Assembly (NCBI GenBank): GCA_903872565.1
Contig: CAIQLG010000189.1
Coordinates: 1 to 62,603 of the forward strand
Direction: 5' to 3'
Source: an uncultured Lentisphaerota bacterium
Lineage (GTDB): Bacteria; Verrucomicrobiota; Lentisphaeria; Victivallales; GWF2-50-93
Length of the DNA stretch: 62,603 nt
This document shows positions 1 through 62,603 of the stretch, piece by piece. A program made the translations under genes and the position numbers. Positions within the stretch are counted from its first letter, which is position 1; every line of letters starts with the position of its first letter. The notes under the pieces were generated by a model, which searched no databases, was not told the DNA's origin, and saw nothing but the letters and a program-made list of their open reading frames with translations.

Positions 1-29
1 AAGGAAAAATACTGAAAGGGGGTGATAAT

Positions 30-209
30 ATGAGTAAAAAAGAATACAGTCCGGGCAATAAAGCTCCGACTTCCGGCCAGTATGGGATTATTGGACCCAG
101 AGGAGGCGCAACAGGAATTGAAAGAACTGTTGTAAAAGGCGAGCCTTTGCCTCCTACAAAGAAGTCTGGACAAAGTTACGTCCTTGTGGACAAAACTAAA
201 ACCGGATAA
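30..209 (+). CDS. YjzC-like small protein (59 aa, not in ORF track)
   Basis: Translated by hand: MSKKEYSPGNKAPTSGQYGIIGPRGGATGIERTVVKGEPLPPTKKSGQSYVLVDKTKTG*. The PG-x-KAP-x-SG-x-Y and GEPLPPT pattern fits YjzC. SD-like GGGGTGA lies upstream. Confidence 0.8.
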   Translation: MSKKEYSPGNKAPTSGQYGIIGPRGGATGIERTVVKGEPLPPTKKSGQSYVLVDKTKTG

Positions 210-223
210 CACTCAATTCAAAT

Positions 224-259
224 GCACTACCATCTTGATAAAGGCAAGGATGGTAGTGC
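224..259. terminator. Hairpin between convergent genes, probable terminator
   Basis: GCACTACCATC (224-234) and GATGGTAGTGC (249-259) form a perfect 11-bp stem just after the YjzC-like stop. There is no clear U-tract. Confidence 0.5.
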
Positions 260-332
260 CATATTCCCCACAATCATAAAATATTTATCAAGAGATATTG
301 TTCGTGCTGGAGTAGTTGGAATAAAGGGCTGG

Positions 333-3215
333 TCACAGTGTTGGCTTTTTTATTTCTATGTCAAGCTTAAAACTCAATTCTTCTGAGATAATTCGCGGTA
401 AAGGAAAAGCGATATTTGAGTCTGGGGTAATCAATCGGGCAACCTCGTCCTGCCCCATTACGACTCGGAACCAGCGTTCTCGGTCCGACATGACCTTATA
501 CTGGCGCTCATCGGCGGTGCCGGACAAGTAGGGGACATAAATGAGAATCGTATTTCTACCTTCAGCCTTGCATCCAAGTCTGTCAACACGCCCGGTCCGC
601 TGTTCGATGCTGCTTGGATTCCAATCGAGATCATGGTGAACGACATGGCGGCAGAAGCGCTGAAGATCCACACCTTCGCCCATAACTTGACTGCATACCA
701 GAATGTCTGGGAAAAATGGTGTATTAAATGCCCGCATCAAACGAGCACGCGCTTCACGTGGTGTAGTTCCTGTTGCCACTTGGACATTGGCTAGGGTACC
801 TGTGGCATCATCAGATTCCGAGTCTTCATCATCCCCTGTAATGCGTATGTTGCGTGTCCCAATATTTTTTGATGCTTCAAGATAAAGATTTCGTTCCTCG
901 GTGGAACATTCCTCTGTGAGAAAATTTACAAATCCATCGCATTTCTTCCCCCAAGATATATCCGAGGCATCTTTGAAATCCAAGGTCATCCTGACCGCAT
1001 CCTCCTCACTGATCGTTTCCCATTCAGCGATGGGGAAGCAACGAACTAAGGTTGTCGACACTCGCAGAAAACGACGCATCACATCAACAAGTATTTCGCA
1101 AAGTTCTGGAGACATGTTTGCCTTATGAATCGAGACGGCCCGGGTCTGAATGATATTGTTGAGTGCTGCGTCAAGGACTTGTCGGCCACGAGATTTTAGG
1201 TCATCGAAGAAATGCCGGCGGATTCGCAGTATCAATTTTTCTATGTTTTCTATTGTCGCTCCACGACCAGCTTTTCGCAAACGATCCTGTCCGTGCGACA
1301 TAATTCTCCGCTCAATCTCTTTGCTTATATGTATGCGCAACGCTTTGCATGTGCGCCGGTAGAATGCAAAAACAAGAACCTTCTCGCCGAACTCCCACAG
1401 ATCGACCACTCTTTGGACAGTAGAATGCACTTTGGGATGGAGCGCGCCACTGCAAGATTCAAGTGCACGATCGAATTCACCCAAGTACCAACTGCTATGG
1501 GAAAAATCCACAGATGCATTCGAAACCTCCGCATCTAGTTCGTCTTTCGCCGCATCGCGGTTCTTGCGAGTGAAACGGAAAGCCTCGTATGAGGAACTGA
1601 GAGCCTCCCCGAGCAAATCCTGACCGTAACTGGCCGCACTCCGGGCTGCAAGGAAAAATGGCAATAGCTGGCTTCCGGGGATCATAAGCCCGCCCAATAA
1701 TTCCTTTCCTGCAATGGCTGCACCATCAATGCGTTGACGACGGACAATAGAAGTACCCTCCCATTTGATGTCCTTGTTGTGGCGCACGATCCAGGGACGC
1801 AGAGCCTTTTCCGTTATGTTCCGGGACTTTTTGGCGGCATCAAAGGCTTCAACGATGGAACGCTGATGGTTGTTAAGCGATTCTCGAGGTGCCATATAAA
1901 GCCGTCCCCACCAATCTTCAACAATGCTGTCGCAATCTTCCAGTCTTAAACGAGACCAACATTTTTGAAGTGCGATGGTAGTGCGCTGGCTTTCGTTGAG
2001 TAGATTGCGAAGCTCCAACAATTTCTGATGGAAACTGTCAGTGCTGCCAAGTTCATCCGGATTCCAGCGAACATCTCCAAATCTTTCCAAGACGTTTACC
2101 AGTTCATGGTGTCCTAACTGGAATGGGGTGGCAGTAAGAAATAGCATTCGGTCGAAAGCATTGGCCATTGCTCCGTCGCCAGTCCGCAAATCTTCCTCCG
2201 ATTCCGGAGACTGAAGTTGCCGCGCAAGCAGGGTGCGGGGATTTTTAAGATGGTGTGCCTCGTCCATCACGAGCAGAGGCGATCTCCAGCGTGCCTGTGC
2301 GAGAAGTTTTTTCCAAAGTTCCTCCTCCACATTGCGCAATGTGTCGCGGGCGACTTTTAAACGGTCGGAAACACGTGTTTCTCCGCCACGAGCTCTCACG
2401 GGCATATCTTTAAGTGCATCAGCCAGATCTCCAAGTTCAATGTGTTCCATTGCTCGAATCACGGACTTTGGAACAGGATCATCCGCCAGCTGGCGATTTT
2501 CCCGGGTGTCTTTATTGTAAATCTCTTTCCATGAGCTTGGAAAGGCGTGCAATAACTTTTGCCATAGTTCCTCTCCCCAGTCATTGGCTCGTTCTTCCCC
2601 GAGAGCCCACAGCAACTCTGCAAGAAACCGGTGTATCTGCTGTTTTACCTGAATAAGACGTACAGCTCCGCCCCTTGCATGACGGCGAAGGCATTCTGCG
2701 ATCAGTGCGAGGCGTACCCACTTGTCGCTCTGGGAACGTCCCATGGCACCCTGCGCAAGAAATATCATGTGGCAGCGCTCATGCCGCGGATCATCGAGCA
2801 GTTTCATAAGTTCAATGCTGTGCCGGGCGACTCCATAGCGAAGGGATGTCGCCGGAGTCGAATCTTTTCGGACTGCCATGTCCTTGTCTACAGGCTTGAC
2901 ATTGTCGAGATACAATTCACAAAAAGTATTCAGGTCCTGTTTCCACTTTTCAACAAGATTGGGGGGCACCATTATTACAACAGGACCTCGCGGGCTACGG
3001 ACGGCCACGCTGTAGGCTATTGCAAGTGCGACAAATGTCTTGCCCATGCCAACTTCGTCGGCAAGGATGACGCCTGGGCTACCGCGCAACCGGCGCAGGA
3101 TATCCTCCACCTCCTTGCGTTGACGCTTTTGGTCCGCTTCGGGCACACGTTTGTTCAGACGGACTCCAAGCGCCAGTTCAGGAGGCGGACTGTATATATC
3201 GGTCATCTTCGGCAT
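333..3215 (-). CDS. SNF2-family helicase (Azaca ZacC-like)
   Basis: Motifs ILADEVGMGKT, MDEAHH, LTATP, EGVDLQ and WNPSSIEQRTGRVDRLG. Third gene of the unknown/PLD/helicase triad. Confidence 0.85.
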   Translation of the reverse strand: MPKMTDIYSPPPELALGVRLNKRVPEADQKRQRKEVEDILRRLRGSPGVILADEVGMGKTFVALAIAYSVAVRSPRGPVVIMVPPNLVEKWKQDLNTFCELYLDNVKPVDKDMAVRKDSTPATSLRYGVARHSIELMKLLDDPRHERCHMIFLAQGAMGRSQSDKWVRLALIAECLRRHARGGAVRLIQVKQQIHRFLAELLWALGEERANDWGEELWQKLLHAFPSSWKEIYNKDTRENRQLADDPVPKSVIRAMEHIELGDLADALKDMPVRARGGETRVSDRLKVARDTLRNVEEELWKKLLAQARWRSPLLVMDEAHHLKNPRTLLARQLQSPESEEDLRTGDGAMANAFDRMLFLTATPFQLGHHELVNVLERFGDVRWNPDELGSTDSFHQKLLELRNLLNESQRTTIALQKCWSRLRLEDCDSIVEDWWGRLYMAPRESLNNHQRSIVEAFDAAKKSRNITEKALRPWIVRHNKDIKWEGTSIVRRQRIDGAAIAGKELLGGLMIPGSQLLPFFLAARSAASYGQDLLGEALSSSYEAFRFTRKNRDAAKDELDAEVSNASVDFSHSSWYLGEFDRALESCSGALHPKVHSTVQRVVDLWEFGEKVLVFAFYRRTCKALRIHISKEIERRIMSHGQDRLRKAGRGATIENIEKLILRIRRHFFDDLKSRGRQVLDAALNNIIQTRAVSIHKANMSPELCEILVDVMRRFLRVSTTLVRCFPIAEWETISEEDAVRMTLDFKDASDISWGKKCDGFVNFLTEECSTEERNLYLEASKNIGTRNIRITGDDEDSESDDATGTLANVQVATGTTPREARARLMRAFNTPFFPDILVCSQVMGEGVDLQRFCRHVVHHDLDWNPSSIEQRTGRVDRLGCKAEGRNTILIYVPYLSGTADERQYKVMSDRERWFRVVMGQDEVARLITPDSNIAFPLPRIISEELSFKLDIEIKKPTL

Positions 3216-5305
3216 CGCTCGACTATCCTTTCCATAAATTCTACCAGATCACCTGATATCCGGTCGCAATTCGGTCTAATTTTCTCTCTTATCTTGTCTG
3301 CCAATTCTGCAAGAAATGGCCTGAAAACTTTATAGAACTCGGATTTCTCCAGGGATCCGGATTCAGGCTGATAATCCACTTCGTGAAGGACAATCAGAAA
3401 ATCCGAGAGTACAAGCAGAGCTTCGCCTGGCGCAACCACATTTTTAGCAAACTCGCAAAGTAGGCGGTCTGCAAGCGATTCAATTCCGATCAGCCCTCTC
3501 AGCCTCCACTCAAGCGCCTGCCTTCCCCATACAGGCCGTTGAAGGTTGGAACGCAGTTGAGCAAAGAGCCTGGCACGCTGGCGGATGCGATGGAGAAATG
3601 TGGAATAGAGGTCATAGCGACGCAGAGGGTCTAGGTCAACGGGAACGGCGGAGTCAAGATCGTAGTCGAAGAAGTCCGGCGGCTGTTGCTGTCGAGCCCA
3701 TGCGCGAAACGCCGCGCCAGGATCAGATGCCGCCAGAATCAAAAGCATGTCGTCGGCAGTCATTTGTTCCAGCCTGGGCGGGGGTGGCAGGCCGCGGCTG
3801 TCCTCCACGTTTAGCGGAAGGAAAGCCTCATTATCGTCCCAGCGGACAAGCAGTTTGCATGGAGGCTGAACCGGTTCCCATGCAAACTCGACAATAGGTA
3901 GGCGTCCGGCATCAAACCACTTAGATGCAGACAAAAGCTCTTTGTTATCCTGTCCGCAGGCATTTATACACCATCCCTTTGGCAAATCTTCCGGAGCCAG
4001 GCGGAGAATGATACAGCGCTTGTCTCCGGCACGATATGTGGCCGATATGAATCCGGCGGGCAATGGACAGGTCTTATCATTTTCATCATCTTCCAGTTCT
4101 GGTATAGCTCCAATCCACTCCGCAGAGTCAGGATCTTTTACTTGTTGCATTTCAGGCCAGATTGACTCCAGATAGCCTATTTCCCGTCCGTGTTCAACGC
4201 GGCCAACTATTGTCAGGAGATTGGCCTCCGCATTCCTATATTGCCCCACCCCCATTCCGGCGCATGTGAAATTAGATGAACCGACCATCAGGGCGGAGTA
4301 GCTGTCGGAGATAAGTGCAATCATTTTGGCATGCCAGGGGCGACGGTTTTTGTCGCTGTCAAGATCAGGTAGCATTTTGATGATGACATTGGTCTGATAG
4401 TTACGTGGTATGATAATAAGGGATTTGGGAGCGGCTATTCGCGGCAATGCAGATGTGTCTTCATCACGAATCACAGGCACGCAAAAGGAAAGTTTGCGCG
4501 TTTGCCCTCTTGCCATAAGCTTGCAGAGCGAAACAGCGACACGGCCGGCATCATCATGTGTATCGAAGAATGGAGAGGCGATCAATGCCTGGCTCGGCGA
4601 TCCTCCGCGCTTGCGACATAGTTGGACTGCCACTTCAAGACTGCTTCTGGCAGCAACATTTTCATCCGACGAAGGAAGGGTGAAGACCAGCTTTTGTCGA
4701 ACAGATACTTGTTTGCGGCTGTCTCTCCATTCGGCCACCTGCTTTTCTATCCGATCAAGAAACTCCTTCGCCCTTTGAATTTCAGGTAGATTCTCTGATG
4801 CTCCGGGCACAAGTAGAAGCAATCCCCTAAGGAATGCAAGAGCGTCCTCCAGCATATCGGCATTGGCTTCATTGGGGAACATATCGACAGATGATGCGAC
4901 TTCATAGTTGGTGCGGTAGCCAGGTTCGGTCAGGTTTGACGACGCCACTATTATTCGGACGCAACCGGTCCATGCGAGAAGGCTGAGCTTGGCGTGTTGC
5001 TTGCCACCACGGATGCGCACCGGAAGGACATCCCAGCGAAGCGAATGTTCCACTCCTGCCTGTGAGTAGTCCACCAGAACACCTGCGTAAACGCTACCAA
5101 GACGGCTCTCCCGCTCCAGCAGAAACGCCAGGTCTTCGCGGTTCGGTTCCGACTCGATCTCAAGAAACCGGGACAGGCACTGCTCGTCGAACAGGCCAGG
5201 ATCGAAAGTGTATGTGGTTGCGATACATCCAACAGGATCTCCTGAACCTTTAGGTGGTCTCCAAAGGTCGAGCATAGCTCCGCGGGTTGATTTGTTCTTG
5301 CTCAT
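3203..5305 (-). CDS. Phospholipase D-family nuclease-like protein with two HxK motifs (Azaca ZacB-like)
   Basis: QHAKLSLL...SSNLT and WHAKMIAL...GSSNFT. Overlaps both neighbours. Confidence 0.75.
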   Translation of the reverse strand: MSKNKSTRGAMLDLWRPPKGSGDPVGCIATTYTFDPGLFDEQCLSRFLEIESEPNREDLAFLLERESRLGSVYAGVLVDYSQAGVEHSLRWDVLPVRIRGGKQHAKLSLLAWTGCVRIIVASSNLTEPGYRTNYEVASSVDMFPNEANADMLEDALAFLRGLLLLVPGASENLPEIQRAKEFLDRIEKQVAEWRDSRKQVSVRQKLVFTLPSSDENVAARSSLEVAVQLCRKRGGSPSQALIASPFFDTHDDAGRVAVSLCKLMARGQTRKLSFCVPVIRDEDTSALPRIAAPKSLIIIPRNYQTNVIIKMLPDLDSDKNRRPWHAKMIALISDSYSALMVGSSNFTCAGMGVGQYRNAEANLLTIVGRVEHGREIGYLESIWPEMQQVKDPDSAEWIGAIPELEDDENDKTCPLPAGFISATYRAGDKRCIILRLAPEDLPKGWCINACGQDNKELLSASKWFDAGRLPIVEFAWEPVQPPCKLLVRWDDNEAFLPLNVEDSRGLPPPPRLEQMTADDMLLILAASDPGAAFRAWARQQQPPDFFDYDLDSAVPVDLDPLRRYDLYSTFLHRIRQRARLFAQLRSNLQRPVWGRQALEWRLRGLIGIESLADRLLCEFAKNVVAPGEALLVLSDFLIVLHEVDYQPESGSLEKSEFYKVFRPFLAELADKIREKIRPNCDRISGDLVEFMERIVERCRR

Positions 5306-6612
5306 AAAAGATCTCCCCGGAGATCTCCCCGGAAACGCCGGATAGGCCAGCCTCTGTATTCATGTAAGTAAAGTCCAGGCAGGATTTCGCGCCGAGGGAC
5401 ACGATAGGCGTGCCGGATGTAAATCCGGTTATTGCCCAAACGGTCGAACCAGGGGCGTTTGCCTTCGGTCGACTTGGCGCGCTGGATAGTTTCGTGATGA
5501 GTGCATAGCATCAGCGCACAGATTCCGGCATCCATTGGCTCGGCAAATGTTTCAAAGCGTTGGCTGAAAGTATTCTGAAGTGAAACATTGGGAGTGTTGA
5601 CTTCGCCCAGCGCTCTGTGTGCAGACGCAAACTTCTTGTACAGATTTTGGACACTTTGCCTGAAATCCTTGTCGTCGGCTATTTGGGGAATGGAGAAGCC
5701 CTGTTCTTTCGAGCTGCCAGCAACAGCCCTCAAAACATCAAAAGCGTCCTGCATATTGCGTGAGAATGTTTCATAAGCCTTGATTGCTTCAAGGAGCTGA
5801 CCATATTTCGGTTCCTTTTGCTTGAGTCGTTCATGCAGGAGTTCCTCGTTAAATTCATTGTACCCGAATCCTTCCTGCAGTTCCCAAATTGCCGGCAAAG
5901 CCCCGAGTCGGCGGTCGCTTTCGGCAAGAAGGAGATCGCACAGATAGCGCTTTTCCCTGCCCTTGGCACCTGAGGGTGCAAACGCCTGTGCAAGTTCATC
6001 CCACCCGCTGTTACCCCAGGAAGGTTTAGTGCGCGGTGGTTTTTCTCCAAGGCTCCGTTCAACCGCCGCAGACCAGCTGGAAATCCTTGATCGGGCACCT
6101 GCAAGGCCTGTAAATCCGAGTCCTCGTGCCCAAGCGTCGACCAGCGCTTCCGCATTCGGACCTGGTCCCATATGTACGTCAAGTATGCCCAAGTGTATAG
6201 CAAGCCGTTTATATACCCCGTTGAAACCGAAAATCCGTGGAGTCTTCAGATAGCTGCGTGCATCGAGATACCCATGCTGATCAAGTGCGCGCCGCGCTAC
6301 CAGCGTTCCCGGCACTCCCCATACAGATGAGTCATCGCCCATTGAACGTATCAAAGCCTCCACGACCAGCCACTCCCATACGATGCAGGGGGAGGCATCT
6401 CGTTTTTGAGGATCATCGTCCAATCCTTCGGTCACAAGAGCGCCCACGGCCATAGCTGTGAGAAACCGTATCCTCTGCATGCGTTCCCGCACAGCCGGAA
6501 CCAGTTGCATCGCCAGCTGGTCGGCAATCTGGTATAACCCGAGCGGGTCGAGAGTGCCTTCACTCGTACCGGGCGGATCGTAACTGGTCAGGAATGGAAA
6601 TATTGTATTCAA
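5302..6612 (-). CDS. Hypothetical defence protein, DUF6361/Azaca ZacA-like
   Basis: N-terminal GTLDPLGL..IADQLA..LVP....R.RF pattern. Likely TTG start at 6612 with GGAG upstream (ORF track starts at 6648). 4-bp overlap with the PLD gene. Confidence 0.55.
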   Translation of the reverse strand: MNTIFPFLTSYDPPGTSEGTLDPLGLYQIADQLAMQLVPAVRERMQRIRFLTAMAVGALVTEGLDDDPQKRDASPCIVWEWLVVEALIRSMGDDSSVWGVPGTLVARRALDQHGYLDARSYLKTPRIFGFNGVYKRLAIHLGILDVHMGPGPNAEALVDAWARGLGFTGLAGARSRISSWSAAVERSLGEKPPRTKPSWGNSGWDELAQAFAPSGAKGREKRYLCDLLLAESDRRLGALPAIWELQEGFGYNEFNEELLHERLKQKEPKYGQLLEAIKAYETFSRNMQDAFDVLRAVAGSSKEQGFSIPQIADDKDFRQSVQNLYKKFASAHRALGEVNTPNVSLQNTFSQRFETFAEPMDAGICALMLCTHHETIQRAKSTEGKRPWFDRLGNNRIYIRHAYRVPRREILPGLYLHEYRGWPIRRFRGDLRGDLL

Positions 6613-6734
6613 ATATTGCGCTCCGAAATTTATGGCCAATAAAAACAAAACTTATTATTTCTTGTCGAACATTTCACTTACTGGCATTTGTGATTTAGCC
6701 ATTTTAACACTCCATTATTATTCGAAAATAACAC

Positions 6735-9700
6735 TTACGATATCCATTCGTTTTTAATTTCGGCGAACTCATTGTCAGAGTGACAAATACGATACCATTC
6801 TTCAACCGGTTTTGGAATGGCTATTTTTTTATCCGTATAAAATACGTTAAGCCTGTAAGCAAGAGTCGCAGCGGCTTTACGTATTTCGAGTTTCTCGTCG
6901 AATGACAGTTCTGTTTCTTCGTTGGAGTAGTCGGTTTCAGCGGCTAATATTTGGATGGCTTTAAGGACATCCGCTTCAAAATGGGATTCGAAAATAGCAG
7001 GCTTGGAATTAAGAATACGCGCAACAATGTATATCGCTCTAGGAAGTGAAGGAGTTCGACGCCAAAGGACGTAATTCGCGAGAAGTGAAAGCGCTTGCGA
7101 TATGTTAATTATATTTATATTTTTCAGGATAATGCTTGCCAGTGCCTTCAATGCATCATCAATTTTCGCTTTTGAGTTTGAAAGTAGGGTGTTGCTTATT
7201 CGATCAAAGAGTCCGTCTTTAGATTCCGGGAATATATGAAGGCATGCACTTTCTGCCTGTAAAGTCGGGATGTCGTGCTCGCTCATCTCGGAAAGAAGGC
7301 GGGCGATATCTGATTTTGACTTGTCGGGAATAGTTGGCATTGATCGGGGACCAATAACTTCAGCGATAAGTTCGCTTATGCTGGACAACCGTGCCATGAA
7401 TTCATCGTAGATAGAACCGAAAGGAGTTTCTTTTTCCTCCTTTTTCAAACGTTCCTTGTCGGCATCCCACCATTCTACAAGTCGATTGAGAAACTCAATG
7501 ATATCGTCCGAATTCCATATTCCTGACTCATTCGCACCGATTATGTCATGGAGAAGAGCAATATTTCCCCCGGTCAAACTCACTCCTTGTTCTTTATGGT
7601 GCTTTTGGATTGGGAAAGGGGTATCCTTGACATATTTTTTGAAAATCGGGATAGGGTCTATAATTGATGGATGCGGAAATGAAAGGAATCCAAAACGATA
7701 AAAGTCCGTACTTGATGGTAACCCGCAATTGTCACATTTACTCCAGAGGCTCTCTCCAAGCAGGTTTAGTTGCTCTTCGTCAAGAAGGTTCAACTTGTAA
7801 AGTTTGACCAGAGTGAAAGTTGCCCAGCGTCGCTCATTCTCATCGCCAGATGCCGACTGAACCAGCAATTCGCTAACCCGTTTCTTGGGAATAGCTGGCT
7901 TTTCATTAGCACATGGAGAATTTTCATCAATCCCAAGCAACCTAAAAGGATTTAAGAACTCTTGGATGGTAAGGGGATTTAAATCTGTTGGGTATTTGAT
8001 TGATATCAATTTTGGAATAATTGTAAATTGCTCCGATGCGGAAAACGAAGCAATGAGCCTTTGAATCAAATGCCCAATCTCCCGATATTTGTTCTTGCCA
8101 TTGGATGAATATAGTTCAGAAAGGAAATCCAGAACAAGTAGTTTTGATTCAAAGGAGCATTTACAGCAGAGCCTGGACATTGCTTCAGGAAGAACTTGAG
8201 CAAAACGGATGGCAAGGACATCCCCATGTATTTCATTCCCGGTAAGAATGTCATTTCTGATGTTTTTAAGAGCATCAAGATATCGCTTTATCAATTCATC
8301 TATGCCTGACTTTTTAAATTTATACACTGATTCGCGAGAGAATATTTTGCCAACTGCCTTGGAATCTCCGAGCCTCGCCAAGGTCGCCCATGCCCAGCAA
8401 GGAGAATATTTGAAGACTCGCGGCAATGCCAATTCAGCAGATTTTTTACCTAAATTGTAAATACCAATCCTGAACGGAATTCCGGATTCCTCACAAAAAC
8501 GAAAGAATGTAAATGCATTCAGGGAGTCCTCATCTACAGGATCTAGGTGATGAGTCCGTGTCGTCTTGCCTATATCAAATCCTCGGCTCTCGCTAATCCT
8601 TTTAATTTCGACAGGTTCCTTGTCGAGTGAGCGCTCAAATAAATCTAGTTCATTCCAAGGATCACATTTATATTGCTTGAGTTCATTCCATCGCTCATTG
8701 AAAGTCTGCCTTAACTGTTTTTGTTTATCGTTTCGAATCTCATTAAGTCTAGCGTTCCATTCTTTTTTCCGTTCATTATCTCTTCCCTGATATAATGCAT
8801 CCCAATCACTTACAAAATTGTTGGGCGTAGATATTTCGAAAGGGATATGAATATTATTATCTTTTGAAGAAGATATCTTAAATTGCTCATCAAGATACGA
8901 GTTTGTTTTTAATAGTTTCCAGTCATGCTCTACTTGGCTTCTGATTAAAGATACCTCATCGATATCTGCAGACTTGTTGATTTTAAACATTTGTGCTGCA
9001 TCATGCACATATTTAAACAACAACATAGCATAAACTTCTTCCGAAACAGAAGAATAATTTGGAGAAGGAGGAGTAAGGTTGCCTATTATTCGGATTTTAG
9101 CAAGAGTTCTTTCAAGTATTGTTTCTGCTTCTTCAATTTGTCCTATTTCAGCAAGAAGAGCGGCACGTTTAGCCATCCAGTATGGGAGTGAATCATCTAT
9201 AATCCAGTTTGAAATATTTTCTTTTACTTTCGGCAAGTCGAGCATGAAAAGGTGAACTAAAACACATTCGTAACGAAGATAGGCTATTTGATCCGGCAGA
9301 AGATATTTTGAAAGCGTGTTAAGGCGAGTATCCCAATCCCTCCGTTCTTCTTGCATCCCTTCCTCACGACAGAACCGCAACATGGATAGGGCGAGAGACA
9401 ACCACATATCTCTGATCTCATCCCAATCCAAATCCTTATATTTATTGTCAGCAAAACAAATCTCATGCTGGCGCGAGTCGGATTCATGGAACGGCCAATA
9501 TTTTGAAAGAATATGATTGAACAGTTTTGAAAGATTGGTAAAAACAGGGAGCAAACACCGTTCTAACCGCCAATTCAATTCAAAGGCATATTTGATGTCA
9601 AGCCCTATTGGCAAGTTGTTATCGGGTGACAAGTAGTTTACCCATATCCGAGTATAGACCCATAAGGTCTCCCGATTGCCTTCTGGCAAAATGAGCCAAC

Positions 9701-10673
9701 CGGGATATGAAAGACGTTTTTCTTTCCAGTCTCGGCATATCTCCTGAATCTGCTTAATCTTGTCTTCATCAGGCTTTACCGTCATGTATTGGTTGTTAAA
9801 TGGCCAATCTAACGCATTTGGATTGCGTTCTTTAATGAACTTTATAAACTTTTCTAAAGCTTTATGATGATCATGTTTTCCAATCCCATCACATTTAGAC
9901 ATGTCAACGATGATGATATCACGTTGCTCTAAAAGTTGCTTTTTAGCGCTTGATAAATCAAAGACTCCGACAAGATAGATTTTTTGGGATTTATGCTGAC
10001 CAAGGTTGTCTCGAATCCAGCCAATCCACTGAAGAAAATTGGGATCATCGCCAGAAAAACCTATAAGACAAAATGTGTTTTCCAAAAGTGATTGCTGGAC
10101 TGTATTGACAAACGGCGCATAGTCTATGGGATAGCGGCGGTAGTCTTCTTCAGTAATGATAAACGGACGCTCCGAAGGAAAACTCCCGTGAAGCTTTACA
10201 ATCCTAGGTTTGGTGGAATACGGAATGTCCTTTTTGTTTACAACTGTGTCATATCTTCTTCTCACAACAGTTGAACTTGCACGCTCAAGAAGAGTATCAT
10301 AGTTTGTTGTGAATACATCAACCCAAGGCAGATCAAGAATATCAATATGCAACTTGCTTGGGGCATACTGTAAGTCGGGAATGTTCGATCGTATCAAATC
10401 TTCCAGTGCAGGCCGTCCAATTATTGCTTCGACTTCTTCTGCCAGTTTAAGCACATTGAGATATTTTTGCTTACCTGGCGTTGGCTTGTATCCATATGCT
10501 TTCTCGTAGAACATGTCACCTAATTGTGACCAATCAGGAAAGGCATCGCCTGCATTTTTGCTAAAGCCGGATCCAATCATAACAGTAGCATGTCCTGACC
10601 AAAGACGTTCGGCAATCTGTTCAAGATGTGGTAAGATGCATTCGTGAACACCCAAGTCTTTCTTATTACTCAT
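6735..10673 (-). CDS. dsr1: Defence-associated sirtuin, Dsr1-like (SIR2 NADase plus long helical C-terminus)
   Basis: N-terminal ERLWSGHATVMIGSGFS, TTNYD, KLHGS and GFSGDDPNF SIR2 motifs. Length 1312 aa. Confidence 0.85.
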   Translation of the reverse strand: MSNKKDLGVHECILPHLEQIAERLWSGHATVMIGSGFSKNAGDAFPDWSQLGDMFYEKAYGYKPTPGKQKYLNVLKLAEEVEAIIGRPALEDLIRSNIPDLQYAPSKLHIDILDLPWVDVFTTNYDTLLERASSTVVRRRYDTVVNKKDIPYSTKPRIVKLHGSFPSERPFIITEEDYRRYPIDYAPFVNTVQQSLLENTFCLIGFSGDDPNFLQWIGWIRDNLGQHKSQKIYLVGVFDLSSAKKQLLEQRDIIIVDMSKCDGIGKHDHHKALEKFIKFIKERNPNALDWPFNNQYMTVKPDEDKIKQIQEICRDWKEKRLSYPGWLILPEGNRETLWVYTRIWVNYLSPDNNLPIGLDIKYAFELNWRLERCLLPVFTNLSKLFNHILSKYWPFHESDSRQHEICFADNKYKDLDWDEIRDMWLSLALSMLRFCREEGMQEERRDWDTRLNTLSKYLLPDQIAYLRYECVLVHLFMLDLPKVKENISNWIIDDSLPYWMAKRAALLAEIGQIEEAETILERTLAKIRIIGNLTPPSPNYSSVSEEVYAMLLFKYVHDAAQMFKINKSADIDEVSLIRSQVEHDWKLLKTNSYLDEQFKISSSKDNNIHIPFEISTPNNFVSDWDALYQGRDNERKKEWNARLNEIRNDKQKQLRQTFNERWNELKQYKCDPWNELDLFERSLDKEPVEIKRISESRGFDIGKTTRTHHLDPVDEDSLNAFTFFRFCEESGIPFRIGIYNLGKKSAELALPRVFKYSPCWAWATLARLGDSKAVGKIFSRESVYKFKKSGIDELIKRYLDALKNIRNDILTGNEIHGDVLAIRFAQVLPEAMSRLCCKCSFESKLLVLDFLSELYSSNGKNKYREIGHLIQRLIASFSASEQFTIIPKLISIKYPTDLNPLTIQEFLNPFRLLGIDENSPCANEKPAIPKKRVSELLVQSASGDENERRWATFTLVKLYKLNLLDEEQLNLLGESLWSKCDNCGLPSSTDFYRFGFLSFPHPSIIDPIPIFKKYVKDTPFPIQKHHKEQGVSLTGGNIALLHDIIGANESGIWNSDDIIEFLNRLVEWWDADKERLKKEEKETPFGSIYDEFMARLSSISELIAEVIGPRSMPTIPDKSKSDIARLLSEMSEHDIPTLQAESACLHIFPESKDGLFDRISNTLLSNSKAKIDDALKALASIILKNINIINISQALSLLANYVLWRRTPSLPRAIYIVARILNSKPAIFESHFEADVLKAIQILAAETDYSNEETELSFDEKLEIRKAAATLAYRLNVFYTDKKIAIPKPVEEWYRICHSDNEFAEIKNEWIS

Positions 10674-13600
10674 AATTCGCCTTTAAATAATTTAAGGTTT
10701 TCGTCAAGGTTAAGCGTTTCTTGTATATTGTCTGATGTTGGTGCACTTTTTTTCATTTTTGATTTTGCTGTGGGCTTTTTGCTGTGGAGTCCCTGGGCGA
10801 CTTCTTCGGCGTGGATTTTGTGGTTCAGGAGGAGGAGGCGTTTCAGGACTTCCTTTCGAGCTTCAGGATGGATGGTGTAGCGGACACGGTCGCTCTCTGG
10901 GAGGTATTCAACCTCGTAGAAGTCGTGGCGGAGGGCGATGGCCGGACCTGCTTCACTTGGCTGATGCCAGCCGTAAGCTTCGAGGACTGCTTCATCCATC
11001 TGCTTGTGGAGTTCACGAAGCTTGAGGATGTCTGCCACTGCGTCATTGAAAGGACAGGTTCCGCTTGTCTTGTTCAGGTGGTTCCAGAGGTTGTAGTTCT
11101 CCTTGCCGTATTTCTTCTGGAATTCATTTGGTGTGAGATTCGCGAGGTTCGCAAGTTCGTCGTCTGTGAATTTGCGGAGTTCGCGGTTGTGGAACTGATT
11201 ATAGGTCTTCGTCAAACCCAGTTGAATCTTCTGCATCAGCTGATGCCGGGATTCGTGGTATTTCTCGCCTATCTTTTCAAACTTTGACTCAGATTCTATA
11301 GAAATAGATTTGGGAAATGGGAAGGTTTCAAAAACATCTGACGGCGTATACCTGATATCAGACTTTAATGCTGATGCATATTTATAAACCCATTCTTTGT
11401 GAATTGTATTTTGTAAAATTGAAAGGTGAAAATTATCATCGTAGGCTAATACGATGCACATCATAGAGATAACCTGATTGCTTGGAACAAATACAAACGC
11501 AACAGTTTTGCTGACTTGCGCGATAACTAATACTCTACCCAAATGCCCGATTGTGCTATAGAGTTCTCCGCGCATTCTCAAGAACCGCCACCAAAACTCT
11601 TTCCCCCCTTTGTCGTTTTGTTCCATTCTCTCTGGTTTTACAAGTCTTTCGACAATTTCAAAACACTCTGGATAATATTTTCGGCAATAGTCTTCGTCCC
11701 AGTCAAAGAAGTTTATGACCCATCTTGAAGGGGATTGTTCGATGTTGTTATTCAAATCATCTCCATTTAGATATGGAAATAGAACATCTTTGTTTTTATG
11801 GTTTTTATTGATCAGTTCTTGAGCGTTATCAGGCGTTAAAATAAAACCTGACCCAAGGACAATAGAACCTTGGAAGCTTTTATTTTCGTTTTGCTTGAGC
11901 TTGTATGGGTCTCCAAGGCATTCCGCATCATCAAGATAAGCGGTGATTTGGTTCACCTTCTTATTGTCAAGGATAAATTTTTCAGTCCATTTGCCTTTAT
12001 GGATTGCAATTAAGGATACGACCACCGCAGCTAAGCCGGGCCATTTCATAGAACGAATTGCAAAGTTAATAGTTCCGCCTTTTTCATTTATAACGGCCAA
12101 CCCCCCGCTTCGAGCATCGCCTTGAGCTATTGTGTTTGTGGAAATAAGTGCTTGAAATCCCTTGTCTTTAATGATCGTGAATATTCTTCTAAAGAAATAT
12201 GTAACTAAATCCACACTCCCAATTGGGGAATATTGAAACTGAATATATTCACAAAAATTATTTCCATAGGTTCCGCTGAGTTTTTGCCCTCCAAGAAATG
12301 GTGGATTACCGAGTATACAGTCGAATCCGCCTTTGTTCATTATTTCGGGAAATTCGAGGAACCAGTGGAAGAACCGTTTATCAATGGCGGTCGCCATAGC
12401 TTTCGCGACGGACTGTCCCTGTAGAGCCTTTTCTCCACGAAGGAACTGCCAATATTCCTGTTCCGTAATAATCTTATGGTTATTATCCTCGGTTTTCGGG
12501 ATAAAGAACTGTGCAACTTGGATATCGGCACAGATGCGGATATCCCTGAGTTCATGGCTGTCCTGAAGGTTTTTATATGCTTTCTGTTTTGCAGATATTT
12601 CCTCGGGAGTATGTTCCGGCATCTTGACGACTTCATCGAGCTTTGCAATGACGGCATTGAGATCTTTCCCGACCGATTGTTCGAAATTGAAGGCCATCTG
12701 GCCGCGGGTCTTGACCTCCTGCTTGTTCCGATTCCGTAGAGATGTGGCAATTTCCTTGTCGTCGCCAGGCAGAGTTGAAAACGCCTCTGTTGGGATTCCG
12801 CACTCAAGCTCCTCCTTGTGGGACAGACCGACGATAGCGTTTCCACATTTGATATGGTAGTCGAGAAAGTTGAGTGGTTCGCCTGGATTATGGGCTTCGA
12901 GCCAGAGTGCAACCTTGCAGAGTTCGACGGCAAGAGGATTGATATCAACTCCGTAGATGCAGTTGCGGATAGTATCACGGACTGCTACGCGGAAGGCGGA
13001 CGGACTGGGCTGATCTTCGCCGGTGCGTACTACTGCCAACTCGGTTGCAATGCGCCGTGCGGCGTTGAGCAAGATATGGCCGGAACCGCAGGCGACATCG
13101 CAGACACGGATTGAGAGGAGTGCCTTCTCTTTTTCCTTTTCCTTGAGCTTTTCCTCGATGATGTAGTCAAGGGAATGCTTAATTAGGGGCTGAACAAGTT
13201 CATCCGGTGTGTAGTGGGAACCGGTGGCCGAGCGTTCATCCCCGGTAACGAACGAGAAGTCAAGACGGCCGTTGATGTCGCTGATTTGAGGATTGTATTC
13301 GAGGAGTCCTTCATAAACTGATCCGAATTCCTCCACATTAAGGGCTCCGTAATTAACTCGGATGCGCTGATGTGTGTCTGGATTCTCGAAGGTGGAAAGA
13401 CTGTTCAGACAGGCAAGAAGAGTCTGATTGTCGAGAGAAGCGTTTCCAAGACTGCCGATTGCATCGGAACTGAAAAGGTCACCTGCCAGAGGGGATACAC
13501 CAAGCTTTGAACCCAAGCCGCCAGCTTCGAATAGAACAAGAGTTGACTTGAGGCTTGCCCAGGCATCCTGATGGCGCTTGTCGGCCAGATGCCTGCGTTC

Positions 13601-14584
13601 CGCCAGTTTGCGCAAGCGGAGGACACTGTAATATTTATAGTAGATCTCTCTCTTGCTGCGAGGGGTACCTTTCGGGAATATCAGGTCCCGCTCCTCTATG
13701 ACCATCAGGAACAGGAGCCTGTATATCAGACGTAAGTGCCACAGGTAGAAGTCCTTTGGGAGAATGGATCCGGATGTTATGGAATCCCTAAGCTGTTGAT
13801 TGTCGGGATGGTTTAGGAATCCATTCGAGAGGGAAAGTATGGCGTTTTTGACGGCTTTGCTAAGTCCGTCGCGTATTCTGGTTCCGGATTCGAGTGAATC
13901 CTGGTGATAGTGTTCAATGATGCTTTCTGCCGCAGAATCCAGCCTGGCAGGTGTCCGGGTGGCGTGGAGGAGGCGATAGAGGACGGCAAAATCCGCATAT
14001 AAGTTTTCTTGGAAAATCCGTTCGAGATCAAATTCGAGGAAGGATAGTTTTACCAAACGGCTGCTGTCGCGAAGTAGCCTAATCTGTTGGCCGTTGGTGA
14101 CGATGCCGTAAAGGTGCTCGGTGAGATTCAGGTATTCCTGCATGAGGGCGTGCGGTGACATACGAGGACCGCTGTCCTCTCGCTTCTTGTCAAGGCTGTC
14201 GCGGTATCCCATTATATGGACTGGAAATCCATCACGTGCCGTGATGCGATGGCTGATTGGATAATTCTTCTCGTTGACTATCTCTCCGCGCTCTGCCCTT
14301 TCAATCTGATATCCAAGCATTGTCAGTAATGGGACAACCCAGAGGCTGCGTGTTTCAGAAGTGGCAGAAGAGCTTTCTTTGAGGGTTGAAAGTTTCCGGT
14401 TGAATATCCGCCACTGGTCCTGGGCGTCGGCCCATGCCCGAGCGATCTCGTCCTTGACCTTTGTGTCACCGGGCAGGCCGAAGTCTGCGGGTTTCTGTCC
14501 CCGTATTTCGGATGTTTCCAGCTTCTCGATTATGTCGGCGGCTATGATGTTGCCTTCTATACGCATGGAGGGGAAGTTGTTCAT
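10670..14584 (-). CDS. Type IIG/Eco57I-like N6-adenine DNA methyltransferase (DrmMI-like)
   Basis: GSHYTP, DVACGSGH (SAM binding), GNPPF (catalytic), followed by a TRD-like C-terminal region. Confidence 0.9.
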   Translation of the reverse strand: MNNFPSMRIEGNIIAADIIEKLETSEIRGQKPADFGLPGDTKVKDEIARAWADAQDQWRIFNRKLSTLKESSSATSETRSLWVVPLLTMLGYQIERAERGEIVNEKNYPISHRITARDGFPVHIMGYRDSLDKKREDSGPRMSPHALMQEYLNLTEHLYGIVTNGQQIRLLRDSSRLVKLSFLEFDLERIFQENLYADFAVLYRLLHATRTPARLDSAAESIIEHYHQDSLESGTRIRDGLSKAVKNAILSLSNGFLNHPDNQQLRDSITSGSILPKDFYLWHLRLIYRLLFLMVIEERDLIFPKGTPRSKREIYYKYYSVLRLRKLAERRHLADKRHQDAWASLKSTLVLFEAGGLGSKLGVSPLAGDLFSSDAIGSLGNASLDNQTLLACLNSLSTFENPDTHQRIRVNYGALNVEEFGSVYEGLLEYNPQISDINGRLDFSFVTGDERSATGSHYTPDELVQPLIKHSLDYIIEEKLKEKEKEKALLSIRVCDVACGSGHILLNAARRIATELAVVRTGEDQPSPSAFRVAVRDTIRNCIYGVDINPLAVELCKVALWLEAHNPGEPLNFLDYHIKCGNAIVGLSHKEELECGIPTEAFSTLPGDDKEIATSLRNRNKQEVKTRGQMAFNFEQSVGKDLNAVIAKLDEVVKMPEHTPEEISAKQKAYKNLQDSHELRDIRICADIQVAQFFIPKTEDNNHKIITEQEYWQFLRGEKALQGQSVAKAMATAIDKRFFHWFLEFPEIMNKGGFDCILGNPPFLGGQKLSGTYGNNFCEYIQFQYSPIGSVDLVTYFFRRIFTIIKDKGFQALISTNTIAQGDARSGGLAVINEKGGTINFAIRSMKWPGLAAVVVSLIAIHKGKWTEKFILDNKKVNQITAYLDDAECLGDPYKLKQNENKSFQGSIVLGSGFILTPDNAQELINKNHKNKDVLFPYLNGDDLNNNIEQSPSRWVINFFDWDEDYCRKYYPECFEIVERLVKPERMEQNDKGGKEFWWRFLRMRGELYSTIGHLGRVLVIAQVSKTVAFVFVPSNQVISMMCIVLAYDDNFHLSILQNTIHKEWVYKYASALKSDIRYTPSDVFETFPFPKSISIESESKFEKIGEKYHESRHQLMQKIQLGLTKTYNQFHNRELRKFTDDELANLANLTPNEFQKKYGKENYNLWNHLNKTSGTCPFNDAVADILKLRELHKQMDEAVLEAYGWHQPSEAGPAIALRHDFYEVEYLPESDRVRYTIHPEARKEVLKRLLLLNHKIHAEEVAQGLHSKKPTAKSKMKKSAPTSDNIQETLNLDENLKLFKGEL

Positions 14585-14641
14585 CTTTTAGCCTCCGTGA
14601 TATTGATAAAGAAAATTTGTGGTATTCTTTGGCGTTTCATG

Positions 14642-17600
14642 CTATTCCTCGTACTCCTCTTCCAAGTCACCGACTTGCTTGTCGGCCGTTTCATTGTCGG
14701 GCATGATGGAATCCGCCTCGATTACTTTTTTAAGGTCTTCCCTATGCTTGGTGGTAAAGTATATTTTTTCGTCCTTGCCTGCCAAGACGATTTCAAGATG
14801 CTTATCGTCAAGAGATAGAAATAGCTCTTTAATCATGTCTTTTGTATCGTTCACGTGTTTGAACATTGCGGCGCATAGGGGGCATAGAGCGATGTAATTC
14901 TGTCTGTGCCTGTTCTTGAGCTCGGGAAGAAATTCGACAGCCTCGAAATAGTATGATCCGTCTTTGAGTTTGAAAGGGAGCTCCTCTTGGCATATCTGGC
15001 AAATCATGATGCCATCTGGGTTGGTGTATTGGCTTTTCAATTCTGGGATTGCCGACTTTTTAATTTCATCCCTATATTTTGAAACAGAGCGAACTCTTTC
15101 CTCGGTGGTGCGGTCGGGGGCGTTCAAGGCTTCCGAAAGTATTTTCATGGATCTGCGCTCAGGATTTGCAGATTCGTCCTCGGGCAGTTCTACTGGAGGT
15201 CTGTTTATCTCATCAAAAATGGACTTTATCTTTTCTATTGGGTGCGATTTAAGCAGTTCCTTGAAAAGCTCCACCGTTTCCACATCATCTGTTCCGAGCA
15301 AGTCCTTAATGACAAGTTTTCTTTTCTGATACTCTTCAGATTTCTTCCTGGCATTATCTCCAAACCCAACGGCCTTTAGCCATTGCTGTCCGGAATCGTA
15401 TGGGAATCCGGGGGGCAATAATTCCTGGATGGCATCAGCGGGACTTACAAATGAACCGTCTTTCTGGGGTATCCATTTAGCTTTTTTGAGGGTTATGATC
15501 AAGCTTGAATCATTCTCTACTATAGGGTATGATTTGTTTGGTCTAAATTTTGCATTGAGTATCCTTGGTTCAGACCCTGACATTCTTTTCCAAATAAGTT
15601 TTGATAGAGGCAGAGTTGAATGTATTAATAATGTTTTTAGTTCTGGGATGTCCCAATCTTCAGCGATTTTAGAATTTGTCCATCTTTTCCAGTAATCTGT
15701 TGGTTTCCATTTCAAGATGTGATGATTTATGTGTTGCTTCTTTAGAGGCAATTTATCTATAACTTCTACTTTTTTCGCAAAGTCGAGTAGTCCGGGAATG
15801 GGCTTGTCATCCTTGAAATATTTTTCTGACAAGGGCATGCAGTCTGTTTTATCTCTAAGAGCTTTGTAATATGCGGAAAGTCCAGTATCACAGAAAGGTT
15901 TGTCAAGATAGATTTTGCTAGGTGGCTGGAGTCTGCCATTTTCGCCGACCAGGATATTGTATTCTGAAAAAAACTCCTTGTGTGTATACGGTGGTTTTTC
16001 TGAGAATGTCTTAAAAAGTTTCAAATCTCGGAAGTGCTCGTTCCAATTTGAGATCTCGTGTTCTTCTGAATAGCGTTGTTCCAAAATAGCTTTAATGCGT
16101 TCTTGTTCTCCGACTTCCTTGACGCCAACACGTTCTAGGAATCTTTTTGCATCGTCCTTTTCTTTTTTATTCTTGCCGGATGTGTAAATTTCTTTCGCGA
16201 CAATGTCAAAGTCGCCATCACTCCCATCTTCAGAAGGGAAATAGCAATTAGATCCGGCAGTATATTTACCGTTCTTGAGACGTACTATTTGAGAATCGCG
16301 TAGACATTCCAATCGGTCATCGTCGGCATTTTCAATTAAGAATGCGTATAACTGTTGGAGCCATTCATTTTTTTTGTCACTAAGCCAACTCTTCACCTTC
16401 TCTTTGATGAACTGATTGCAAAATAGTATAGCGAATTCATCTTCTTCTATCTCCAAGATATCAAGGCTTTTCAGGAATCGGTCGGCATCGGAGTTTCTTT
16501 GTGGTGCGGATTCAACCCAGTCAGTTTCTTTTCTAAAAATGGAATCAATAGAGTAAAGTGCTTCCAAATCTTTCTTTGTGAGCAACGCCTTCAATGAGGC
16601 TTTGGCTTCGCATAGGATTTCAGCAGGCGCATGAGTTTGTCCTTTACCTTTATAAGTAGGAGTTAACGCCTGCTTATTCATCTCTTCGAGTATTGCATTC
16701 CGAATCGGTTTGTATCTTTCGTGTATCGTATCAGAATTATTAGGAAGAACCCCGATAAACTCGGTGTTCAGCAATCCGAGCTCTTTAATTTTGTGGAGGG
16801 AAGATGCCGCCAGTTCTGATATTTGCTTGAATAGAGGGGCATTGGTCGGAGTATCTTTTACGCTTGCCCTACTCAGCTCAGGAACAAAGGGCGCGTGGAT
16901 ATGGAAACGGAGTCCGGATGATTCCTTTTCTGCCGGGAAATAGACGGCTACTTTTCCAGGGAGAGCCGGGACAATTTTTCTTTTTTTCTTTGATGTTTTA
17001 TTGCTGTTTGGCTGTTCTTCATCCGAGAGTTCAAGATCGAACGCTATTGAAACATGCTGTTTCGGCAGTTCCGAAACTGCTTGAGAGAAGCGGAGATAGT
17101 GGAAGCTTTTGGTTTGAGTTCCTTGTTCATGCTTTAAAATTTCGATGTGATGTTCCTCGTGCGATATTCGTATTATGTCGCCGACGATTTCTCCATTGAT
17201 GTCCCAATGGACTGCTTCAATATTTTTGAGGAAAAGGAGAGTGGTTTCCGCAAGGTCTTCAAGTCCAGACTTTATTTCAGCATAAGCGTCAGTTTTTTGC
17301 TTTTTAGGGCTGTTGAATGGGAATTCAAATCGGGTTTTGTTGCAAATATCATCTTTCGGCTCTATTTGAGACGGCAGAACCATGTTTGACAACTTGAAAG
17401 AGAATGTGGAGCACCATATATGAGGGTTTTCGGTGTAAGCAAATACAGACTTGAATCCGATGCCAAATCGCCCGATTTTATCCTCCTGCGCTTTTTTAGC
17501 TCCTTTGCCGATATTTGTAATGGCTTCTATATCCTGCTCTAAAAAGGGCTTTCCGTCGTGGATAAAGATCAGGCGGGCTTCCTCTAGTTTGAAACTGGCT

Positions 17601-17770
17601 TCAGTTGCACCAGCGTCTTCTGCGTTTTGAAGGAGTTCATAAATGAAATGCGCCTTGTCGGGATAGAGTTCTTCGACAATTTCTCGTATTCCGGAATAGT
17701 CATCATCGGAGAGGATATCTGCAAGTTTTTTTCTTCTGTTGTAAAGTTCTTCCAGAAAAACCATGATCAA
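14642..17770 (-). CDS. Sacsin/Nov-like GHKL ATPase with C-terminal HNH-like Zn finger
   Basis: ELLQNAEDA, HDG and IGRFGIGFKSVF. C-terminal CQIC...NYIALCPLC. Confidence 0.8.
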   Translation of the reverse strand: MIMVFLEELYNRRKKLADILSDDDYSGIREIVEELYPDKAHFIYELLQNAEDAGATEASFKLEEARLIFIHDGKPFLEQDIEAITNIGKGAKKAQEDKIGRFGIGFKSVFAYTENPHIWCSTFSFKLSNMVLPSQIEPKDDICNKTRFEFPFNSPKKQKTDAYAEIKSGLEDLAETTLLFLKNIEAVHWDINGEIVGDIIRISHEEHHIEILKHEQGTQTKSFHYLRFSQAVSELPKQHVSIAFDLELSDEEQPNSNKTSKKKRKIVPALPGKVAVYFPAEKESSGLRFHIHAPFVPELSRASVKDTPTNAPLFKQISELAASSLHKIKELGLLNTEFIGVLPNNSDTIHERYKPIRNAILEEMNKQALTPTYKGKGQTHAPAEILCEAKASLKALLTKKDLEALYSIDSIFRKETDWVESAPQRNSDADRFLKSLDILEIEEDEFAILFCNQFIKEKVKSWLSDKKNEWLQQLYAFLIENADDDRLECLRDSQIVRLKNGKYTAGSNCYFPSEDGSDGDFDIVAKEIYTSGKNKKEKDDAKRFLERVGVKEVGEQERIKAILEQRYSEEHEISNWNEHFRDLKLFKTFSEKPPYTHKEFFSEYNILVGENGRLQPPSKIYLDKPFCDTGLSAYYKALRDKTDCMPLSEKYFKDDKPIPGLLDFAKKVEVIDKLPLKKQHINHHILKWKPTDYWKRWTNSKIAEDWDIPELKTLLIHSTLPLSKLIWKRMSGSEPRILNAKFRPNKSYPIVENDSSLIITLKKAKWIPQKDGSFVSPADAIQELLPPGFPYDSGQQWLKAVGFGDNARKKSEEYQKRKLVIKDLLGTDDVETVELFKELLKSHPIEKIKSIFDEINRPPVELPEDESANPERRSMKILSEALNAPDRTTEERVRSVSKYRDEIKKSAIPELKSQYTNPDGIMICQICQEELPFKLKDGSYYFEAVEFLPELKNRHRQNYIALCPLCAAMFKHVNDTKDMIKELFLSLDDKHLEIVLAGKDEKIYFTTKHREDLKKVIEADSIMPDNETADKQVGDLEEEYEE

Positions 17771-20700
17771 GCCTCTCTACGTATTAGAATTGTTCCAAAG
17801 ACCAACGGTTCGGCGAATATGTCTGATTTCCCGGCAGTTTTCTCCAGTTCATCCATTTGTAGTTTGTATTCGGCGTTTGCACGCGCAAGCTCCGATTCTT
17901 TCATAAGTCTAATTTTGTCATTAGTGCTGTTTCCGATTTGATCGCAGAGTAATTTGACCCTGGCATTATGGCTTATGGACAGGCTGTGTCTGCGGTGTTC
18001 AACAAGCTGGGAATTATCATTAATATGGTTCGCCAGGGCTTCAGTCCATTTGCGATGATGACGGATATCCAGCTCGTTTTTGAACCGTGACACATCTTGT
18101 GCCGTATCGCAGGCATCATCGGCTTCTTTAACAAGGTCAAGGAGGGAACTCTCAATCTCTGGGGACAATGCAATCGGCAGAATGGTGTGATCCTGCTTGA
18201 GCCCATGCTTGCACCAGCGATAAATAGCAAAAGTGTGAAGTCCTTCAGGAAGTGAAGAACTGTGCAAAGACAGGCTAGTAAATACAGCTTTTTTAATTTC
18301 AAGAAATTTTGCCGCCTGCCTGACAAGGGGATGGAGGAGAGACAGGTGGACCAAGTTAGGATTTTCTGTCGCGCTCTCCTGATCGAAAGTCACACTAAGA
18401 TTTGGCTGATTGCCCTTGAGCCATTTTTCCCATGCGCGAGATGCGCTGTCATCTTTTAATCCACCTAGGCCTTTGTAATCCCGCATAAGGGAATCTCTTC
18501 CTTCCTGGGCAAGTCTTAGGTTCGCTATTTTCTTGTCGGGGGGGTGCGTTTCGATACAAATCCCTAATTTTGCTGAGAGATAGGAATTTACGCATGATTG
18601 TATAGCCGAAGGAGAAAGCCAGAATGACTCGGCGTCTTCGATGTCTTTCTGCCAGGACTGCTTTGGGATATTGAGCCCAAAAAGCTCGGACTGTTTAGAT
18701 TCAAGCTCCCGCTCTTCCCTTATTCTACGGATATTATTGTCGGAAAGTTGTTGCAGTCTTTCCTTTTTCTCTTCAGGTGAAAGCCTGAAATTCTCCGCTA
18801 TATCGTGTATTTCGCGTGTTATGTCTCCGAGTATTTCTTCGCTGGCGCCTATAGTGTGCTGAAATACGCCGATTCTCCACAGGCACCGCTCATATATGTC
18901 GGCGTCGACCGTTCCAGGGGTGATCATGTTAACGATGGCGACGGTTTCATTTTTTTGGCCATACCGGTCTATGCGCCCGATTCTCTGCTCTATGCGCATG
19001 GGGTTCCATGGGATGTCGTAGTTGACAAGAAAATCACAGAACTGAAAGTCAAGTCCCTCGCAACCCACTTCCGATGATAGAAGCACGTCAATAGCGTCCG
19101 TATCCTCTTTAGGGAGGGCAAAACATCTGCGAATATCGCTTCTCTCCTCTTCAGGTATATCTCCGTGAACGAGTCCGACGCGCAGGCTTGTTTCATTCAG
19201 GCCTTTTGAAATATGCGCCAGGGTGTGTCGGAATGTGCTGAATAATATTGACTTATTGTTTGGAAGAAGACTTTTTTCTGCCAGTATCCTTTTCAGTCTC
19301 TCCAATTTCGGGTCGTAAGGGTCTAGAGATTTGGCCGCTAATAGCAAATTCTCGACGCCGTACTTTATTTCACTCAATGCGCCTTGGTCAATGTCAATTT
19401 CATCGTCGCCAGCCTCCATATATTCTATTTGATCGAGTTTTCCTCGGAGAATGTCTCCAAGGAGAGGCGCAAGTCCATGAAGAGAGCTCGCTGCCTGACG
19501 CCGTATTGTTGTCATCATGAATTTCACACAGCGACTGCCATGTGAAAGTTCAAGAATCTCTGAGATTATATCCATGAGGCTGTCGTGAAGCACCCTTTGG
19601 CTTGGCGTGAAGTCAATCGTAACAGTTTCAGGACGGCGGGTAGTGAAGTCTCCGATGTCACGGCGGCGGGTTCTGTTTATAATTGGGCTGAATGTGTAAA
19701 GGTCCTCTATGGAATGAATGATTTCAATTCTATCGTCATCACTCAATCCATTTTCCTGCAGGCGGTCATAGACTTTCTGGAATTTAGGTGATTCCCGAAG
19801 AAATGCTTTGCCCCAATCGGTGCGTGCGGCTGACGAGAGGTGTTCAAGCGCTTTTCTTGCCCATTCCGGTTCTGCGGAGCGACATTTCAGCACTGATTTG
19901 TTGATTGAAATGTTGGGTTCTGCCATCTGCTCGAAGCTGGCACGGTCTATAATCAAATCAGGGCGTAATACATTAAGTAAAACGAAAAGATCATCGCTGG
20001 CAAGCTGCACTGGTGTCGCTGTTAGAAAAACGACGGCTTGAGCATTCTCGCAAAGAAGTCGAACACCCTGATGAAGGTAGGTTGAAGGATTCCTGATATG
20101 ATGTGCTTCGTCAAGTATTACGAGATCGAATTTGGGCGGGCTTTCCAGGTCAATAAGGCCGGGTTGCCTGATTCTGCCCTTCTCATTCCCGTAAATAAAA
20201 TCAGAGTCGAAGAGAGAGAAGGGAATGATTGTTTTGTCATATTTTCGAGGCCATTCGCCATCAAGGTGGGTTTCTTTCATGCAATGCCTGAGGGCAGGTC
20301 CATCGAGGGCGATAAATTGCTCGTCAAAACGCTTCATTTCAAGAAACCATTTGCGTTCTGCAACAAGAGGCTTGGGGCATATGACAAGGATTGACGACAA
20401 ATCCATTCTGGCTCTGAGTTCCTTTATGACCAGGCCGGCTTCTATGGTTTTCCCAACACCCACTTCATCAGCAATAAGCAGTCGTGGGCGGTCTGCGCGG
20501 ATAAGTTTGATTACAGGGCGATACTGGTATGGGACAAAATGGATTCTGCCGGAGCGGAGGGAAAAGAGATTCGCATTTGATGGAGACAGTATGTTGACGC
20601 TCGTGAGTTTTGAACGCAGTTCGGCGGCAGAGATTTGATCGAGATTGTCGCTAGGCTGTTCCCCTTTTTGAAGTTGGCTTTGGTAATATGTAGCAATTCC

Positions 20701-21351
20701 GTTGTTGTGAAACACGTTGTAGCGGCATTCTGCTCCTCCCGGGATAATCTTGATGACCGGCATCAATATGTTTGGATTGGAACGAACCGCAACGATGTCT
20801 CCTATCGTGAACATGGGGACAACATCGCGGTTGGATGAATTATCAGCAATAACGGTGTGCTTGTTCTCCTGCAATTCATCATCGTCAGTTTGAGCATTGC
20901 AAGGTGAACAAAGATTTACAGTCATGGCGGAAACAGACTTCGCCTTGGTTTCTGCAATGGTTTCAAGAAGTGAGTGGGCTGCCCCGATTGCGCGCATTAG
21001 ACGATCAAGCGTATCCGCATCTCTGTAGATATCTTCGATGGGAATTGAATCTCCAGAAACATGTGCCCACTTGTTGCGAACGACTTGCAGTTCCTTAACC
21101 CAGCTTCTGCCTTCCCGTGGAAGCATTACATGATTTGACAAGTCATTCCAATTCTGGTCTAGAACACGTATAAGCGCCGCAAAATCAAGTTGTTTCAGTG
21201 TTTTTATGTTTTTTTCTGATGCATAACGCTGCTGCTGAAAACTGAGGCGATCCAGGACTAGTTTCTGCCACCACTCTGGTGAGATGGAGGACAGATTCCG
21301 TCCTAGAAAAGATTCAAGTTCTCTCGCAGCCAGATTAATTAATTCATTCAT
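17767..21351 (-). CDS. SNF2/RapA-like helicase with N-terminal Swt1-like HEPN domain
   Basis: N-terminal RNKWAH (R-x4-H). LIADEVGVGKT, LDEAHH, EGLDFQ and WNPMRIEQRIGRIDRYGQ. Confidence 0.85.
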   Translation of the reverse strand: MNELINLAARELESFLGRNLSSISPEWWQKLVLDRLSFQQQRYASEKNIKTLKQLDFAALIRVLDQNWNDLSNHVMLPREGRSWVKELQVVRNKWAHVSGDSIPIEDIYRDADTLDRLMRAIGAAHSLLETIAETKAKSVSAMTVNLCSPCNAQTDDDELQENKHTVIADNSSNRDVVPMFTIGDIVAVRSNPNILMPVIKIIPGGAECRYNVFHNNGIATYYQSQLQKGEQPSDNLDQISAAELRSKLTSVNILSPSNANLFSLRSGRIHFVPYQYRPVIKLIRADRPRLLIADEVGVGKTIEAGLVIKELRARMDLSSILVICPKPLVAERKWFLEMKRFDEQFIALDGPALRHCMKETHLDGEWPRKYDKTIIPFSLFDSDFIYGNEKGRIRQPGLIDLESPPKFDLVILDEAHHIRNPSTYLHQGVRLLCENAQAVVFLTATPVQLASDDLFVLLNVLRPDLIIDRASFEQMAEPNISINKSVLKCRSAEPEWARKALEHLSSAARTDWGKAFLRESPKFQKVYDRLQENGLSDDDRIEIIHSIEDLYTFSPIINRTRRRDIGDFTTRRPETVTIDFTPSQRVLHDSLMDIISEILELSHGSRCVKFMMTTIRRQAASSLHGLAPLLGDILRGKLDQIEYMEAGDDEIDIDQGALSEIKYGVENLLLAAKSLDPYDPKLERLKRILAEKSLLPNNKSILFSTFRHTLAHISKGLNETSLRVGLVHGDIPEEERSDIRRCFALPKEDTDAIDVLLSSEVGCEGLDFQFCDFLVNYDIPWNPMRIEQRIGRIDRYGQKNETVAIVNMITPGTVDADIYERCLWRIGVFQHTIGASEEILGDITREIHDIAENFRLSPEEKKERLQQLSDNNIRRIREERELESKQSELFGLNIPKQSWQKDIEDAESFWLSPSAIQSCVNSYLSAKLGICIETHPPDKKIANLRLAQEGRDSLMRDYKGLGGLKDDSASRAWEKWLKGNQPNLSVTFDQESATENPNLVHLSLLHPLVRQAAKFLEIKKAVFTSLSLHSSSLPEGLHTFAIYRWCKHGLKQDHTILPIALSPEIESSLLDLVKEADDACDTAQDVSRFKNELDIRHHRKWTEALANHINDNSQLVEHRRHSLSISHNARVKLLCDQIGNSTNDKIRLMKESELARANAEYKLQMDELEKTAGKSDIFAEPLVFGTILIRREA

Positions 21352-24191
21352 TTTCTCACCTCCGGCAGAATTATATAGATGCCGAGCAAATCCATCGGGA
21401 GGACTGGATGGACGACCTGGAACCTTTCCTTTTCAGCAAGCAGTTTCGAGAATCTCTGATGTGCCTCCGCCAAGTGATTCGAGCGCTCCTCGGCAACTTT
21501 GTCGAACTGAGTCTTCAACGAAGGAACAAGGGAAAGTTCATTGTTGATGAAGCCCGCACAAGCCTCAACGGTCAAATTGGCTGTGGCCTTGGTATCTCCA
21601 ATTATTTTTTTTGCCTCGGAATGGGATATGAACTTGCCGGAACTGGGCGTGCCCCTGTAGCCCCAGAGAATCATCTCCTCGGCGACGAAACGGCAGTCGC
21701 CGCTGCCACGTTCGATCACATTTCGGCAACGGCACAGAAAAATGGTGTGCTTCTCTTCAACTACATTCGAACGGATTACAGATGTCCTTGCCGCCTTGTG
21801 TTTTTCACAGTCCATCGTGTTTCGCATGATGATGTGGCAAAGCTGCTCGATGAATGGATTATTGCGCCCGAGATAGACAAGTCCCTCAGGCGTGGGAGAT
21901 TCGAAACTGATGAGGACTTCGGGTTTATTAGGGAGCAACGACTTGAGAGTATCGTGAAGGTTTGCGGTGACAATGCGCCACCCCTTCCGATGTTCGGTAA
22001 TCTGTACTCCCATTACACTGAGCGCATGGACGGCGAATTCTCTGACAGCCGCAGGATCGCCCAATGACTCATCTACCTCCTTGAGGTCTTTTTCCATTTC
22101 ATTCGCCTTGATGGAATGCTGGGCAAATATGGATCTGGATATCTTCTCCCTTTTTTCCGCCTCCTTGATTTTCTCGGACACGCTGAGTTTGACCTTGCGG
22201 GCCACGTCGAGCTCCTCGAATTCGAATTCGAGCTGATTTGCAGATTTTTGCGACAGCTTGCGTCCCGGGGAAAGCAGGACGGCCTGGGCTATCGAGTCTA
22301 TGATGCTACGGCTGTCTTCCGGGAACGGTATGTTGATTCCTGTGGATTTGCGTATTTCGCGGATCTTCCTGAGTATCACATCGAGGACGATGCCGTCCAC
22401 CGGGTTCTTGCCGTAGATCAAAGTTGCACGTACTACAGGCGAGATTTGTCCGAAACGGTCGACACGTCCTTCTCTTTGCTCAAGCCTGTTGGGATTCCAA
22501 GGGAGGTCGTAGTGGACGACGGCATTGAAGATGTCCTGGAGGTTTATTCCTTCGGAGAGGCAGTCTGTCGCGACAAGAACTCTCTGCCGGGCTTCCTTCA
22601 TTGCCTCCACACGCTGGCGGCGCAAATCATCCGGATCCTCGCTTGTTATCACCTGCAAATCAAGTTTTGGGAACTGTTTCTTCAATACCGTGGCAAGCAT
22701 TTCGCCAACGTATTTGGCGGTTGCAATGTAGCGGCAGAATACGACTGTGTTGAAGCCATCCTTGAGATTCTCGGCAAGCTTCAGTGCCGTGGCGGCGAGC
22801 TTGCTGTCCTTCGCTGGAGTGGCCAGGGAATCCATCTTGGAGGCCAGCTCCGACAGTCTGCGTTTCTGCGAATCCGTCCATTCGTTGTGCTCCATGACTT
22901 CGACGGGGCTCATATCGGATTCAAAGCCGGATGTAAATCCAGGATCTGCATCGTGGACAGGATTTTCGGAATCATCCTCTGCTGTGAATTCATCGGCGTT
23001 TGTGCGGTCAAGCCGGGCGCGGAGCATGGCTGCTCCTGCCGCAGGACTGGATATGACGCCCCTGAGCAGGGCGAGGGCCGTCCAGTATGAGACGCGTCGT
23101 TTCTGGCCTGCTTCATTCCCCTTGACCAGACTTCTGGCGAAGTCTAGTATCTCGTCGAAAAGTCCGTCAGCCTCCGGGGACATCTCATACATGACTTCCT
23201 TTGAATCGCGATCTGCGAACTGAGTTGTCTCGGAACACCACTGTGCGACATCGGCGCGGCGTCTCTGGATGAAATGCTTTGCGATATTTCGTCTTTGAGT
23301 TTCGTCTGCGGTGGATAGGTCAAGTTGCTCGAAGTCACTGCGGACAAGCCCGAGAATGGATTGAAACTCCTCCGGCTTCCCGCTGTGCGGAGTAGCCGTC
23401 AGAAGAACCAGATGCTGGTTTTCTCTGGACGCGATGTCGGTCAGCAGGGAATATCTCTGCTGCTGGGTCTTTGAAGCGCCCTGCGGCCTAGCGCAGGAGT
23501 GAGCCTCGTCCACTATCACGAGTTCTGGGCACTGGTGAATGAAAGTCTTCACCCTGGACTCGGACTTGATGAAGTCTATGGAAATGACTTGGTACGGATA
23601 GTGTTCGAAGACGGATGTGTCGCCCTGTATCTCGCGGTCAAGCCGAGCTTGCGTGGAAGATCTTATTATGATGGCCTCTATATCGAGCTTGCTTTCTATC
23701 TCCTCCTGCCATTGTTCGCAGAGATGCGGCAGGCATATTACGGCGAACCGGCGGATTACGCGGCGCTCCAGAAGCTCTCTCATGATAAGAAGCGCCTCGA
23801 TGGTCTTGCCGACACCGACATCATCGGCGATGAGAAGACGAACTATTTTTTGTCTAAGGGCCATGACCAGGGGAACCATCTGGTAAGAGCGAGGGCGGAA
23901 CGAGAGTTTTGCAAGGGAACGGAAGGGGCCAGCACCATTCCTGAAGGCCAGCCGCGCCGCGTCGAACAGAAGTCTTGAATCGGCGAGGTTCCCAATATCT
24001 CTGATTGTCGGGGGATCGAAAACTTTTGTCACCGGCTTGTCGGATGCCATATTCAGAGGAAGGTAGATGCCAGTTATTTCCTCATCGGCTCCACCAAGAG
24101 GTTTCAGTAGCATGAGATCCTTGTCTTCCGATGGAAGGACGACCCAGTCACGGCCACGGACATTTACGAGGCTTCCAGGGGTGAAGTTCAT
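21348..24191 (-). CDS. SNF2-family helicase, DrmD/BrxHII-like
   Basis: N-terminal [36 protein letters not shown] and [18 protein letters not shown]. Confidence 0.88.
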
Positions 24192-27100
24192 TCTCTGACC
24201 CTCCTGAAGATGTCAGGTCTTACAGAAACCAGTTTGGCAAGGTCATCTTTGTAATAATAGACGATGACTTCGTGACCGGCAGCGATAAGCCTCTGGCGCT
24301 GGTCCTTGTCGTTTTCCCTAATAGCTGGCTGGTCGTGCGGGGTGCCGTCGCAGAATATCCAGATGTTGGGCTCGTAGAAAAAATCTGGCTGGCAGTACAT
24401 GTCGGTTGTCCTTTTCTGCGCATCATCGGGCAAGCGGATTCCGTGTTTGTAGAGATATTCAATAAATCCTTTTTCAGTCGTGGATTTTGGATCCAAGGAA
24501 TTGCAGAGCCTCTTGAACCTATCATCGTAGTTCTCCCCGTCTGATTTAAGGCCGGTGTCCAAGGTGCAGGCTCTGAGTTTGCCCAAGGCATCTTTGATGA
24601 GGAAACGGTCGAGAATCTGATGATCCCTCTGGTTGTAATAGGACAGAAGGTCGTCATACGATGCCTTGTCCTTGTATGCTGGATCGTCATAGCGCAGGAT
24701 GCGCCACATCTCGTTCACGACCTTGTGGAATTCCTTCGGGTCTGAAACCATCTGCGAAAGTATTCCCAGGGAGCCCTCGGACGCCTCGAAAAGAAGTATG
24801 TTGGGTGCTTCTGACAGTCCAGCGCACTGGGAGCCTATTTCATTGGGCTCCACCTGGAAGACGGTCTCGATGGCACGCCTCAGCGCATGCTGAAGCGTAG
24901 TAACACCGGCGGAATCCAGAGCAAGGGCTTTCATGGGCTCGATATAGAGGGCGTCCGCCGTGTCTGTCGTGAAAAGTTTGACAAGCCTTGAAGGCTGTGC
25001 GTTGGGGTTATCCTCGATATTCTCGATCTTGTTCTTCCAGATGCCGCTTGAAAGCACGACAGGAAAGCCTTCGTGCGGCCTGGCACGCCATTTGAAATTT
25101 ATATCGCAGAGACGTGCGGCCGGAATAAACCGCAAATTCAGCAATGGCTCCCCAGAGGATTTCACGACCGCCCGCTTCACCCTTGCCATCTGCCCGCCGT
25201 CAACTGTGAAGTATGTGCGGATGTCGTATCCTCTGGAAATTCTTTCCTCCTCCTCGCAAGTTATGCGTTCCTGGACTTTGGCGCGTGATTCGCCCATCTC
25301 GACGAGATCGGCAAGTTCCGTGGTGTTGCCCGCCTCGGCAAGTCCGGCGCCCGAGAAGGGGCAGTTGGACAGGTGTTTCTGATCCTCTGGAAGGAGATAA
25401 CCTGCTTTTTTACTGATGCGGGCGCTCCTGAGCGACCCTTCGATGTCCTGTGCTATCATCTGGCTTATCTTATACTTGCGGCCGTTGTGATAGATGATGT
25501 TGAGAGGGCCAAATTCATATAGTGCTATCGAACGGGGACGCGATATGAATTCGCCGCTGCCGTCAAGGGATTCTATAAATACCCTCAATGGCAGACGGGT
25601 AAAATTATATCCCGGCAGCCATGCTTCTGAAGCCAAATATCTGTAAGGGTAAAATTCGGATATCTGATTGGAGTGGCCTTTCTTAAACTCGTTGCGGAGC
25701 TGGCCAAGCTGATAGTGGGCAAGTCTCTGGTTCCGCTCTTCTTCCCTGTATCTCTCCGAACCTGCGACCAGCCTTCCGCTCTCAAGTTCCCTGGTCGCTT
25801 CGGCAAGTATTCGCTTTGCCTGAAAGTAGATATTGCGCCAGCGGTCGAGCGCCCTGTCCAGAGACTGGGAGAGGCTTCCCATGGTCGCGTCCACCCATGA
25901 TTCCGAAAACCAGCAGGTGGCATCAGTCTCCAGGTCCGCCCTAAAATCGGCAATGATCTTCATGAATAGGGATTTAACTCTGGCCGTGGTGGGGGAACTA
26001 AGGGCAAGAGTGGCTTTTATCTCCTTGGACAATGGCATAGTCTTTTCTTCGCTTTGGTCAATTAGGGACATCAGAGAGTTTCCATTCGCATCATCCATAG
26101 CGCCAAGTCCGACCTGAGAAAGAACAATGGCGTGCAGATGTGTCCTCAGAAGTTCCTCGTTGCAAAGATCCAGTCTTGGAGGGTTGACGGTTCCCGCGAC
26201 AAGGGATTCCTGTTCCTTGAAGTAGTGCCTGTCGTGGGCGGCATAGGAAGAGCAGAAATTGAATATGAGGGCGGCCTGCCCACTCCTGCCGGCACGCCCC
26301 GCTCTCTGAGCGTAGTTGGATGGATTCGGCGGAACATTTCTCATATGGACGATGGAGAGAAGATTGATGTCTATGCCGAGCTCCATAGTCGGAGAGCAGA
26401 AAAGTGCACTTATCTCTCCATCTATGAATTTCTTCTCGCGTTCCTGCCTGGTTTCCGTATCGAGCTGGCCGGTATGCTCGTCCCCCCTGAGCTGTCTCCT
26501 TGAAGCGAAGTCGATCGAATACAGGCGCTTGAAGAAGACATTGGGTTTGGCCGAGACACCCTTGTATGATCTGTTCCGCACCGGATCCAGGCTTACATTA
26601 ATACCGTCCCCTGGCTTCCATATTATCCTGTCGGTTTTAAGTTTGAAGAGTTCACATGGAGGGGCATCCCTCATCCTCAGCTCCTGCGAATCCAGGAAGT
26701 CGTTTTCCTTAAGGACTAGAAGGAGAGCCGCCATTATCTTCATATATCTTTCACCCTTGACGTCGCTTCCTCTGTCCCGAAGAAATTGGCGCACATATTT
26801 GCCGAGGGTACTTGCCGGCCCGATAGTCTTTGTGAACTGCTTGTTGCGCTTCGCCTTGCCTTCCAGTGCCAGCGAATACGGCAGGATAAGATGGTCGTTG
26901 CGCTCCAGCGACCACGGCTCCTTAAGTCTTTCCTTGATGAGGTTCTCCTGCTCGTTCATGGTAGCAGGCATGAGATAGTTGTTGCTGTGCATGGCATATT
27001 CCAGACGGAAATAATCGAGAAATGCATGGATGAATATACGCCTGTCTTCCGGCAGGACGGCGGAAAGTTCCGGCAGTGGTTTCCAGACCGATTCGTCCGA

Positions 27101-29320
27101 GGCCAGCGCATCAAGCCCCTCGTAGTCTATTTCCAGAAGCGCACATTGTTCGAGGTTCGGCAGCACTATGCGCCAGCTGCGGCGCAGGTCGTGGAGGGCG
27201 CGGTAAACCAGAAGATTTTTCAATGTGTCGTCATATCTTTTCCTAACGCCCGGCGGTGGCTCCGCTCCTTGGAAGTTTGCATATTCTTCAAAAGGAAGAT
27301 CAAGGGCGCGAAAAACCATTTCCCCTATGTTGTTTATCGTGAGGGTCCGGGTCTCCGACAGCCCAATGGCCCTACAGATGGCTCCCCGTAGCTGGATAAC
27401 CTTTATGAAGTCGTTAAAATGACCGGCCTGCAGCGAGGCGTCCTGGCGGTTGTCCGTGAAGCTGAGCAGTTTTCGATATTTCTGCTCGCATCCCTGCTCG
27501 GAAAGACGGTCAAGTATTGAGAAGCATGTGATTGTTGTCGCGGTACTGCGGCCTTCCTTACCAATACTTGTCAGCTTGTTGTTTTCACGGGTTTTGCCGT
27601 CGAACTCCATTCCGCATGTAGGATCAAACAGAAGCGGAGCAGCCATGAACCAGGCTTGCTGTCGCCCTTGCATCTCGCTCTTGCTCCAAGCTCCTGTTGC
27701 ATCAAACCATAACAACCGGGGGAATCGGTCCTTTTTATCCGGCTTGGGTTCGTATTGACCCTTCCTGTTCATTTTTACCCAGGCATCGGGAAGATTTTCG
27801 CAGTCCTCTTCGGGATTCCATACATCATCACCTACAATCAGGTATCCATCCTCCTTGGCGACATCGCCCTCATCCTCATCATCGTCTGAACAGTTTCTGA
27901 ATTCCCTGGGATGCAAGAGTCCATCGCTCCCAATGGTTACACAGATAAAGGCGTGGCCGGACCCTCTGCTGAATACGGCTGGATAGAGGAACCTTTCAGC
28001 CCCCTCCGATGTGACGTGCCTCACATTCGGATCCAAGGTAATGAACCTCTTACCTGGAGGATCGAGAGTTACATACACAGAGCCGGTCTGTGAGAAAAAC
28101 TGGTGTAGTTTGAAAGGCAGCAACGCATCGGTCTTCCCTGCGCAGGAATTGAAGACGCTTATCTTCTGGAGGAGTTTTTGAAGGTATTTGTGGCACTTCA
28201 CGGAAGGCTGGCCGCTCGCGGAAGAGAGCATTGAAGATATATCTGGAAGTCTAAAGGGTCTATTCCTCGCCAGTTCGCCGTCCTTTTCAGCCAGTGCTAT
28301 CTCTCGTTCCATCCATATCACCACCGGATTTGAGGACAGTGTTTTCCTGTCTGCACCCTCCGGAATATCAACCAATATCGCCGCCGAAAGCGCCTTTTCT
28401 GTGATGGCCATGCCGCAACCGATGGATCTTGAAAGATTCTCCGTTATTATATGTTCGGGGGGTATTGTCTTGCCAAATATCTTGGACGCGACATGCGCAG
28501 TTCGGGTTTTCTGCTCTGAGAGAGAACCGCCGGACACCATCGTCGCTGACGTTCCTATGCAAGTGACTGACTGGGAGCACTGCTGGCGTATCCTTCTGAT
28601 GAGCATCGCCACATCGGCTCCCTGCCGGCCGCGGTAAGTGTGCAGTTCGTCAAAGACAAGAAAGCGCAGATTCCGGAATATTGATTCCCGCAGGGAAGAT
28701 TCGTTGATTCTGGTCAGTATAAGCTCAAGCATCATGTAGTTTGTCAGAAGTATATTTGGGGGAGTCCCTCTTATCTTAATTCGCTTCTCATCCTTCTCCT
28801 GTCCGGTGTATTGCTCAAACGTCAAAGGCAGGTCTGAGCCTGTGGAGTCCTTGTAGTTCTTCGCGAAACCCTTCAATCCCTCGCTCTGTGAATTTATCAG
28901 CGCGTTCATAGGATACACTATGACAGCTTGAATCCCCTCTTTAGGTTTATTCGTGAGGATGTCGTGGAAGATCGAAGCCAGATAGGTTAATGATTTGCCT
29001 GAGCCGGTTCCTGATGTTACAACAAAGTCTTGTAAGGAGGCACCAAGCGCGATGGCTTCAACCTGATGGCGGTAAAGTTGAAAGCCCATAAACGCATGAG
29101 TAAGACCAGGATGAAGTTTAAGAGAACTGACTACTTCATCAATGCTTCCAGCCATCTCGAATGATGGATTGAACTGGATGAGCGGTTCCGGCCACAATTT
29201 ACCGCTATCAAGCTCTTGATCTATCTTGGATGCAATATCAGCATCCTTGATGCGGATAAAGCTCTTGATATATGAGCTGTAGTCTCCTACAATGTTTCGA
29301 TGCGCCTGAAAAATATCCAT
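24188..29320 (-). CDS. Large YprA/DruE-like DEAH helicase with DUF1998-like and Vsr/DUF559-like nuclease domains (fused DrmAB-like)
   Basis: [44 protein letters not shown] and [19 protein letters not shown]-terminal PDFFY...FCDGTPHD. Confidence 0.88.
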
Positions 29321-29541
29321 TTATCCACACCTTTACACCTTGGCGTATTATATCTCTTCCACGACATCCGCTCCTTGTTTCCAGGGACGGATAATTTAAT
29401 CCACCCTAAAATAACGATTCCATATGAATTTACAAATGGAAAAATTGCCAATCCTTCACCGCCAGAGAGGCTTACACAAATCTTGATATCTTCAGCCAGT
29501 AAAATCAGCCTCTTTTGTTGCCATCTAATATGAATAGAGCA

Positions 29542-29630
29542 CTAGGACATTTTGTGTCCATGGGGCTGGCCAGATGAAATATTAACAAAATAATTATTCC
29601 CTCGTTTTGATAGGACGTAAAATGTCCTAG
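29542..29630. promoter_or_regulatory. Pair of palindromic operator-like sites, TAGGAC-N7-GTCC(TA)
   Basis: TAGGACattttgtGTCCAT (29543-29561) and TAGGACgtaaaatGTCCTA (29611-29629) lie in the divergent promoter. The two sites are inverted copies sharing CTAGGACATTTT. Confidence 0.6.
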
Positions 29631-29668
29631 ACCACATACTATATTATGATTATAAATTGGAGGAATAT

Positions 29669-30526
29669 ATGAAAAAAGCTCATTCGACTGGGAAGGCTGT
29701 TAAGAACCGTGGGGTGTGGGTCGAATTGGAGATCAACAAGGGGGTGGTGGACGCCAATGAAGGTATACGTTATACGTGGTCGTATCGTGGGCTGCTCGAT
29801 GACCAGCAACACCGCAGACTAATGGACAGTCCTGACGACTGCGCCTTTCTCAGGCTGGACCACGTCTACTGGATAGATGCCAAGAGGTATGAGGTCGGCT
29901 GGTTGAACATACATCCCGTCAGATTCGGCAAGGATTATCTCTACAGGAACTTCCTCGGCTCGTTGTTCATCAGAGCGTGCGACGTGGTGTCGGTGAGTTA
30001 TATAGACGGCAAGAAGGATGTCGAGTGGATCAATGACGCCTCCATGTGGAATCACCCGGAGGAGCTGTTTTTAGATCATGAGTTTGGCAAGGCCACAGGT
30101 TCGAGACCAGGCGGAGCCGGCAAAAACAGGAAAACCGAAAAAGTGTGGATGGAACTGGAGACAAACAAAGGGATTACCTTCGGGCACAACACACACAATC
30201 ATCAGTGGATCACCAGCTTCAGGGCTTCGCTGGCCTCCTCGGACATCAAGAGGATCTTCGAGAGGCCATCCGACACAGGGTTCGTCACGCTGGACGATGT
30301 TTACTGGTTTAGCAGCAAGTGGGTTAATGGCAAGTTGAGGATATGGCCGGTAAGATACGGGATTGATGATGTTGGCACGCACAGGCACATGCTGGGGCGG
30401 CAGCGCATCCGAGTCTCGCACATAGTGACGCTAGCCCCGATCGACGGCGAGGTGGATCTCGCTTGGATGGAAGAGAACGCCAGGCAGAACAAACGGGAGA
30501 AGATGGTGGAGTTCATCGATGCTTAG
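29669..30526 (+). CDS. Hypothetical protein made of two tandem homologous domains
   Basis: ATG at 29669 after GGAGG. The pattern VWxELExNKG...LDxVYW...PVRxG...IDG..D..W occurs twice. Confidence 0.75.
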   Translation: MKKAHSTGKAVKNRGVWVELEINKGVVDANEGIRYTWSYRGLLDDQQHRRLMDSPDDCAFLRLDHVYWIDAKRYEVGWLNIHPVRFGKDYLYRNFLGSLFIRACDVVSVSYIDGKKDVEWINDASMWNHPEELFLDHEFGKATGSRPGGAGKNRKTEKVWMELETNKGITFGHNTHNHQWITSFRASLASSDIKRIFERPSDTGFVTLDDVYWFSSKWVNGKLRIWPVRYGIDDVGTHRHMLGRQRIRVSHIVTLAPIDGEVDLAWMEENARQNKREKMVEFIDA

Positions 30527-30714
30527 CTTGAAATTGAAGCCGAAAGTGGATAGATTTGATAATTATACCCTGTCTCTCAGGAAAGGACTCCTTTGAGAGT
30601 GAACTGTTCAACGTGCCTATTCAGAACTTTGGATTTCATCTGGGAGAGTGTGTTACCCCTAAACGGAGTACAACATCTGAGATGGGCAATAAGAGAAAAA
30701 AGGACTATCCAAAT

Positions 30715-31245
30715 ATGAAAATCCAAAACATCACAGGCCAATCAACAGAGCAAAATGTGCAGGATATCTTAAGAGAAAAAGGGCTTGAAGTCGAGAAACC
30801 CAGGCGGGACATAGGTGTGGATTTGGAAGTCTGGCTACCTGCGAAGCCACAGAAAAAGATCTACATTCAAATCAAGGGACGTGGGAAGACACAGAAGAAT
30901 AACCGATATAGATGGTTCCAAATAAGGACCACAAAGAAACAGAGAGACGATACCGTGAAGGCAGGACTGGCAGTTTCCGAGGCTTGGCAGAAAAAAGTTG
31001 ATCTTTGCGACTTCTTCGTGCTGGTTTCCGAGGGGAAAAAAGAGAATTGGGTATTCCCGTCTGCAATAATACGCGAAATAGTCAACATCAACAAGAGCAG
31101 ATATGGAAAGAGAAAAGACAACATCTCAGGAAAACAGGCGGAAATGGACCTGGATATGGAGCGAGACGGACAACCACTGACCAAAATCTATGAGTCATTT
31201 AAAGGCAACTTTGCACTCATAAAAGAAAAGTTAAACGGTGTGTAA
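30715..31245 (+). CDS. PD-(D/E)XK nuclease-like protein (DUF4365-like)
   Basis: G.STE, DIGVDLEV, IYIQIKG. Likely start MKIQ at 30715. Confidence 0.65.
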   Translation: MKIQNITGQSTEQNVQDILREKGLEVEKPRRDIGVDLEVWLPAKPQKKIYIQIKGRGKTQKNNRYRWFQIRTTKKQRDDTVKAGLAVSEAWQKKVDLCDFFVLVSEGKKENWVFPSAIIREIVNINKSRYGKRKDNISGKQAEMDLDMERDGQPLTKIYESFKGNFALIKEKLNGV

Positions 31246-31315
31246 TGGCATGCGATGGACCAAAGATAAACCGGTCTTGCTGATGCCAGTGCTGACTTAA
31301 TAAAGGGAAAACAAC

Positions 31316-31855
31316 ATGAAGCTTCTTGCTTTAGCCGACGACGAGCTGATGGATGTAGAACTACCAGACACCACGGCCGATGTGCTCGTCTCCTGCGGCG
31401 ATCTTCCGGACTCCCTCATCCTGAAAGTGGCCGTACAAGTGAAATGCCGGATCATCTTAGCTGTAAAAGGGAACCACGATCTGCTGATGCCGTTCCCGAC
31501 TCCGATCATAGACCTCCATCTCAGGACGCATGTGATTGACGGCATAACTTTCGGTGGATTCAACGGATGCTGGAAGTACAAGCCCAGGGGGAACTTCCTC
31601 TATGAGAATGACGAAGTGTCGCAGAAGCTGTCCTCTTTCCCGCCTGTTGATGTGTTTGTCGCCCATAACTCCCCCTCTGGGATGCACGAAAGGGATGGAG
31701 ACACCCATAGGGGGTTTGATGCATTCAACGGATATATCGCAAGGACGCAGCCACGGATATTCCTACACGGCCACCAGCACCTCGCTGCCGAGACGATGGC
31801 GGGATCTACGAAGGTGCTGGGCGTGAACAGGTATAGATATCTTGAGGTTGTATAG
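31316..31855 (+). CDS. Calcineurin-like metallophosphoesterase
   Basis: LAD, CGDL, GNHD, AHNSP and HGHQH motifs. Confidence 0.85.
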   Translation: MKLLALADDELMDVELPDTTADVLVSCGDLPDSLILKVAVQVKCRIILAVKGNHDLLMPFPTPIIDLHLRTHVIDGITFGGFNGCWKYKPRGNFLYENDEVSQKLSSFPPVDVFVAHNSPSGMHERDGDTHRGFDAFNGYIARTQPRIFLHGHQHLAAETMAGSTKVLGVNRYRYLEVV

Positions 31856-31905
31856 CAATTGGAGTTTTTCCCAAAAATTGAATAATAAAGTTCGCAGGAG
31901 TAATT

Positions 31906-32355
31906 ATGGCTAACTTTCAACGAAATGGGTCTATAAGCAATACATCTGTTGGCAAGGAATTTGAGGCTGAGGCAAAATCCTTTTTTGCTATGCAAGGAGT
32001 CATTCTTGATGAAAACATAGCAATAGAAATAGGGATTGAAGGCAAAAAGAAAGCACACAGATTCGACCTCGGTAATCTCATCAATAAAATCATAGTTGAA
32101 TGCAAATCTCACACATGGACGGAATCAGAAAATATTCCCAGTGCTAAGATGACAATATGGAATCAGGCAATGTATTATTTCCATGCCGCTCCAAAGGATT
32201 ACCGGAAGATTTTCTTTGTTCTCAAGCATTACAGCAAAAGGCATAAGCAGACCTTGGCGGCATACTATCTCAGAATCAATGATCATTTGATACCTAACGA
32301 CGTAGAGTTTTGGGAATATGACAAAACTTCAACGATGGCACAAAGAATAAAATGA
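31906..32355 (+). CDS. Small PD-(D/E)XK nuclease-like protein
   Basis: GKEFE...HRFDL...IVECK. SD AGGAG upstream. Confidence 0.65.
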   Translation: MANFQRNGSISNTSVGKEFEAEAKSFFAMQGVILDENIAIEIGIEGKKKAHRFDLGNLINKIIVECKSHTWTESENIPSAKMTIWNQAMYYFHAAPKDYRKIFFVLKHYSKRHKQTLAAYYLRINDHLIPNDVEFWEYDKTSTMAQRIK

Positions 32356-32481
32356 GATCCGGACTCTCCGGACGCTCTCATTTGAATATGCATGCGTATC
32401 AACGGTATGCCTAAGGGCATTGGCCAGATTTATAGAAGTGTAGTCTGAGCGATAGTTTCAACATAAAGAAGGACTTAACCA

Positions 32482-32682
32482 ATGAAAATCGAATGCCCGT
32501 ATTGCGGAAGCAGGATAGCTGCTGATGTAGACATAGGACAAGAGATACTTTGTCCTAAATGCGGAGAAAAGTTTGTATTCTCCGCGTCAAGTATTAAAAA
32601 GGAAATAGACAGAAAGCTTCTCGATCCCGCCGATCCAGGGGGCTTCTTTGCGAACTTCCCTCCGGAAGATGACAATCTATGA
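32482..32682 (+). CDS. Small Zn-ribbon protein
   Basis: CPYC...CPKC. AAGGA upstream. Confidence 0.6.
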   Translation: MKIECPYCGSRIAADVDIGQEILCPKCGEKFVFSASSIKKEIDRKLLDPADPGGFFANFPPEDDNL

Positions 32683-32715
32683 TGAAAAGAAAGACTACAG
32701 AGCAAAAGCTGTAAA

Positions 32716-33501
32716 TTATTTCCTGACATATCCTTCAATGGCATTTGAGATTTTCAGGATATTTTCAGGGGAAACCGAATTGCCGCTGCATTCGATGAAT
32801 TTTGGTAGAGCCTTCTGGTTTAAAACCCAGACTTCCGGCTTGTGGGGCGAACTCTTTTTAACCCACCATTCGGGGAATAGAATTACCGGTTGGATAAAAA
32901 TATCGAGGCCAGTCTGTTTTACAATAAACTCTCTCAGCCATCTTGACTGGGCTTTCGCCTGAATTATTGCGTCTGTTTCAGGCGGACCCCCATTTATCCG
33001 GATGGAGTCACCATCATAAAGGACTGAAATCTCGCCCTTCGATGGCTTCATTCTGGTCTTTGTCTCGATTGTGTAAACTCCATCGCAGGAAACTACCACG
33101 TGGTCAATGTTCCAGGATTCGCCGGGAATATCGTGATAGACTTTGTATCCTTTCTCCTTGAAAGAATCAAGGAATTCGCCGATGAACTTTTCTCCTTTAA
33201 GTCCAAGATTCAATGAATCTGCCACTTTTTTGAGACTGATAATTTTCAGAGATGCATAGATGATGACGACAGTTGCAATAACAGTGAAAAAGCAGTTTGA
33301 CAAAAATAAATGACTCCTGGAAAAATATGAGAGCCAATTCATAATAGTGGCGATAAAGAAAAGCGCGGCAGCAAGGAAATAAGGAAGCATCCTGTCATTG
33401 AAAAGACGATCCAATTCCTCGTTCAAGGACTGCCCGGCATTTCGGAGAGGCTTCTCAGTAATTGGATTCCTTTTTCCCTGCCTATTGAATATTCCAGCCA
33501 T
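32716..33501 (-). CDS. NERD (nuclease-related domain) protein with two N-terminal TM segments
   Basis: Two hydrophobic helices, then GLKGE, VYHDI, NIDHVVV, GVYTIETK and QAKAQ. Confidence 0.85.
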   Translation of the reverse strand: MAGIFNRQGKRNPITEKPLRNAGQSLNEELDRLFNDRMLPYFLAAALFFIATIMNWLSYFSRSHLFLSNCFFTVIATVVIIYASLKIISLKKVADSLNLGLKGEKFIGEFLDSFKEKGYKVYHDIPGESWNIDHVVVSCDGVYTIETKTRMKPSKGEISVLYDGDSIRINGGPPETDAIIQAKAQSRWLREFIVKQTGLDIFIQPVILFPEWWVKKSSPHKPEVWVLNQKALPKFIECSGNSVSPENILKISNAIEGYVRK

Positions 33502-33674
33502 TATTTATTGTCCTTTAAATGAAAATTATAATTTTGAATTTACAGCATTTCCCCTTCAATCGCAAGCCAATATATTCATCCAATACCAGTTATCCATAGC
33601 TTCCTGACAAGCGAGAATGGGCATACGACTCGTCGGAGCGAAGAAAGAAGCTGTGGAAAATTTCAAGGGAAATC

Positions 33675-33770
33675 TTATTTCTCCTCCTTGCCGTTCTCCT
33701 TCTTCTCATTTTCCTCGGCAAGATTCAGGAGCAAATCTATCCACTTGTCATTGTCGTTTTTCTGATTCAT
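33675..33770 (-). CDS. Putative 31-aa peptide translationally coupled to the ATPase
   Basis: ATGA overlap with the ATPase stop. MNQKNDNDKWIDLLLNLAEENEKKENGKEEK*. Confidence 0.35.
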   Translation of the reverse strand: MNQKNDNDKWIDLLLNLAEENEKKENGKEEK

Positions 33771-35158
33771 TTTTCAGGTTTGTAGATTTTAATTGTTTTG
33801 AAAAGCTCCTTGATCAGCCTGCTGGAATCATCCGAATTTCCCTCTTGAGCTGACCTGACAAGCGGAAATTTCACATGGCATGGGCTTATCCTGCCCTTGA
33901 TTTTCACAAGGCCTTCCCCGACCTTGAGTCTGTCGAGATATACATCCTCGTCCTTCTGGAGAAAGAGCGCCTTCTTCGCGGCCATAAGGTCATCCTCGTT
34001 CTGAAGACCAAGAATAATCAGCGTGTTTGAGTTTCCTGTAAGATAAATCGGGGTCATTGATGGATGCTGAGTGATGTAGACAAGTCCCTCTCCAAAGCTT
34101 CTGATTTCCCTGAAAAGACTTTCAAGAGAATTGTTAGCCTGGGATTCAATATGCGTTTTGGGAAAAAGATTGTGGACCTCCTCGAGAAAAATCACATGCT
34201 GAAGCTTCTTAGTCTCACCCCTGTGAAGCCTATAGAGATGGATGAATCTTAGGACAATCTCCGAAAGAAACGTTCTCAAGGGTTTTGGGAGTTCAAAATC
34301 GAGTTCAAGTATGACAGGCTTCTCAAGCAATTCCTCAAGTTTAAGTGGATCCCTCGCGTTGAAAGACCTCGATGCCGGACCAAAAGTGAAAGTCTTCAAT
34401 ATCCTCATGCAACTGTCCCTCCAGAGCATTCTTCTGCCTCTGAACTGACTCTTCTCAAGTTCCTCTCTGGCATCATGGAAGTTTGGGAACTTGTCAATTT
34501 TTCCGTCGTAAAAACCGCATTTTTCAAACTGATTGTCAAAGAGATCTATGAAAATGTCCGCGACACCCGGACCTGAAATATGGGTTTTCTCCAGAACTTC
34601 GGCCAGAATGCTTATCCATGTTTTGGGATGAACTCCTGGAGGCGGTCTCAACGGATTCCAATGGAAGGGCGTGTCCGAGTTACGCCCGACGGAATAGACC
34701 TGAATATTTTTCGCTTTCTCATCCGACAAGTTTCTTATCTGTCTATATGAACGCTTCCAGTCAATCACAAGAAAAGGAATGTCTTTTTCAAGCAGTTCGA
34801 GAAGCAGCAGCTGGGCGACATTTGTCTTACCTCCTCCTGTAATTGCGAAAATTCCGATGTGCTTGATGAAATTCTCCCTTTCAAGACAAAGAGGGAACAG
34901 TTTTCTATTGGCATAGCAGACTGACCCGAGTTTGAATTCTCCTCCTGCATCTTTTTGTTCCGGAGGCGGCAGCAAAATACTTCTGTCGCTTACATCCCTC
35001 CCAAGATGCCTTGCGGCGAACATGAAAATCATGGATTCCGCCTCCTGTCTACTTTTTGGAGTCTCGGATGTGACATAGGCAAGCCAGAGATTGTCGGCCT
35101 TGATTCCTATAAGAGGTCTGAGTTTAACGCAAAGATCCTTAAGCTTTAAGTCTATCAT
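33767..35158 (-). CDS. HerA/VirB4-like (DUF87) P-loop ATPase
   Basis: HIGIFAITGGGKT, VIDWK, FLEEVH, FREIRSFGEG and ITQHPS. Confidence 0.85.
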   Translation of the reverse strand: MIDLKLKDLCVKLRPLIGIKADNLWLAYVTSETPKSRQEAESMIFMFAARHLGRDVSDRSILLPPPEQKDAGGEFKLGSVCYANRKLFPLCLERENFIKHIGIFAITGGGKTNVAQLLLLELLEKDIPFLVIDWKRSYRQIRNLSDEKAKNIQVYSVGRNSDTPFHWNPLRPPPGVHPKTWISILAEVLEKTHISGPGVADIFIDLFDNQFEKCGFYDGKIDKFPNFHDAREELEKSQFRGRRMLWRDSCMRILKTFTFGPASRSFNARDPLKLEELLEKPVILELDFELPKPLRTFLSEIVLRFIHLYRLHRGETKKLQHVIFLEEVHNLFPKTHIESQANNSLESLFREIRSFGEGLVYITQHPSMTPIYLTGNSNTLIILGLQNEDDLMAAKKALFLQKDEDVYLDRLKVGEGLVKIKGRISPCHVKFPLVRSAQEGNSDDSSRLIKELFKTIKIYKPEK

Positions 35159-35633
35159 TCATGAATTCCTCCTTTTTCTTCTGGAATTCACCATCAATTA
35201 TTTTTTCAAGTCCGCCACCGCCTTTCATCAGCCTGGCTCTTGCAGTCGCCTGCTGATGCGCCTCCCATCTGGTTATGAAATGATTGTTCATTACTCCCAC
35301 AACATCGTTCCAGCAGGAGATGTCCTGATCCCTTTTTTCCCTGCGGAGTTCGTCGGACATGCTCTGAAGCTTCAGAAAGCTGTCCCTGTAGGTGTATTTT
35401 AGTGCACCGGCGTTCCACAAAGTTTTCATGCCTCCGACTAAATCCTCCAGACTGCCCTGATCATCTTCGATTCTTCTCAGATTGTTTCTTCTGATACCAA
35501 GCCTTGCCTTGACTTCATGCAGGAGCATCCCGAGAATGCTTTTGAGGATTTTTGTTCTCTGATGTATGAATTCATCTATGGATTCGTCCTGAATTACATC
35601 TTCTTCCTGTCTTATCTCGTATTTTGTTACCAT
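35139..35633 (-). CDS. Hypothetical helical/coiled-coil protein
   Basis: Overlaps the ATPase start. Probable start MVTKY at 35633 (ORF track starts at 35672), downstream of a TTTATAT box. Confidence 0.55.
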   Translation of the reverse strand: MVTKYEIRQEEDVIQDESIDEFIHQRTKILKSILGMLLHEVKARLGIRRNNLRRIEDDQGSLEDLVGGMKTLWNAGALKYTYRDSFLKLQSMSDELRREKRDQDISCWNDVVGVMNNHFITRWEAHQQATARARLMKGGGGLEKIIDGEFQKKKEEFMNDRLKA

Positions 35634-35690
35634 TTTATGATTGTACCTGCATTCAGAAGGGTGAGACAGCATATAAACATTGTCCAGTTT

Positions 35691-35746
35691 CTATTGGGAA
35701 AATGAATCATCGAAATTCCCAATAGTTTATGAGAAAGATTTATATA
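35691..35746 (+). promoter_or_regulatory. Inverted repeat plus archaeal-style BRE/TATA promoter
   Basis: CTATTGGGAA-N15-TTCCCAATAG (35691-35725). GAAAGA-TTTATATA (35733-35746) ends 25 nt before ATG 35772, with no SD apart from GGTG. Confidence 0.5.
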
Positions 35747-35768
35747 CCGGAAATGTCGTTATCAACTG

Positions 35769-36359
35769 GTGATGAAAAAATGGGAGGTGGATTGGATAAA
35801 AAGAGGAAGGCAGAAACAGGCGATATTCAGGGTGATTCAAAACCCCATGACTCCTGCGGAAATACTCGGGAGATCAAGGGAAATCAATTCAAAAATTACT
35901 TTCGGAGATGTCACCAACATTGTCCGCATGGGAGAAAAGAAGGGGATCGTAATTTGCCTGACTCCCGAAAGACTGACAGGCAGGATTTACTTCCTGACAA
36001 AATATGGGAGAAGCCTGGTCAATGATACTTATGGACTTAAAATCAGGAGGGAGAGAGCTGGAATTGACTGGGGCAAGTATGCTGATATTGCTGCTGGAAA
36101 GACCAGAAGGCATGTCCTGCTTGCGCTGGATCATGCTGGAATTCAGCATAAGACAGGACTCACGCTGGCGCAGATCAGAAGAAGAGTGAACAGCAAATAT
36201 CCCACAAGCCTCAGCCAGATGCAGTCCTCGGTCAGGCCGCTGGCAAGGAACGGGCTTGTGACAATGACAGGATTTACAAAAAAGAGGAGCTTGAAACAAT
36301 ATGAACTGACGGATGAGGGAATGGCGATGAGCGGATATCTGAGGGAAATTTCCCAATAG
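35769..36359 (+). CDS. Tandem winged-helix DNA-binding protein
   Basis: Two wHTH-like units: MTPAEI...YFLTKYG and LTLAQI...YELTDEG. Confidence 0.75.
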   Translation: MMKKWEVDWIKRGRQKQAIFRVIQNPMTPAEILGRSREINSKITFGDVTNIVRMGEKKGIVICLTPERLTGRIYFLTKYGRSLVNDTYGLKIRRERAGIDWGKYADIAAGKTRRHVLLALDHAGIQHKTGLTLAQIRRRVNSKYPTSLSQMQSSVRPLARNGLVTMTGFTKKRSLKQYELTDEGMAMSGYLREISQ

Positions 36360-36401
36360 ATGTTCGAGAAGGTTTTTCTACCATGATTACGATAGCTGTG
36401 C

Positions 36402-36590
36402 ATGGATGACACAAACGAAATAGAAACAATGGTTCTGAGGCTGAAGGATGAAATGCTTGTTGATTTGAATCCGAAGTTTGACGACCTGTCTTCTAAAATC
36501 CAGGATCTCGAGGAAAGTATCAATGAGGCGCTTCAAGCCCTTGACGAGAGGAGATATCTGACAGATAACAGGGAGTTTTTCGAGGAGTGA
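36402..36590 (+). CDS. Small acidic coiled-coil hypothetical protein
   Basis: 62-aa ORF co-oriented between the wHTH and HTH-like genes. Confidence 0.5.
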   Translation: MDDTNEIETMVLRLKDEMLVDLNPKFDDLSSKIQDLEESINEALQALDERRYLTDNREFFEE

Positions 36591-36615
36591 ATTCTATAAT
36601 GGTAAATTCAAAGGG

Positions 36616-36963
36616 GTGTTTGCCGATATAGAAAAGCGAATCTGGATTAGAAGCGGAATAGTCGAAGAACTGGACATGAAGCAGTCAAGGCTCATCGAGT
36701 ATGTGCTTGAAAAGATAAGGCACTATTACAATGAACTTTACGGGACAAGACGATGCTACAGCTATCCTCTGACGCTTTCACGTCTAAGGAAGCTCTGCAA
36801 CCGAAGTTCGTACTCGATAATGGGCGCGGTGAGAATCCTTGCGAACACAGTCCCCTATGGTTCGAAAGAAGAGCCTCCGATACATTACGACAGGGTAAAA
36901 TCAGGCAGGAACAATTCGCATAGACCATATAGGATTTGGTTGAGGAGAGAACATCGACAATAA
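36616..36963 (+). CDS. Hypothetical protein, possible HTH
   Basis: GTG start. HTH-like segment LTLSRLRKLCNRSSYSIMGAVRIL. Confidence 0.55.
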   Translation: MFADIEKRIWIRSGIVEELDMKQSRLIEYVLEKIRHYYNELYGTRRCYSYPLTLSRLRKLCNRSSYSIMGAVRILANTVPYGSKEEPPIHYDRVKSGRNNSHRPYRIWLRREHRQ

Positions 36964-37068
36964 TTTATATATGGCCATCTTTTGTGTTTGAGCAAAAACG
37001 ACATTACCCCATTCCCACAAAGTATTTATGATTTCTAAGAAGCCATATAAACCGCATATTTGAGCAAC

Positions 37069-37590
37069 TTATGGAGTCCCTTTTTCCTCGATCATCTTTC
37101 TTGCCCTTTCCAAAAGGCCAGAATCTTTTTCCGCTTCCTTCTTTATGTGGAAAGCTATGGGTAGATCATTCAGTCTATGCCCGTCAGAACCATTATTCTG
37201 AATCCAGTCGATCCATCTGTCAACATTGCCATCAAACAGCCTGAACAGAATTAGAAAGCTTGTATAGTATTGTATAACATCTTCCTTTTCTTTTTTTTTC
37301 TTGCCTGATTTTTTTAACCCCCACTTGATTTTATTACGGACACAATATTCAAACAATAATACAATTATGGCTTTTAGCTCTTCTGGATTATTCCCAAACT
37401 GATCCACGACGACAGCAAACTCTTCATGTAGTAGAGATAAATTGTCAACTCCTTTGGCGGAGCGATAACTACATTGAGTCTCCCCAACGCATGCACCTAT
37501 TAAATGGTCTAAATCATCGAACAAGTCCTTTGAATTGAATTCTACTTCACAACCTGAGGATAAGATAATTTTATTGGGAAGGTTAGGCAT
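37069..37590 (-). CDS. Hypothetical protein
   Basis: Long AT-rich ORF. Likely ATG at 37590 after GAGGT. Confidence 0.6.
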   Translation of the reverse strand: MPNLPNKIILSSGCEVEFNSKDLFDDLDHLIGACVGETQCSYRSAKGVDNLSLLHEEFAVVVDQFGNNPEELKAIIVLLFEYCVRNKIKWGLKKSGKKKKEKEDVIQYYTSFLILFRLFDGNVDRWIDWIQNNGSDGHRLNDLPIAFHIKKEAEKDSGLLERARKMIEEKGTP

Positions 37591-37703
37591 ATTTGACCTC
37601 TTTTGTTTATAATCCAAATATTGCATTACACACTCGGATTTCAACTGTTTTCGAGAAAAAATAATTCTGTGTCTATGTTTTATAATATTATACTTCCAAG
37701 AAT

Positions 37704-37738
37704 CCCCACAATACTATGTATTGTAATCAATCCCACTT
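37704..37738. repeat. Dispersed 32-35 bp repeat, copy 1
   Basis: cccCACAATACTATGTATTGTAatcaatcccactt. 28/32 identical to copy 2. Confidence 0.85.
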
Positions 37739-37765
37739 TTGCCTGCCAGAAAAACCGTAATCTGA

Positions 37766-37804
37766 TCGAAAGATATAAATACTAGCGGCATTTATATCTT
37801 TTGA
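37766..37804. repeat. 15-bp inverted repeat (1 mismatch, 9-nt spacer)
   Basis: TCGAAAGATATAAAT-actagcggc-ATTTATATCTTTTGA. Confidence 0.75.
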
Positions 37805-38097
37805 AATAAACAAAACGCAGAAACGAGAGCGAAACTTTTTCTATGCCTCTGGTGAACATTCAGAATAATTCCAATGTCCATACATTTTTAGTATTTGTAA
37901 GGGAGTCTGAATTTCTCCTGACTCCCGGTGGGAGCATTAGGAAAAATTCAAACGCCCGCACATTCATGCTATTTAGGCTTAATTTATTAGGAAAAAAGCA
38001 AGGAAAGGCAAAGAAGGCAAAGGTTGGAAGGAAGGTTATTGGAAAAAAGAAGAAGCTATAAGAGCTAATTCCATATAATTTGATTGGAAAACACCCA

Positions 38098-38129
38098 CAC
38101 AATACTATGTATTGTATTTAAACCCTCTT
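38098..38129. repeat. Dispersed repeat, copy 2
   Basis: CACAATACTATGTATTGTATTTAAACCCTCTT. Confidence 0.9.
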
Positions 38130-38212
38130 GGAATATTAGTTTTAACAAAGGTATTGCCTCAAAGGCCATGAATTATTTGCGCAAATGTATCGGAAAATTT
38201 TAGGATTTCCCT

Positions 38213-38241
38213 TTGTAAGTTGACCATAGTACGATTATAAT
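38213..38241 (+). promoter_or_regulatory. Sigma70-like promoter
   Basis: TTGTAA-N17-TATAAT upstream of the HTH gene and operon. Confidence 0.55.
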
Positions 38242-38292
38242 ACAACCTTATGTGATTTGATATGACTTTATCTATGCTACATAGGGAGCAAA

Positions 38293-38499
38293 ATGATAAT
38301 CGAAAAATGGTTGTCGCTGGACGAAATCGCGAAATACCTGCAAGTCCGCAGGGAGAGTATATATCGGTGGCTGGTCTCAAAAAAGATGCCTGGACACAAG
38401 GTGGGCCGCCATTGGAGGTTCAAGCGAAGCGAAATTGACAAGTGGGTTCGCTCCGGAAAGGCAAGCGACGATATACGCCGTGAAAAATACTGGGAATAG
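38293..38499 (+). CDS. Excisionase-family HTH_17 DNA-binding protein
   Basis: WLSLDEIAKYLQV...IYRW...PGHKVGRHWRF...IDKWV. SD AGGGAG. Confidence 0.9.
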   Translation: MIIEKWLSLDEIAKYLQVRRESIYRWLVSKKMPGHKVGRHWRFKRSEIDKWVRSGKASDDIRREKYWE

Positions 38500-38614
38500 T
38501 ATTGATACAAAAAGAGTTACAGTATGAGCCAAAAAGTTAAAAGAAAGCTACAAAGCTTTTTTCAGAGTATTGAGTTTTTTAAATTGACCCCATGATTAAT
38601 AAGGAGGAAGTTTA

Positions 38615-39364
38615 ATGTTTGATCCTAAAAAGTTCACCGCCCCAACCGCCAAACCACTTCCGGTCGTTTTACTTCTAGATGTCAGCGGGAGTATGCATGG
38701 TGCAAAAATTCAGAACCTCAATGAGGCAGTAAAGGACATGTTGGAAACATTTCGCGGCACAGAAAACATGGAAACCGAAATCCATGTTGCGATCATCACC
38801 TTTGGCGCGGAAGTGAAACTGCACCAGGCTCTGGCCAGAGCTGGGGACATCAACTGGCGTGACTTGTCCGCATCTGGCGGGACGCCGCTCGGCACCGCGT
38901 TCAAAATGGCGAAGGCGATGATTGAGGATAAGGATGTGGTGCCATCACGCGCTTACCGCCCGACAGTTGTTTTGGTCTCGGACGGACGCCCAGGCGACAG
39001 TTGGAGGCAACCACTTGACGATTTCATCGGCAAAGGGCGTTCCTCTAAATGCGACCGCATGGCAATGGCCATCGGCGCAGATGCGGATGAAGGCGTCCTC
39101 GGGGAATTCATTGCCGGCACCAAGAATCTGCTCTTCTACGCCGAAAACGCCAAGCAGTTACGTGAGTTCTTCAAATTCGTCACCATGTCGGTCACGATTC
39201 GGACAAAATCGCAGAAACCAGATGTTGTGCCGAACCCGAACGAAATAGAAGTTAAACCAGCCACTATTGAAGAGCGGAAGGAAAAGCCGAAACAGTCGCC
39301 TGTGCCAAAGCAATCCGGCGAAAAGACGACAAACGAGCAACCAAACGAAGAAGGATACTGGTAA
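38615..39364 (+). CDS. terY: TerY-like vWA protein
   Basis: LLLDVSGSM (MIDAS), GGTPLG, YRPTVVLVSDG and AMAIG. SD AAGGAGG. Confidence 0.9.
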   Translation: MFDPKKFTAPTAKPLPVVLLLDVSGSMHGAKIQNLNEAVKDMLETFRGTENMETEIHVAIITFGAEVKLHQALARAGDINWRDLSASGGTPLGTAFKMAKAMIEDKDVVPSRAYRPTVVLVSDGRPGDSWRQPLDDFIGKGRSSKCDRMAMAIGADADEGVLGEFIAGTKNLLFYAENAKQLREFFKFVTMSVTIRTKSQKPDVVPNPNEIEVKPATIEERKEKPKQSPVPKQSGEKTTNEQPNEEGYW

Positions 39365-40146
39365 TGTTCGACGCAAGTAAATTCACGGTGCCTAAGGCAA
39401 AGCCATTGCCAGTTTTCCTTTTGCTGGATGTCAGTGGTTCGATGGGAGAAGTCGTTGATCCCGAAAATGTCCGCAGAACAGGACAGACGTTAGTAAGCGA
39501 CGGGAAGACATGGGAATTGGTCGAGGGCGGGACTACAAAAATCCAAATCATGAATCAGGCCGTAAAGCAAGTGATTGATACCCTTGCCACCGAGGAGAGG
39601 ATGGAGACTGAGTTCCTGGTTTCGATCATTGTATTTGGCGACAGGGCGGAGCAACATCTCCCGCCGACGGCCGCATCGTCTGTTAAATGGACGGATATGA
39701 CGGCTAACGGGAATACGGCAATGGGAGAAGCGCTCAAAATGGCGAAAGAGCTGATTGAGGATAAAAATGTTGTCCCTTCACGCTCCTACCGACCAACGGT
39801 GGTCTTGGTTTCGGATGGACAACCGACGGACGAATGGCAAGTTCCATTGGAGTCTTTTATTAATGATGGCCGTTCCTCCAAATGTTTTTTTATGGCGATG
39901 GGGATAGGCGAGGCTCACGGTATAAAGGTGCTTGACCGCTTCATCTCTAAAACTCCAGTCTTGGCGGAGGTGAATGGGCATGTAATCAAGAATATCGTGT
40001 TTCATGCGACAGAAGCGGATAAAATACATGATTTTTTCCTCAAAGTTACAATGTCGGTAACTACTCGTAGCAAATCGCAGAATCCAAACAGCGTCCCAAA
40101 ATCTACGAAATCAGGTTCATCCGAAGAAGATAATGGTTATTGGTAA
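39364..40146 (+). CDS. terY: TerY-like vWA protein, paralog 2
   Basis: LLLDVSGSM, GNTAMG and YRPTVVLVSDGQP, with an insertion after the MIDAS motif. Confidence 0.88.
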   Translation: MFDASKFTVPKAKPLPVFLLLDVSGSMGEVVDPENVRRTGQTLVSDGKTWELVEGGTTKIQIMNQAVKQVIDTLATEERMETEFLVSIIVFGDRAEQHLPPTAASSVKWTDMTANGNTAMGEALKMAKELIEDKNVVPSRSYRPTVVLVSDGQPTDEWQVPLESFINDGRSSKCFFMAMGIGEAHGIKVLDRFISKTPVLAEVNGHVIKNIVFHATEADKIHDFFLKVTMSVTTRSKSQNPNSVPKSTKSGSSEEDNGYW

Positions 40147-40207
40147 GGAGGATCTAGTTGGGATACAAAATATAGACTTTATGCAACTTTCGAATTGGAG
40201 GTAAAAT

Positions 40208-40477
40208 ATGCCACAGGCAGTCGGAGATCCAGATGAACTGGAACGTTTCGCGCAATCCTTGCAACAGTTCGTTGATTCGCTCAACGATGCTGTTGGTAAC
40301 CTCAATGGAGCATTCGCCTCGCTTGGTGACACCTGGCAGGACGAGAAGCGGGCACAGTTTGAGGAGCAGTACAATACACTCGTTCAACAATTGAGGCAGT
40401 TTGATTCGAACGCAACGGAACAGATTCCATATCTGACCGCGCTTGCGGCCCGGTTGCGCGACTATCTGCAAAGTTAG
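40208..40477 (+). CDS. WXG100/EsxA-like protein
   Basis: 89-aa helical hairpin with DPDELERFA and a central W-x-D variant (TWQD). SD GGAGG. Confidence 0.85.
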   Translation: MPQAVGDPDELERFAQSLQQFVDSLNDAVGNLNGAFASLGDTWQDEKRAQFEEQYNTLVQQLRQFDSNATEQIPYLTALAARLRDYLQS

Positions 40478-40487
40478 AGGAATCATC

Positions 40488-41798
40488 ATGGCGCAAGTCT
40501 CTATCGGACAAGTTGAAAATCTGGAAGATCTCGCACGGGGACTGGAGTCCGTTCGCGAGGCTCTGGAGTCAGCATGCCGAGAACAAATCGCCGCGGCAGA
40601 AGGCAAATATGCGGAGGCGCGGGAGGAGACGCAAAACAGCGAGAGCATGTTGGAAAATGCCTGTCAGGCTGAGATGGAGGCACAACAGGCAGTTGAAGAT
40701 GCTCAACAGAATTTGGAATCAGTCGAAGCTGCTTTAAGTGCTGCTGTATCCACGTTGTCGGATTGTGAGGCGCAACCTTCCGATGAAGAAGGCAGGGGGC
40801 CAGACTGCTCTGGTGATGAGGCTGCTGTCGCAGATGCGCAAGAGGTTGTCACAGAGGCGCAAAAAGCTGTCGCAGAAACGAAAGCCGAGCTGGAGAAAGC
40901 TACTGAAAACCGCCAGAGTATGGAACAGCGCGTAGAATGTGTAAAACAGGCATTGGCGATAGCAGAGACACTTTTTGAACAGGCCAAACAGGAATGTGCA
41001 TCCCGCATTAATGCAGTATGCAATGCCATAGAAATTGGTAAAACTCGTCTGACTGCCGCGCAACATGCGTTGAAAGCATATCTCGCGACCAATCCGTCTG
41101 CGGCACAGTTCCACTCATGGCTGCATTGGCATCCTGAACAGGGGAAGCCGATAACGCCGGATGTCATACGTGACCGTATGAATCTATCCGTTGAACAACA
41201 GCATTTGCTACAGGAGTATCTCTATGACAGAAATCCTGCTTATCGGAATTTAATTGACAAATATCGCGGAGAATGGGCGACGGCAAAGGGCGATGTCGAA
41301 CGCAACATAGTCAACCGTGAAACCCGGATACATCTGTGCGGCGAGTTCGCGGAACAAATAGCACGGCATGCACTTGCTCCATTAGGCGGGAAAATCGAAA
41401 CGCAGGGGCGGACTTTTGTGGGGGACGGCGGCAGATATACGAAGACGGATTTGCTTGTGACGGACTTGCGTGTTCCGGTCATTCTCGGTCGTGGTGATGG
41501 CATGGGGGCACCGGCTGGCGGCTCGATGGCGTTTGAGGTGAAATGCGGCAAATCGGATTACCTCTACGCGCAGAAGGAGCACATGACATTCCAAGCTGAG
41601 GGTCATAAACAGGCGGATGCGCATTGCACCCTCTGTTCGCGGGACATCCATGACCTGCCTCCGGAGAAAGAAAAAGAATTGCGTGATGCATTGCGAGACG
41701 CCGGCTCGCCGATGGTCGGCATGTTGCCGACAAAGAATGATATCGACCAATCGTGCCTCGAATTCATACGGGAAGGCGCGGAGGAGGAAAAAAAATGA
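40488..41798 (+). CDS. Coiled-coil protein with C-terminal restriction-endonuclease-fold domain
   Basis: Start MAQVS after GAGG. Long coiled coil, then GEFAE...KTDL...FEVK (E..D..ExK). Confidence 0.7.
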   Translation: MAQVSIGQVENLEDLARGLESVREALESACREQIAAAEGKYAEAREETQNSESMLENACQAEMEAQQAVEDAQQNLESVEAALSAAVSTLSDCEAQPSDEEGRGPDCSGDEAAVADAQEVVTEAQKAVAETKAELEKATENRQSMEQRVECVKQALAIAETLFEQAKQECASRINAVCNAIEIGKTRLTAAQHALKAYLATNPSAAQFHSWLHWHPEQGKPITPDVIRDRMNLSVEQQHLLQEYLYDRNPAYRNLIDKYRGEWATAKGDVERNIVNRETRIHLCGEFAEQIARHALAPLGGKIETQGRTFVGDGGRYTKTDLLVTDLRVPVILGRGDGMGAPAGGSMAFEVKCGKSDYLYAQKEHMTFQAEGHKQADAHCTLCSRDIHDLPPEKEKELRDALRDAGSPMVGMLPTKNDIDQSCLEFIREGAEEEKK

Positions 41799-42127
41799 GA
41801 ATACGACTCACGGTAATCCCGCTTGATGACCTTGATCGGGTCCGCCCTCTGGTTGACGCGCTTCGTAACGCTGTCAACTCTGGAGATATGGACGGCATGG
41901 ACACAGCCACGGAGAAACTGACTACTATTACTGCAACGGGGCATTCGATTGATCTTCCTGAGGAAGAGTGGCGAAGATTTCTGGCCAAAATCAGGGCTAA
42001 GAATCCGGAGTTCCAATCCGACTATCTGCTATCTGGTGGACTTTGCACCGAATATTTTTCAAAAGTAACATCGGAAACAATGGTTCTCCAGCTACCGATT
42101 GATAAGAAGGAGGGCAATTATGTTTGA
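41795..42127 (+). CDS. Hypothetical protein, possible partner or immunity protein
   Basis: ATGA overlap with the upstream nuclease-fold gene. Confidence 0.65.
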   Translation: MRIRLTVIPLDDLDRVRPLVDALRNAVNSGDMDGMDTATEKLTTITATGHSIDLPEEEWRRFLAKIRAKNPEFQSDYLLSGGLCTEYFSKVTSETMVLQLPIDKKEGNYV

Positions 42128-42344
42128 CGATGTCTTCGGAATGACAGGCCAATGTGTGGAAACTTTTCGTAATGGTGTAAAAGACTCTTTCGGCGCCTCC
42201 ATTGTTGCCGATGTGCTTGATCCGATTTGTAATGAAATCGGCTTGCTCCGCTCGTTCAACGAGGAATTTCAACGCCAATCTATGAACATAGAGCGGGTCT
42301 TGCAGGAGGCGCGGTCATTTCATTTCAAGGAGAGGTCTAAGTGA
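42120..42344 (+). CDS. Small helical protein, possibly a divergent WXG100-like protein
   Basis: 74 aa. SD AGGAGG. Overlaps both neighbours. Confidence 0.6.
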   Translation: MFDDVFGMTGQCVETFRNGVKDSFGASIVADVLDPICNEIGLLRSFNEEFQRQSMNIERVLQEARSFHFKERSK

Positions 42345-45300
42345 TGAGCAAGACAAAAGGGCATTTCCAGGATTGCATTGCCAAACTGGTCAGAGTTGTT
42401 GAGAATTATCAGGACGGAATCGCGCTCATAGACCGGGAATTCGACGATGCCTGCGAACAAATTGACCAATCCATTACCAGCATTCGCGGAGAATCTGCGA
42501 AGCGTGACGGGCATTCCCAAAACGAAATTTTGCAGGAAAAAAAACTGCGCCAACAATCAGAAATAATCGAACGCGACATCTCAAAGACCGAAGCTGAAAT
42601 TGCCAGGCTTGACCAGGGAATAGCCGCTGTTGACGCGGCTATCCAAGCAATGAAACAGGAGAAAACGAGCCTTGAACAGCAAATACAAAACCGTTGTCTC
42701 ATAGAGATGATTTACTATATTTTTTGCCAGGACAAGGATAAAGAGAGAAGCGACAGGTTGCAAAACGGTCTTGACAATCGGGCTAAAGAAAAATCAGCTT
42801 TGGAACAAACCAAACGTGAATTCGAATCAACCAGACTGCAAGCGATCTCCAAGAAGAAAAGCCTTCAAACGACATTGGCCGAAATCCGCCAAAAACTAGC
42901 AGCACTTAAAATATCCGCTAAATGTGCGAATGAACAGGAGCGGATTCTCGCAGGCAAGCACACGGAAGCAGAGAGCCGGAGAAAAACGCGGAAAAGCAAT
43001 CTGTTGACATCCCTTTCCCCCGCATGGGAAAGGGCATCAGCTGAAACGGCACAGGGTGTGGCACGGGTTCGCAGGCAACAACCCGCTTTCATTGATTTGC
43101 GCGAGTACAATCCGTGCATTACATTGTCTATGCCAGGCGTTCTCCTCCTTGGTTCGCAACAGGTATCATTCAAAGAACTCCACTGTCTGGTTCCGCATGT
43201 CATTCCGTTTCCATTCGAACATGCTCTTGTTTTGCCTGAGGATAATGCGGCGCAACAGCGCCTGGCGCATCATCTCCTCCTGCGGTTTTTGCAAGCCGTT
43301 CCTCCAGGACGGCTTGAATTAACTTTGGTTGACCCGCTGAAACTGGGGCAGTCTTTTGCTCCGTTTCTCACGCTTTTAAATGTGGAGCAATTGATGCCAC
43401 AGAAGCATGTGCTGACTCGCGCCGACGAAATTGAATCCACGCTCGCTAATTTGACGGATGATACCGAAGACCTGATTCAACACCGATTCAAGGGAAGGAT
43501 TTCCAACTGGACTGAGTTCAACACTGCGAACCCAGACAACCAGTTGCAGTATAAAATTCTCTTGCTTTTCGATGTTCCCGAGCAACTGTCGGACAAAAGT
43601 TTGTGGTATCTCGAACGATTAGCCGAGAACGGACCGCGTTGCGGAATACTGCCCATTATCGCTATTGACAGCCAGCGAATTGAAGACAGGAGGTATGAGA
43701 AGTTTCGCGACTCTCTGAAAAATTCGACTCAACGGCTTGATGCGCTTCTGTATGTCACGGACAAACTTGGAGAAGGGCTCTCAGTGTCATTTCAGGCTGA
43801 GGAGTGGCCACTACGGGAGGTGCTGGACAAATTCCTGTCCGCTCTTGCAGCAAGCTATGCCGAGAAGGGGCGGTTCAGCAAATCGTTGCCAGACCTATGG
43901 AAAGTCTATGCAAAAGGTGCCACGACCATCGGTGGTTTCGACATTCCCATCGGCTGGACGCATCCTGGAGAAATCGTGTCGCTGACGCTTGGTTCGACGA
44001 GCTCCGAACATCACGCTCTCTTAGCAGGAAAGACCGGTTCCGGAAAGTCCAATCTCCTCCATGTCATGATTCATTCTATCTGTGAGAAATACGCACCGAA
44101 TGAGCTTGACCTCTACTTGCTGGACTACAAGGAATCCACGGAGTTTACGGTCTATGCGAACCCACTGCTACCCCACGCACGGCTGGTCGCGACGGAAAGC
44201 GACCCAGAATACGGAGTAACGGTGTTGCATCACCTGGTGGATGAACTCGAAAGCAGGGCAAGGCTCTTCAAATCAGAGGGTGTCCGTGATTTTGCAGAAT
44301 ACCGAAATGTGCGCCGTAACCAATTGCCGCGCGTCCTTTTGGTCATCGATGAGTTTCAGGTCTTGTTCACGGAAGAGCGCCAAATTGCGGAAAGAGCGGA
44401 GAAACTGCTATCGCAACTTCTCAAGCAGGGGCGTTCCTTCGGCATTCATCTCCTCTTGGCGACGCAAACATTGAAAGGCATCAACGCTTTGTCGCTTAGT
44501 TCCCTTATTTCACAGTTGGGCTGTCGCATTGCGCTTGCCTGCGGTCAGGAAGATTCAGCCATGATCCTCAGCGGCAACAACTGGGCGGCATCTGAACTCA
44601 AAAGCCCGCCCGAAGGCATCATCAACAACGCCAACGGCGCGAAGTCAGGCAATATCAAGTTTCTGATTCCACTGGCGAAAAAAGAGTTTTGCGACACTCA
44701 TCTTAGTCAATTGTCGGACCGCGCATTGAAGCGCGGCCTCAAAAGCAAAACGCGGATTTTTGATGGTGCAAATCTGCCGCGCCGTCCGGCATTCAACGGT
44801 TTCAAAGCCATCTGCGGGCGAGCGGATGCACTTCTCTTGGGCGAACGGCTGACCTTCACTGCCGATACGCTATCTATCCCGCTGACCGCGCGCCAAGCCT
44901 TCAATGTGTTATTCAGCGGTTACAATGATTTAATTCACGACGGACTGCTATCTTCGGTCCTCGTCAGTTTGTCATGCACCGAAGCTTTCGATGAAATCGT
45001 CTACTTCAACGGACGGGGAATTTCGCCTCTCGGCGGTTTCACCGATGTTTCATCGGCGTTGGGAGGGCGGTTTAAAGCGTTTGACGATATCGGCGCTTTG
45101 CCGTTGCAGGAAATTGCGGACAATATCGGCAAACGACGCATTGCGCTGATTGTGGATGGTTTGGACGCGGAAAAGACCCTGCATCCCATCCAGACATTCA
45201 AGACACCGAAACCGGGAGAACCACAGATGCCTGCCGACCTTTTGAAACGCATCGCAGATGATGGCTCGCGAAAAGGGACATTCGTCCTCGCTTTTATTGA

Positions 45301-45523
45301 CAACTGGCGACGATGCGCCACTTCCTGCAAAGACCTATTTAACCTCTTCGAGTTGCGAGTGGCATTCTGCATGAACGAGGATGACGCAGGCGCAATGGTT
45401 AGCGGCGGCATTGGCAAATTCAAAGGGATAGAGAAACCCAACCGGGCGGTATTCGTTAACCGTATGACAAATGAAACATATTGGTTCCGGCCATACATTG
45501 TTGAACCAGAGGTGGATGCATGA
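42341..45523 (+). CDS. FtsK/SpoIIIE (EssC/EccC-like) ATPase with N-terminal coiled coil
   Basis: AGKTGSGKS, YLLDYK, VIDEFQ and GRSFGIHLLLATQ, flanked by degenerate P-loop-like domains. Confidence 0.9.
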   Translation: MMSKTKGHFQDCIAKLVRVVENYQDGIALIDREFDDACEQIDQSITSIRGESAKRDGHSQNEILQEKKLRQQSEIIERDISKTEAEIARLDQGIAAVDAAIQAMKQEKTSLEQQIQNRCLIEMIYYIFCQDKDKERSDRLQNGLDNRAKEKSALEQTKREFESTRLQAISKKKSLQTTLAEIRQKLAALKISAKCANEQERILAGKHTEAESRRKTRKSNLLTSLSPAWERASAETAQGVARVRRQQPAFIDLREYNPCITLSMPGVLLLGSQQVSFKELHCLVPHVIPFPFEHALVLPEDNAAQQRLAHHLLLRFLQAVPPGRLELTLVDPLKLGQSFAPFLTLLNVEQLMPQKHVLTRADEIESTLANLTDDTEDLIQHRFKGRISNWTEFNTANPDNQLQYKILLLFDVPEQLSDKSLWYLERLAENGPRCGILPIIAIDSQRIEDRRYEKFRDSLKNSTQRLDALLYVTDKLGEGLSVSFQAEEWPLREVLDKFLSALAASYAEKGRFSKSLPDLWKVYAKGATTIGGFDIPIGWTHPGEIVSLTLGSTSSEHHALLAGKTGSGKSNLLHVMIHSICEKYAPNELDLYLLDYKESTEFTVYANPLLPHARLVATESDPEYGVTVLHHLVDELESRARLFKSEGVRDFAEYRNVRRNQLPRVLLVIDEFQVLFTEERQIAERAEKLLSQLLKQGRSFGIHLLLATQTLKGINALSLSSLISQLGCRIALACGQEDSAMILSGNNWAASELKSPPEGIINNANGAKSGNIKFLIPLAKKEFCDTHLSQLSDRALKRGLKSKTRIFDGANLPRRPAFNGFKAICGRADALLLGERLTFTADTLSIPLTARQAFNVLFSGYNDLIHDGLLSSVLVSLSCTEAFDEIVYFNGRGISPLGGFTDVSSALGGRFKAFDDIGALPLQEIADNIGKRRIALIVDGLDAEKTLHPIQTFKTPKPGEPQMPADLLKRIADDGSRKGTFVLAFIDNWRRCATSCKDLFNLFELRVAFCMNEDDAGAMVSGGIGKFKGIEKPNRAVFVNRMTNETYWFRPYIVEPEVDA

Positions 45524-45987
45524 TTCTTTATCTGATTTGTGATAAATCCGGCAGCATGTCAGAGGGAGGAAAGCACCTTATTCCGCGAGTTGTGGCGCGG
45601 GCAACGGAGCAATATATCCGTCTCGGATATGGATGTGCGGATTTGAAACTGGTCGCATGGGGCAATGAAGCACGGGTTGTCGAGTGGATTCCGGACAAAG
45701 AATTCCCGCCGGAAATGCTGGTTTGTGAAAATGCGGCAAACTCGCAGGCACTAACCACTCTTCTCGGAGAGCAACCCGATGGTAAAGTTTTGCTTGTCAC
45801 AGATGGGTTTTGGTCACAGAATGACGCGAAAGTATTGAAACGTTGGAAGGAAAAGCTTCAACAAGACACGCTCCGTATCATAAAGGTAGGGGCTGATGCC
45901 AATCCGCAACTTAAAGGAAAGGATGTTTTTTCCGCGGAAGATTTGTTTGCTGCGCTGGATGGCTGGGTGGAAGGGGGTGCAAGATGA
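45520..45987 (+). CDS. Short vWA-like protein
   Basis: CDKSGSM, LLVTDG and IKVGADA. Confidence 0.7.
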   Translation: MILYLICDKSGSMSEGGKHLIPRVVARATEQYIRLGYGCADLKLVAWGNEARVVEWIPDKEFPPEMLVCENAANSQALTTLLGEQPDGKVLLVTDGFWSQNDAKVLKRWKEKLQQDTLRIIKVGADANPQLKGKDVFSAEDLFAALDGWVEGGAR

Positions 45988-46703
45988 CCGTCTGGAAGAG
46001 TTTTGGTGCGAGCGTGGTCGGTCCCGCTCATGTCGCCACAGGCAAACCGAACCAGGATGCATGGGCGGCGTTCCATCATGTTTGGAGCGATGGCATCGTC
46101 GTCTCTGACGGTCTCGGCTCAAAACCATTTTCCAACTTCGGGAGTCATGCTGCCTGTCTTGCCGTGGTCAACACCATAAACGCTTGCCGTGGCAAAACCG
46201 AGATATCAAATATTTGCCTGTCAGACCAAATCAAACAAAAATGGCTTTCCATTATTGTCCCGCTTGAGCCTCGCGATTGCGCCGCAACCTGCTTATTCGC
46301 GTTTCGCATTGGCGATAGAATGCTTCGCTTGGGAATGCTTGGCGATGGTCTTGCTGCGGCTGTGAAAAACGATGGTTCAGTCGTCTCGTTGTCCGACGAT
46401 AAAACTGAAAGCTTTTCAAATATCACTGCCGCGCTTTCGCCGAATGTGACTGAGAAAGACTGGCGATGGCTGTCCGTTCCAGAGGATGAGTGCGAGTCAA
46501 TAATCCTCTGCACCGACGGTGTATCTGATGATTTGAATGACACCAACGGTTTCGTAAAGGGATTCGCCGGTGCGCACTGCAAACTTTCCTCGGTATCTGC
46601 TGCTCGTAGAGCCAGAGATATACTGGAAAACTGGCCAACTCCCAAGCACAGCGATGACAAGACCATAGCCTGCCTTTTCCGGGAGAAGGTGGCAGATGAG
46701 TAA
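45984..46703 (+). CDS. PP2C-family Ser/Thr phosphatase (TerY-P triad)
   Basis: SVVG..H, NQDA, VSDGLGS, LCTDGVSD and SDDKT. Confidence 0.92.
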   Translation: MTVWKSFGASVVGPAHVATGKPNQDAWAAFHHVWSDGIVVSDGLGSKPFSNFGSHAACLAVVNTINACRGKTEISNICLSDQIKQKWLSIIVPLEPRDCAATCLFAFRIGDRMLRLGMLGDGLAAAVKNDGSVVSLSDDKTESFSNITAALSPNVTEKDWRWLSVPEDECESIILCTDGVSDDLNDTNGFVKGFAGAHCKLSSVSAARRARDILENWPTPKHSDDKTIACLFREKVADE

Positions 46704-48072
46704 TCCCGACAAAATGTCTAAAAACAACACAACCGCATCCCAGAAGTCACTCGCTGATGAATACGGCAACTTGCATTGTCGCGCCGATAAACTCGCCAGT
46801 GGCGGACAAGGCGTCGTCTTTCGTACTACGGATATTGACTTGGCGATCAAGCAACCACTCGACGCATCTGGATCCCCGGATAAGAATGCCAATCTGCGTG
46901 ACCGTTTCCAGAATATCCGCCTCCTGCCATTGCCGCCGCGCATTCCGATTTCCCTGCCGCTCGCCATCCTGCGCGACGAACCAGGCTATGTGATGCGCCT
47001 CTTGAACGGCATGAAATCGTTCGAGGTTTTCGAAATGAACGGCACAACTAAGAAGGCACTCAGGGAAGCGGTGGCGGCAAAAAAGCAGGAACTCCCCAAA
47101 TGGCTCGCGGTGATACCCGACAAGGACATAGCGTTGCGGCTTTTCCATTATGCCAATACCGGTTCGACCCGTCGTCGCCTGTTTGCTCTCTCTAAATGCG
47201 CCTCCATTCTCGCCCGCCTCCACAGCGCCGGGCTGGTCTATGGCGACATTTCACCGAACAATGTGTTCGTCGGCGATGGCGATTCCCGCGAGGTCTGGTT
47301 GATTGATGCCGACAACCTGCGCTTTGAAATGGCCGAAGGCGGAAACTCTGTCCATACGCCGCATTACGGCGCACCAGAAATCGTTCAGCGACGCGACCAA
47401 TCCCGTCCGCGCACAGATTGCTGGGCGTTCGCAGTGATGGCTTTCGGAATGCTCGCGCTCTGTCATCCATTCATTGGGAAAAAGGTGCTGGAACCCGATA
47501 ATGACGAAGGCGGATGGGATGCCGAACCGGCCTCGGACGGTGCGCCAACCGATTTGGACGAACAGGCATACGCCGGCTACCTCCCGTTCATAGATGACGA
47601 AGACGACGATACCAATGCCGCCGTTTCAGGCCTGCCACGCGAACTCGTAGCAACGCCGGGGCTTCGCCGTCTCTTTCAGGAAACCTTTGGAGCGGGAAGG
47701 ACACAAGCACACCGTCGCCCTTCGATGTTCTTTTGGGCAATCGAATTGGCGCGTACATTTGATCAATCGTTGCTTTGTGCCGAATGCAAGATGAGTTATT
47801 TTGCAGAGAACAATCAGAAATGCCCGTATTGCGATGCCCCGCGTTCTGCGTTCATCCGTGCAAAGACAGCCCGTTGGGATCTGCTGCTGCCTGCAAACAC
47901 CACTGAGTTCGCCTTGCCCCGCCGCCTTTTCTTCCCGTTTTCAGTCGAACATAATGATGACACGGAATACGAGGCGAATTTGAACTTCGCCAAGAAGACC
48001 GCGATACCCGTCCGAGGAGAGCGCCAGTTCCCTGATGGCTTAACCTTTGACTTTGTTGAGGCGATAAAATGA
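46696..48072 (+). CDS. Ser/Thr protein kinase with C-terminal Zn ribbon (TerY-P triad)
   Basis: SGGQGVV, AIK, YGDISPNN, IDADN and GAPE. CAEC...CPYC. Confidence 0.92.
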   Translation: MSNPDKMSKNNTTASQKSLADEYGNLHCRADKLASGGQGVVFRTTDIDLAIKQPLDASGSPDKNANLRDRFQNIRLLPLPPRIPISLPLAILRDEPGYVMRLLNGMKSFEVFEMNGTTKKALREAVAAKKQELPKWLAVIPDKDIALRLFHYANTGSTRRRLFALSKCASILARLHSAGLVYGDISPNNVFVGDGDSREVWLIDADNLRFEMAEGGNSVHTPHYGAPEIVQRRDQSRPRTDCWAFAVMAFGMLALCHPFIGKKVLEPDNDEGGWDAEPASDGAPTDLDEQAYAGYLPFIDDEDDDTNAAVSGLPRELVATPGLRRLFQETFGAGRTQAHRRPSMFFWAIELARTFDQSLLCAECKMSYFAENNQKCPYCDAPRSAFIRAKTARWDLLLPANTTEFALPRRLFFPFSVEHNDDTEYEANLNFAKKTAIPVRGERQFPDGLTFDFVEAIK

Positions 48073-51000
48073 AATTTGAAGACATTCCCGCTGAAATCAT
48101 AAATATCCGTGTCAAGGCCACGGATGCCTCCATTCAAGAATTGAAGGAACAAACCGTTATGTCGGTCTCAGCTTGCTTAACCCGCCCAGGCGAGTTTGAA
48201 ATCAGACTCAAGGATTCCGTCATTTTCGTCAAACCGACCGTTGATGCAGATATCCGTCGCCTTGCCAACGAACTCGCCAGCGGGCGTGCCATGCTTGCAC
48301 AACTTGCAAACACCGCAAAGGACTGCAGCATCGAATTGCAAATCGCCTTCTTCACAGGTGAATGCCTGGAAATGGGCGACATCGAAATCGGCGTGGATGA
48401 GTATGTAGAGCAGATCTTTCAGAAAATCAACAGCAAAAAACTCTCTGGGGAAAAACTCTACGGTGCCATCGAAAAATGTTGCTGTTATGTCAATGCAGGT
48501 CAACCGTTCTTTTTTATCATCGCCGGTCCAGCGATTGAAAGAGATTTGAAATTGGAATCGGAAAAAAAATCAGAAGAGGAACCAGATGAGAGTGGTGATG
48601 TTGAAGAAGTTGAAGTATCGGACGTTGAAACATCTTCGCCAATTATGGAAGTAACCTTACTAAAAGCCGAACCAACCCACAACAATTCGTTCTGCATCAG
48701 GGGCGATAAAATTCGCTTTGTTGCCACCGAAACCCAATTGCCTGATGGAAAGTCCGTTTACATCGCCACGCGTCTGACTAATACTAAAAACGAACCGGAC
48801 CGCGCATTACGTATCGCCAAAGGAAAACTGAAATTTGTCGACTGGACGCAGACGGGGCAGATTCAGATTCTTACCAAGGCGCAGATGACCGCACTCACCC
48901 AGGAAGCCGGGAGTTATTTGAAAAAATGGGACGAGTTCGGCGACATTGAAGGTGATCTCTTGCTCGAACACGCCCGGGAAATCGGGGCATTGCAGTATTC
49001 AGACATGAAACACAACCGTGACGGTACGGTTACGGTTCGTATCACCGAAGCATCGGACACCGCATTAAAAGCCCTATCTGTAGGCGGTGTTGAAGAGGTT
49101 GAGCTTATCAATGATTTACCGGAATATCTTAAAAATCCTGATTTGGCCTTCAAAGAATTTGTCGGTGGCATCGAAAAACAAACGGAGGACGAAGCCTTCT
49201 TCGAAAAACGAAAGAAAGAGCGAAAAGAATCGGATCTGTATTTCAAAGTTTCCGATTTTGACGCTGATTCAATGTCGCTCACGATTGAAACGGAGAATCT
49301 AACTCAATCGTCTGGAACTCTCATCCTCTCGCTGGCGGGCGAAATTGCGCAAATCAAGCGACGGATGATTGCGCGCAAGGCGATTCTTGAAGGTCGCTCC
49401 GCAAACCCGCAGATTGGATTGCTGATTGAAGAAAATGACCAAATCTCGCAAACCCGACCACCCCACAAAATCAAAGCACTTACCGCCTTTGTTCGCAACA
49501 AAGTTTTCAGAAATCAGCCAACTATAATGCAGGAAAAGGCGATTGAAGTCGCGTTGAACACGCCCGATATAGCACTCATCCAAGGTCCGCCAGGCACCGG
49601 CAAGACCACCGTCATCGCGGCAATTCTCGAGCGACTTAATGAGGAGGCAGACAAGCGTGGCGCAAATATCAGGGGCGTGGTTCTTCTGACCGGATTCCAG
49701 CACGATGCTGTCGAGAATATGATTGACCGTATTTCTCTCAATAGCATTCCTGTTCCCAAGTTTGGCAAACGCTCCGGTGCTGATGAAGAAGATTCAAATG
49801 CTTTTGAAAAGAATCTCCAAGAGTGGTGCGCTAAAATCTACACAGAACTTCGCAGTAAAAATCTGCAAATCATGGAAATAGAGAAGGAAACTGAAATCAA
49901 GAACCTCTGCCTGCAATACATCCAGACGCCGACGCGGACACTGGCGACGAATCTCGCTAATAAAATAGCCAATCTCGGCGTCAATATACTCGGAGAGGAT
50001 TCTTCGCGCCGCGCCTCAAATCTCGCGAAAAAACTTACCATCGAAGAAAAACTCAATGCTGAATCAAATTCATTGCTGGATGCGGTGCGCCGTTTGCGCA
50101 TCAGACCTGAAAGTTTTGCTGATGACGGAACGGAACGGGCGACCGATGTGCTGGATGATTTGAAAGACATCCTTGAAGAGAACGAACGCGACTTGTTGGA
50201 CGAAGCAAGCCTGTGGCTTATAGAGGACGGCCTTCCACCATTTTTAAACGATTTGGCGGTGCTGAAAAAGAAACTCCTCATCCGTTTTACAGCTCCACCC
50301 ATGTTCCGGGTGGAAAAGCAAAGCGATGAAGTTATCGCGATGGCCGAGGAGGCTATCAAGAGAATTAAAGCTGCCGGACTCTCTGCGACTGACGCGAAAT
50401 CCGCCGCACTTGCTGAGTTCCTAGCTGAACTAGAAAACAATCCCCATGGGATGATAGACGCGGTATCAGATTACAGTTTTGCTTTCGCCGCCACCTGTCA
50501 GCAGAGTGTCAACAAGCAGATGCAAAAACAAAAGGGCATTACAGGAAACAACCCGGAGCAGAAGTTGGAATACGAATTCGTGATTGTGGATGAAGCCGCC
50601 CGTGTCTCTCCACGCGATCTCATGATTCCGATGGCTCAGGGCAAGCGGATTATCCTTGTCGGCGACCACCGCCAGTTACCGCATATTATTGAGGAGGAAG
50701 TCGCCCGCAGGATGGAAGAGGGAGAGTTGGGGGCGGAAGAATCCGACTGGATTAAAAAGTCAATGTTCGAGTATCTTTTCTCTGAACGGTTGAAGGCTTT
50801 GGAGCAGAAAGACAAGATCCTACGCCATGTCACACTCGACACGCAATACCGCATGCACCCCCTTCTTGGCGACTTCATCAGCCGCAACTTCTACGAACGC
50901 TTCGACCCGTTGGAGAAATTTGGATCGGGTCGTACAGAAAGTGATTTCAAACATAACTTGCCAGACACAGAAAACAAATCCGCCATTTGGCTGGATGTTC

Positions 51001-51509
51001 CTGCCTCGAAAGGCAAGCATGACCGCAGCGGAACCAGTTGGATACGTCGTGCTGAGGCAGCCGCAATCGCCAGGCAGCTAAAAGACTGGATGAAATCAAA
51101 GGAAGGTGAAAGCCTATCTTTCGGTGTGATTTCGTTCTATAAGGCGCAAGCAGAACTTATCAAAAAGCAACTCTGGAAAATTACGGATGACGACAGGAAG
51201 CTTCGCATCGGCACCGTGGACTCTTTCCAAGGCATGGAGTTCGATGTTGTCTTTCTCTCTATGGTCAGGACAATACGTCAAAACTGGAAACAGCGTACCG
51301 ATGATGAGGAGAAACAAGCGCGAAGCCTCTTCGGCCACCTCTGCCTCTGCAACCGCCTGAATGTCTCCATGAGTCGACAGAAAAAACTGCTGGTGGTGGC
51401 AGGGGATTCAGGATTGCTTCAAAGCGACCTCGCTGAGAAGTTCATCCCGGGTTTGGTTGATTTCTACAAGCTTTGCCAAAGTAAAGGGAGGGTATTGTCA
51501 TGCCAATGA
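48069..51509 (+). CDS. SF1 UPF1/DNA2-like helicase (CoCoNuT CnuH-like)
   Basis: QGPPGTGKT, VDEAA, VGDHRQL, QYRMHP, TVDSFQG and NRLNVSMSR. Confidence 0.9.
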   Translation: MKFEDIPAEIINIRVKATDASIQELKEQTVMSVSACLTRPGEFEIRLKDSVIFVKPTVDADIRRLANELASGRAMLAQLANTAKDCSIELQIAFFTGECLEMGDIEIGVDEYVEQIFQKINSKKLSGEKLYGAIEKCCCYVNAGQPFFFIIAGPAIERDLKLESEKKSEEEPDESGDVEEVEVSDVETSSPIMEVTLLKAEPTHNNSFCIRGDKIRFVATETQLPDGKSVYIATRLTNTKNEPDRALRIAKGKLKFVDWTQTGQIQILTKAQMTALTQEAGSYLKKWDEFGDIEGDLLLEHAREIGALQYSDMKHNRDGTVTVRITEASDTALKALSVGGVEEVELINDLPEYLKNPDLAFKEFVGGIEKQTEDEAFFEKRKKERKESDLYFKVSDFDADSMSLTIETENLTQSSGTLILSLAGEIAQIKRRMIARKAILEGRSANPQIGLLIEENDQISQTRPPHKIKALTAFVRNKVFRNQPTIMQEKAIEVALNTPDIALIQGPPGTGKTTVIAAILERLNEEADKRGANIRGVVLLTGFQHDAVENMIDRISLNSIPVPKFGKRSGADEEDSNAFEKNLQEWCAKIYTELRSKNLQIMEIEKETEIKNLCLQYIQTPTRTLATNLANKIANLGVNILGEDSSRRASNLAKKLTIEEKLNAESNSLLDAVRRLRIRPESFADDGTERATDVLDDLKDILEENERDLLDEASLWLIEDGLPPFLNDLAVLKKKLLIRFTAPPMFRVEKQSDEVIAMAEEAIKRIKAAGLSATDAKSAALAEFLAELENNPHGMIDAVSDYSFAFAATCQQSVNKQMQKQKGITGNNPEQKLEYEFVIVDEAARVSPRDLMIPMAQGKRIILVGDHRQLPHIIEEEVARRMEEGELGAEESDWIKKSMFEYLFSERLKALEQKDKILRHVTLDTQYRMHPLLGDFISRNFYERFDPLEKFGSGRTESDFKHNLPDTENKSAIWLDVPASKGKHDRSGTSWIRRAEAAAIARQLKDWMKSKEGESLSFGVISFYKAQAELIKKQLWKITDDDRKLRIGTVDSFQGMEFDVVFLSMVRTIRQNWKQRTDDEEKQARSLFGHLCLCNRLNVSMSRQKKLLVVAGDSGLLQSDLAEKFIPGLVDFYKLCQSKGRVLSCQ

Positions 51510-53455
51510 ACTTCCTTGATTACGGTAAAATTAGTCCATTCGGGGAAATAGTCGGCAGACCGCGCAGTCTCGCATGGCCGGTGAATGTCTTTCGTGTGAC
51601 TTTGCCGAAAGTCTCGGAAGACGGTGACGGCCTTAACCCGTTCGAGCGTGTTATCCTGAAGATTATCGCTGCAGGCGCAGCACGAGAAACTGGGGCGCTT
51701 GCACGGGAGACATGCATTCCAGTTGACCTAGTTCAATGCGTTTTACTGCGCCTTCGAGACAAAGCGTTCATAGACGAACACAACGACATTATCAACCAGA
51801 AACGTAAAACTTGGGAAAACATGGAGGAAAAGCCGCCAGTATTTGTCAGCGCACTCTTGTTCCGCGAATGCGCCACAGGAAAGATTATGCCGTTTCTTCA
51901 TCTGCTGGGGGATAATAATCCGTTGAAAAAGAAAGAGGACAGAAACAAAATATTTAAGAAAATTCTTTGGGTTGATGAGTATAAAAACAGTTCGCCAACA
52001 CCCCGTAATGTCATCTCTGCATTCCGGGCGATGAAGAAACGATCTATGGCTTTTGGAGACGAAACGAGCTTACCTGCGGTTCAACAAATCACCATAGCCA
52101 ATGAACCCGAAGAGTATTATCTCGACTGCCCCATCGCCATACAGAAAAGCGATGGCGAGTTCCGCATCGCCGACCCCTTCAGCAACGGTTTCTCTCTGCT
52201 TCTTGAAAACGCGTTCAGCTGCTTGCTTGAACAGGATAATATACTGAGCGATTGGCTGATGAACTGGAGACAGAATTTGTCAAATCCTAGACAAGACAAG
52301 CATACTACAACCCCCAAAGAACCCTATGACAACGATGCAAACATAGGACGCTATCCAAATCTGGTTTATAACCTGCGCATTGGAAAAAACACACAATATC
52401 GTTCAATCGAACAGATTTATGCCGCGCTCGAATGGGCATTGTTCTATGCTTGCGCCCAATGCCCATTCGACACTGCTCTCAATCAACTCAGGTTTACAAA
52501 TCAATCAGAGCATACCAATATTTTGAAGAGGGCGGCGGAAAGAATAGGACTTGTCCTGCCTGAATACGACTTTCACGCGGTGCCCAGCGGAAAACTCGAT
52601 GCTTTCATCTCCGGCGAAGCGGAAATGGCAACAGTTCTTGGCATTGCGCTTCTGATGGCCGCAAACGATAGCTCACATCCATTGCGACGGATTGCTGCTC
52701 TTCATAGCGACTTCATCATTCGGATTTTCGACATCAAAAAGAAACGAGATACACAAGGGCACGGGAAAGGCAAAGTTCAAAAGAACGAACTCGAATTACA
52801 AGAAGAAGCTTTTATGCGAGAGATTGTCACTGCACTGTTGCCATCCATGCGGTTCTCGAACACACCCTCAGTAGAGGCAGACAAGTATGCCGTCGCGGAT
52901 TTGCTGCTTGATGCGCGAACCAGCATTCAGAGTGAATTCGGTTTCAAACTCTTCAACTGCCTCGGAACAGATTTACAAGACCGCCTGATTTATGCGGAGC
53001 GCTTCTGGTTGTCCTGCAAAGACGGTGATGACGCGCTCGCATTCGCCTGTGATTTGTATGCCGCATTGCAACGGGTGTTCAGGCAAAGACTTTCTGGAGT
53101 CTTGCCGCCGGACATCAAGGATTTCGAATTTCCTGTGATAGCGCAGAAAAATGCCAACGATTCCGGATTCGGAGAGTTGCCGGAATGTCTGTGCACCGTC
53201 AAACCAAGCGCAATCCGAAAAACCTTGCAAGGGGACGACCAGACGCTTGGTGCTTGCGTGGTAGCATTTCTCCTTGTATCCGTCCCCGACACCTTGCGCT
53301 CTATTGCTGATACCCATCCTTCATTCACTTCCGATGTTGCGGACATTATCACTTTACGCGGACACGGCAATGAGCCATTGCCTTTACCTAAAGGCGATAT
53401 TGGCAAATTTCGTAAAGAATCATTTAAGATCATCAATACATTATTGGAGGTATGA
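51500..53455 (+). CDS. wHTH plus HEPN-like effector (CnuE-like)
   Basis: N-terminal wHTH (LNPFERVIL...LRDKAFID). RDTQGH (R-x4-H), and a second degenerate LRGHGN near the C-terminus. Confidence 0.6.
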   Translation: MPMNFLDYGKISPFGEIVGRPRSLAWPVNVFRVTLPKVSEDGDGLNPFERVILKIIAAGAARETGALARETCIPVDLVQCVLLRLRDKAFIDEHNDIINQKRKTWENMEEKPPVFVSALLFRECATGKIMPFLHLLGDNNPLKKKEDRNKIFKKILWVDEYKNSSPTPRNVISAFRAMKKRSMAFGDETSLPAVQQITIANEPEEYYLDCPIAIQKSDGEFRIADPFSNGFSLLLENAFSCLLEQDNILSDWLMNWRQNLSNPRQDKHTTTPKEPYDNDANIGRYPNLVYNLRIGKNTQYRSIEQIYAALEWALFYACAQCPFDTALNQLRFTNQSEHTNILKRAAERIGLVLPEYDFHAVPSGKLDAFISGEAEMATVLGIALLMAANDSSHPLRRIAALHSDFIIRIFDIKKKRDTQGHGKGKVQKNELELQEEAFMREIVTALLPSMRFSNTPSVEADKYAVADLLLDARTSIQSEFGFKLFNCLGTDLQDRLIYAERFWLSCKDGDDALAFACDLYAALQRVFRQRLSGVLPPDIKDFEFPVIAQKNANDSGFGELPECLCTVKPSAIRKTLQGDDQTLGACVVAFLLVSVPDTLRSIADTHPSFTSDVADIITLRGHGNEPLPLPKGDIGKFRKESFKIINTLLEV

Positions 53456-56400
53456 ACATGGGGCTATTTGGAATGAACGAAGCAGAACTAAAGAAATATT
53501 CAGCTGAACTTCTGCAACGGGAAACAAATTTGAAAAATCGCGAAAGCGATATTAACCGCGAGAAATCCAATTTGGAACATGAGCGGGAACTTCTGCAATC
53601 GGATAAATCAGCATTTGAAAAAGCACGCACTTATCACTTGGAGGAAGTTAAAAGGGTTAGTGAACAAAACTCTAGTGAGTTTTCCAAGATGGAAAGTCGC
53701 CGCCAAGAATTGGCCAAACAAGAGGCTGAAGCGAAGGCAGGCTTTGTAGAAAAGCAGCGCGATGTTTTCAAAGAAGTTGTCGAAAAAAGGATATCTGAAC
53801 TCGATGCCCGTCAAAAGGACTTGAACGATGTCGCTAAACGCATCGCCGATGAACTTGCCGCGCTCCATAGCCGCGAAGGTGAGATTGCACAACGTGAACT
53901 TGCAGTAACAGAAAGAGAACAAAAGGCTGATGCTGGATTCGCCGACAAAGCAACGCAGCTGGCGGCAAACGCGAAACATCAGTACGAGGTAAATCAGGAA
54001 GAAGCAAACCGTCTCATAAAATGGGAGGATGAACTTGTAAAAGGAAAGACAGCACTGGAGTCTGCTAAAGAACAACTACGATGCCGTGAGCAATCCGTCA
54101 TTGATGCCGAACTAAAACGCGATGCTGGTTGGACGGACAAGCGTGTTGCGTTAGAAAAGGAACTCCACTATGCACGGCAGAATTTACAAGAAGAAATAGC
54201 TGAAATCCGTCTCGCCGTCCAGCGCGAAACCGCTCAAAAGAAAGAATTAATGCTGGCCGATTTGGAAACTGAGACTTCCAATCTTCTCGAAAAACGACTT
54301 TCCGAAATCACAGCCGCTGAAAACAAGGAACGAGAACGGATCCGCAAGGATGCGGAAGATGAGGCGATGCGTATCCGCACCGAAATCGCCAATGAAAGGA
54401 TGCTGTGGACGAAACAGCAGGAAGATGCTCGCAAACATTTGGAGGCCGAACGGACTGAACTTGAAAAGCAAAAGAGCGCGGTGTCCGCTCTACGGAGCGA
54501 ACTCGAAGGCTGCAAAACTGAATTTGAAGCAAATGAACGGACGCTCGAGCGGAAGGAACAGCGGCTTGAACAGCAATGGAAGAAAAGGAACGACGAGTTG
54601 GACGATACAATCGAAGTCGGGCTTGAAGAAGAACGCAAGTCGCTGGCTGTTGAAAAACAGTCATTCAAAGATGAAAATAACCGTCTGCGCGAAAGCCTTC
54701 GCATCCAAACCGAACTTGCCGGAGCGTTCGACCAGTTGAAGCGACAACTCGGCGAAAAAGACCCAGCCGAAATCCTCCGTGACCTTAACAGCAAAACGGA
54801 TGAACTCAAGCGATTGCGCGAAGAGCTCTCCACCCGCCCTACAGAAGAGATGCGCGAAAAATATCAAAATATGGATTCCGAATCTCAACGACTGAAGGCC
54901 CGAATCGACGATCTCGAAAATCAAATCAACGCCAATGCCACCACGGTTTCGGAAACCGCAGACCTGCGCCGCAAAAACAGCGAATTAGGTGCAGAAAATA
55001 AATCACTCGCGCAAAAGGCATCCCTCTTCGAGGGTGCAGCGAACGAGGCACAAGCCGAACTCAACCGTCTCCGCGCCGCCTACGAACGGCCTGCCGAAGT
55101 CGCCGCCCGATATAAGGAAATAGAGATGCCACATATCAAGGCGGACAAGGCGAAACAACCGACGAAAGCCGACATTGATGAAATCACTTGGCTCAAGGGG
55201 GTCTGCAAAGCTTGCGACGGGTACGGATTTCACTTCAATCCGCGTATTCTGAAAGCATTCCACACAGCACTTAAAATCGCCGATTGGTCACAATTAACCG
55301 TTCTAGCCGGCGTCTCCGGCACCGGTAAGTCAGAATTGCCCCGCCTATATTCGCACTTTGGCGGGTTGATGTTCGAACCGTTGTCTGTCCAACCGAACTG
55401 GGATTCGCAGGAATCCATGCTTGGATTCTTCAACTCGATTGACAACAAGTTCGACGCACAACCGGTGCTGCGGTTCCTGGCGCAAAGTCAGCAATCCGGA
55501 AACGAAACATATGAAAAGCGCATTGCGCGCTGGAAGAAAATGTCTGGGAATAAACTCGAACTCGATTCTGAAAAGAATAAGGAACTGATTGAGGCGATGA
55601 AAGAATCGGATTATCCGGGATTGGAAGACTGTGTTTGTATGGTTCTTCTCGACGAGATGAACATCGCTTACCCTGAACTCTACTTTGCCGAGTTCCTGAG
55701 CAAACTCGAACTCCGGCGCGGGATGAAAGGAGAAGTGCCGTGTTTGCCTGTAAAAATCGGTGCTGGAATGCCTCCTTACCAACTTCCGCTAGGTCGTAAT
55801 ATCCTCTGGACGGGAACAATGAATCAAGACGAAACAACGAAATCGCTTTCTGACAAGGTACTCGACCGCTCCATTATCATTCACTTCCCGCGTCCAACCA
55901 AACTCATACGCCGTCAGAAACAAGAGGTGCTGTCTGAGAAAAACCGAGGGACTATTTTACATAGAAGCGCGTGGGAAAAATGGTGTTTACGGGAGATTTC
56001 GTTCTCAGAAGAGGATATCAAGCCGTTCAAACAATTCATCGAAAAAATGAACACCGCCCTCGCTGTCGCCGGCCGCGCCATCGGGCACCGTGTCTGGCAG
56101 TCCGTCGAATACTACATGGCGAACCATCCCGATGTCCGCTCCGCACAAGAGGCAAACGACAAAGACGCGCTCGCCAAAGCGCTCCATATAGCCTTTGAAG
56201 ACCAACTCGTCCAGAAGGTCATGCCGAAACTGCGCGGCATTGATACTCGCGATAGGTGTAAGAGCAAAACCGAATGCCTCGACAAGATCCTCGCTCAAAT
56301 CAACATTGGTATCTGCGACAAGGATGGTAAGCCGTGTGACAAGCCGTTCAATCTCGAAGTAGACTTCAAACTCGCCTGCGAACTTGGATATGGTCAGTTC

Positions 56401-56526
56401 ATCTGGCAATCGGCAAATTACCTCGAGGATGAGCCGGTTTCAGAAAAAGATGAAGTTGTGATGCCTGACGAGGAACACGCGGATAAAACGCATCCCAAGA
56501 AAACTAAAAAGAGTACTAACAAATGA
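53452..56526 (+). CDS. Coiled-coil McrB-like AAA+ GTPase (CnuB-like)
   Basis: About 550-aa coiled coil, then GVSGTGKS, LLDEMN, GTMNQDE (McrB NxxD signature) and SDKVLDRS. Confidence 0.88.
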   Translation: MNMGLFGMNEAELKKYSAELLQRETNLKNRESDINREKSNLEHERELLQSDKSAFEKARTYHLEEVKRVSEQNSSEFSKMESRRQELAKQEAEAKAGFVEKQRDVFKEVVEKRISELDARQKDLNDVAKRIADELAALHSREGEIAQRELAVTEREQKADAGFADKATQLAANAKHQYEVNQEEANRLIKWEDELVKGKTALESAKEQLRCREQSVIDAELKRDAGWTDKRVALEKELHYARQNLQEEIAEIRLAVQRETAQKKELMLADLETETSNLLEKRLSEITAAENKERERIRKDAEDEAMRIRTEIANERMLWTKQQEDARKHLEAERTELEKQKSAVSALRSELEGCKTEFEANERTLERKEQRLEQQWKKRNDELDDTIEVGLEEERKSLAVEKQSFKDENNRLRESLRIQTELAGAFDQLKRQLGEKDPAEILRDLNSKTDELKRLREELSTRPTEEMREKYQNMDSESQRLKARIDDLENQINANATTVSETADLRRKNSELGAENKSLAQKASLFEGAANEAQAELNRLRAAYERPAEVAARYKEIEMPHIKADKAKQPTKADIDEITWLKGVCKACDGYGFHFNPRILKAFHTALKIADWSQLTVLAGVSGTGKSELPRLYSHFGGLMFEPLSVQPNWDSQESMLGFFNSIDNKFDAQPVLRFLAQSQQSGNETYEKRIARWKKMSGNKLELDSEKNKELIEAMKESDYPGLEDCVCMVLLDEMNIAYPELYFAEFLSKLELRRGMKGEVPCLPVKIGAGMPPYQLPLGRNILWTGTMNQDETTKSLSDKVLDRSIIIHFPRPTKLIRRQKQEVLSEKNRGTILHRSAWEKWCLREISFSEEDIKPFKQFIEKMNTALAVAGRAIGHRVWQSVEYYMANHPDVRSAQEANDKDALAKALHIAFEDQLVQKVMPKLRGIDTRDRCKSKTECLDKILAQINIGICDKDGKPCDKPFNLEVDFKLACELGYGQFIWQSANYLEDEPVSEKDEVVMPDEEHADKTHPKKTKKSTNK

Positions 56527-59500
56527 CCCTGATTGAACTCTACCAGTCACAAGCGACGGACGGGGGAACTGGCGAAAACGCCCGCGCACTGCTGAAGCAG
56601 ACGCACTGGTTTACAGACAATGCCGACTTTGATCCAAAGACTGCCGAAGCACTTCCGCAGGTGTTATCCGCATTCCTATATAGAGTCACGCGATCGGGGA
56701 ATCCCGCCCCCCTTCATGATCGCCTCTGGCGCATCACAGAACACGCCCGTCCTTCAGTGGAACGCCTCTTCCGCGCACTTAACGAAAGTCCACGCCGTGA
56801 GCATGCGCTGTTGCCCGTCCGCGCCGTTCGGGAATTGGACGCCAACAGTTTCATCAAACTCAGCAACCGACCTGGCCGTAACATTCGAGAGAAACTTGCC
56901 GGCAAACCCTATCTCCAAGCCGTCCGCCGTTTCCAATCCGTCAACCTGCCCGAGAATCGTCTGCTGAAAACATTCGTCACCCGACTTGCGGAATTGCTCG
57001 AATTGCGCCAAAACTGTCTCGACGGGGAAGAAGACGAACTGCTCCCCAAAATTCAATCGTGGCTTCTTTCCGAAGAGGCGCAAACAATCGCTCGTTGGGA
57101 GAACCTGCCACCAAACAACACGCTTCTCTCCCACCGCGACTATCGCCGTGTCTGGGATGCCTGGAGTCGGATGCAAACACTCGATGAAGATATCGCTCGC
57201 GATTACTCTCAACTCGAAGTCCGCGACAAAACGATGCGCCTTTGGAATGAATATGCTCGAATGTATTCCGAGGGAACACATTATTTCGCAGAAATGCCCG
57301 TTCTCTTCGACTACGAAAAATTTAAAATCCAACCCTGGATTTCTCAACTCTCATTTAAGAAGGCAATACGAAAAATAATTCGCTCCTCCCGAATGAAAGA
57401 AATATCCGACCCGGTTTGCGTTGACCTTGCCATATTGTACCCACACTATGCCACCACAACAAAGTCATCTTTGTCTCTTTATGACTCCTATTTATGGCAG
57501 GAATGGGAGAAAGAAGATGAATCCGTTGACATCGAACTCTTCAACTCCGATGCCGCATATCTTCATCCTGATGCTACCTCAATTTCTTCAAGGGATCTTT
57601 TTTTCTCTAAAGACAACTCTCTCGAACATCTTGACCGCGCCGCGCGTGCATTCGCCTCAAAACTGCGCGAAACTTTTAAGAACGATACCTTCATCTGGCT
57701 CGTTCCCGATTTCCTCAACGATTTCGAACTAGAAATCATCCGCCGCAACATCAACGCTCGCTTCCCAAACGCCGAGCCGCTCCCGTGCAGCGTGGCGGCT
57801 GTATTTGAGCAGGTTGACTATTCCAAAATCAAAAACGACGGCTATCCCATCGTAGTCGTTGATACCATCGGCGGTAAAACCTGTGCCACCAAACTCATCG
57901 CTCGAATTAACCCCGAACTCAAAAAACTCCTTCCCGAAACCAACGGTTTTTTCTGGGAGCGTTGTCCACCGGTAATTATCTCACATAGAGAGAATGAGGA
58001 AGCAGAGGGGGGAAAATGGCAAAACTGCGACATCATCACCGTTGACGACAAAGGACAGTGGTGCGATAGGATTCGCACAGAAAAGCCGCAGTTCATTGAC
58101 CCAAGCACCCTCAAACGCGACCCGCGCATCGGGCAGTTTGCCTTTTGCATCAATGTGACCAAGAGCCCCGTAGGCGGCGGCATACGCCTCCATGCTTTGC
58201 AGCAACGCGCGGGGAACATCCCGCTCTGGCGCGACCAGATTCCCGAACTGTATATCCTGCTTCAGCGTTTTTGCTTGGTCGGCAAAAACATCTCCGTCGA
58301 ACCCATTCGCGGTTTATCCGTCCCAATCCCAATTCACGATAACTTCTACCTTAAACCTGGGAAACGATTCTATCGGTTTCCGCTATACCAAGGCGAAAAA
58401 GCTGACGAAATCGGATACTCTGCCCGTCTTGATTCACCTGCGTTTCCACGCAAAACAGTCACCGTATGCAAACTCAACCTCACCTTTGAATACGGCGCTG
58501 ACGAACCTTATAAACTCATTTTCGACCCCCTCGATAAATCCTTCCCGTCAATCCACGCCATCTGGCGGCGTACTGAGGAAGACATTATCACAGATGCCCC
58601 TGCACCAGAATACCCAACACCTATGTCATGGACGGAATTACGCAATGCGCCGAAACCAGACAGTAAAGAAACCAGCGACTTGCTGGAATGGGTATTGTCA
58701 GCAATTGACGGGCTGGACAGAGATTTGTTCATTCGCCCACAAAAAAGGATAGTCGGCAAGATATGCAGGTATTGGGGTATGGATAAAGGTGGCAAGCATT
58801 TTACTATCGCTAAATGTGACGAAACCGACGCAGATGTATTCATTCACGAAACAGCTCTCATGAAAGGATTGCACTATGAAGATTATGAAGAGGGAAATGA
58901 AGTCTCATTTGAATTACGAGAATATAAAGGCAAATTCTCAGGTTATAAGGTCGCAAATTCTGATTACAGAGAAGAAACACAATTACGCAATTTTAACGAT
59001 AATGTAACTACAAATGTAGTAAAAATTATTCGTCAACGTCTTTATGTTCCATTCATTCAAGTTTGGAGAGACGGGCGCTCGATCATGGACGAAGAATGTC
59101 CGAAAGACTTTGCCAATGAGGCAAAATATAGGATTAAATATCTTACCGATTTGTTAAGCCAACCCGGAATCCCACAACCTGTGAAAAATGAATTTTTGTT
59201 TTTGCTCGCCTGCCTTCACAAGGATACAACGGACGAGTGTGTACAATGGCTTACCGACCAAGTTGAAAATGGAGACCTTCTTGATCTACGAGCGATCGGT
59301 TTTGCGCTTGGTGATGTATCAGAAGAGTGGCAACAATATATATTCAGCAAGCTTGCCACAAACCCAAGTAACTCGGCAATCAGCGTATTCGCCTACGCTA
59401 TTTGGCGCGAACAGCGCTTTGTCGAAAGATTTTCTATTTCAGAATTGCAAGAGGCTCTGTATGCCTTGTCAAGACGCTTAGCAAATATACAAGCGCAGCA

Positions 59501-59837
59501 AAAAGAAGATGGTACGTTTAGTGTCGCTGTCAAACCGTTTGAACTTCTTTACGGATTGATGCGCACTCGTACCTCAACAGACACTGAAATCAAGATGCTC
59601 CTTCAGCCACAACAGAAAATCACTAAAATGCTTGAAAAGCAGGTCAAACGAGTTATTGAGATTGTTGCGCAAAATAAAATCGAACTCGCCTCCCGTATTC
59701 AACTGATGGATCTTCCCCCAAAACCTACCGGCGATCGCACTCCTGACTTGCTCTACGCATTGCGACTCTCTCTATCTGGAGATGATGGAGCAATTGGTAT
59801 CCGCACCACTGGTGTATCCAACAATGATAATGACTGA
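56523..59837 (+). CDS. McrC-like DUF2357 N-terminal domain fused to Hsp70/actin-like, cold-shock and helical domains (CnuCD-like)
   Basis: PRREH..LPVRAVRE, PENRLLK and PNNTLLSHRDY. WLVPD and VVVDTIGG. VFIHE...GNEVSFEL (CSD). Confidence 0.7.
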   Translation: MTLIELYQSQATDGGTGENARALLKQTHWFTDNADFDPKTAEALPQVLSAFLYRVTRSGNPAPLHDRLWRITEHARPSVERLFRALNESPRREHALLPVRAVRELDANSFIKLSNRPGRNIREKLAGKPYLQAVRRFQSVNLPENRLLKTFVTRLAELLELRQNCLDGEEDELLPKIQSWLLSEEAQTIARWENLPPNNTLLSHRDYRRVWDAWSRMQTLDEDIARDYSQLEVRDKTMRLWNEYARMYSEGTHYFAEMPVLFDYEKFKIQPWISQLSFKKAIRKIIRSSRMKEISDPVCVDLAILYPHYATTTKSSLSLYDSYLWQEWEKEDESVDIELFNSDAAYLHPDATSISSRDLFFSKDNSLEHLDRAARAFASKLRETFKNDTFIWLVPDFLNDFELEIIRRNINARFPNAEPLPCSVAAVFEQVDYSKIKNDGYPIVVVDTIGGKTCATKLIARINPELKKLLPETNGFFWERCPPVIISHRENEEAEGGKWQNCDIITVDDKGQWCDRIRTEKPQFIDPSTLKRDPRIGQFAFCINVTKSPVGGGIRLHALQQRAGNIPLWRDQIPELYILLQRFCLVGKNISVEPIRGLSVPIPIHDNFYLKPGKRFYRFPLYQGEKADEIGYSARLDSPAFPRKTVTVCKLNLTFEYGADEPYKLIFDPLDKSFPSIHAIWRRTEEDIITDAPAPEYPTPMSWTELRNAPKPDSKETSDLLEWVLSAIDGLDRDLFIRPQKRIVGKICRYWGMDKGGKHFTIAKCDETDADVFIHETALMKGLHYEDYEEGNEVSFELREYKGKFSGYKVANSDYREETQLRNFNDNVTTNVVKIIRQRLYVPFIQVWRDGRSIMDEECPKDFANEAKYRIKYLTDLLSQPGIPQPVKNEFLFLLACLHKDTTDECVQWLTDQVENGDLLDLRAIGFALGDVSEEWQQYIFSKLATNPSNSAISVFAYAIWREQRFVERFSISELQEALYALSRRLANIQAQQKEDGTFSVAVKPFELLYGLMRTRTSTDTEIKMLLQPQQKITKMLEKQVKRVIEIVAQNKIELASRIQLMDLPPKPTGDRTPDLLYALRLSLSGDDGAIGIRTTGVSNNDND

Positions 59838-59852
59838 TAACAGGAAAAAACT

Positions 59853-61595
59853 ATGAAACACTATCTGCTCACTTGGTATGGCATCACCGACCTCCGCGCC
59901 GCACTCGGCCTTGAAGCAACCGACGGACCGATTCTCAGTGCGCTCAAAACTGGAAATTTCACAGATGTCGTCATCCTCGCATACTCCAACCCTTGCAAAG
60001 ACCAAAACGCTTTCACGAATGATCTCTCCACCCAATGGGAGAAATTGAGGCATGAAGGCCTTGAAACTCGCTTGAAATTTCCACGCGACAAAGCGCAGCT
60101 GATTGTGGATGCAGTCAGCAATACTGTGGCGGGACATACGCTTTTCACGAAATGGCTGAAAGCCGAACTGACCACCGCTGGGATTTCCTGCGAGATTCAA
60201 ATCATCCATCAGGAACTGCAGCATCTGAACGATGCGCAGGGAATTTACAATGCCGCCGCATCGGCGCTTAAACACGCTTTGAGCGATACCAGCGAAAAAA
60301 CGCTTACCAGTTTTGTGAGTCCCGGAACACCGGTGATGGCATACACTTGGGCTCTGATTGCAAGGTCACAACCCCAGCACAAGATAGCCGTTATCGCCAG
60401 TTCAGACCCGCGCAAGCCGCCTGAAACAATTATTCTGCCAAAGGATTTGCTGATGCCGATGGTCGCCGCGCCGCAAACCGCCAAACCGTCCGAATATGAT
60501 GCCATTATTCACCTGCTTGGACGCGAGCGGATGCCGATTTATTTCGCCATGCTCCAATTTCAGGCGAAAGAACACATTTTCATTACAACACAAGATTATG
60601 ACAATGCCGCATCTGCTCTATCGCGCTTGCTACCTTCCTCTTGCAATGTCAAGACTGTAATCATCCAAGACCCCTTCAAGCCTGCCGATACGCGAAGGGC
60701 GATTGAAAAACAAGTTGCCAAACATCCATCAACAGCAAAAATAGCGGTCAACCTGACCGGTGGAACAAAATTGATGTTTTCGGGAGCGTTGGCCGCCTGT
60801 TGGGAAAGCGGAATCGAACCGTTCTACTTTGAGATACACAATCACAATGTCATCTTCCTTCGCGACGGCGCGACGGTTCCGTTCATTGGCGCAAAATCCG
60901 TCAAGGACTTTTTCACCGTCAACGGATTTGATGTTATCACGCAAGGCCAGTGGAATTACCGCATGACCCGCTTGACAGGCACAAACAAATTGTGGGAAAA
61001 ACGAAAGACACTGGGCTCGCTATATCAATATGCTGATTTCCGGAAATATAACATACACTGGGGGTGCAGGCGCAATCCACCTTTCAACTGGAAATGGAGC
61101 AAATCTCAAGCAACATTTGATAAGAATGGGAACGCAACGCTTCTTTTGGACAACGAATCTATTTCGGTACCGCCTTGTGATGACTTCGGGCAGTATCTCG
61201 GTGGGGGATGGTTAGAAGAGTATGTTTTCTCCTTGTTGTATCCGCTCAAAGAGAAGGGGTTGATTCACGATTTGCGCATCGGTGTTGAAGTGGACTACTC
61301 TGGGAAAGTTCGTCACCCCAATGACCCTCCCAACGGCGAGTTCGACTGTGCGTTTACGGACGGCAAACGCTTGTGGCTTGTTGAGTGCAAGGCAGGAGCG
61401 GTCAAACAGGAGCACATACAAAAACTTGAAAACAACTTGAAAACCTATGGTGGCATTGCTGCAAAGGGCATTCTCGTTTCCTCTTTCCCAATTGTCTCTG
61501 CACTTGTGAAACGCGTTTCTTCTTCGACAGCCATCCGTGCCGTTCAACCCGGAGAATTGGGTACCGAAGTCCTCCAGAAAATCATTTTCTCCTGA
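59853..61595 (+). CDS. Double-CARF PD-(D/E)XK nuclease (RtcR-type CARF plus DUF1887/Card1-like)
   Basis: LLTWYGITDL...GPI...SPGTP (RtcR-like CARF). NLTGGTK (DUF1887 CARF). GGWLEEY...EFD...VECK (nuclease). Confidence 0.8.
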   Translation: MKHYLLTWYGITDLRAALGLEATDGPILSALKTGNFTDVVILAYSNPCKDQNAFTNDLSTQWEKLRHEGLETRLKFPRDKAQLIVDAVSNTVAGHTLFTKWLKAELTTAGISCEIQIIHQELQHLNDAQGIYNAAASALKHALSDTSEKTLTSFVSPGTPVMAYTWALIARSQPQHKIAVIASSDPRKPPETIILPKDLLMPMVAAPQTAKPSEYDAIIHLLGRERMPIYFAMLQFQAKEHIFITTQDYDNAASALSRLLPSSCNVKTVIIQDPFKPADTRRAIEKQVAKHPSTAKIAVNLTGGTKLMFSGALAACWESGIEPFYFEIHNHNVIFLRDGATVPFIGAKSVKDFFTVNGFDVITQGQWNYRMTRLTGTNKLWEKRKTLGSLYQYADFRKYNIHWGCRRNPPFNWKWSKSQATFDKNGNATLLLDNESISVPPCDDFGQYLGGGWLEEYVFSLLYPLKEKGLIHDLRIGVEVDYSGKVRHPNDPPNGEFDCAFTDGKRLWLVECKAGAVKQEHIQKLENNLKTYGGIAAKGILVSSFPIVSALVKRVSSSTAIRAVQPGELGTEVLQKIIFS

Positions 61596-61609
61596 CACAC
61601 TTCCCGACG

Positions 61610-61810
61610 ATACTCCGCTTGCGGTGGTGCCAATGCCTTGCAGAGCAATGCCACTGACTGGTCGGCGGAGGGCATACGATTCACAGGAAGCACACATCAA
61701 GTATCGTCGTCGCGGAGTTGATCGAGGGTGCGTTCGACAAGCTGGCTGAGGAGTTTGAAAAGCTTGAGCTGAACATCAAACGCATGAAAGCGTTACCGCT
61801 GGACGAGAAC
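61610..61810 (+). pseudogene. Possible DUF932-like gene remnant
   Basis: Open stretch HRKHTSSIVVAELIEGAFDKLAEEFEKLELNIKRMKALPL with no start codon. The upstream part appears frameshifted. Confidence 0.3.
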
Positions 61811-62059
61811 TGTCAAGGCCAACCGAACCGCATATCTTCTAAATGTCCATGTGATTGATCGTTTACCATTTTCTTGCCAGTGAAGTAGCGCAGCCTGGCG
61901 GCAACCAGTATTAGTTCAGCCACACCGTTCTATGAAACTTGATCAGGCCGATTTTGAAAGGCAGATTGAACTAATCAGGACACACCTGGAAATATCCCCC
62001 AAAAACAAGGAGTTGGCAATAGAAAATCAATTTAGGTTGGTGAAAGGCAGTATTATTTC

Positions 62060-62263
62060 TCATATCTTTTTTTCATTCTTGTTTTTTGTCATCCATAAGT
62101 TTACTCCCATTTTTTGTATCTTCACGATTTTCCCTGCAATAATAAGTTCTAATAAATATTTTTCTGCAGTATTCCAACTTAAATTAAATATTTTAGCAAT
62201 TTCAGAACTAGTAACTACCTTTTCTTTCTTTATAACATCTAGAATATTATTATGAATATCCAT
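62060..62263 (-). CDS. Small winged-helix DNA-binding protein (AT-rich, archaeal-like)
   Basis: ILDVIKKEKVVTSSEIAKIFNLSWNTAEKYLLEL...GKIVKIQKMGVNLW. Confidence 0.75.
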   Translation of the reverse strand: MDIHNNILDVIKKEKVVTSSEIAKIFNLSWNTAEKYLLELIIAGKIVKIQKMGVNLWMTKNKNEKKI

Positions 62264-62286
62264 ACTAATATTAATATCTACAGTTA

Positions 62287-62300
62287 TTTATAAAGCTTTC
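62287..62300 (-). promoter_or_regulatory. Archaeal-style BRE/TATA promoter
   Basis: Minus-strand GAAAGC-TTTATAAA ends 23 nt before ATG 62263. No SD. Confidence 0.55.
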
Positions 62301-62427
62301 TTATAATAGGGCTCTGTTGAAAAAGTTATAGGGAGTGAAAACATTGTTAAATGAATTGGATAGAATACAAAGAATTAATAATAGAGATGAAGACACATAT
62401 GAATGGCAGTACTATTATTCGGCGTAA

Positions 62428-62462
62428 CCCCACAATACTACGTATTGTATTTGAACCCTCTT
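62428..62462. repeat. Dispersed repeat, copy 3
   Basis: cccCACAATACTACGTATTGTATTTGAACCCTCTT. 30/32 identical to copy 2. Confidence 0.9.
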
Positions 62463-62528
62463 TTAAATGATGCCAAAAGTTCTTATATTTAAATTTTGGT
62501 TCGTTTTCATTTTAAGTGGGTACCTATT

Positions 62529-62603
62529 TTATGTTAGTGGTTCATAATGGGCGTTGACTTTGGTAAAGTCCAAGTCTCCTGTAACGAGATAAATTACAAC
62601 CAT
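62529..62603 (-). CDS. Gene end cut by the window edge, possibly a PIN-domain C-terminus
   Basis: ...VIYLVTGDLDFTKVNAHYEPLT*. LVTGDxDF resembles the last PIN motif. Confidence 0.25.
   Translation of the reverse strand: MVVIYLVTGDLDFTKVNAHYEPLT

Follow-up and report, generated by a model that had tools for sequence, protein, structure and literature searches.

A palindromic site in front of an archaeal-type tyrosine recombinase probably marks an integron-like gene-collecting system in a Lentisphaerota bacterium

The window, i.e., the whole stretch of 62,603 bp of DNA from an uncultured Lentisphaerota bacterium that was analysed, contains three copies of a short palindromic repeat. In related mobile islands the site fronts an archaea-derived recombinase gene and separates stacked cassettes, and it therefore probably marks an integron-like gene-collecting system. 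On balance, we lean towards reading the repeat as a recombination site at which cassettes gather, a system that resembles an integron without being one. Searches of open-access full texts turned up no account of this element or site.

The repeat, CACAATACTAYGTATTGTA, begins at positions 37707, 38098 and 62431, all three times on one strand and outside long ORFs, which gives units of 391 bp and 24.3 kb between successive copies. A pattern scan and alignment confirmed the first-pass annotation, which had described three intergenic 32-bp copies in the same orientation, with identities to copy 2 of 28/32 (copy 1) and 30/32 (copy 3); copies 1 and 3 share 26/32. With up to two mismatches allowed, the window holds three matches against 0.09 expected, and none of 100 shuffles reached three. 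The 17-bp core occurs exactly three times in the 606 contigs (6.6 Mb) of the window's genome, G000, and not once with one mismatch; a scan of the contig for more copies had been proposed in the first-pass annotation, and over the whole genome only the window's three were returned, not a scattered set. None of 60 relatives has a match, and a scan of 350 genomes of the class gave single matches in three, as against three control matches. Apart from the palindromic shape itself, which could suit a host regulon operator, a chance match or an assembly artefact, these counts speak against all three, and an independent assembly runs through copies 1 and 2 without differences. Copies before unrelated genes across the genome, as in a host regulon, were not found, and this group of readings is regarded as very improbable. 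Weaker TTCCC(C)ACAA matches had also been reported at block boundaries, but those at 264 and 37011 are no better than chance, with 0.25 and 2.2 matches to be expected in the window, a match as good as this pair lies within a gene at 60999, and both were rejected as further sites. An ACAAT-N7-ATTGT family at many contig ends is a different repeat. The window contains no tRNA, and neither a tRNA nor a tmRNA or other Rfam family matches at the repeat, the site being 35 bp long with a 7-bp stem; a tRNA-Pro-like stretch of 14 nt at 61885 matches weakly (E 2.5) and was not used.

Copy 1 (37704..37738, plus strand) reads CCCC, ACAATAC-TAT-GTATTGT, A and a tail. It heads a recombinase leader that here lacks its gene. 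The leader comprises a TATA-like box (37768..37779, plus strand) at a position homologous to the boxes before the recombinase in G011, G547 and G549, a degenerate and weak copy of the leader hairpin (37823..37881, plus strand; nhmmer E 0.011-0.14), and the conserved leader hairpin of about 60 nt (37896..37960, plus strand), which in relatives stands before the recombinase ATG. Left of copy 1 lies a cargo ORF (37069..37644, minus strand), of which a fragment is present elsewhere in the G011 island. It is preceded by genes of the element core: a HerA/DUF87 ATPase identified by Pfam (33767..35158, minus strand; 83%, 76% and 74% to G011, G549 and G547), a conserved 177-aa ORF (35139..35672, minus strand), a tandem winged-helix protein of 195 aa (35772..36359, plus strand), which is a candidate binder of the site and whose gene follows an archaeal-type TATA box at a distance of 25 nt, and two ORFs of 62 aa and 115 aa, the latter winged-helix-like (36402..36963, plus strand).

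Copy 2 (38095..38129, plus strand) has a leader-like right flank of about 40 bp, with unrelated DNA beyond. Copy 3 (62428..62462, plus strand) is unlike copy 2 at the centre (TAC versus TAT); a TATA-like sequence follows at 62484, and then an insertion sequence cuts in. Upstream of copy 3 were found a mobile-element gene fragment (61664..61789, plus strand) also present on contigs C396 and C255, which we take to be DUF932-like, a 5' remnant of a recombinase of the C436 family (61953..62009, plus strand; 79% at the nucleotide level, 420 bp inside copy 3), a 16-bp stretch matching the end of a second multi-copy insertion sequence (62023..62038, plus strand), and a small winged-helix gene in 27%-GC DNA (62060..62263, minus strand) with an archaeal-type TATA box, the nearest Atlas clusters being archaeal. 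The end of the multi-copy insertion sequence (62498..62603, no strand assigned) breaks the contig, and identical ends occur on four other contigs. Its far end could not be found, which left no way of linking the window to contig C436.

The gene set of the island family comprises a HerA ATPase, winged-helix genes, an internal tyrosine recombinase, ArdC, RadC and a ParB-like gene, and the order core, cargo, site, recombinase, ArdC, RadC, ParB is intact in G011 and G547. The first-pass annotation had postulated a recombinase outside the window, and a tyrosine recombinase is indeed found on C436, 70% identical to the G011 enzyme whose gene is preceded by a near-identical site. It is likely the cognate recombinase of the window's sites; the C436 gene has no site upstream, and its tie to the window is one of synteny only. 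The island recombinase has 403 aa, a weak Phage_int_SAM match (N-terminal SAM-like domain), a C-terminal zinc ribbon and intact catalytic motifs. Its closest named relatives are proteins named as Woesearchaeota or Nanoarchaeota integrases (55-59% identity); identity to the pleolipovirus integrases of GacPV1 and ThalV2 is 32-35%. Close recombinases number about 700, archaeal ones among them. In a tree from which SNJ2 was absent, it groups with the Woese- and Nanoarchaeota-named proteins (support 99/99). HerA and recombinase queries gave no matches in IMG/VR, and a 105-aa ORF of C436 no usable match in the ESM Atlas.

The borders of the G547 island are 54-bp tRNA-Ala repeats with a separate integrase. 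The first-pass annotation had spoken of att-like sites, but the repeat is not the att site of the island itself: it shows no tRNA match, and the relatives' borders are separate tRNA repeats. Since another integrase inserts the island at a tRNA, the internal recombinase needs some other target. We also consider it improbable that the sites are the attL and attR of a single island whose entry brought in either the recombinase-ArdC-ParB module or the 24-kb block between copies 2 and 3. Direct repeats of 35 bp (32/35) do flank these 24 kb, with the recombinase remnant inside copy 3, but element genes lie on both sides of the site in G011, G547, G549, G434 and G332, and a far-end copy is absent in G547 and G011.

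Five further genomes have a homologous palindrome some 200-320 bp upstream of the recombinase, with arms altered yet symmetric. A degenerate pattern gave six matches in three of five genomes, each within or just upstream of the recombinase leader, and the three are the only ones among the 350 class genomes that have a close recombinase. Distant clades with other gene orders carry a palindrome in the same place (two perfect and one 1-bp-shorter in G434, two in G332, and G252 as well). Both arms changed in 5 of 7 pairs, a count inflated by kinship and by the G434 sites having been found via symmetry. The site variants track the recombinase tree; the symmetry is 7-3-7, 6-4-6 or 5-5-5, with a core of 15-17 bp across clades. 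No site was recognised upstream of the recombinases in G381, G225 and G123. Of 28 matches in a metagenome pattern scan, one (L068, 36/39) is a true homolog. GTDB contigs gave no matches with an over-narrow pattern that fits copy 2 only and five without flanks, and IMG/VR gave six, all inside genes, and none for two flank patterns.

Position and symmetry also suit a regulatory role, in which a winged-helix dimer encoded by the element would use the palindrome as its operator and govern the recombinase promoter, and the extra copies would be leader fragments left by duplication, deletion or insertion sequences. With its 7-3-7 symmetry over 17 bp the site has the form of a helix-turn-helix operator, it is invariably upstream of a TATA-like box, the element codes for two or three winged-helix proteins, and copy 1 is a leader relic. 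There is a precedent in SNJ2, whose Orf4 requires a palindrome next to the TATA box in order to repress the integrase promoter (PMC10123103, in part). Against this, the spacing from site to TATA-like box ranges from 37 to 125 bp, the core length differs between clades, and the upstream copies in G252 have no leader, form the exact bounds of toxin-antitoxin modules and include one hybrid of centre plus right arm. Of the operator regulon offered as an alternative in the first-pass annotation, the host version is discarded, and an operator of an element-encoded regulator is kept as a live if rather unlikely rival.

The arrays are seen best in G252, the sole genome with a full one: three direct copies, at spacings of 657 and 854 bp, stand around a Phd/YoeB and an antitoxin/ParE module. 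The outermost copy is a half-site with only the central TTAAC and the right arm, and at a second G252 locus TTAAC occurs at the matching junction with other cargo after it. In G332 a single copy, without any cassette, follows the winged-helix gene that matches that of G252, and in G011 two copies 631 bp apart flank a single 80-aa gene. Counted as units next to the recombinase gene with a direct site at each boundary, there are two cassettes in G252 and one in G011. The tandem cassette array proposed earlier survives in this form, as direct copies parting small cargo units; an excisable unit of 24 kb is not supported.

In the preferred reading, that of a recombination site, the palindrome would be the cis-acting site of the internal archaea-derived tyrosine recombinase, with one site heading the recombinase leader in the order site, TATA-like box, hairpin, ATG. 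The enzyme would join the leader site with a like site on a small incoming DNA, and as a result cargo units of about 0.4-0.9 kb would stack upstream of the gene, each with a direct copy. Strand exchange would take place in or near the central 5 bp. That homology between elements begins at the left edge of the site speaks for this reading; a junction in G549 (contig C212) that falls at this edge, not at the centre, speaks against it. The window's three copies may stem from an island that has been rearranged, with its intact recombinase now on C436; simple cassette stacking gives no account of the leader without a gene at copy 1.

The unit between copies 2 and 3 holds a regulator of the HTH_17/MAD1-like type (38293..38499, plus strand) heading an extended defence operon (38615..61595, plus strand) identified as Type III-A CoCoNuT-like by Pfam, PADLOC, NCBIfam and motifs. 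The operon encodes three VWA proteins, FtsK/EssC, PP2C, a kinase, an SF1 helicase, a HEPN-motif protein, a McrB-like GTPase, DUF2357 with CSD, and a CARF-nuclease; Walker A, NxD and RxxxxH motifs were seen. As far as the consulted portion of PMC11090510 describes them, Type III-A CoCoNuT systems have duplicated VWA proteins with an FtsK ATPase, TerY-P, a UPF1-like helicase and the HEPN protein CnuE, as well as a McrB GTPase, the DUF2357 and CSD protein CnuC and a CARF-nuclease, and the domains of 38615..61595 agree with this gene content. Gene order and domains are those of a Type III-A CoCoNuT with a WXG100/FtsK extension. The likeness concerns the cargo only and leaves the repeat unexplained. 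Probably the operon was inserted secondarily into a small AT-rich unit between the two copies. The first-pass annotation had instead taken the 24-kb segment for an excisable unit, but the centres of copies 2 and 3 are not alike, and Logan contigs of three runs, which drop rare variants, showed no joint over 33000-42000, a stretch that covers copies 1 and 2. No loose ends fell at copies 1 or 2 among those listed from these runs, 16 others being unlisted. Lower shares in runs X3 and X4 were rejected as deletions on account of low depth.

The site could, thirdly, be a single-strand hairpin origin resembling oriT, nicked by the recombinase as an atypical relaxase, with ArdC, RadC and the ParB-like gene as leading genes and extra copies arising from aborted or partial transfers. 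The layout is that of pIGRK, whose oriT directly precedes the mobK promoter (PMC8152469, in part), and is akin to that of MpsA in SGI1 (PMC6414798, in part); MobK, TcpM and MpsA likewise belong to mobile elements in which an inverted-repeat site immediately precedes the promoter of the tyrosine-recombinase-like gene, and the site here fits that placement in position only. The minus-strand loop begins with a purine and ends with A in all 16 sites listed, one of which is a G252 upstream copy, and is G...A in 13 of the 16; of 1071 background palindromes, 145 have G-N-A. A classical relaxase was found in none of 35 island proteins scanned, a subset of the island ORFs. The loop pattern may, however, be inherited rather than selected, genes of a type IV secretion system were not recognised, and the neat cassettes are left unexplained. 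Recombinase-type relaxases have no core-binding domain according to the relevant part of PMC8152469, whereas the island enzyme is full length with its SAM-like match and zinc ribbon, and the passages describing MobK, TcpM and MpsA mention no cassette arrays. We hold this origin of transfer to be unlikely.

Among known systems, integrons (IntI, attI, attC) share with the islands a tyrosine recombinase gene beside tandem small cargo units with direct sites, often toxin-antitoxin modules. An IntI with its specific additional domain is a criterion for an integron in the section concerned of PMC9668308, whereas the C436 enzyme scores 48.3 bits with TIGR02249 against a cut-off of 265 and is not IntI; its best model is archaeal XerA, also under the cut-off. 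The attC site is a long hairpin, here the site is a perfect palindrome of 15-17 bp with a tail, and the island cargo has its own promoters and either orientation. The pdif/dif modules of Acinetobacter plasmids, as partially described, are likewise small accessory modules bounded by short double-strand sites, but they use host XerC/D, whereas here the recombinase lies beside the array, all copies are direct, and the symmetries given above differ from a dif site, with its two 11-nt arms, 6-nt spacer and host XerC/D or XerA (PMC8371274, in part). The archaeal XerA/pNOB8/SNJ2-group integrases resemble the system in enzyme and in the palindrome near the TATA box at SNJ2 PInt. SNJ2-type att sites are nearly all in tRNA genes (PMC5861418, in part) and a review, in the portion concerned, limits the SNJ2 family to Halobacteria, whereas this enzyme is internal to a bacterial island that another integrase integrated.

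The enzyme, several winged-helix genes and the promoter boxes are archaeal-looking, and the islands are integrated at bacterial tRNA genes. As a tentative proposal, the islands may be a gene-capture platform distinct from integrons. Its recombinase, DPANN-archaeal by descent and now resident in Lentisphaeria and related bacteria, would build up stacks of toxin-antitoxin and further small cassettes, part of them with archaeal promoters still in place, at the palindrome before its own gene. In this way archaeal DNA would be channelled into the defence islands of bacteria, and operons as large as the 24-kb CoCoNuT could ride along. If so, this would be a concrete route of gene flow between DPANN archaea and bacteria. 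Under the operator and oriT readings, too, the analysis delimits a family of islands, so far undescribed, that share a conserved site-leader-recombinase unit. If the neighbouring enzyme recombines the site, integron-like accretion would have been assembled out of unrelated components, with one full-length enzyme and a site that is short and defined.

The window, an entire contig, belongs to a defence island; neither an integrase nor a tRNA was found in it. Its left 29 kb (333-29320) contains Druantia-, Dpd-, DISARM- and Dsr2-like genes, a run of DruE-, DpdE-, DrmD-, TmtA-, DrmMI-, Dsr2- and Zac-like members all on one strand. A motif, CTAGGACATTTTGTGTCC, and its inverted copy lie 53 bp apart at 29519-29630; the pair is also found on contigs C121 and C589, elsewhere the motif occurs near WYL-type context, and the pair is possibly an operator of the defence island. 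The core module in mid-window encodes a HerA ATPase and a tandem winged-helix protein, with a 177-aa ORF between the two and ORFs of 62 and 115 aa after them. The model of the winged-helix protein (pLDDT 88) has SSV1 F-93 as top fold match, followed by MarR-type domains.

Three copies of a short palindrome with a tail start at 37707, 38098 and 62431, in the same orientation and none inside a long ORF, as the first-pass annotation had reported; its identities to copy 2 (28/32 for copy 1, 30/32 for copy 3) were also reproduced. Chance origin is excluded, because three matches were observed in the window versus 0.09 expected and three were reached in 0 of 100 shuffles. The 17-bp core ACAATAC-N3-GTATTGT occurs in the genome (6.56 Mb, 606 contigs) exactly at these three places, with no further copy on its contigs at one mismatch. 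It is missing from 60 of 60 relatives, and three of 350 class genomes have one match each, the same number as in the reversed control. The core is therefore no host regulon motif. The weaker boundary matches, at 264 and 37011, are no better than expected by chance. The three-copy repeat is a real feature, and its first reading was right in part. Another element, present in multiple copies and with TTTCCACAAT-N7-ATTGTGGAAAC as its core, is located at many contig ends (C12, C72, C81, C142, C178, C241, C417 and others) and has nothing to do with this repeat. A tRNA-His-like sequence called by ARAGORN at C526:4488-4560 is a dispersed repeat family, with over 50 further occurrences in this genome.

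Searches of 400 phylum genomes and of 350 class genomes each detected HerA homologs in seven. Among the close relatives, G011 and G547 are the best assembled; in both, the gene order is intact and runs from the core module through variable cargo and the site to the tyrosine recombinase, ArdC, (RadC) and the ParB-like gene. The second half of the island in the genome studied here is probably contig C436, linked to the window by synteny, not overlap. Its recombinase is 70% identical to that of G011 with catalytic motifs kept; the prediction of a recombinase outside the window is supported to the extent that synteny ties the two contigs. The recombinase shares 55-59% identity with proteins bearing the name Woesearchaeota or Nanoarchaeota integrase, with which it clusters (support 99/99, in a 22-row tree of selected hits only); an archaeal source is therefore likely. 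A Victivallaceae-named protein is identical to the recombinase of G549.

The G547 island (95 kb) has 54-bp tRNA-Ala repeats at both borders; the G011 island ends at a tRNA-Ser with an integrase alongside, and contig C151 of the present genome carries a 70% homolog of that integrase adjoining the same tRNA. The islands are integrated by an integrase other than the internal recombinase; the repeat is therefore internal and not the att site of the island itself. Two related islands encode short tyrosine recombinases with a catalytic domain only (G011:C17:54516-55196 and L039:4419-5135), which are candidate MobK-like relaxases. The same G011 island contains, at C17:38300-55000 (stretches L093, L094), a series of some 35 small ORFs on one strand with repeated elements of 40-60 bp, resembling a classical attC cassette array.

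A degenerate site pattern gave six matches in three of five genomes searched (control, two); no other genome of the 350 has a close recombinase. Four matches lie 236-321 bp 5' of a recombinase ATG, a fifth is followed by the leader but its contig stops short of the gene, and the sixth, in G011, is an additional copy 631 bp farther upstream. The arms vary among close relatives (ACATTAC, ACAATAT) with symmetry retained. In G434, with recombinases only 21-25% identical and a different gene order, two loci have ACGTATA-N3-TATACGT plus the same tail about 200-225 bp upstream, and a third has a form shorter by one base. At the equivalent position, ACACG-N5-CGTGT is found twice in G332 and also in G252. 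In an alignment of 12 sites, 96% of cells pair and two-sided changes occur in 5 of 7 pairs, figures inflated by kinship and selection by symmetry. No site was recognised upstream of the G381, G225 and G123 recombinases, nor on C436. Metagenome contig L068 matches copy 1 at 36/39 positions, and an ORF of the element and a HicAB pair lie beside the match. Homology between elements starts at the left edge of the site.

On G252 contig C41 the winged-helix gene end is followed by a half-site reduced to the central TTAAC and the right arm, an antitoxin/ParE module (854 bp), a full site, a Phd/YoeB module (657 bp), a full site, the leader and the recombinase. In G332 only one site, and no cassette, separates the same winged-helix gene from the recombinase, which corresponds to the empty state. 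Another G252 locus has TTAAC at the corresponding junction before different cargo, and in G011 two copies flank one 80-aa gene. A 666-bp two-gene insert on G549 C212, with its junction at the left edge of the expected site position, agrees less well with cassette accretion. The proposed tandem cassette array is supported to the extent that small units lie between direct copies in G252 and G011. The G252, G332 and G011 patterns are as would be expected if the recombinase inserted cargo units at the site, with strand exchange presumably around its 5-bp centre. That the site is instead an operator for a winged-helix repressor encoded by the element is less likely: the 17-bp shape agrees and SNJ2 offers a precedent (PMC10123103), but the spacing is variable and the G252 array is left unexplained.

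Cargo units elsewhere measure 0.4-0.9 kb. The interval between copies 2 and 3 holds a 24-kb unit whose operon matches, by domains and motifs, extended Type III-A CoCoNuT as described in PMC11090510. The ends of this unit are AT-rich (GC 0.33 and 0.27; operon 0.49) and its right end bears mobile-element debris; the simpler history would therefore be a small unit into which the operon was inserted later. The debris consists of a DUF932-like gene fragment, a 57-bp recombinase gene remnant, the terminus of an IS and, within 27%-GC DNA, a winged-helix gene of 67 aa; the Atlas clusters nearest to this gene are archaeal. Adjoining the remnant, 61885-61898 is a weak 14-nt match to a tRNA-Pro 5' end (E 2.5). 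Copies 2 and 3 are unlike at the central base, and exchange would therefore be hindered. On 33000-42000, a region with copies 1 and 2, no joint was seen among the loose ends listed for three sequencing runs of a single study, assembled as Logan contigs, a form in which rare variants are lost; one such contig covers copies 1 and 2 unchanged. An IS interrupts the contig 35 bp past copy 3.

A TATA-like box 37-125 bp after the site and a conserved hairpin characterize the leader. The hairpin, about 60 nt (window 37896-37960; outside it L093:3016-3083, L101:13492-13560 and L108:2570-2635), has two-sided changes in 17 of 27 pairs over seven sequences and no match in an Rfam search; it is a candidate cis-regulatory RNA or second recombination structure. 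Copy 1 retains the leader with the recombinase gene gone, copy 2 about 40 bp of it, and copy 3 a TATA-like stretch ahead of the IS. Archaeal-type BRE/TATA boxes are located 21-25 nt 5' of element-gene ATGs in a bacterial genome (window 35733, 37768 and, on the minus strand, 62300; L068:956), and the one ahead of the recombinase is retained even by distant clades. A perfect 12-9-12 inverted repeat at 37769-37801, not seen in relatives, overlaps the TATA-like box of the leader.

An oriT for a recombinase-type relaxase, an improbable reading, would account for a layout as in pIGRK (PMC8152469) and akin to that of SGI1 MpsA (PMC6414798), and for a G...A loop on the template strand in 13 of 16 rows, but such relaxases are without a core-binding domain (PMC8152469). 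The recombination, operator and oriT readings are compatible with one another: the recombinase, bound to the site, may also act as a repressor of its own leader. As a point of recombination, the site with its recombinase would work like an integron or a dif-module array, yet it falls outside both under the integron criteria and dif definition of PMC9668308 and PMC8371274. SNJ2-type att sites lie almost all within tRNA genes, according to PMC5861418. The open-access literature searched held no description of the element or site; related loci may be among those tabulated in the CoCoNuT and SNJ2 supplements. With slightly better than even confidence, the site is regarded as a putative point of site-specific cassette accretion, which would be a new form of a known process.
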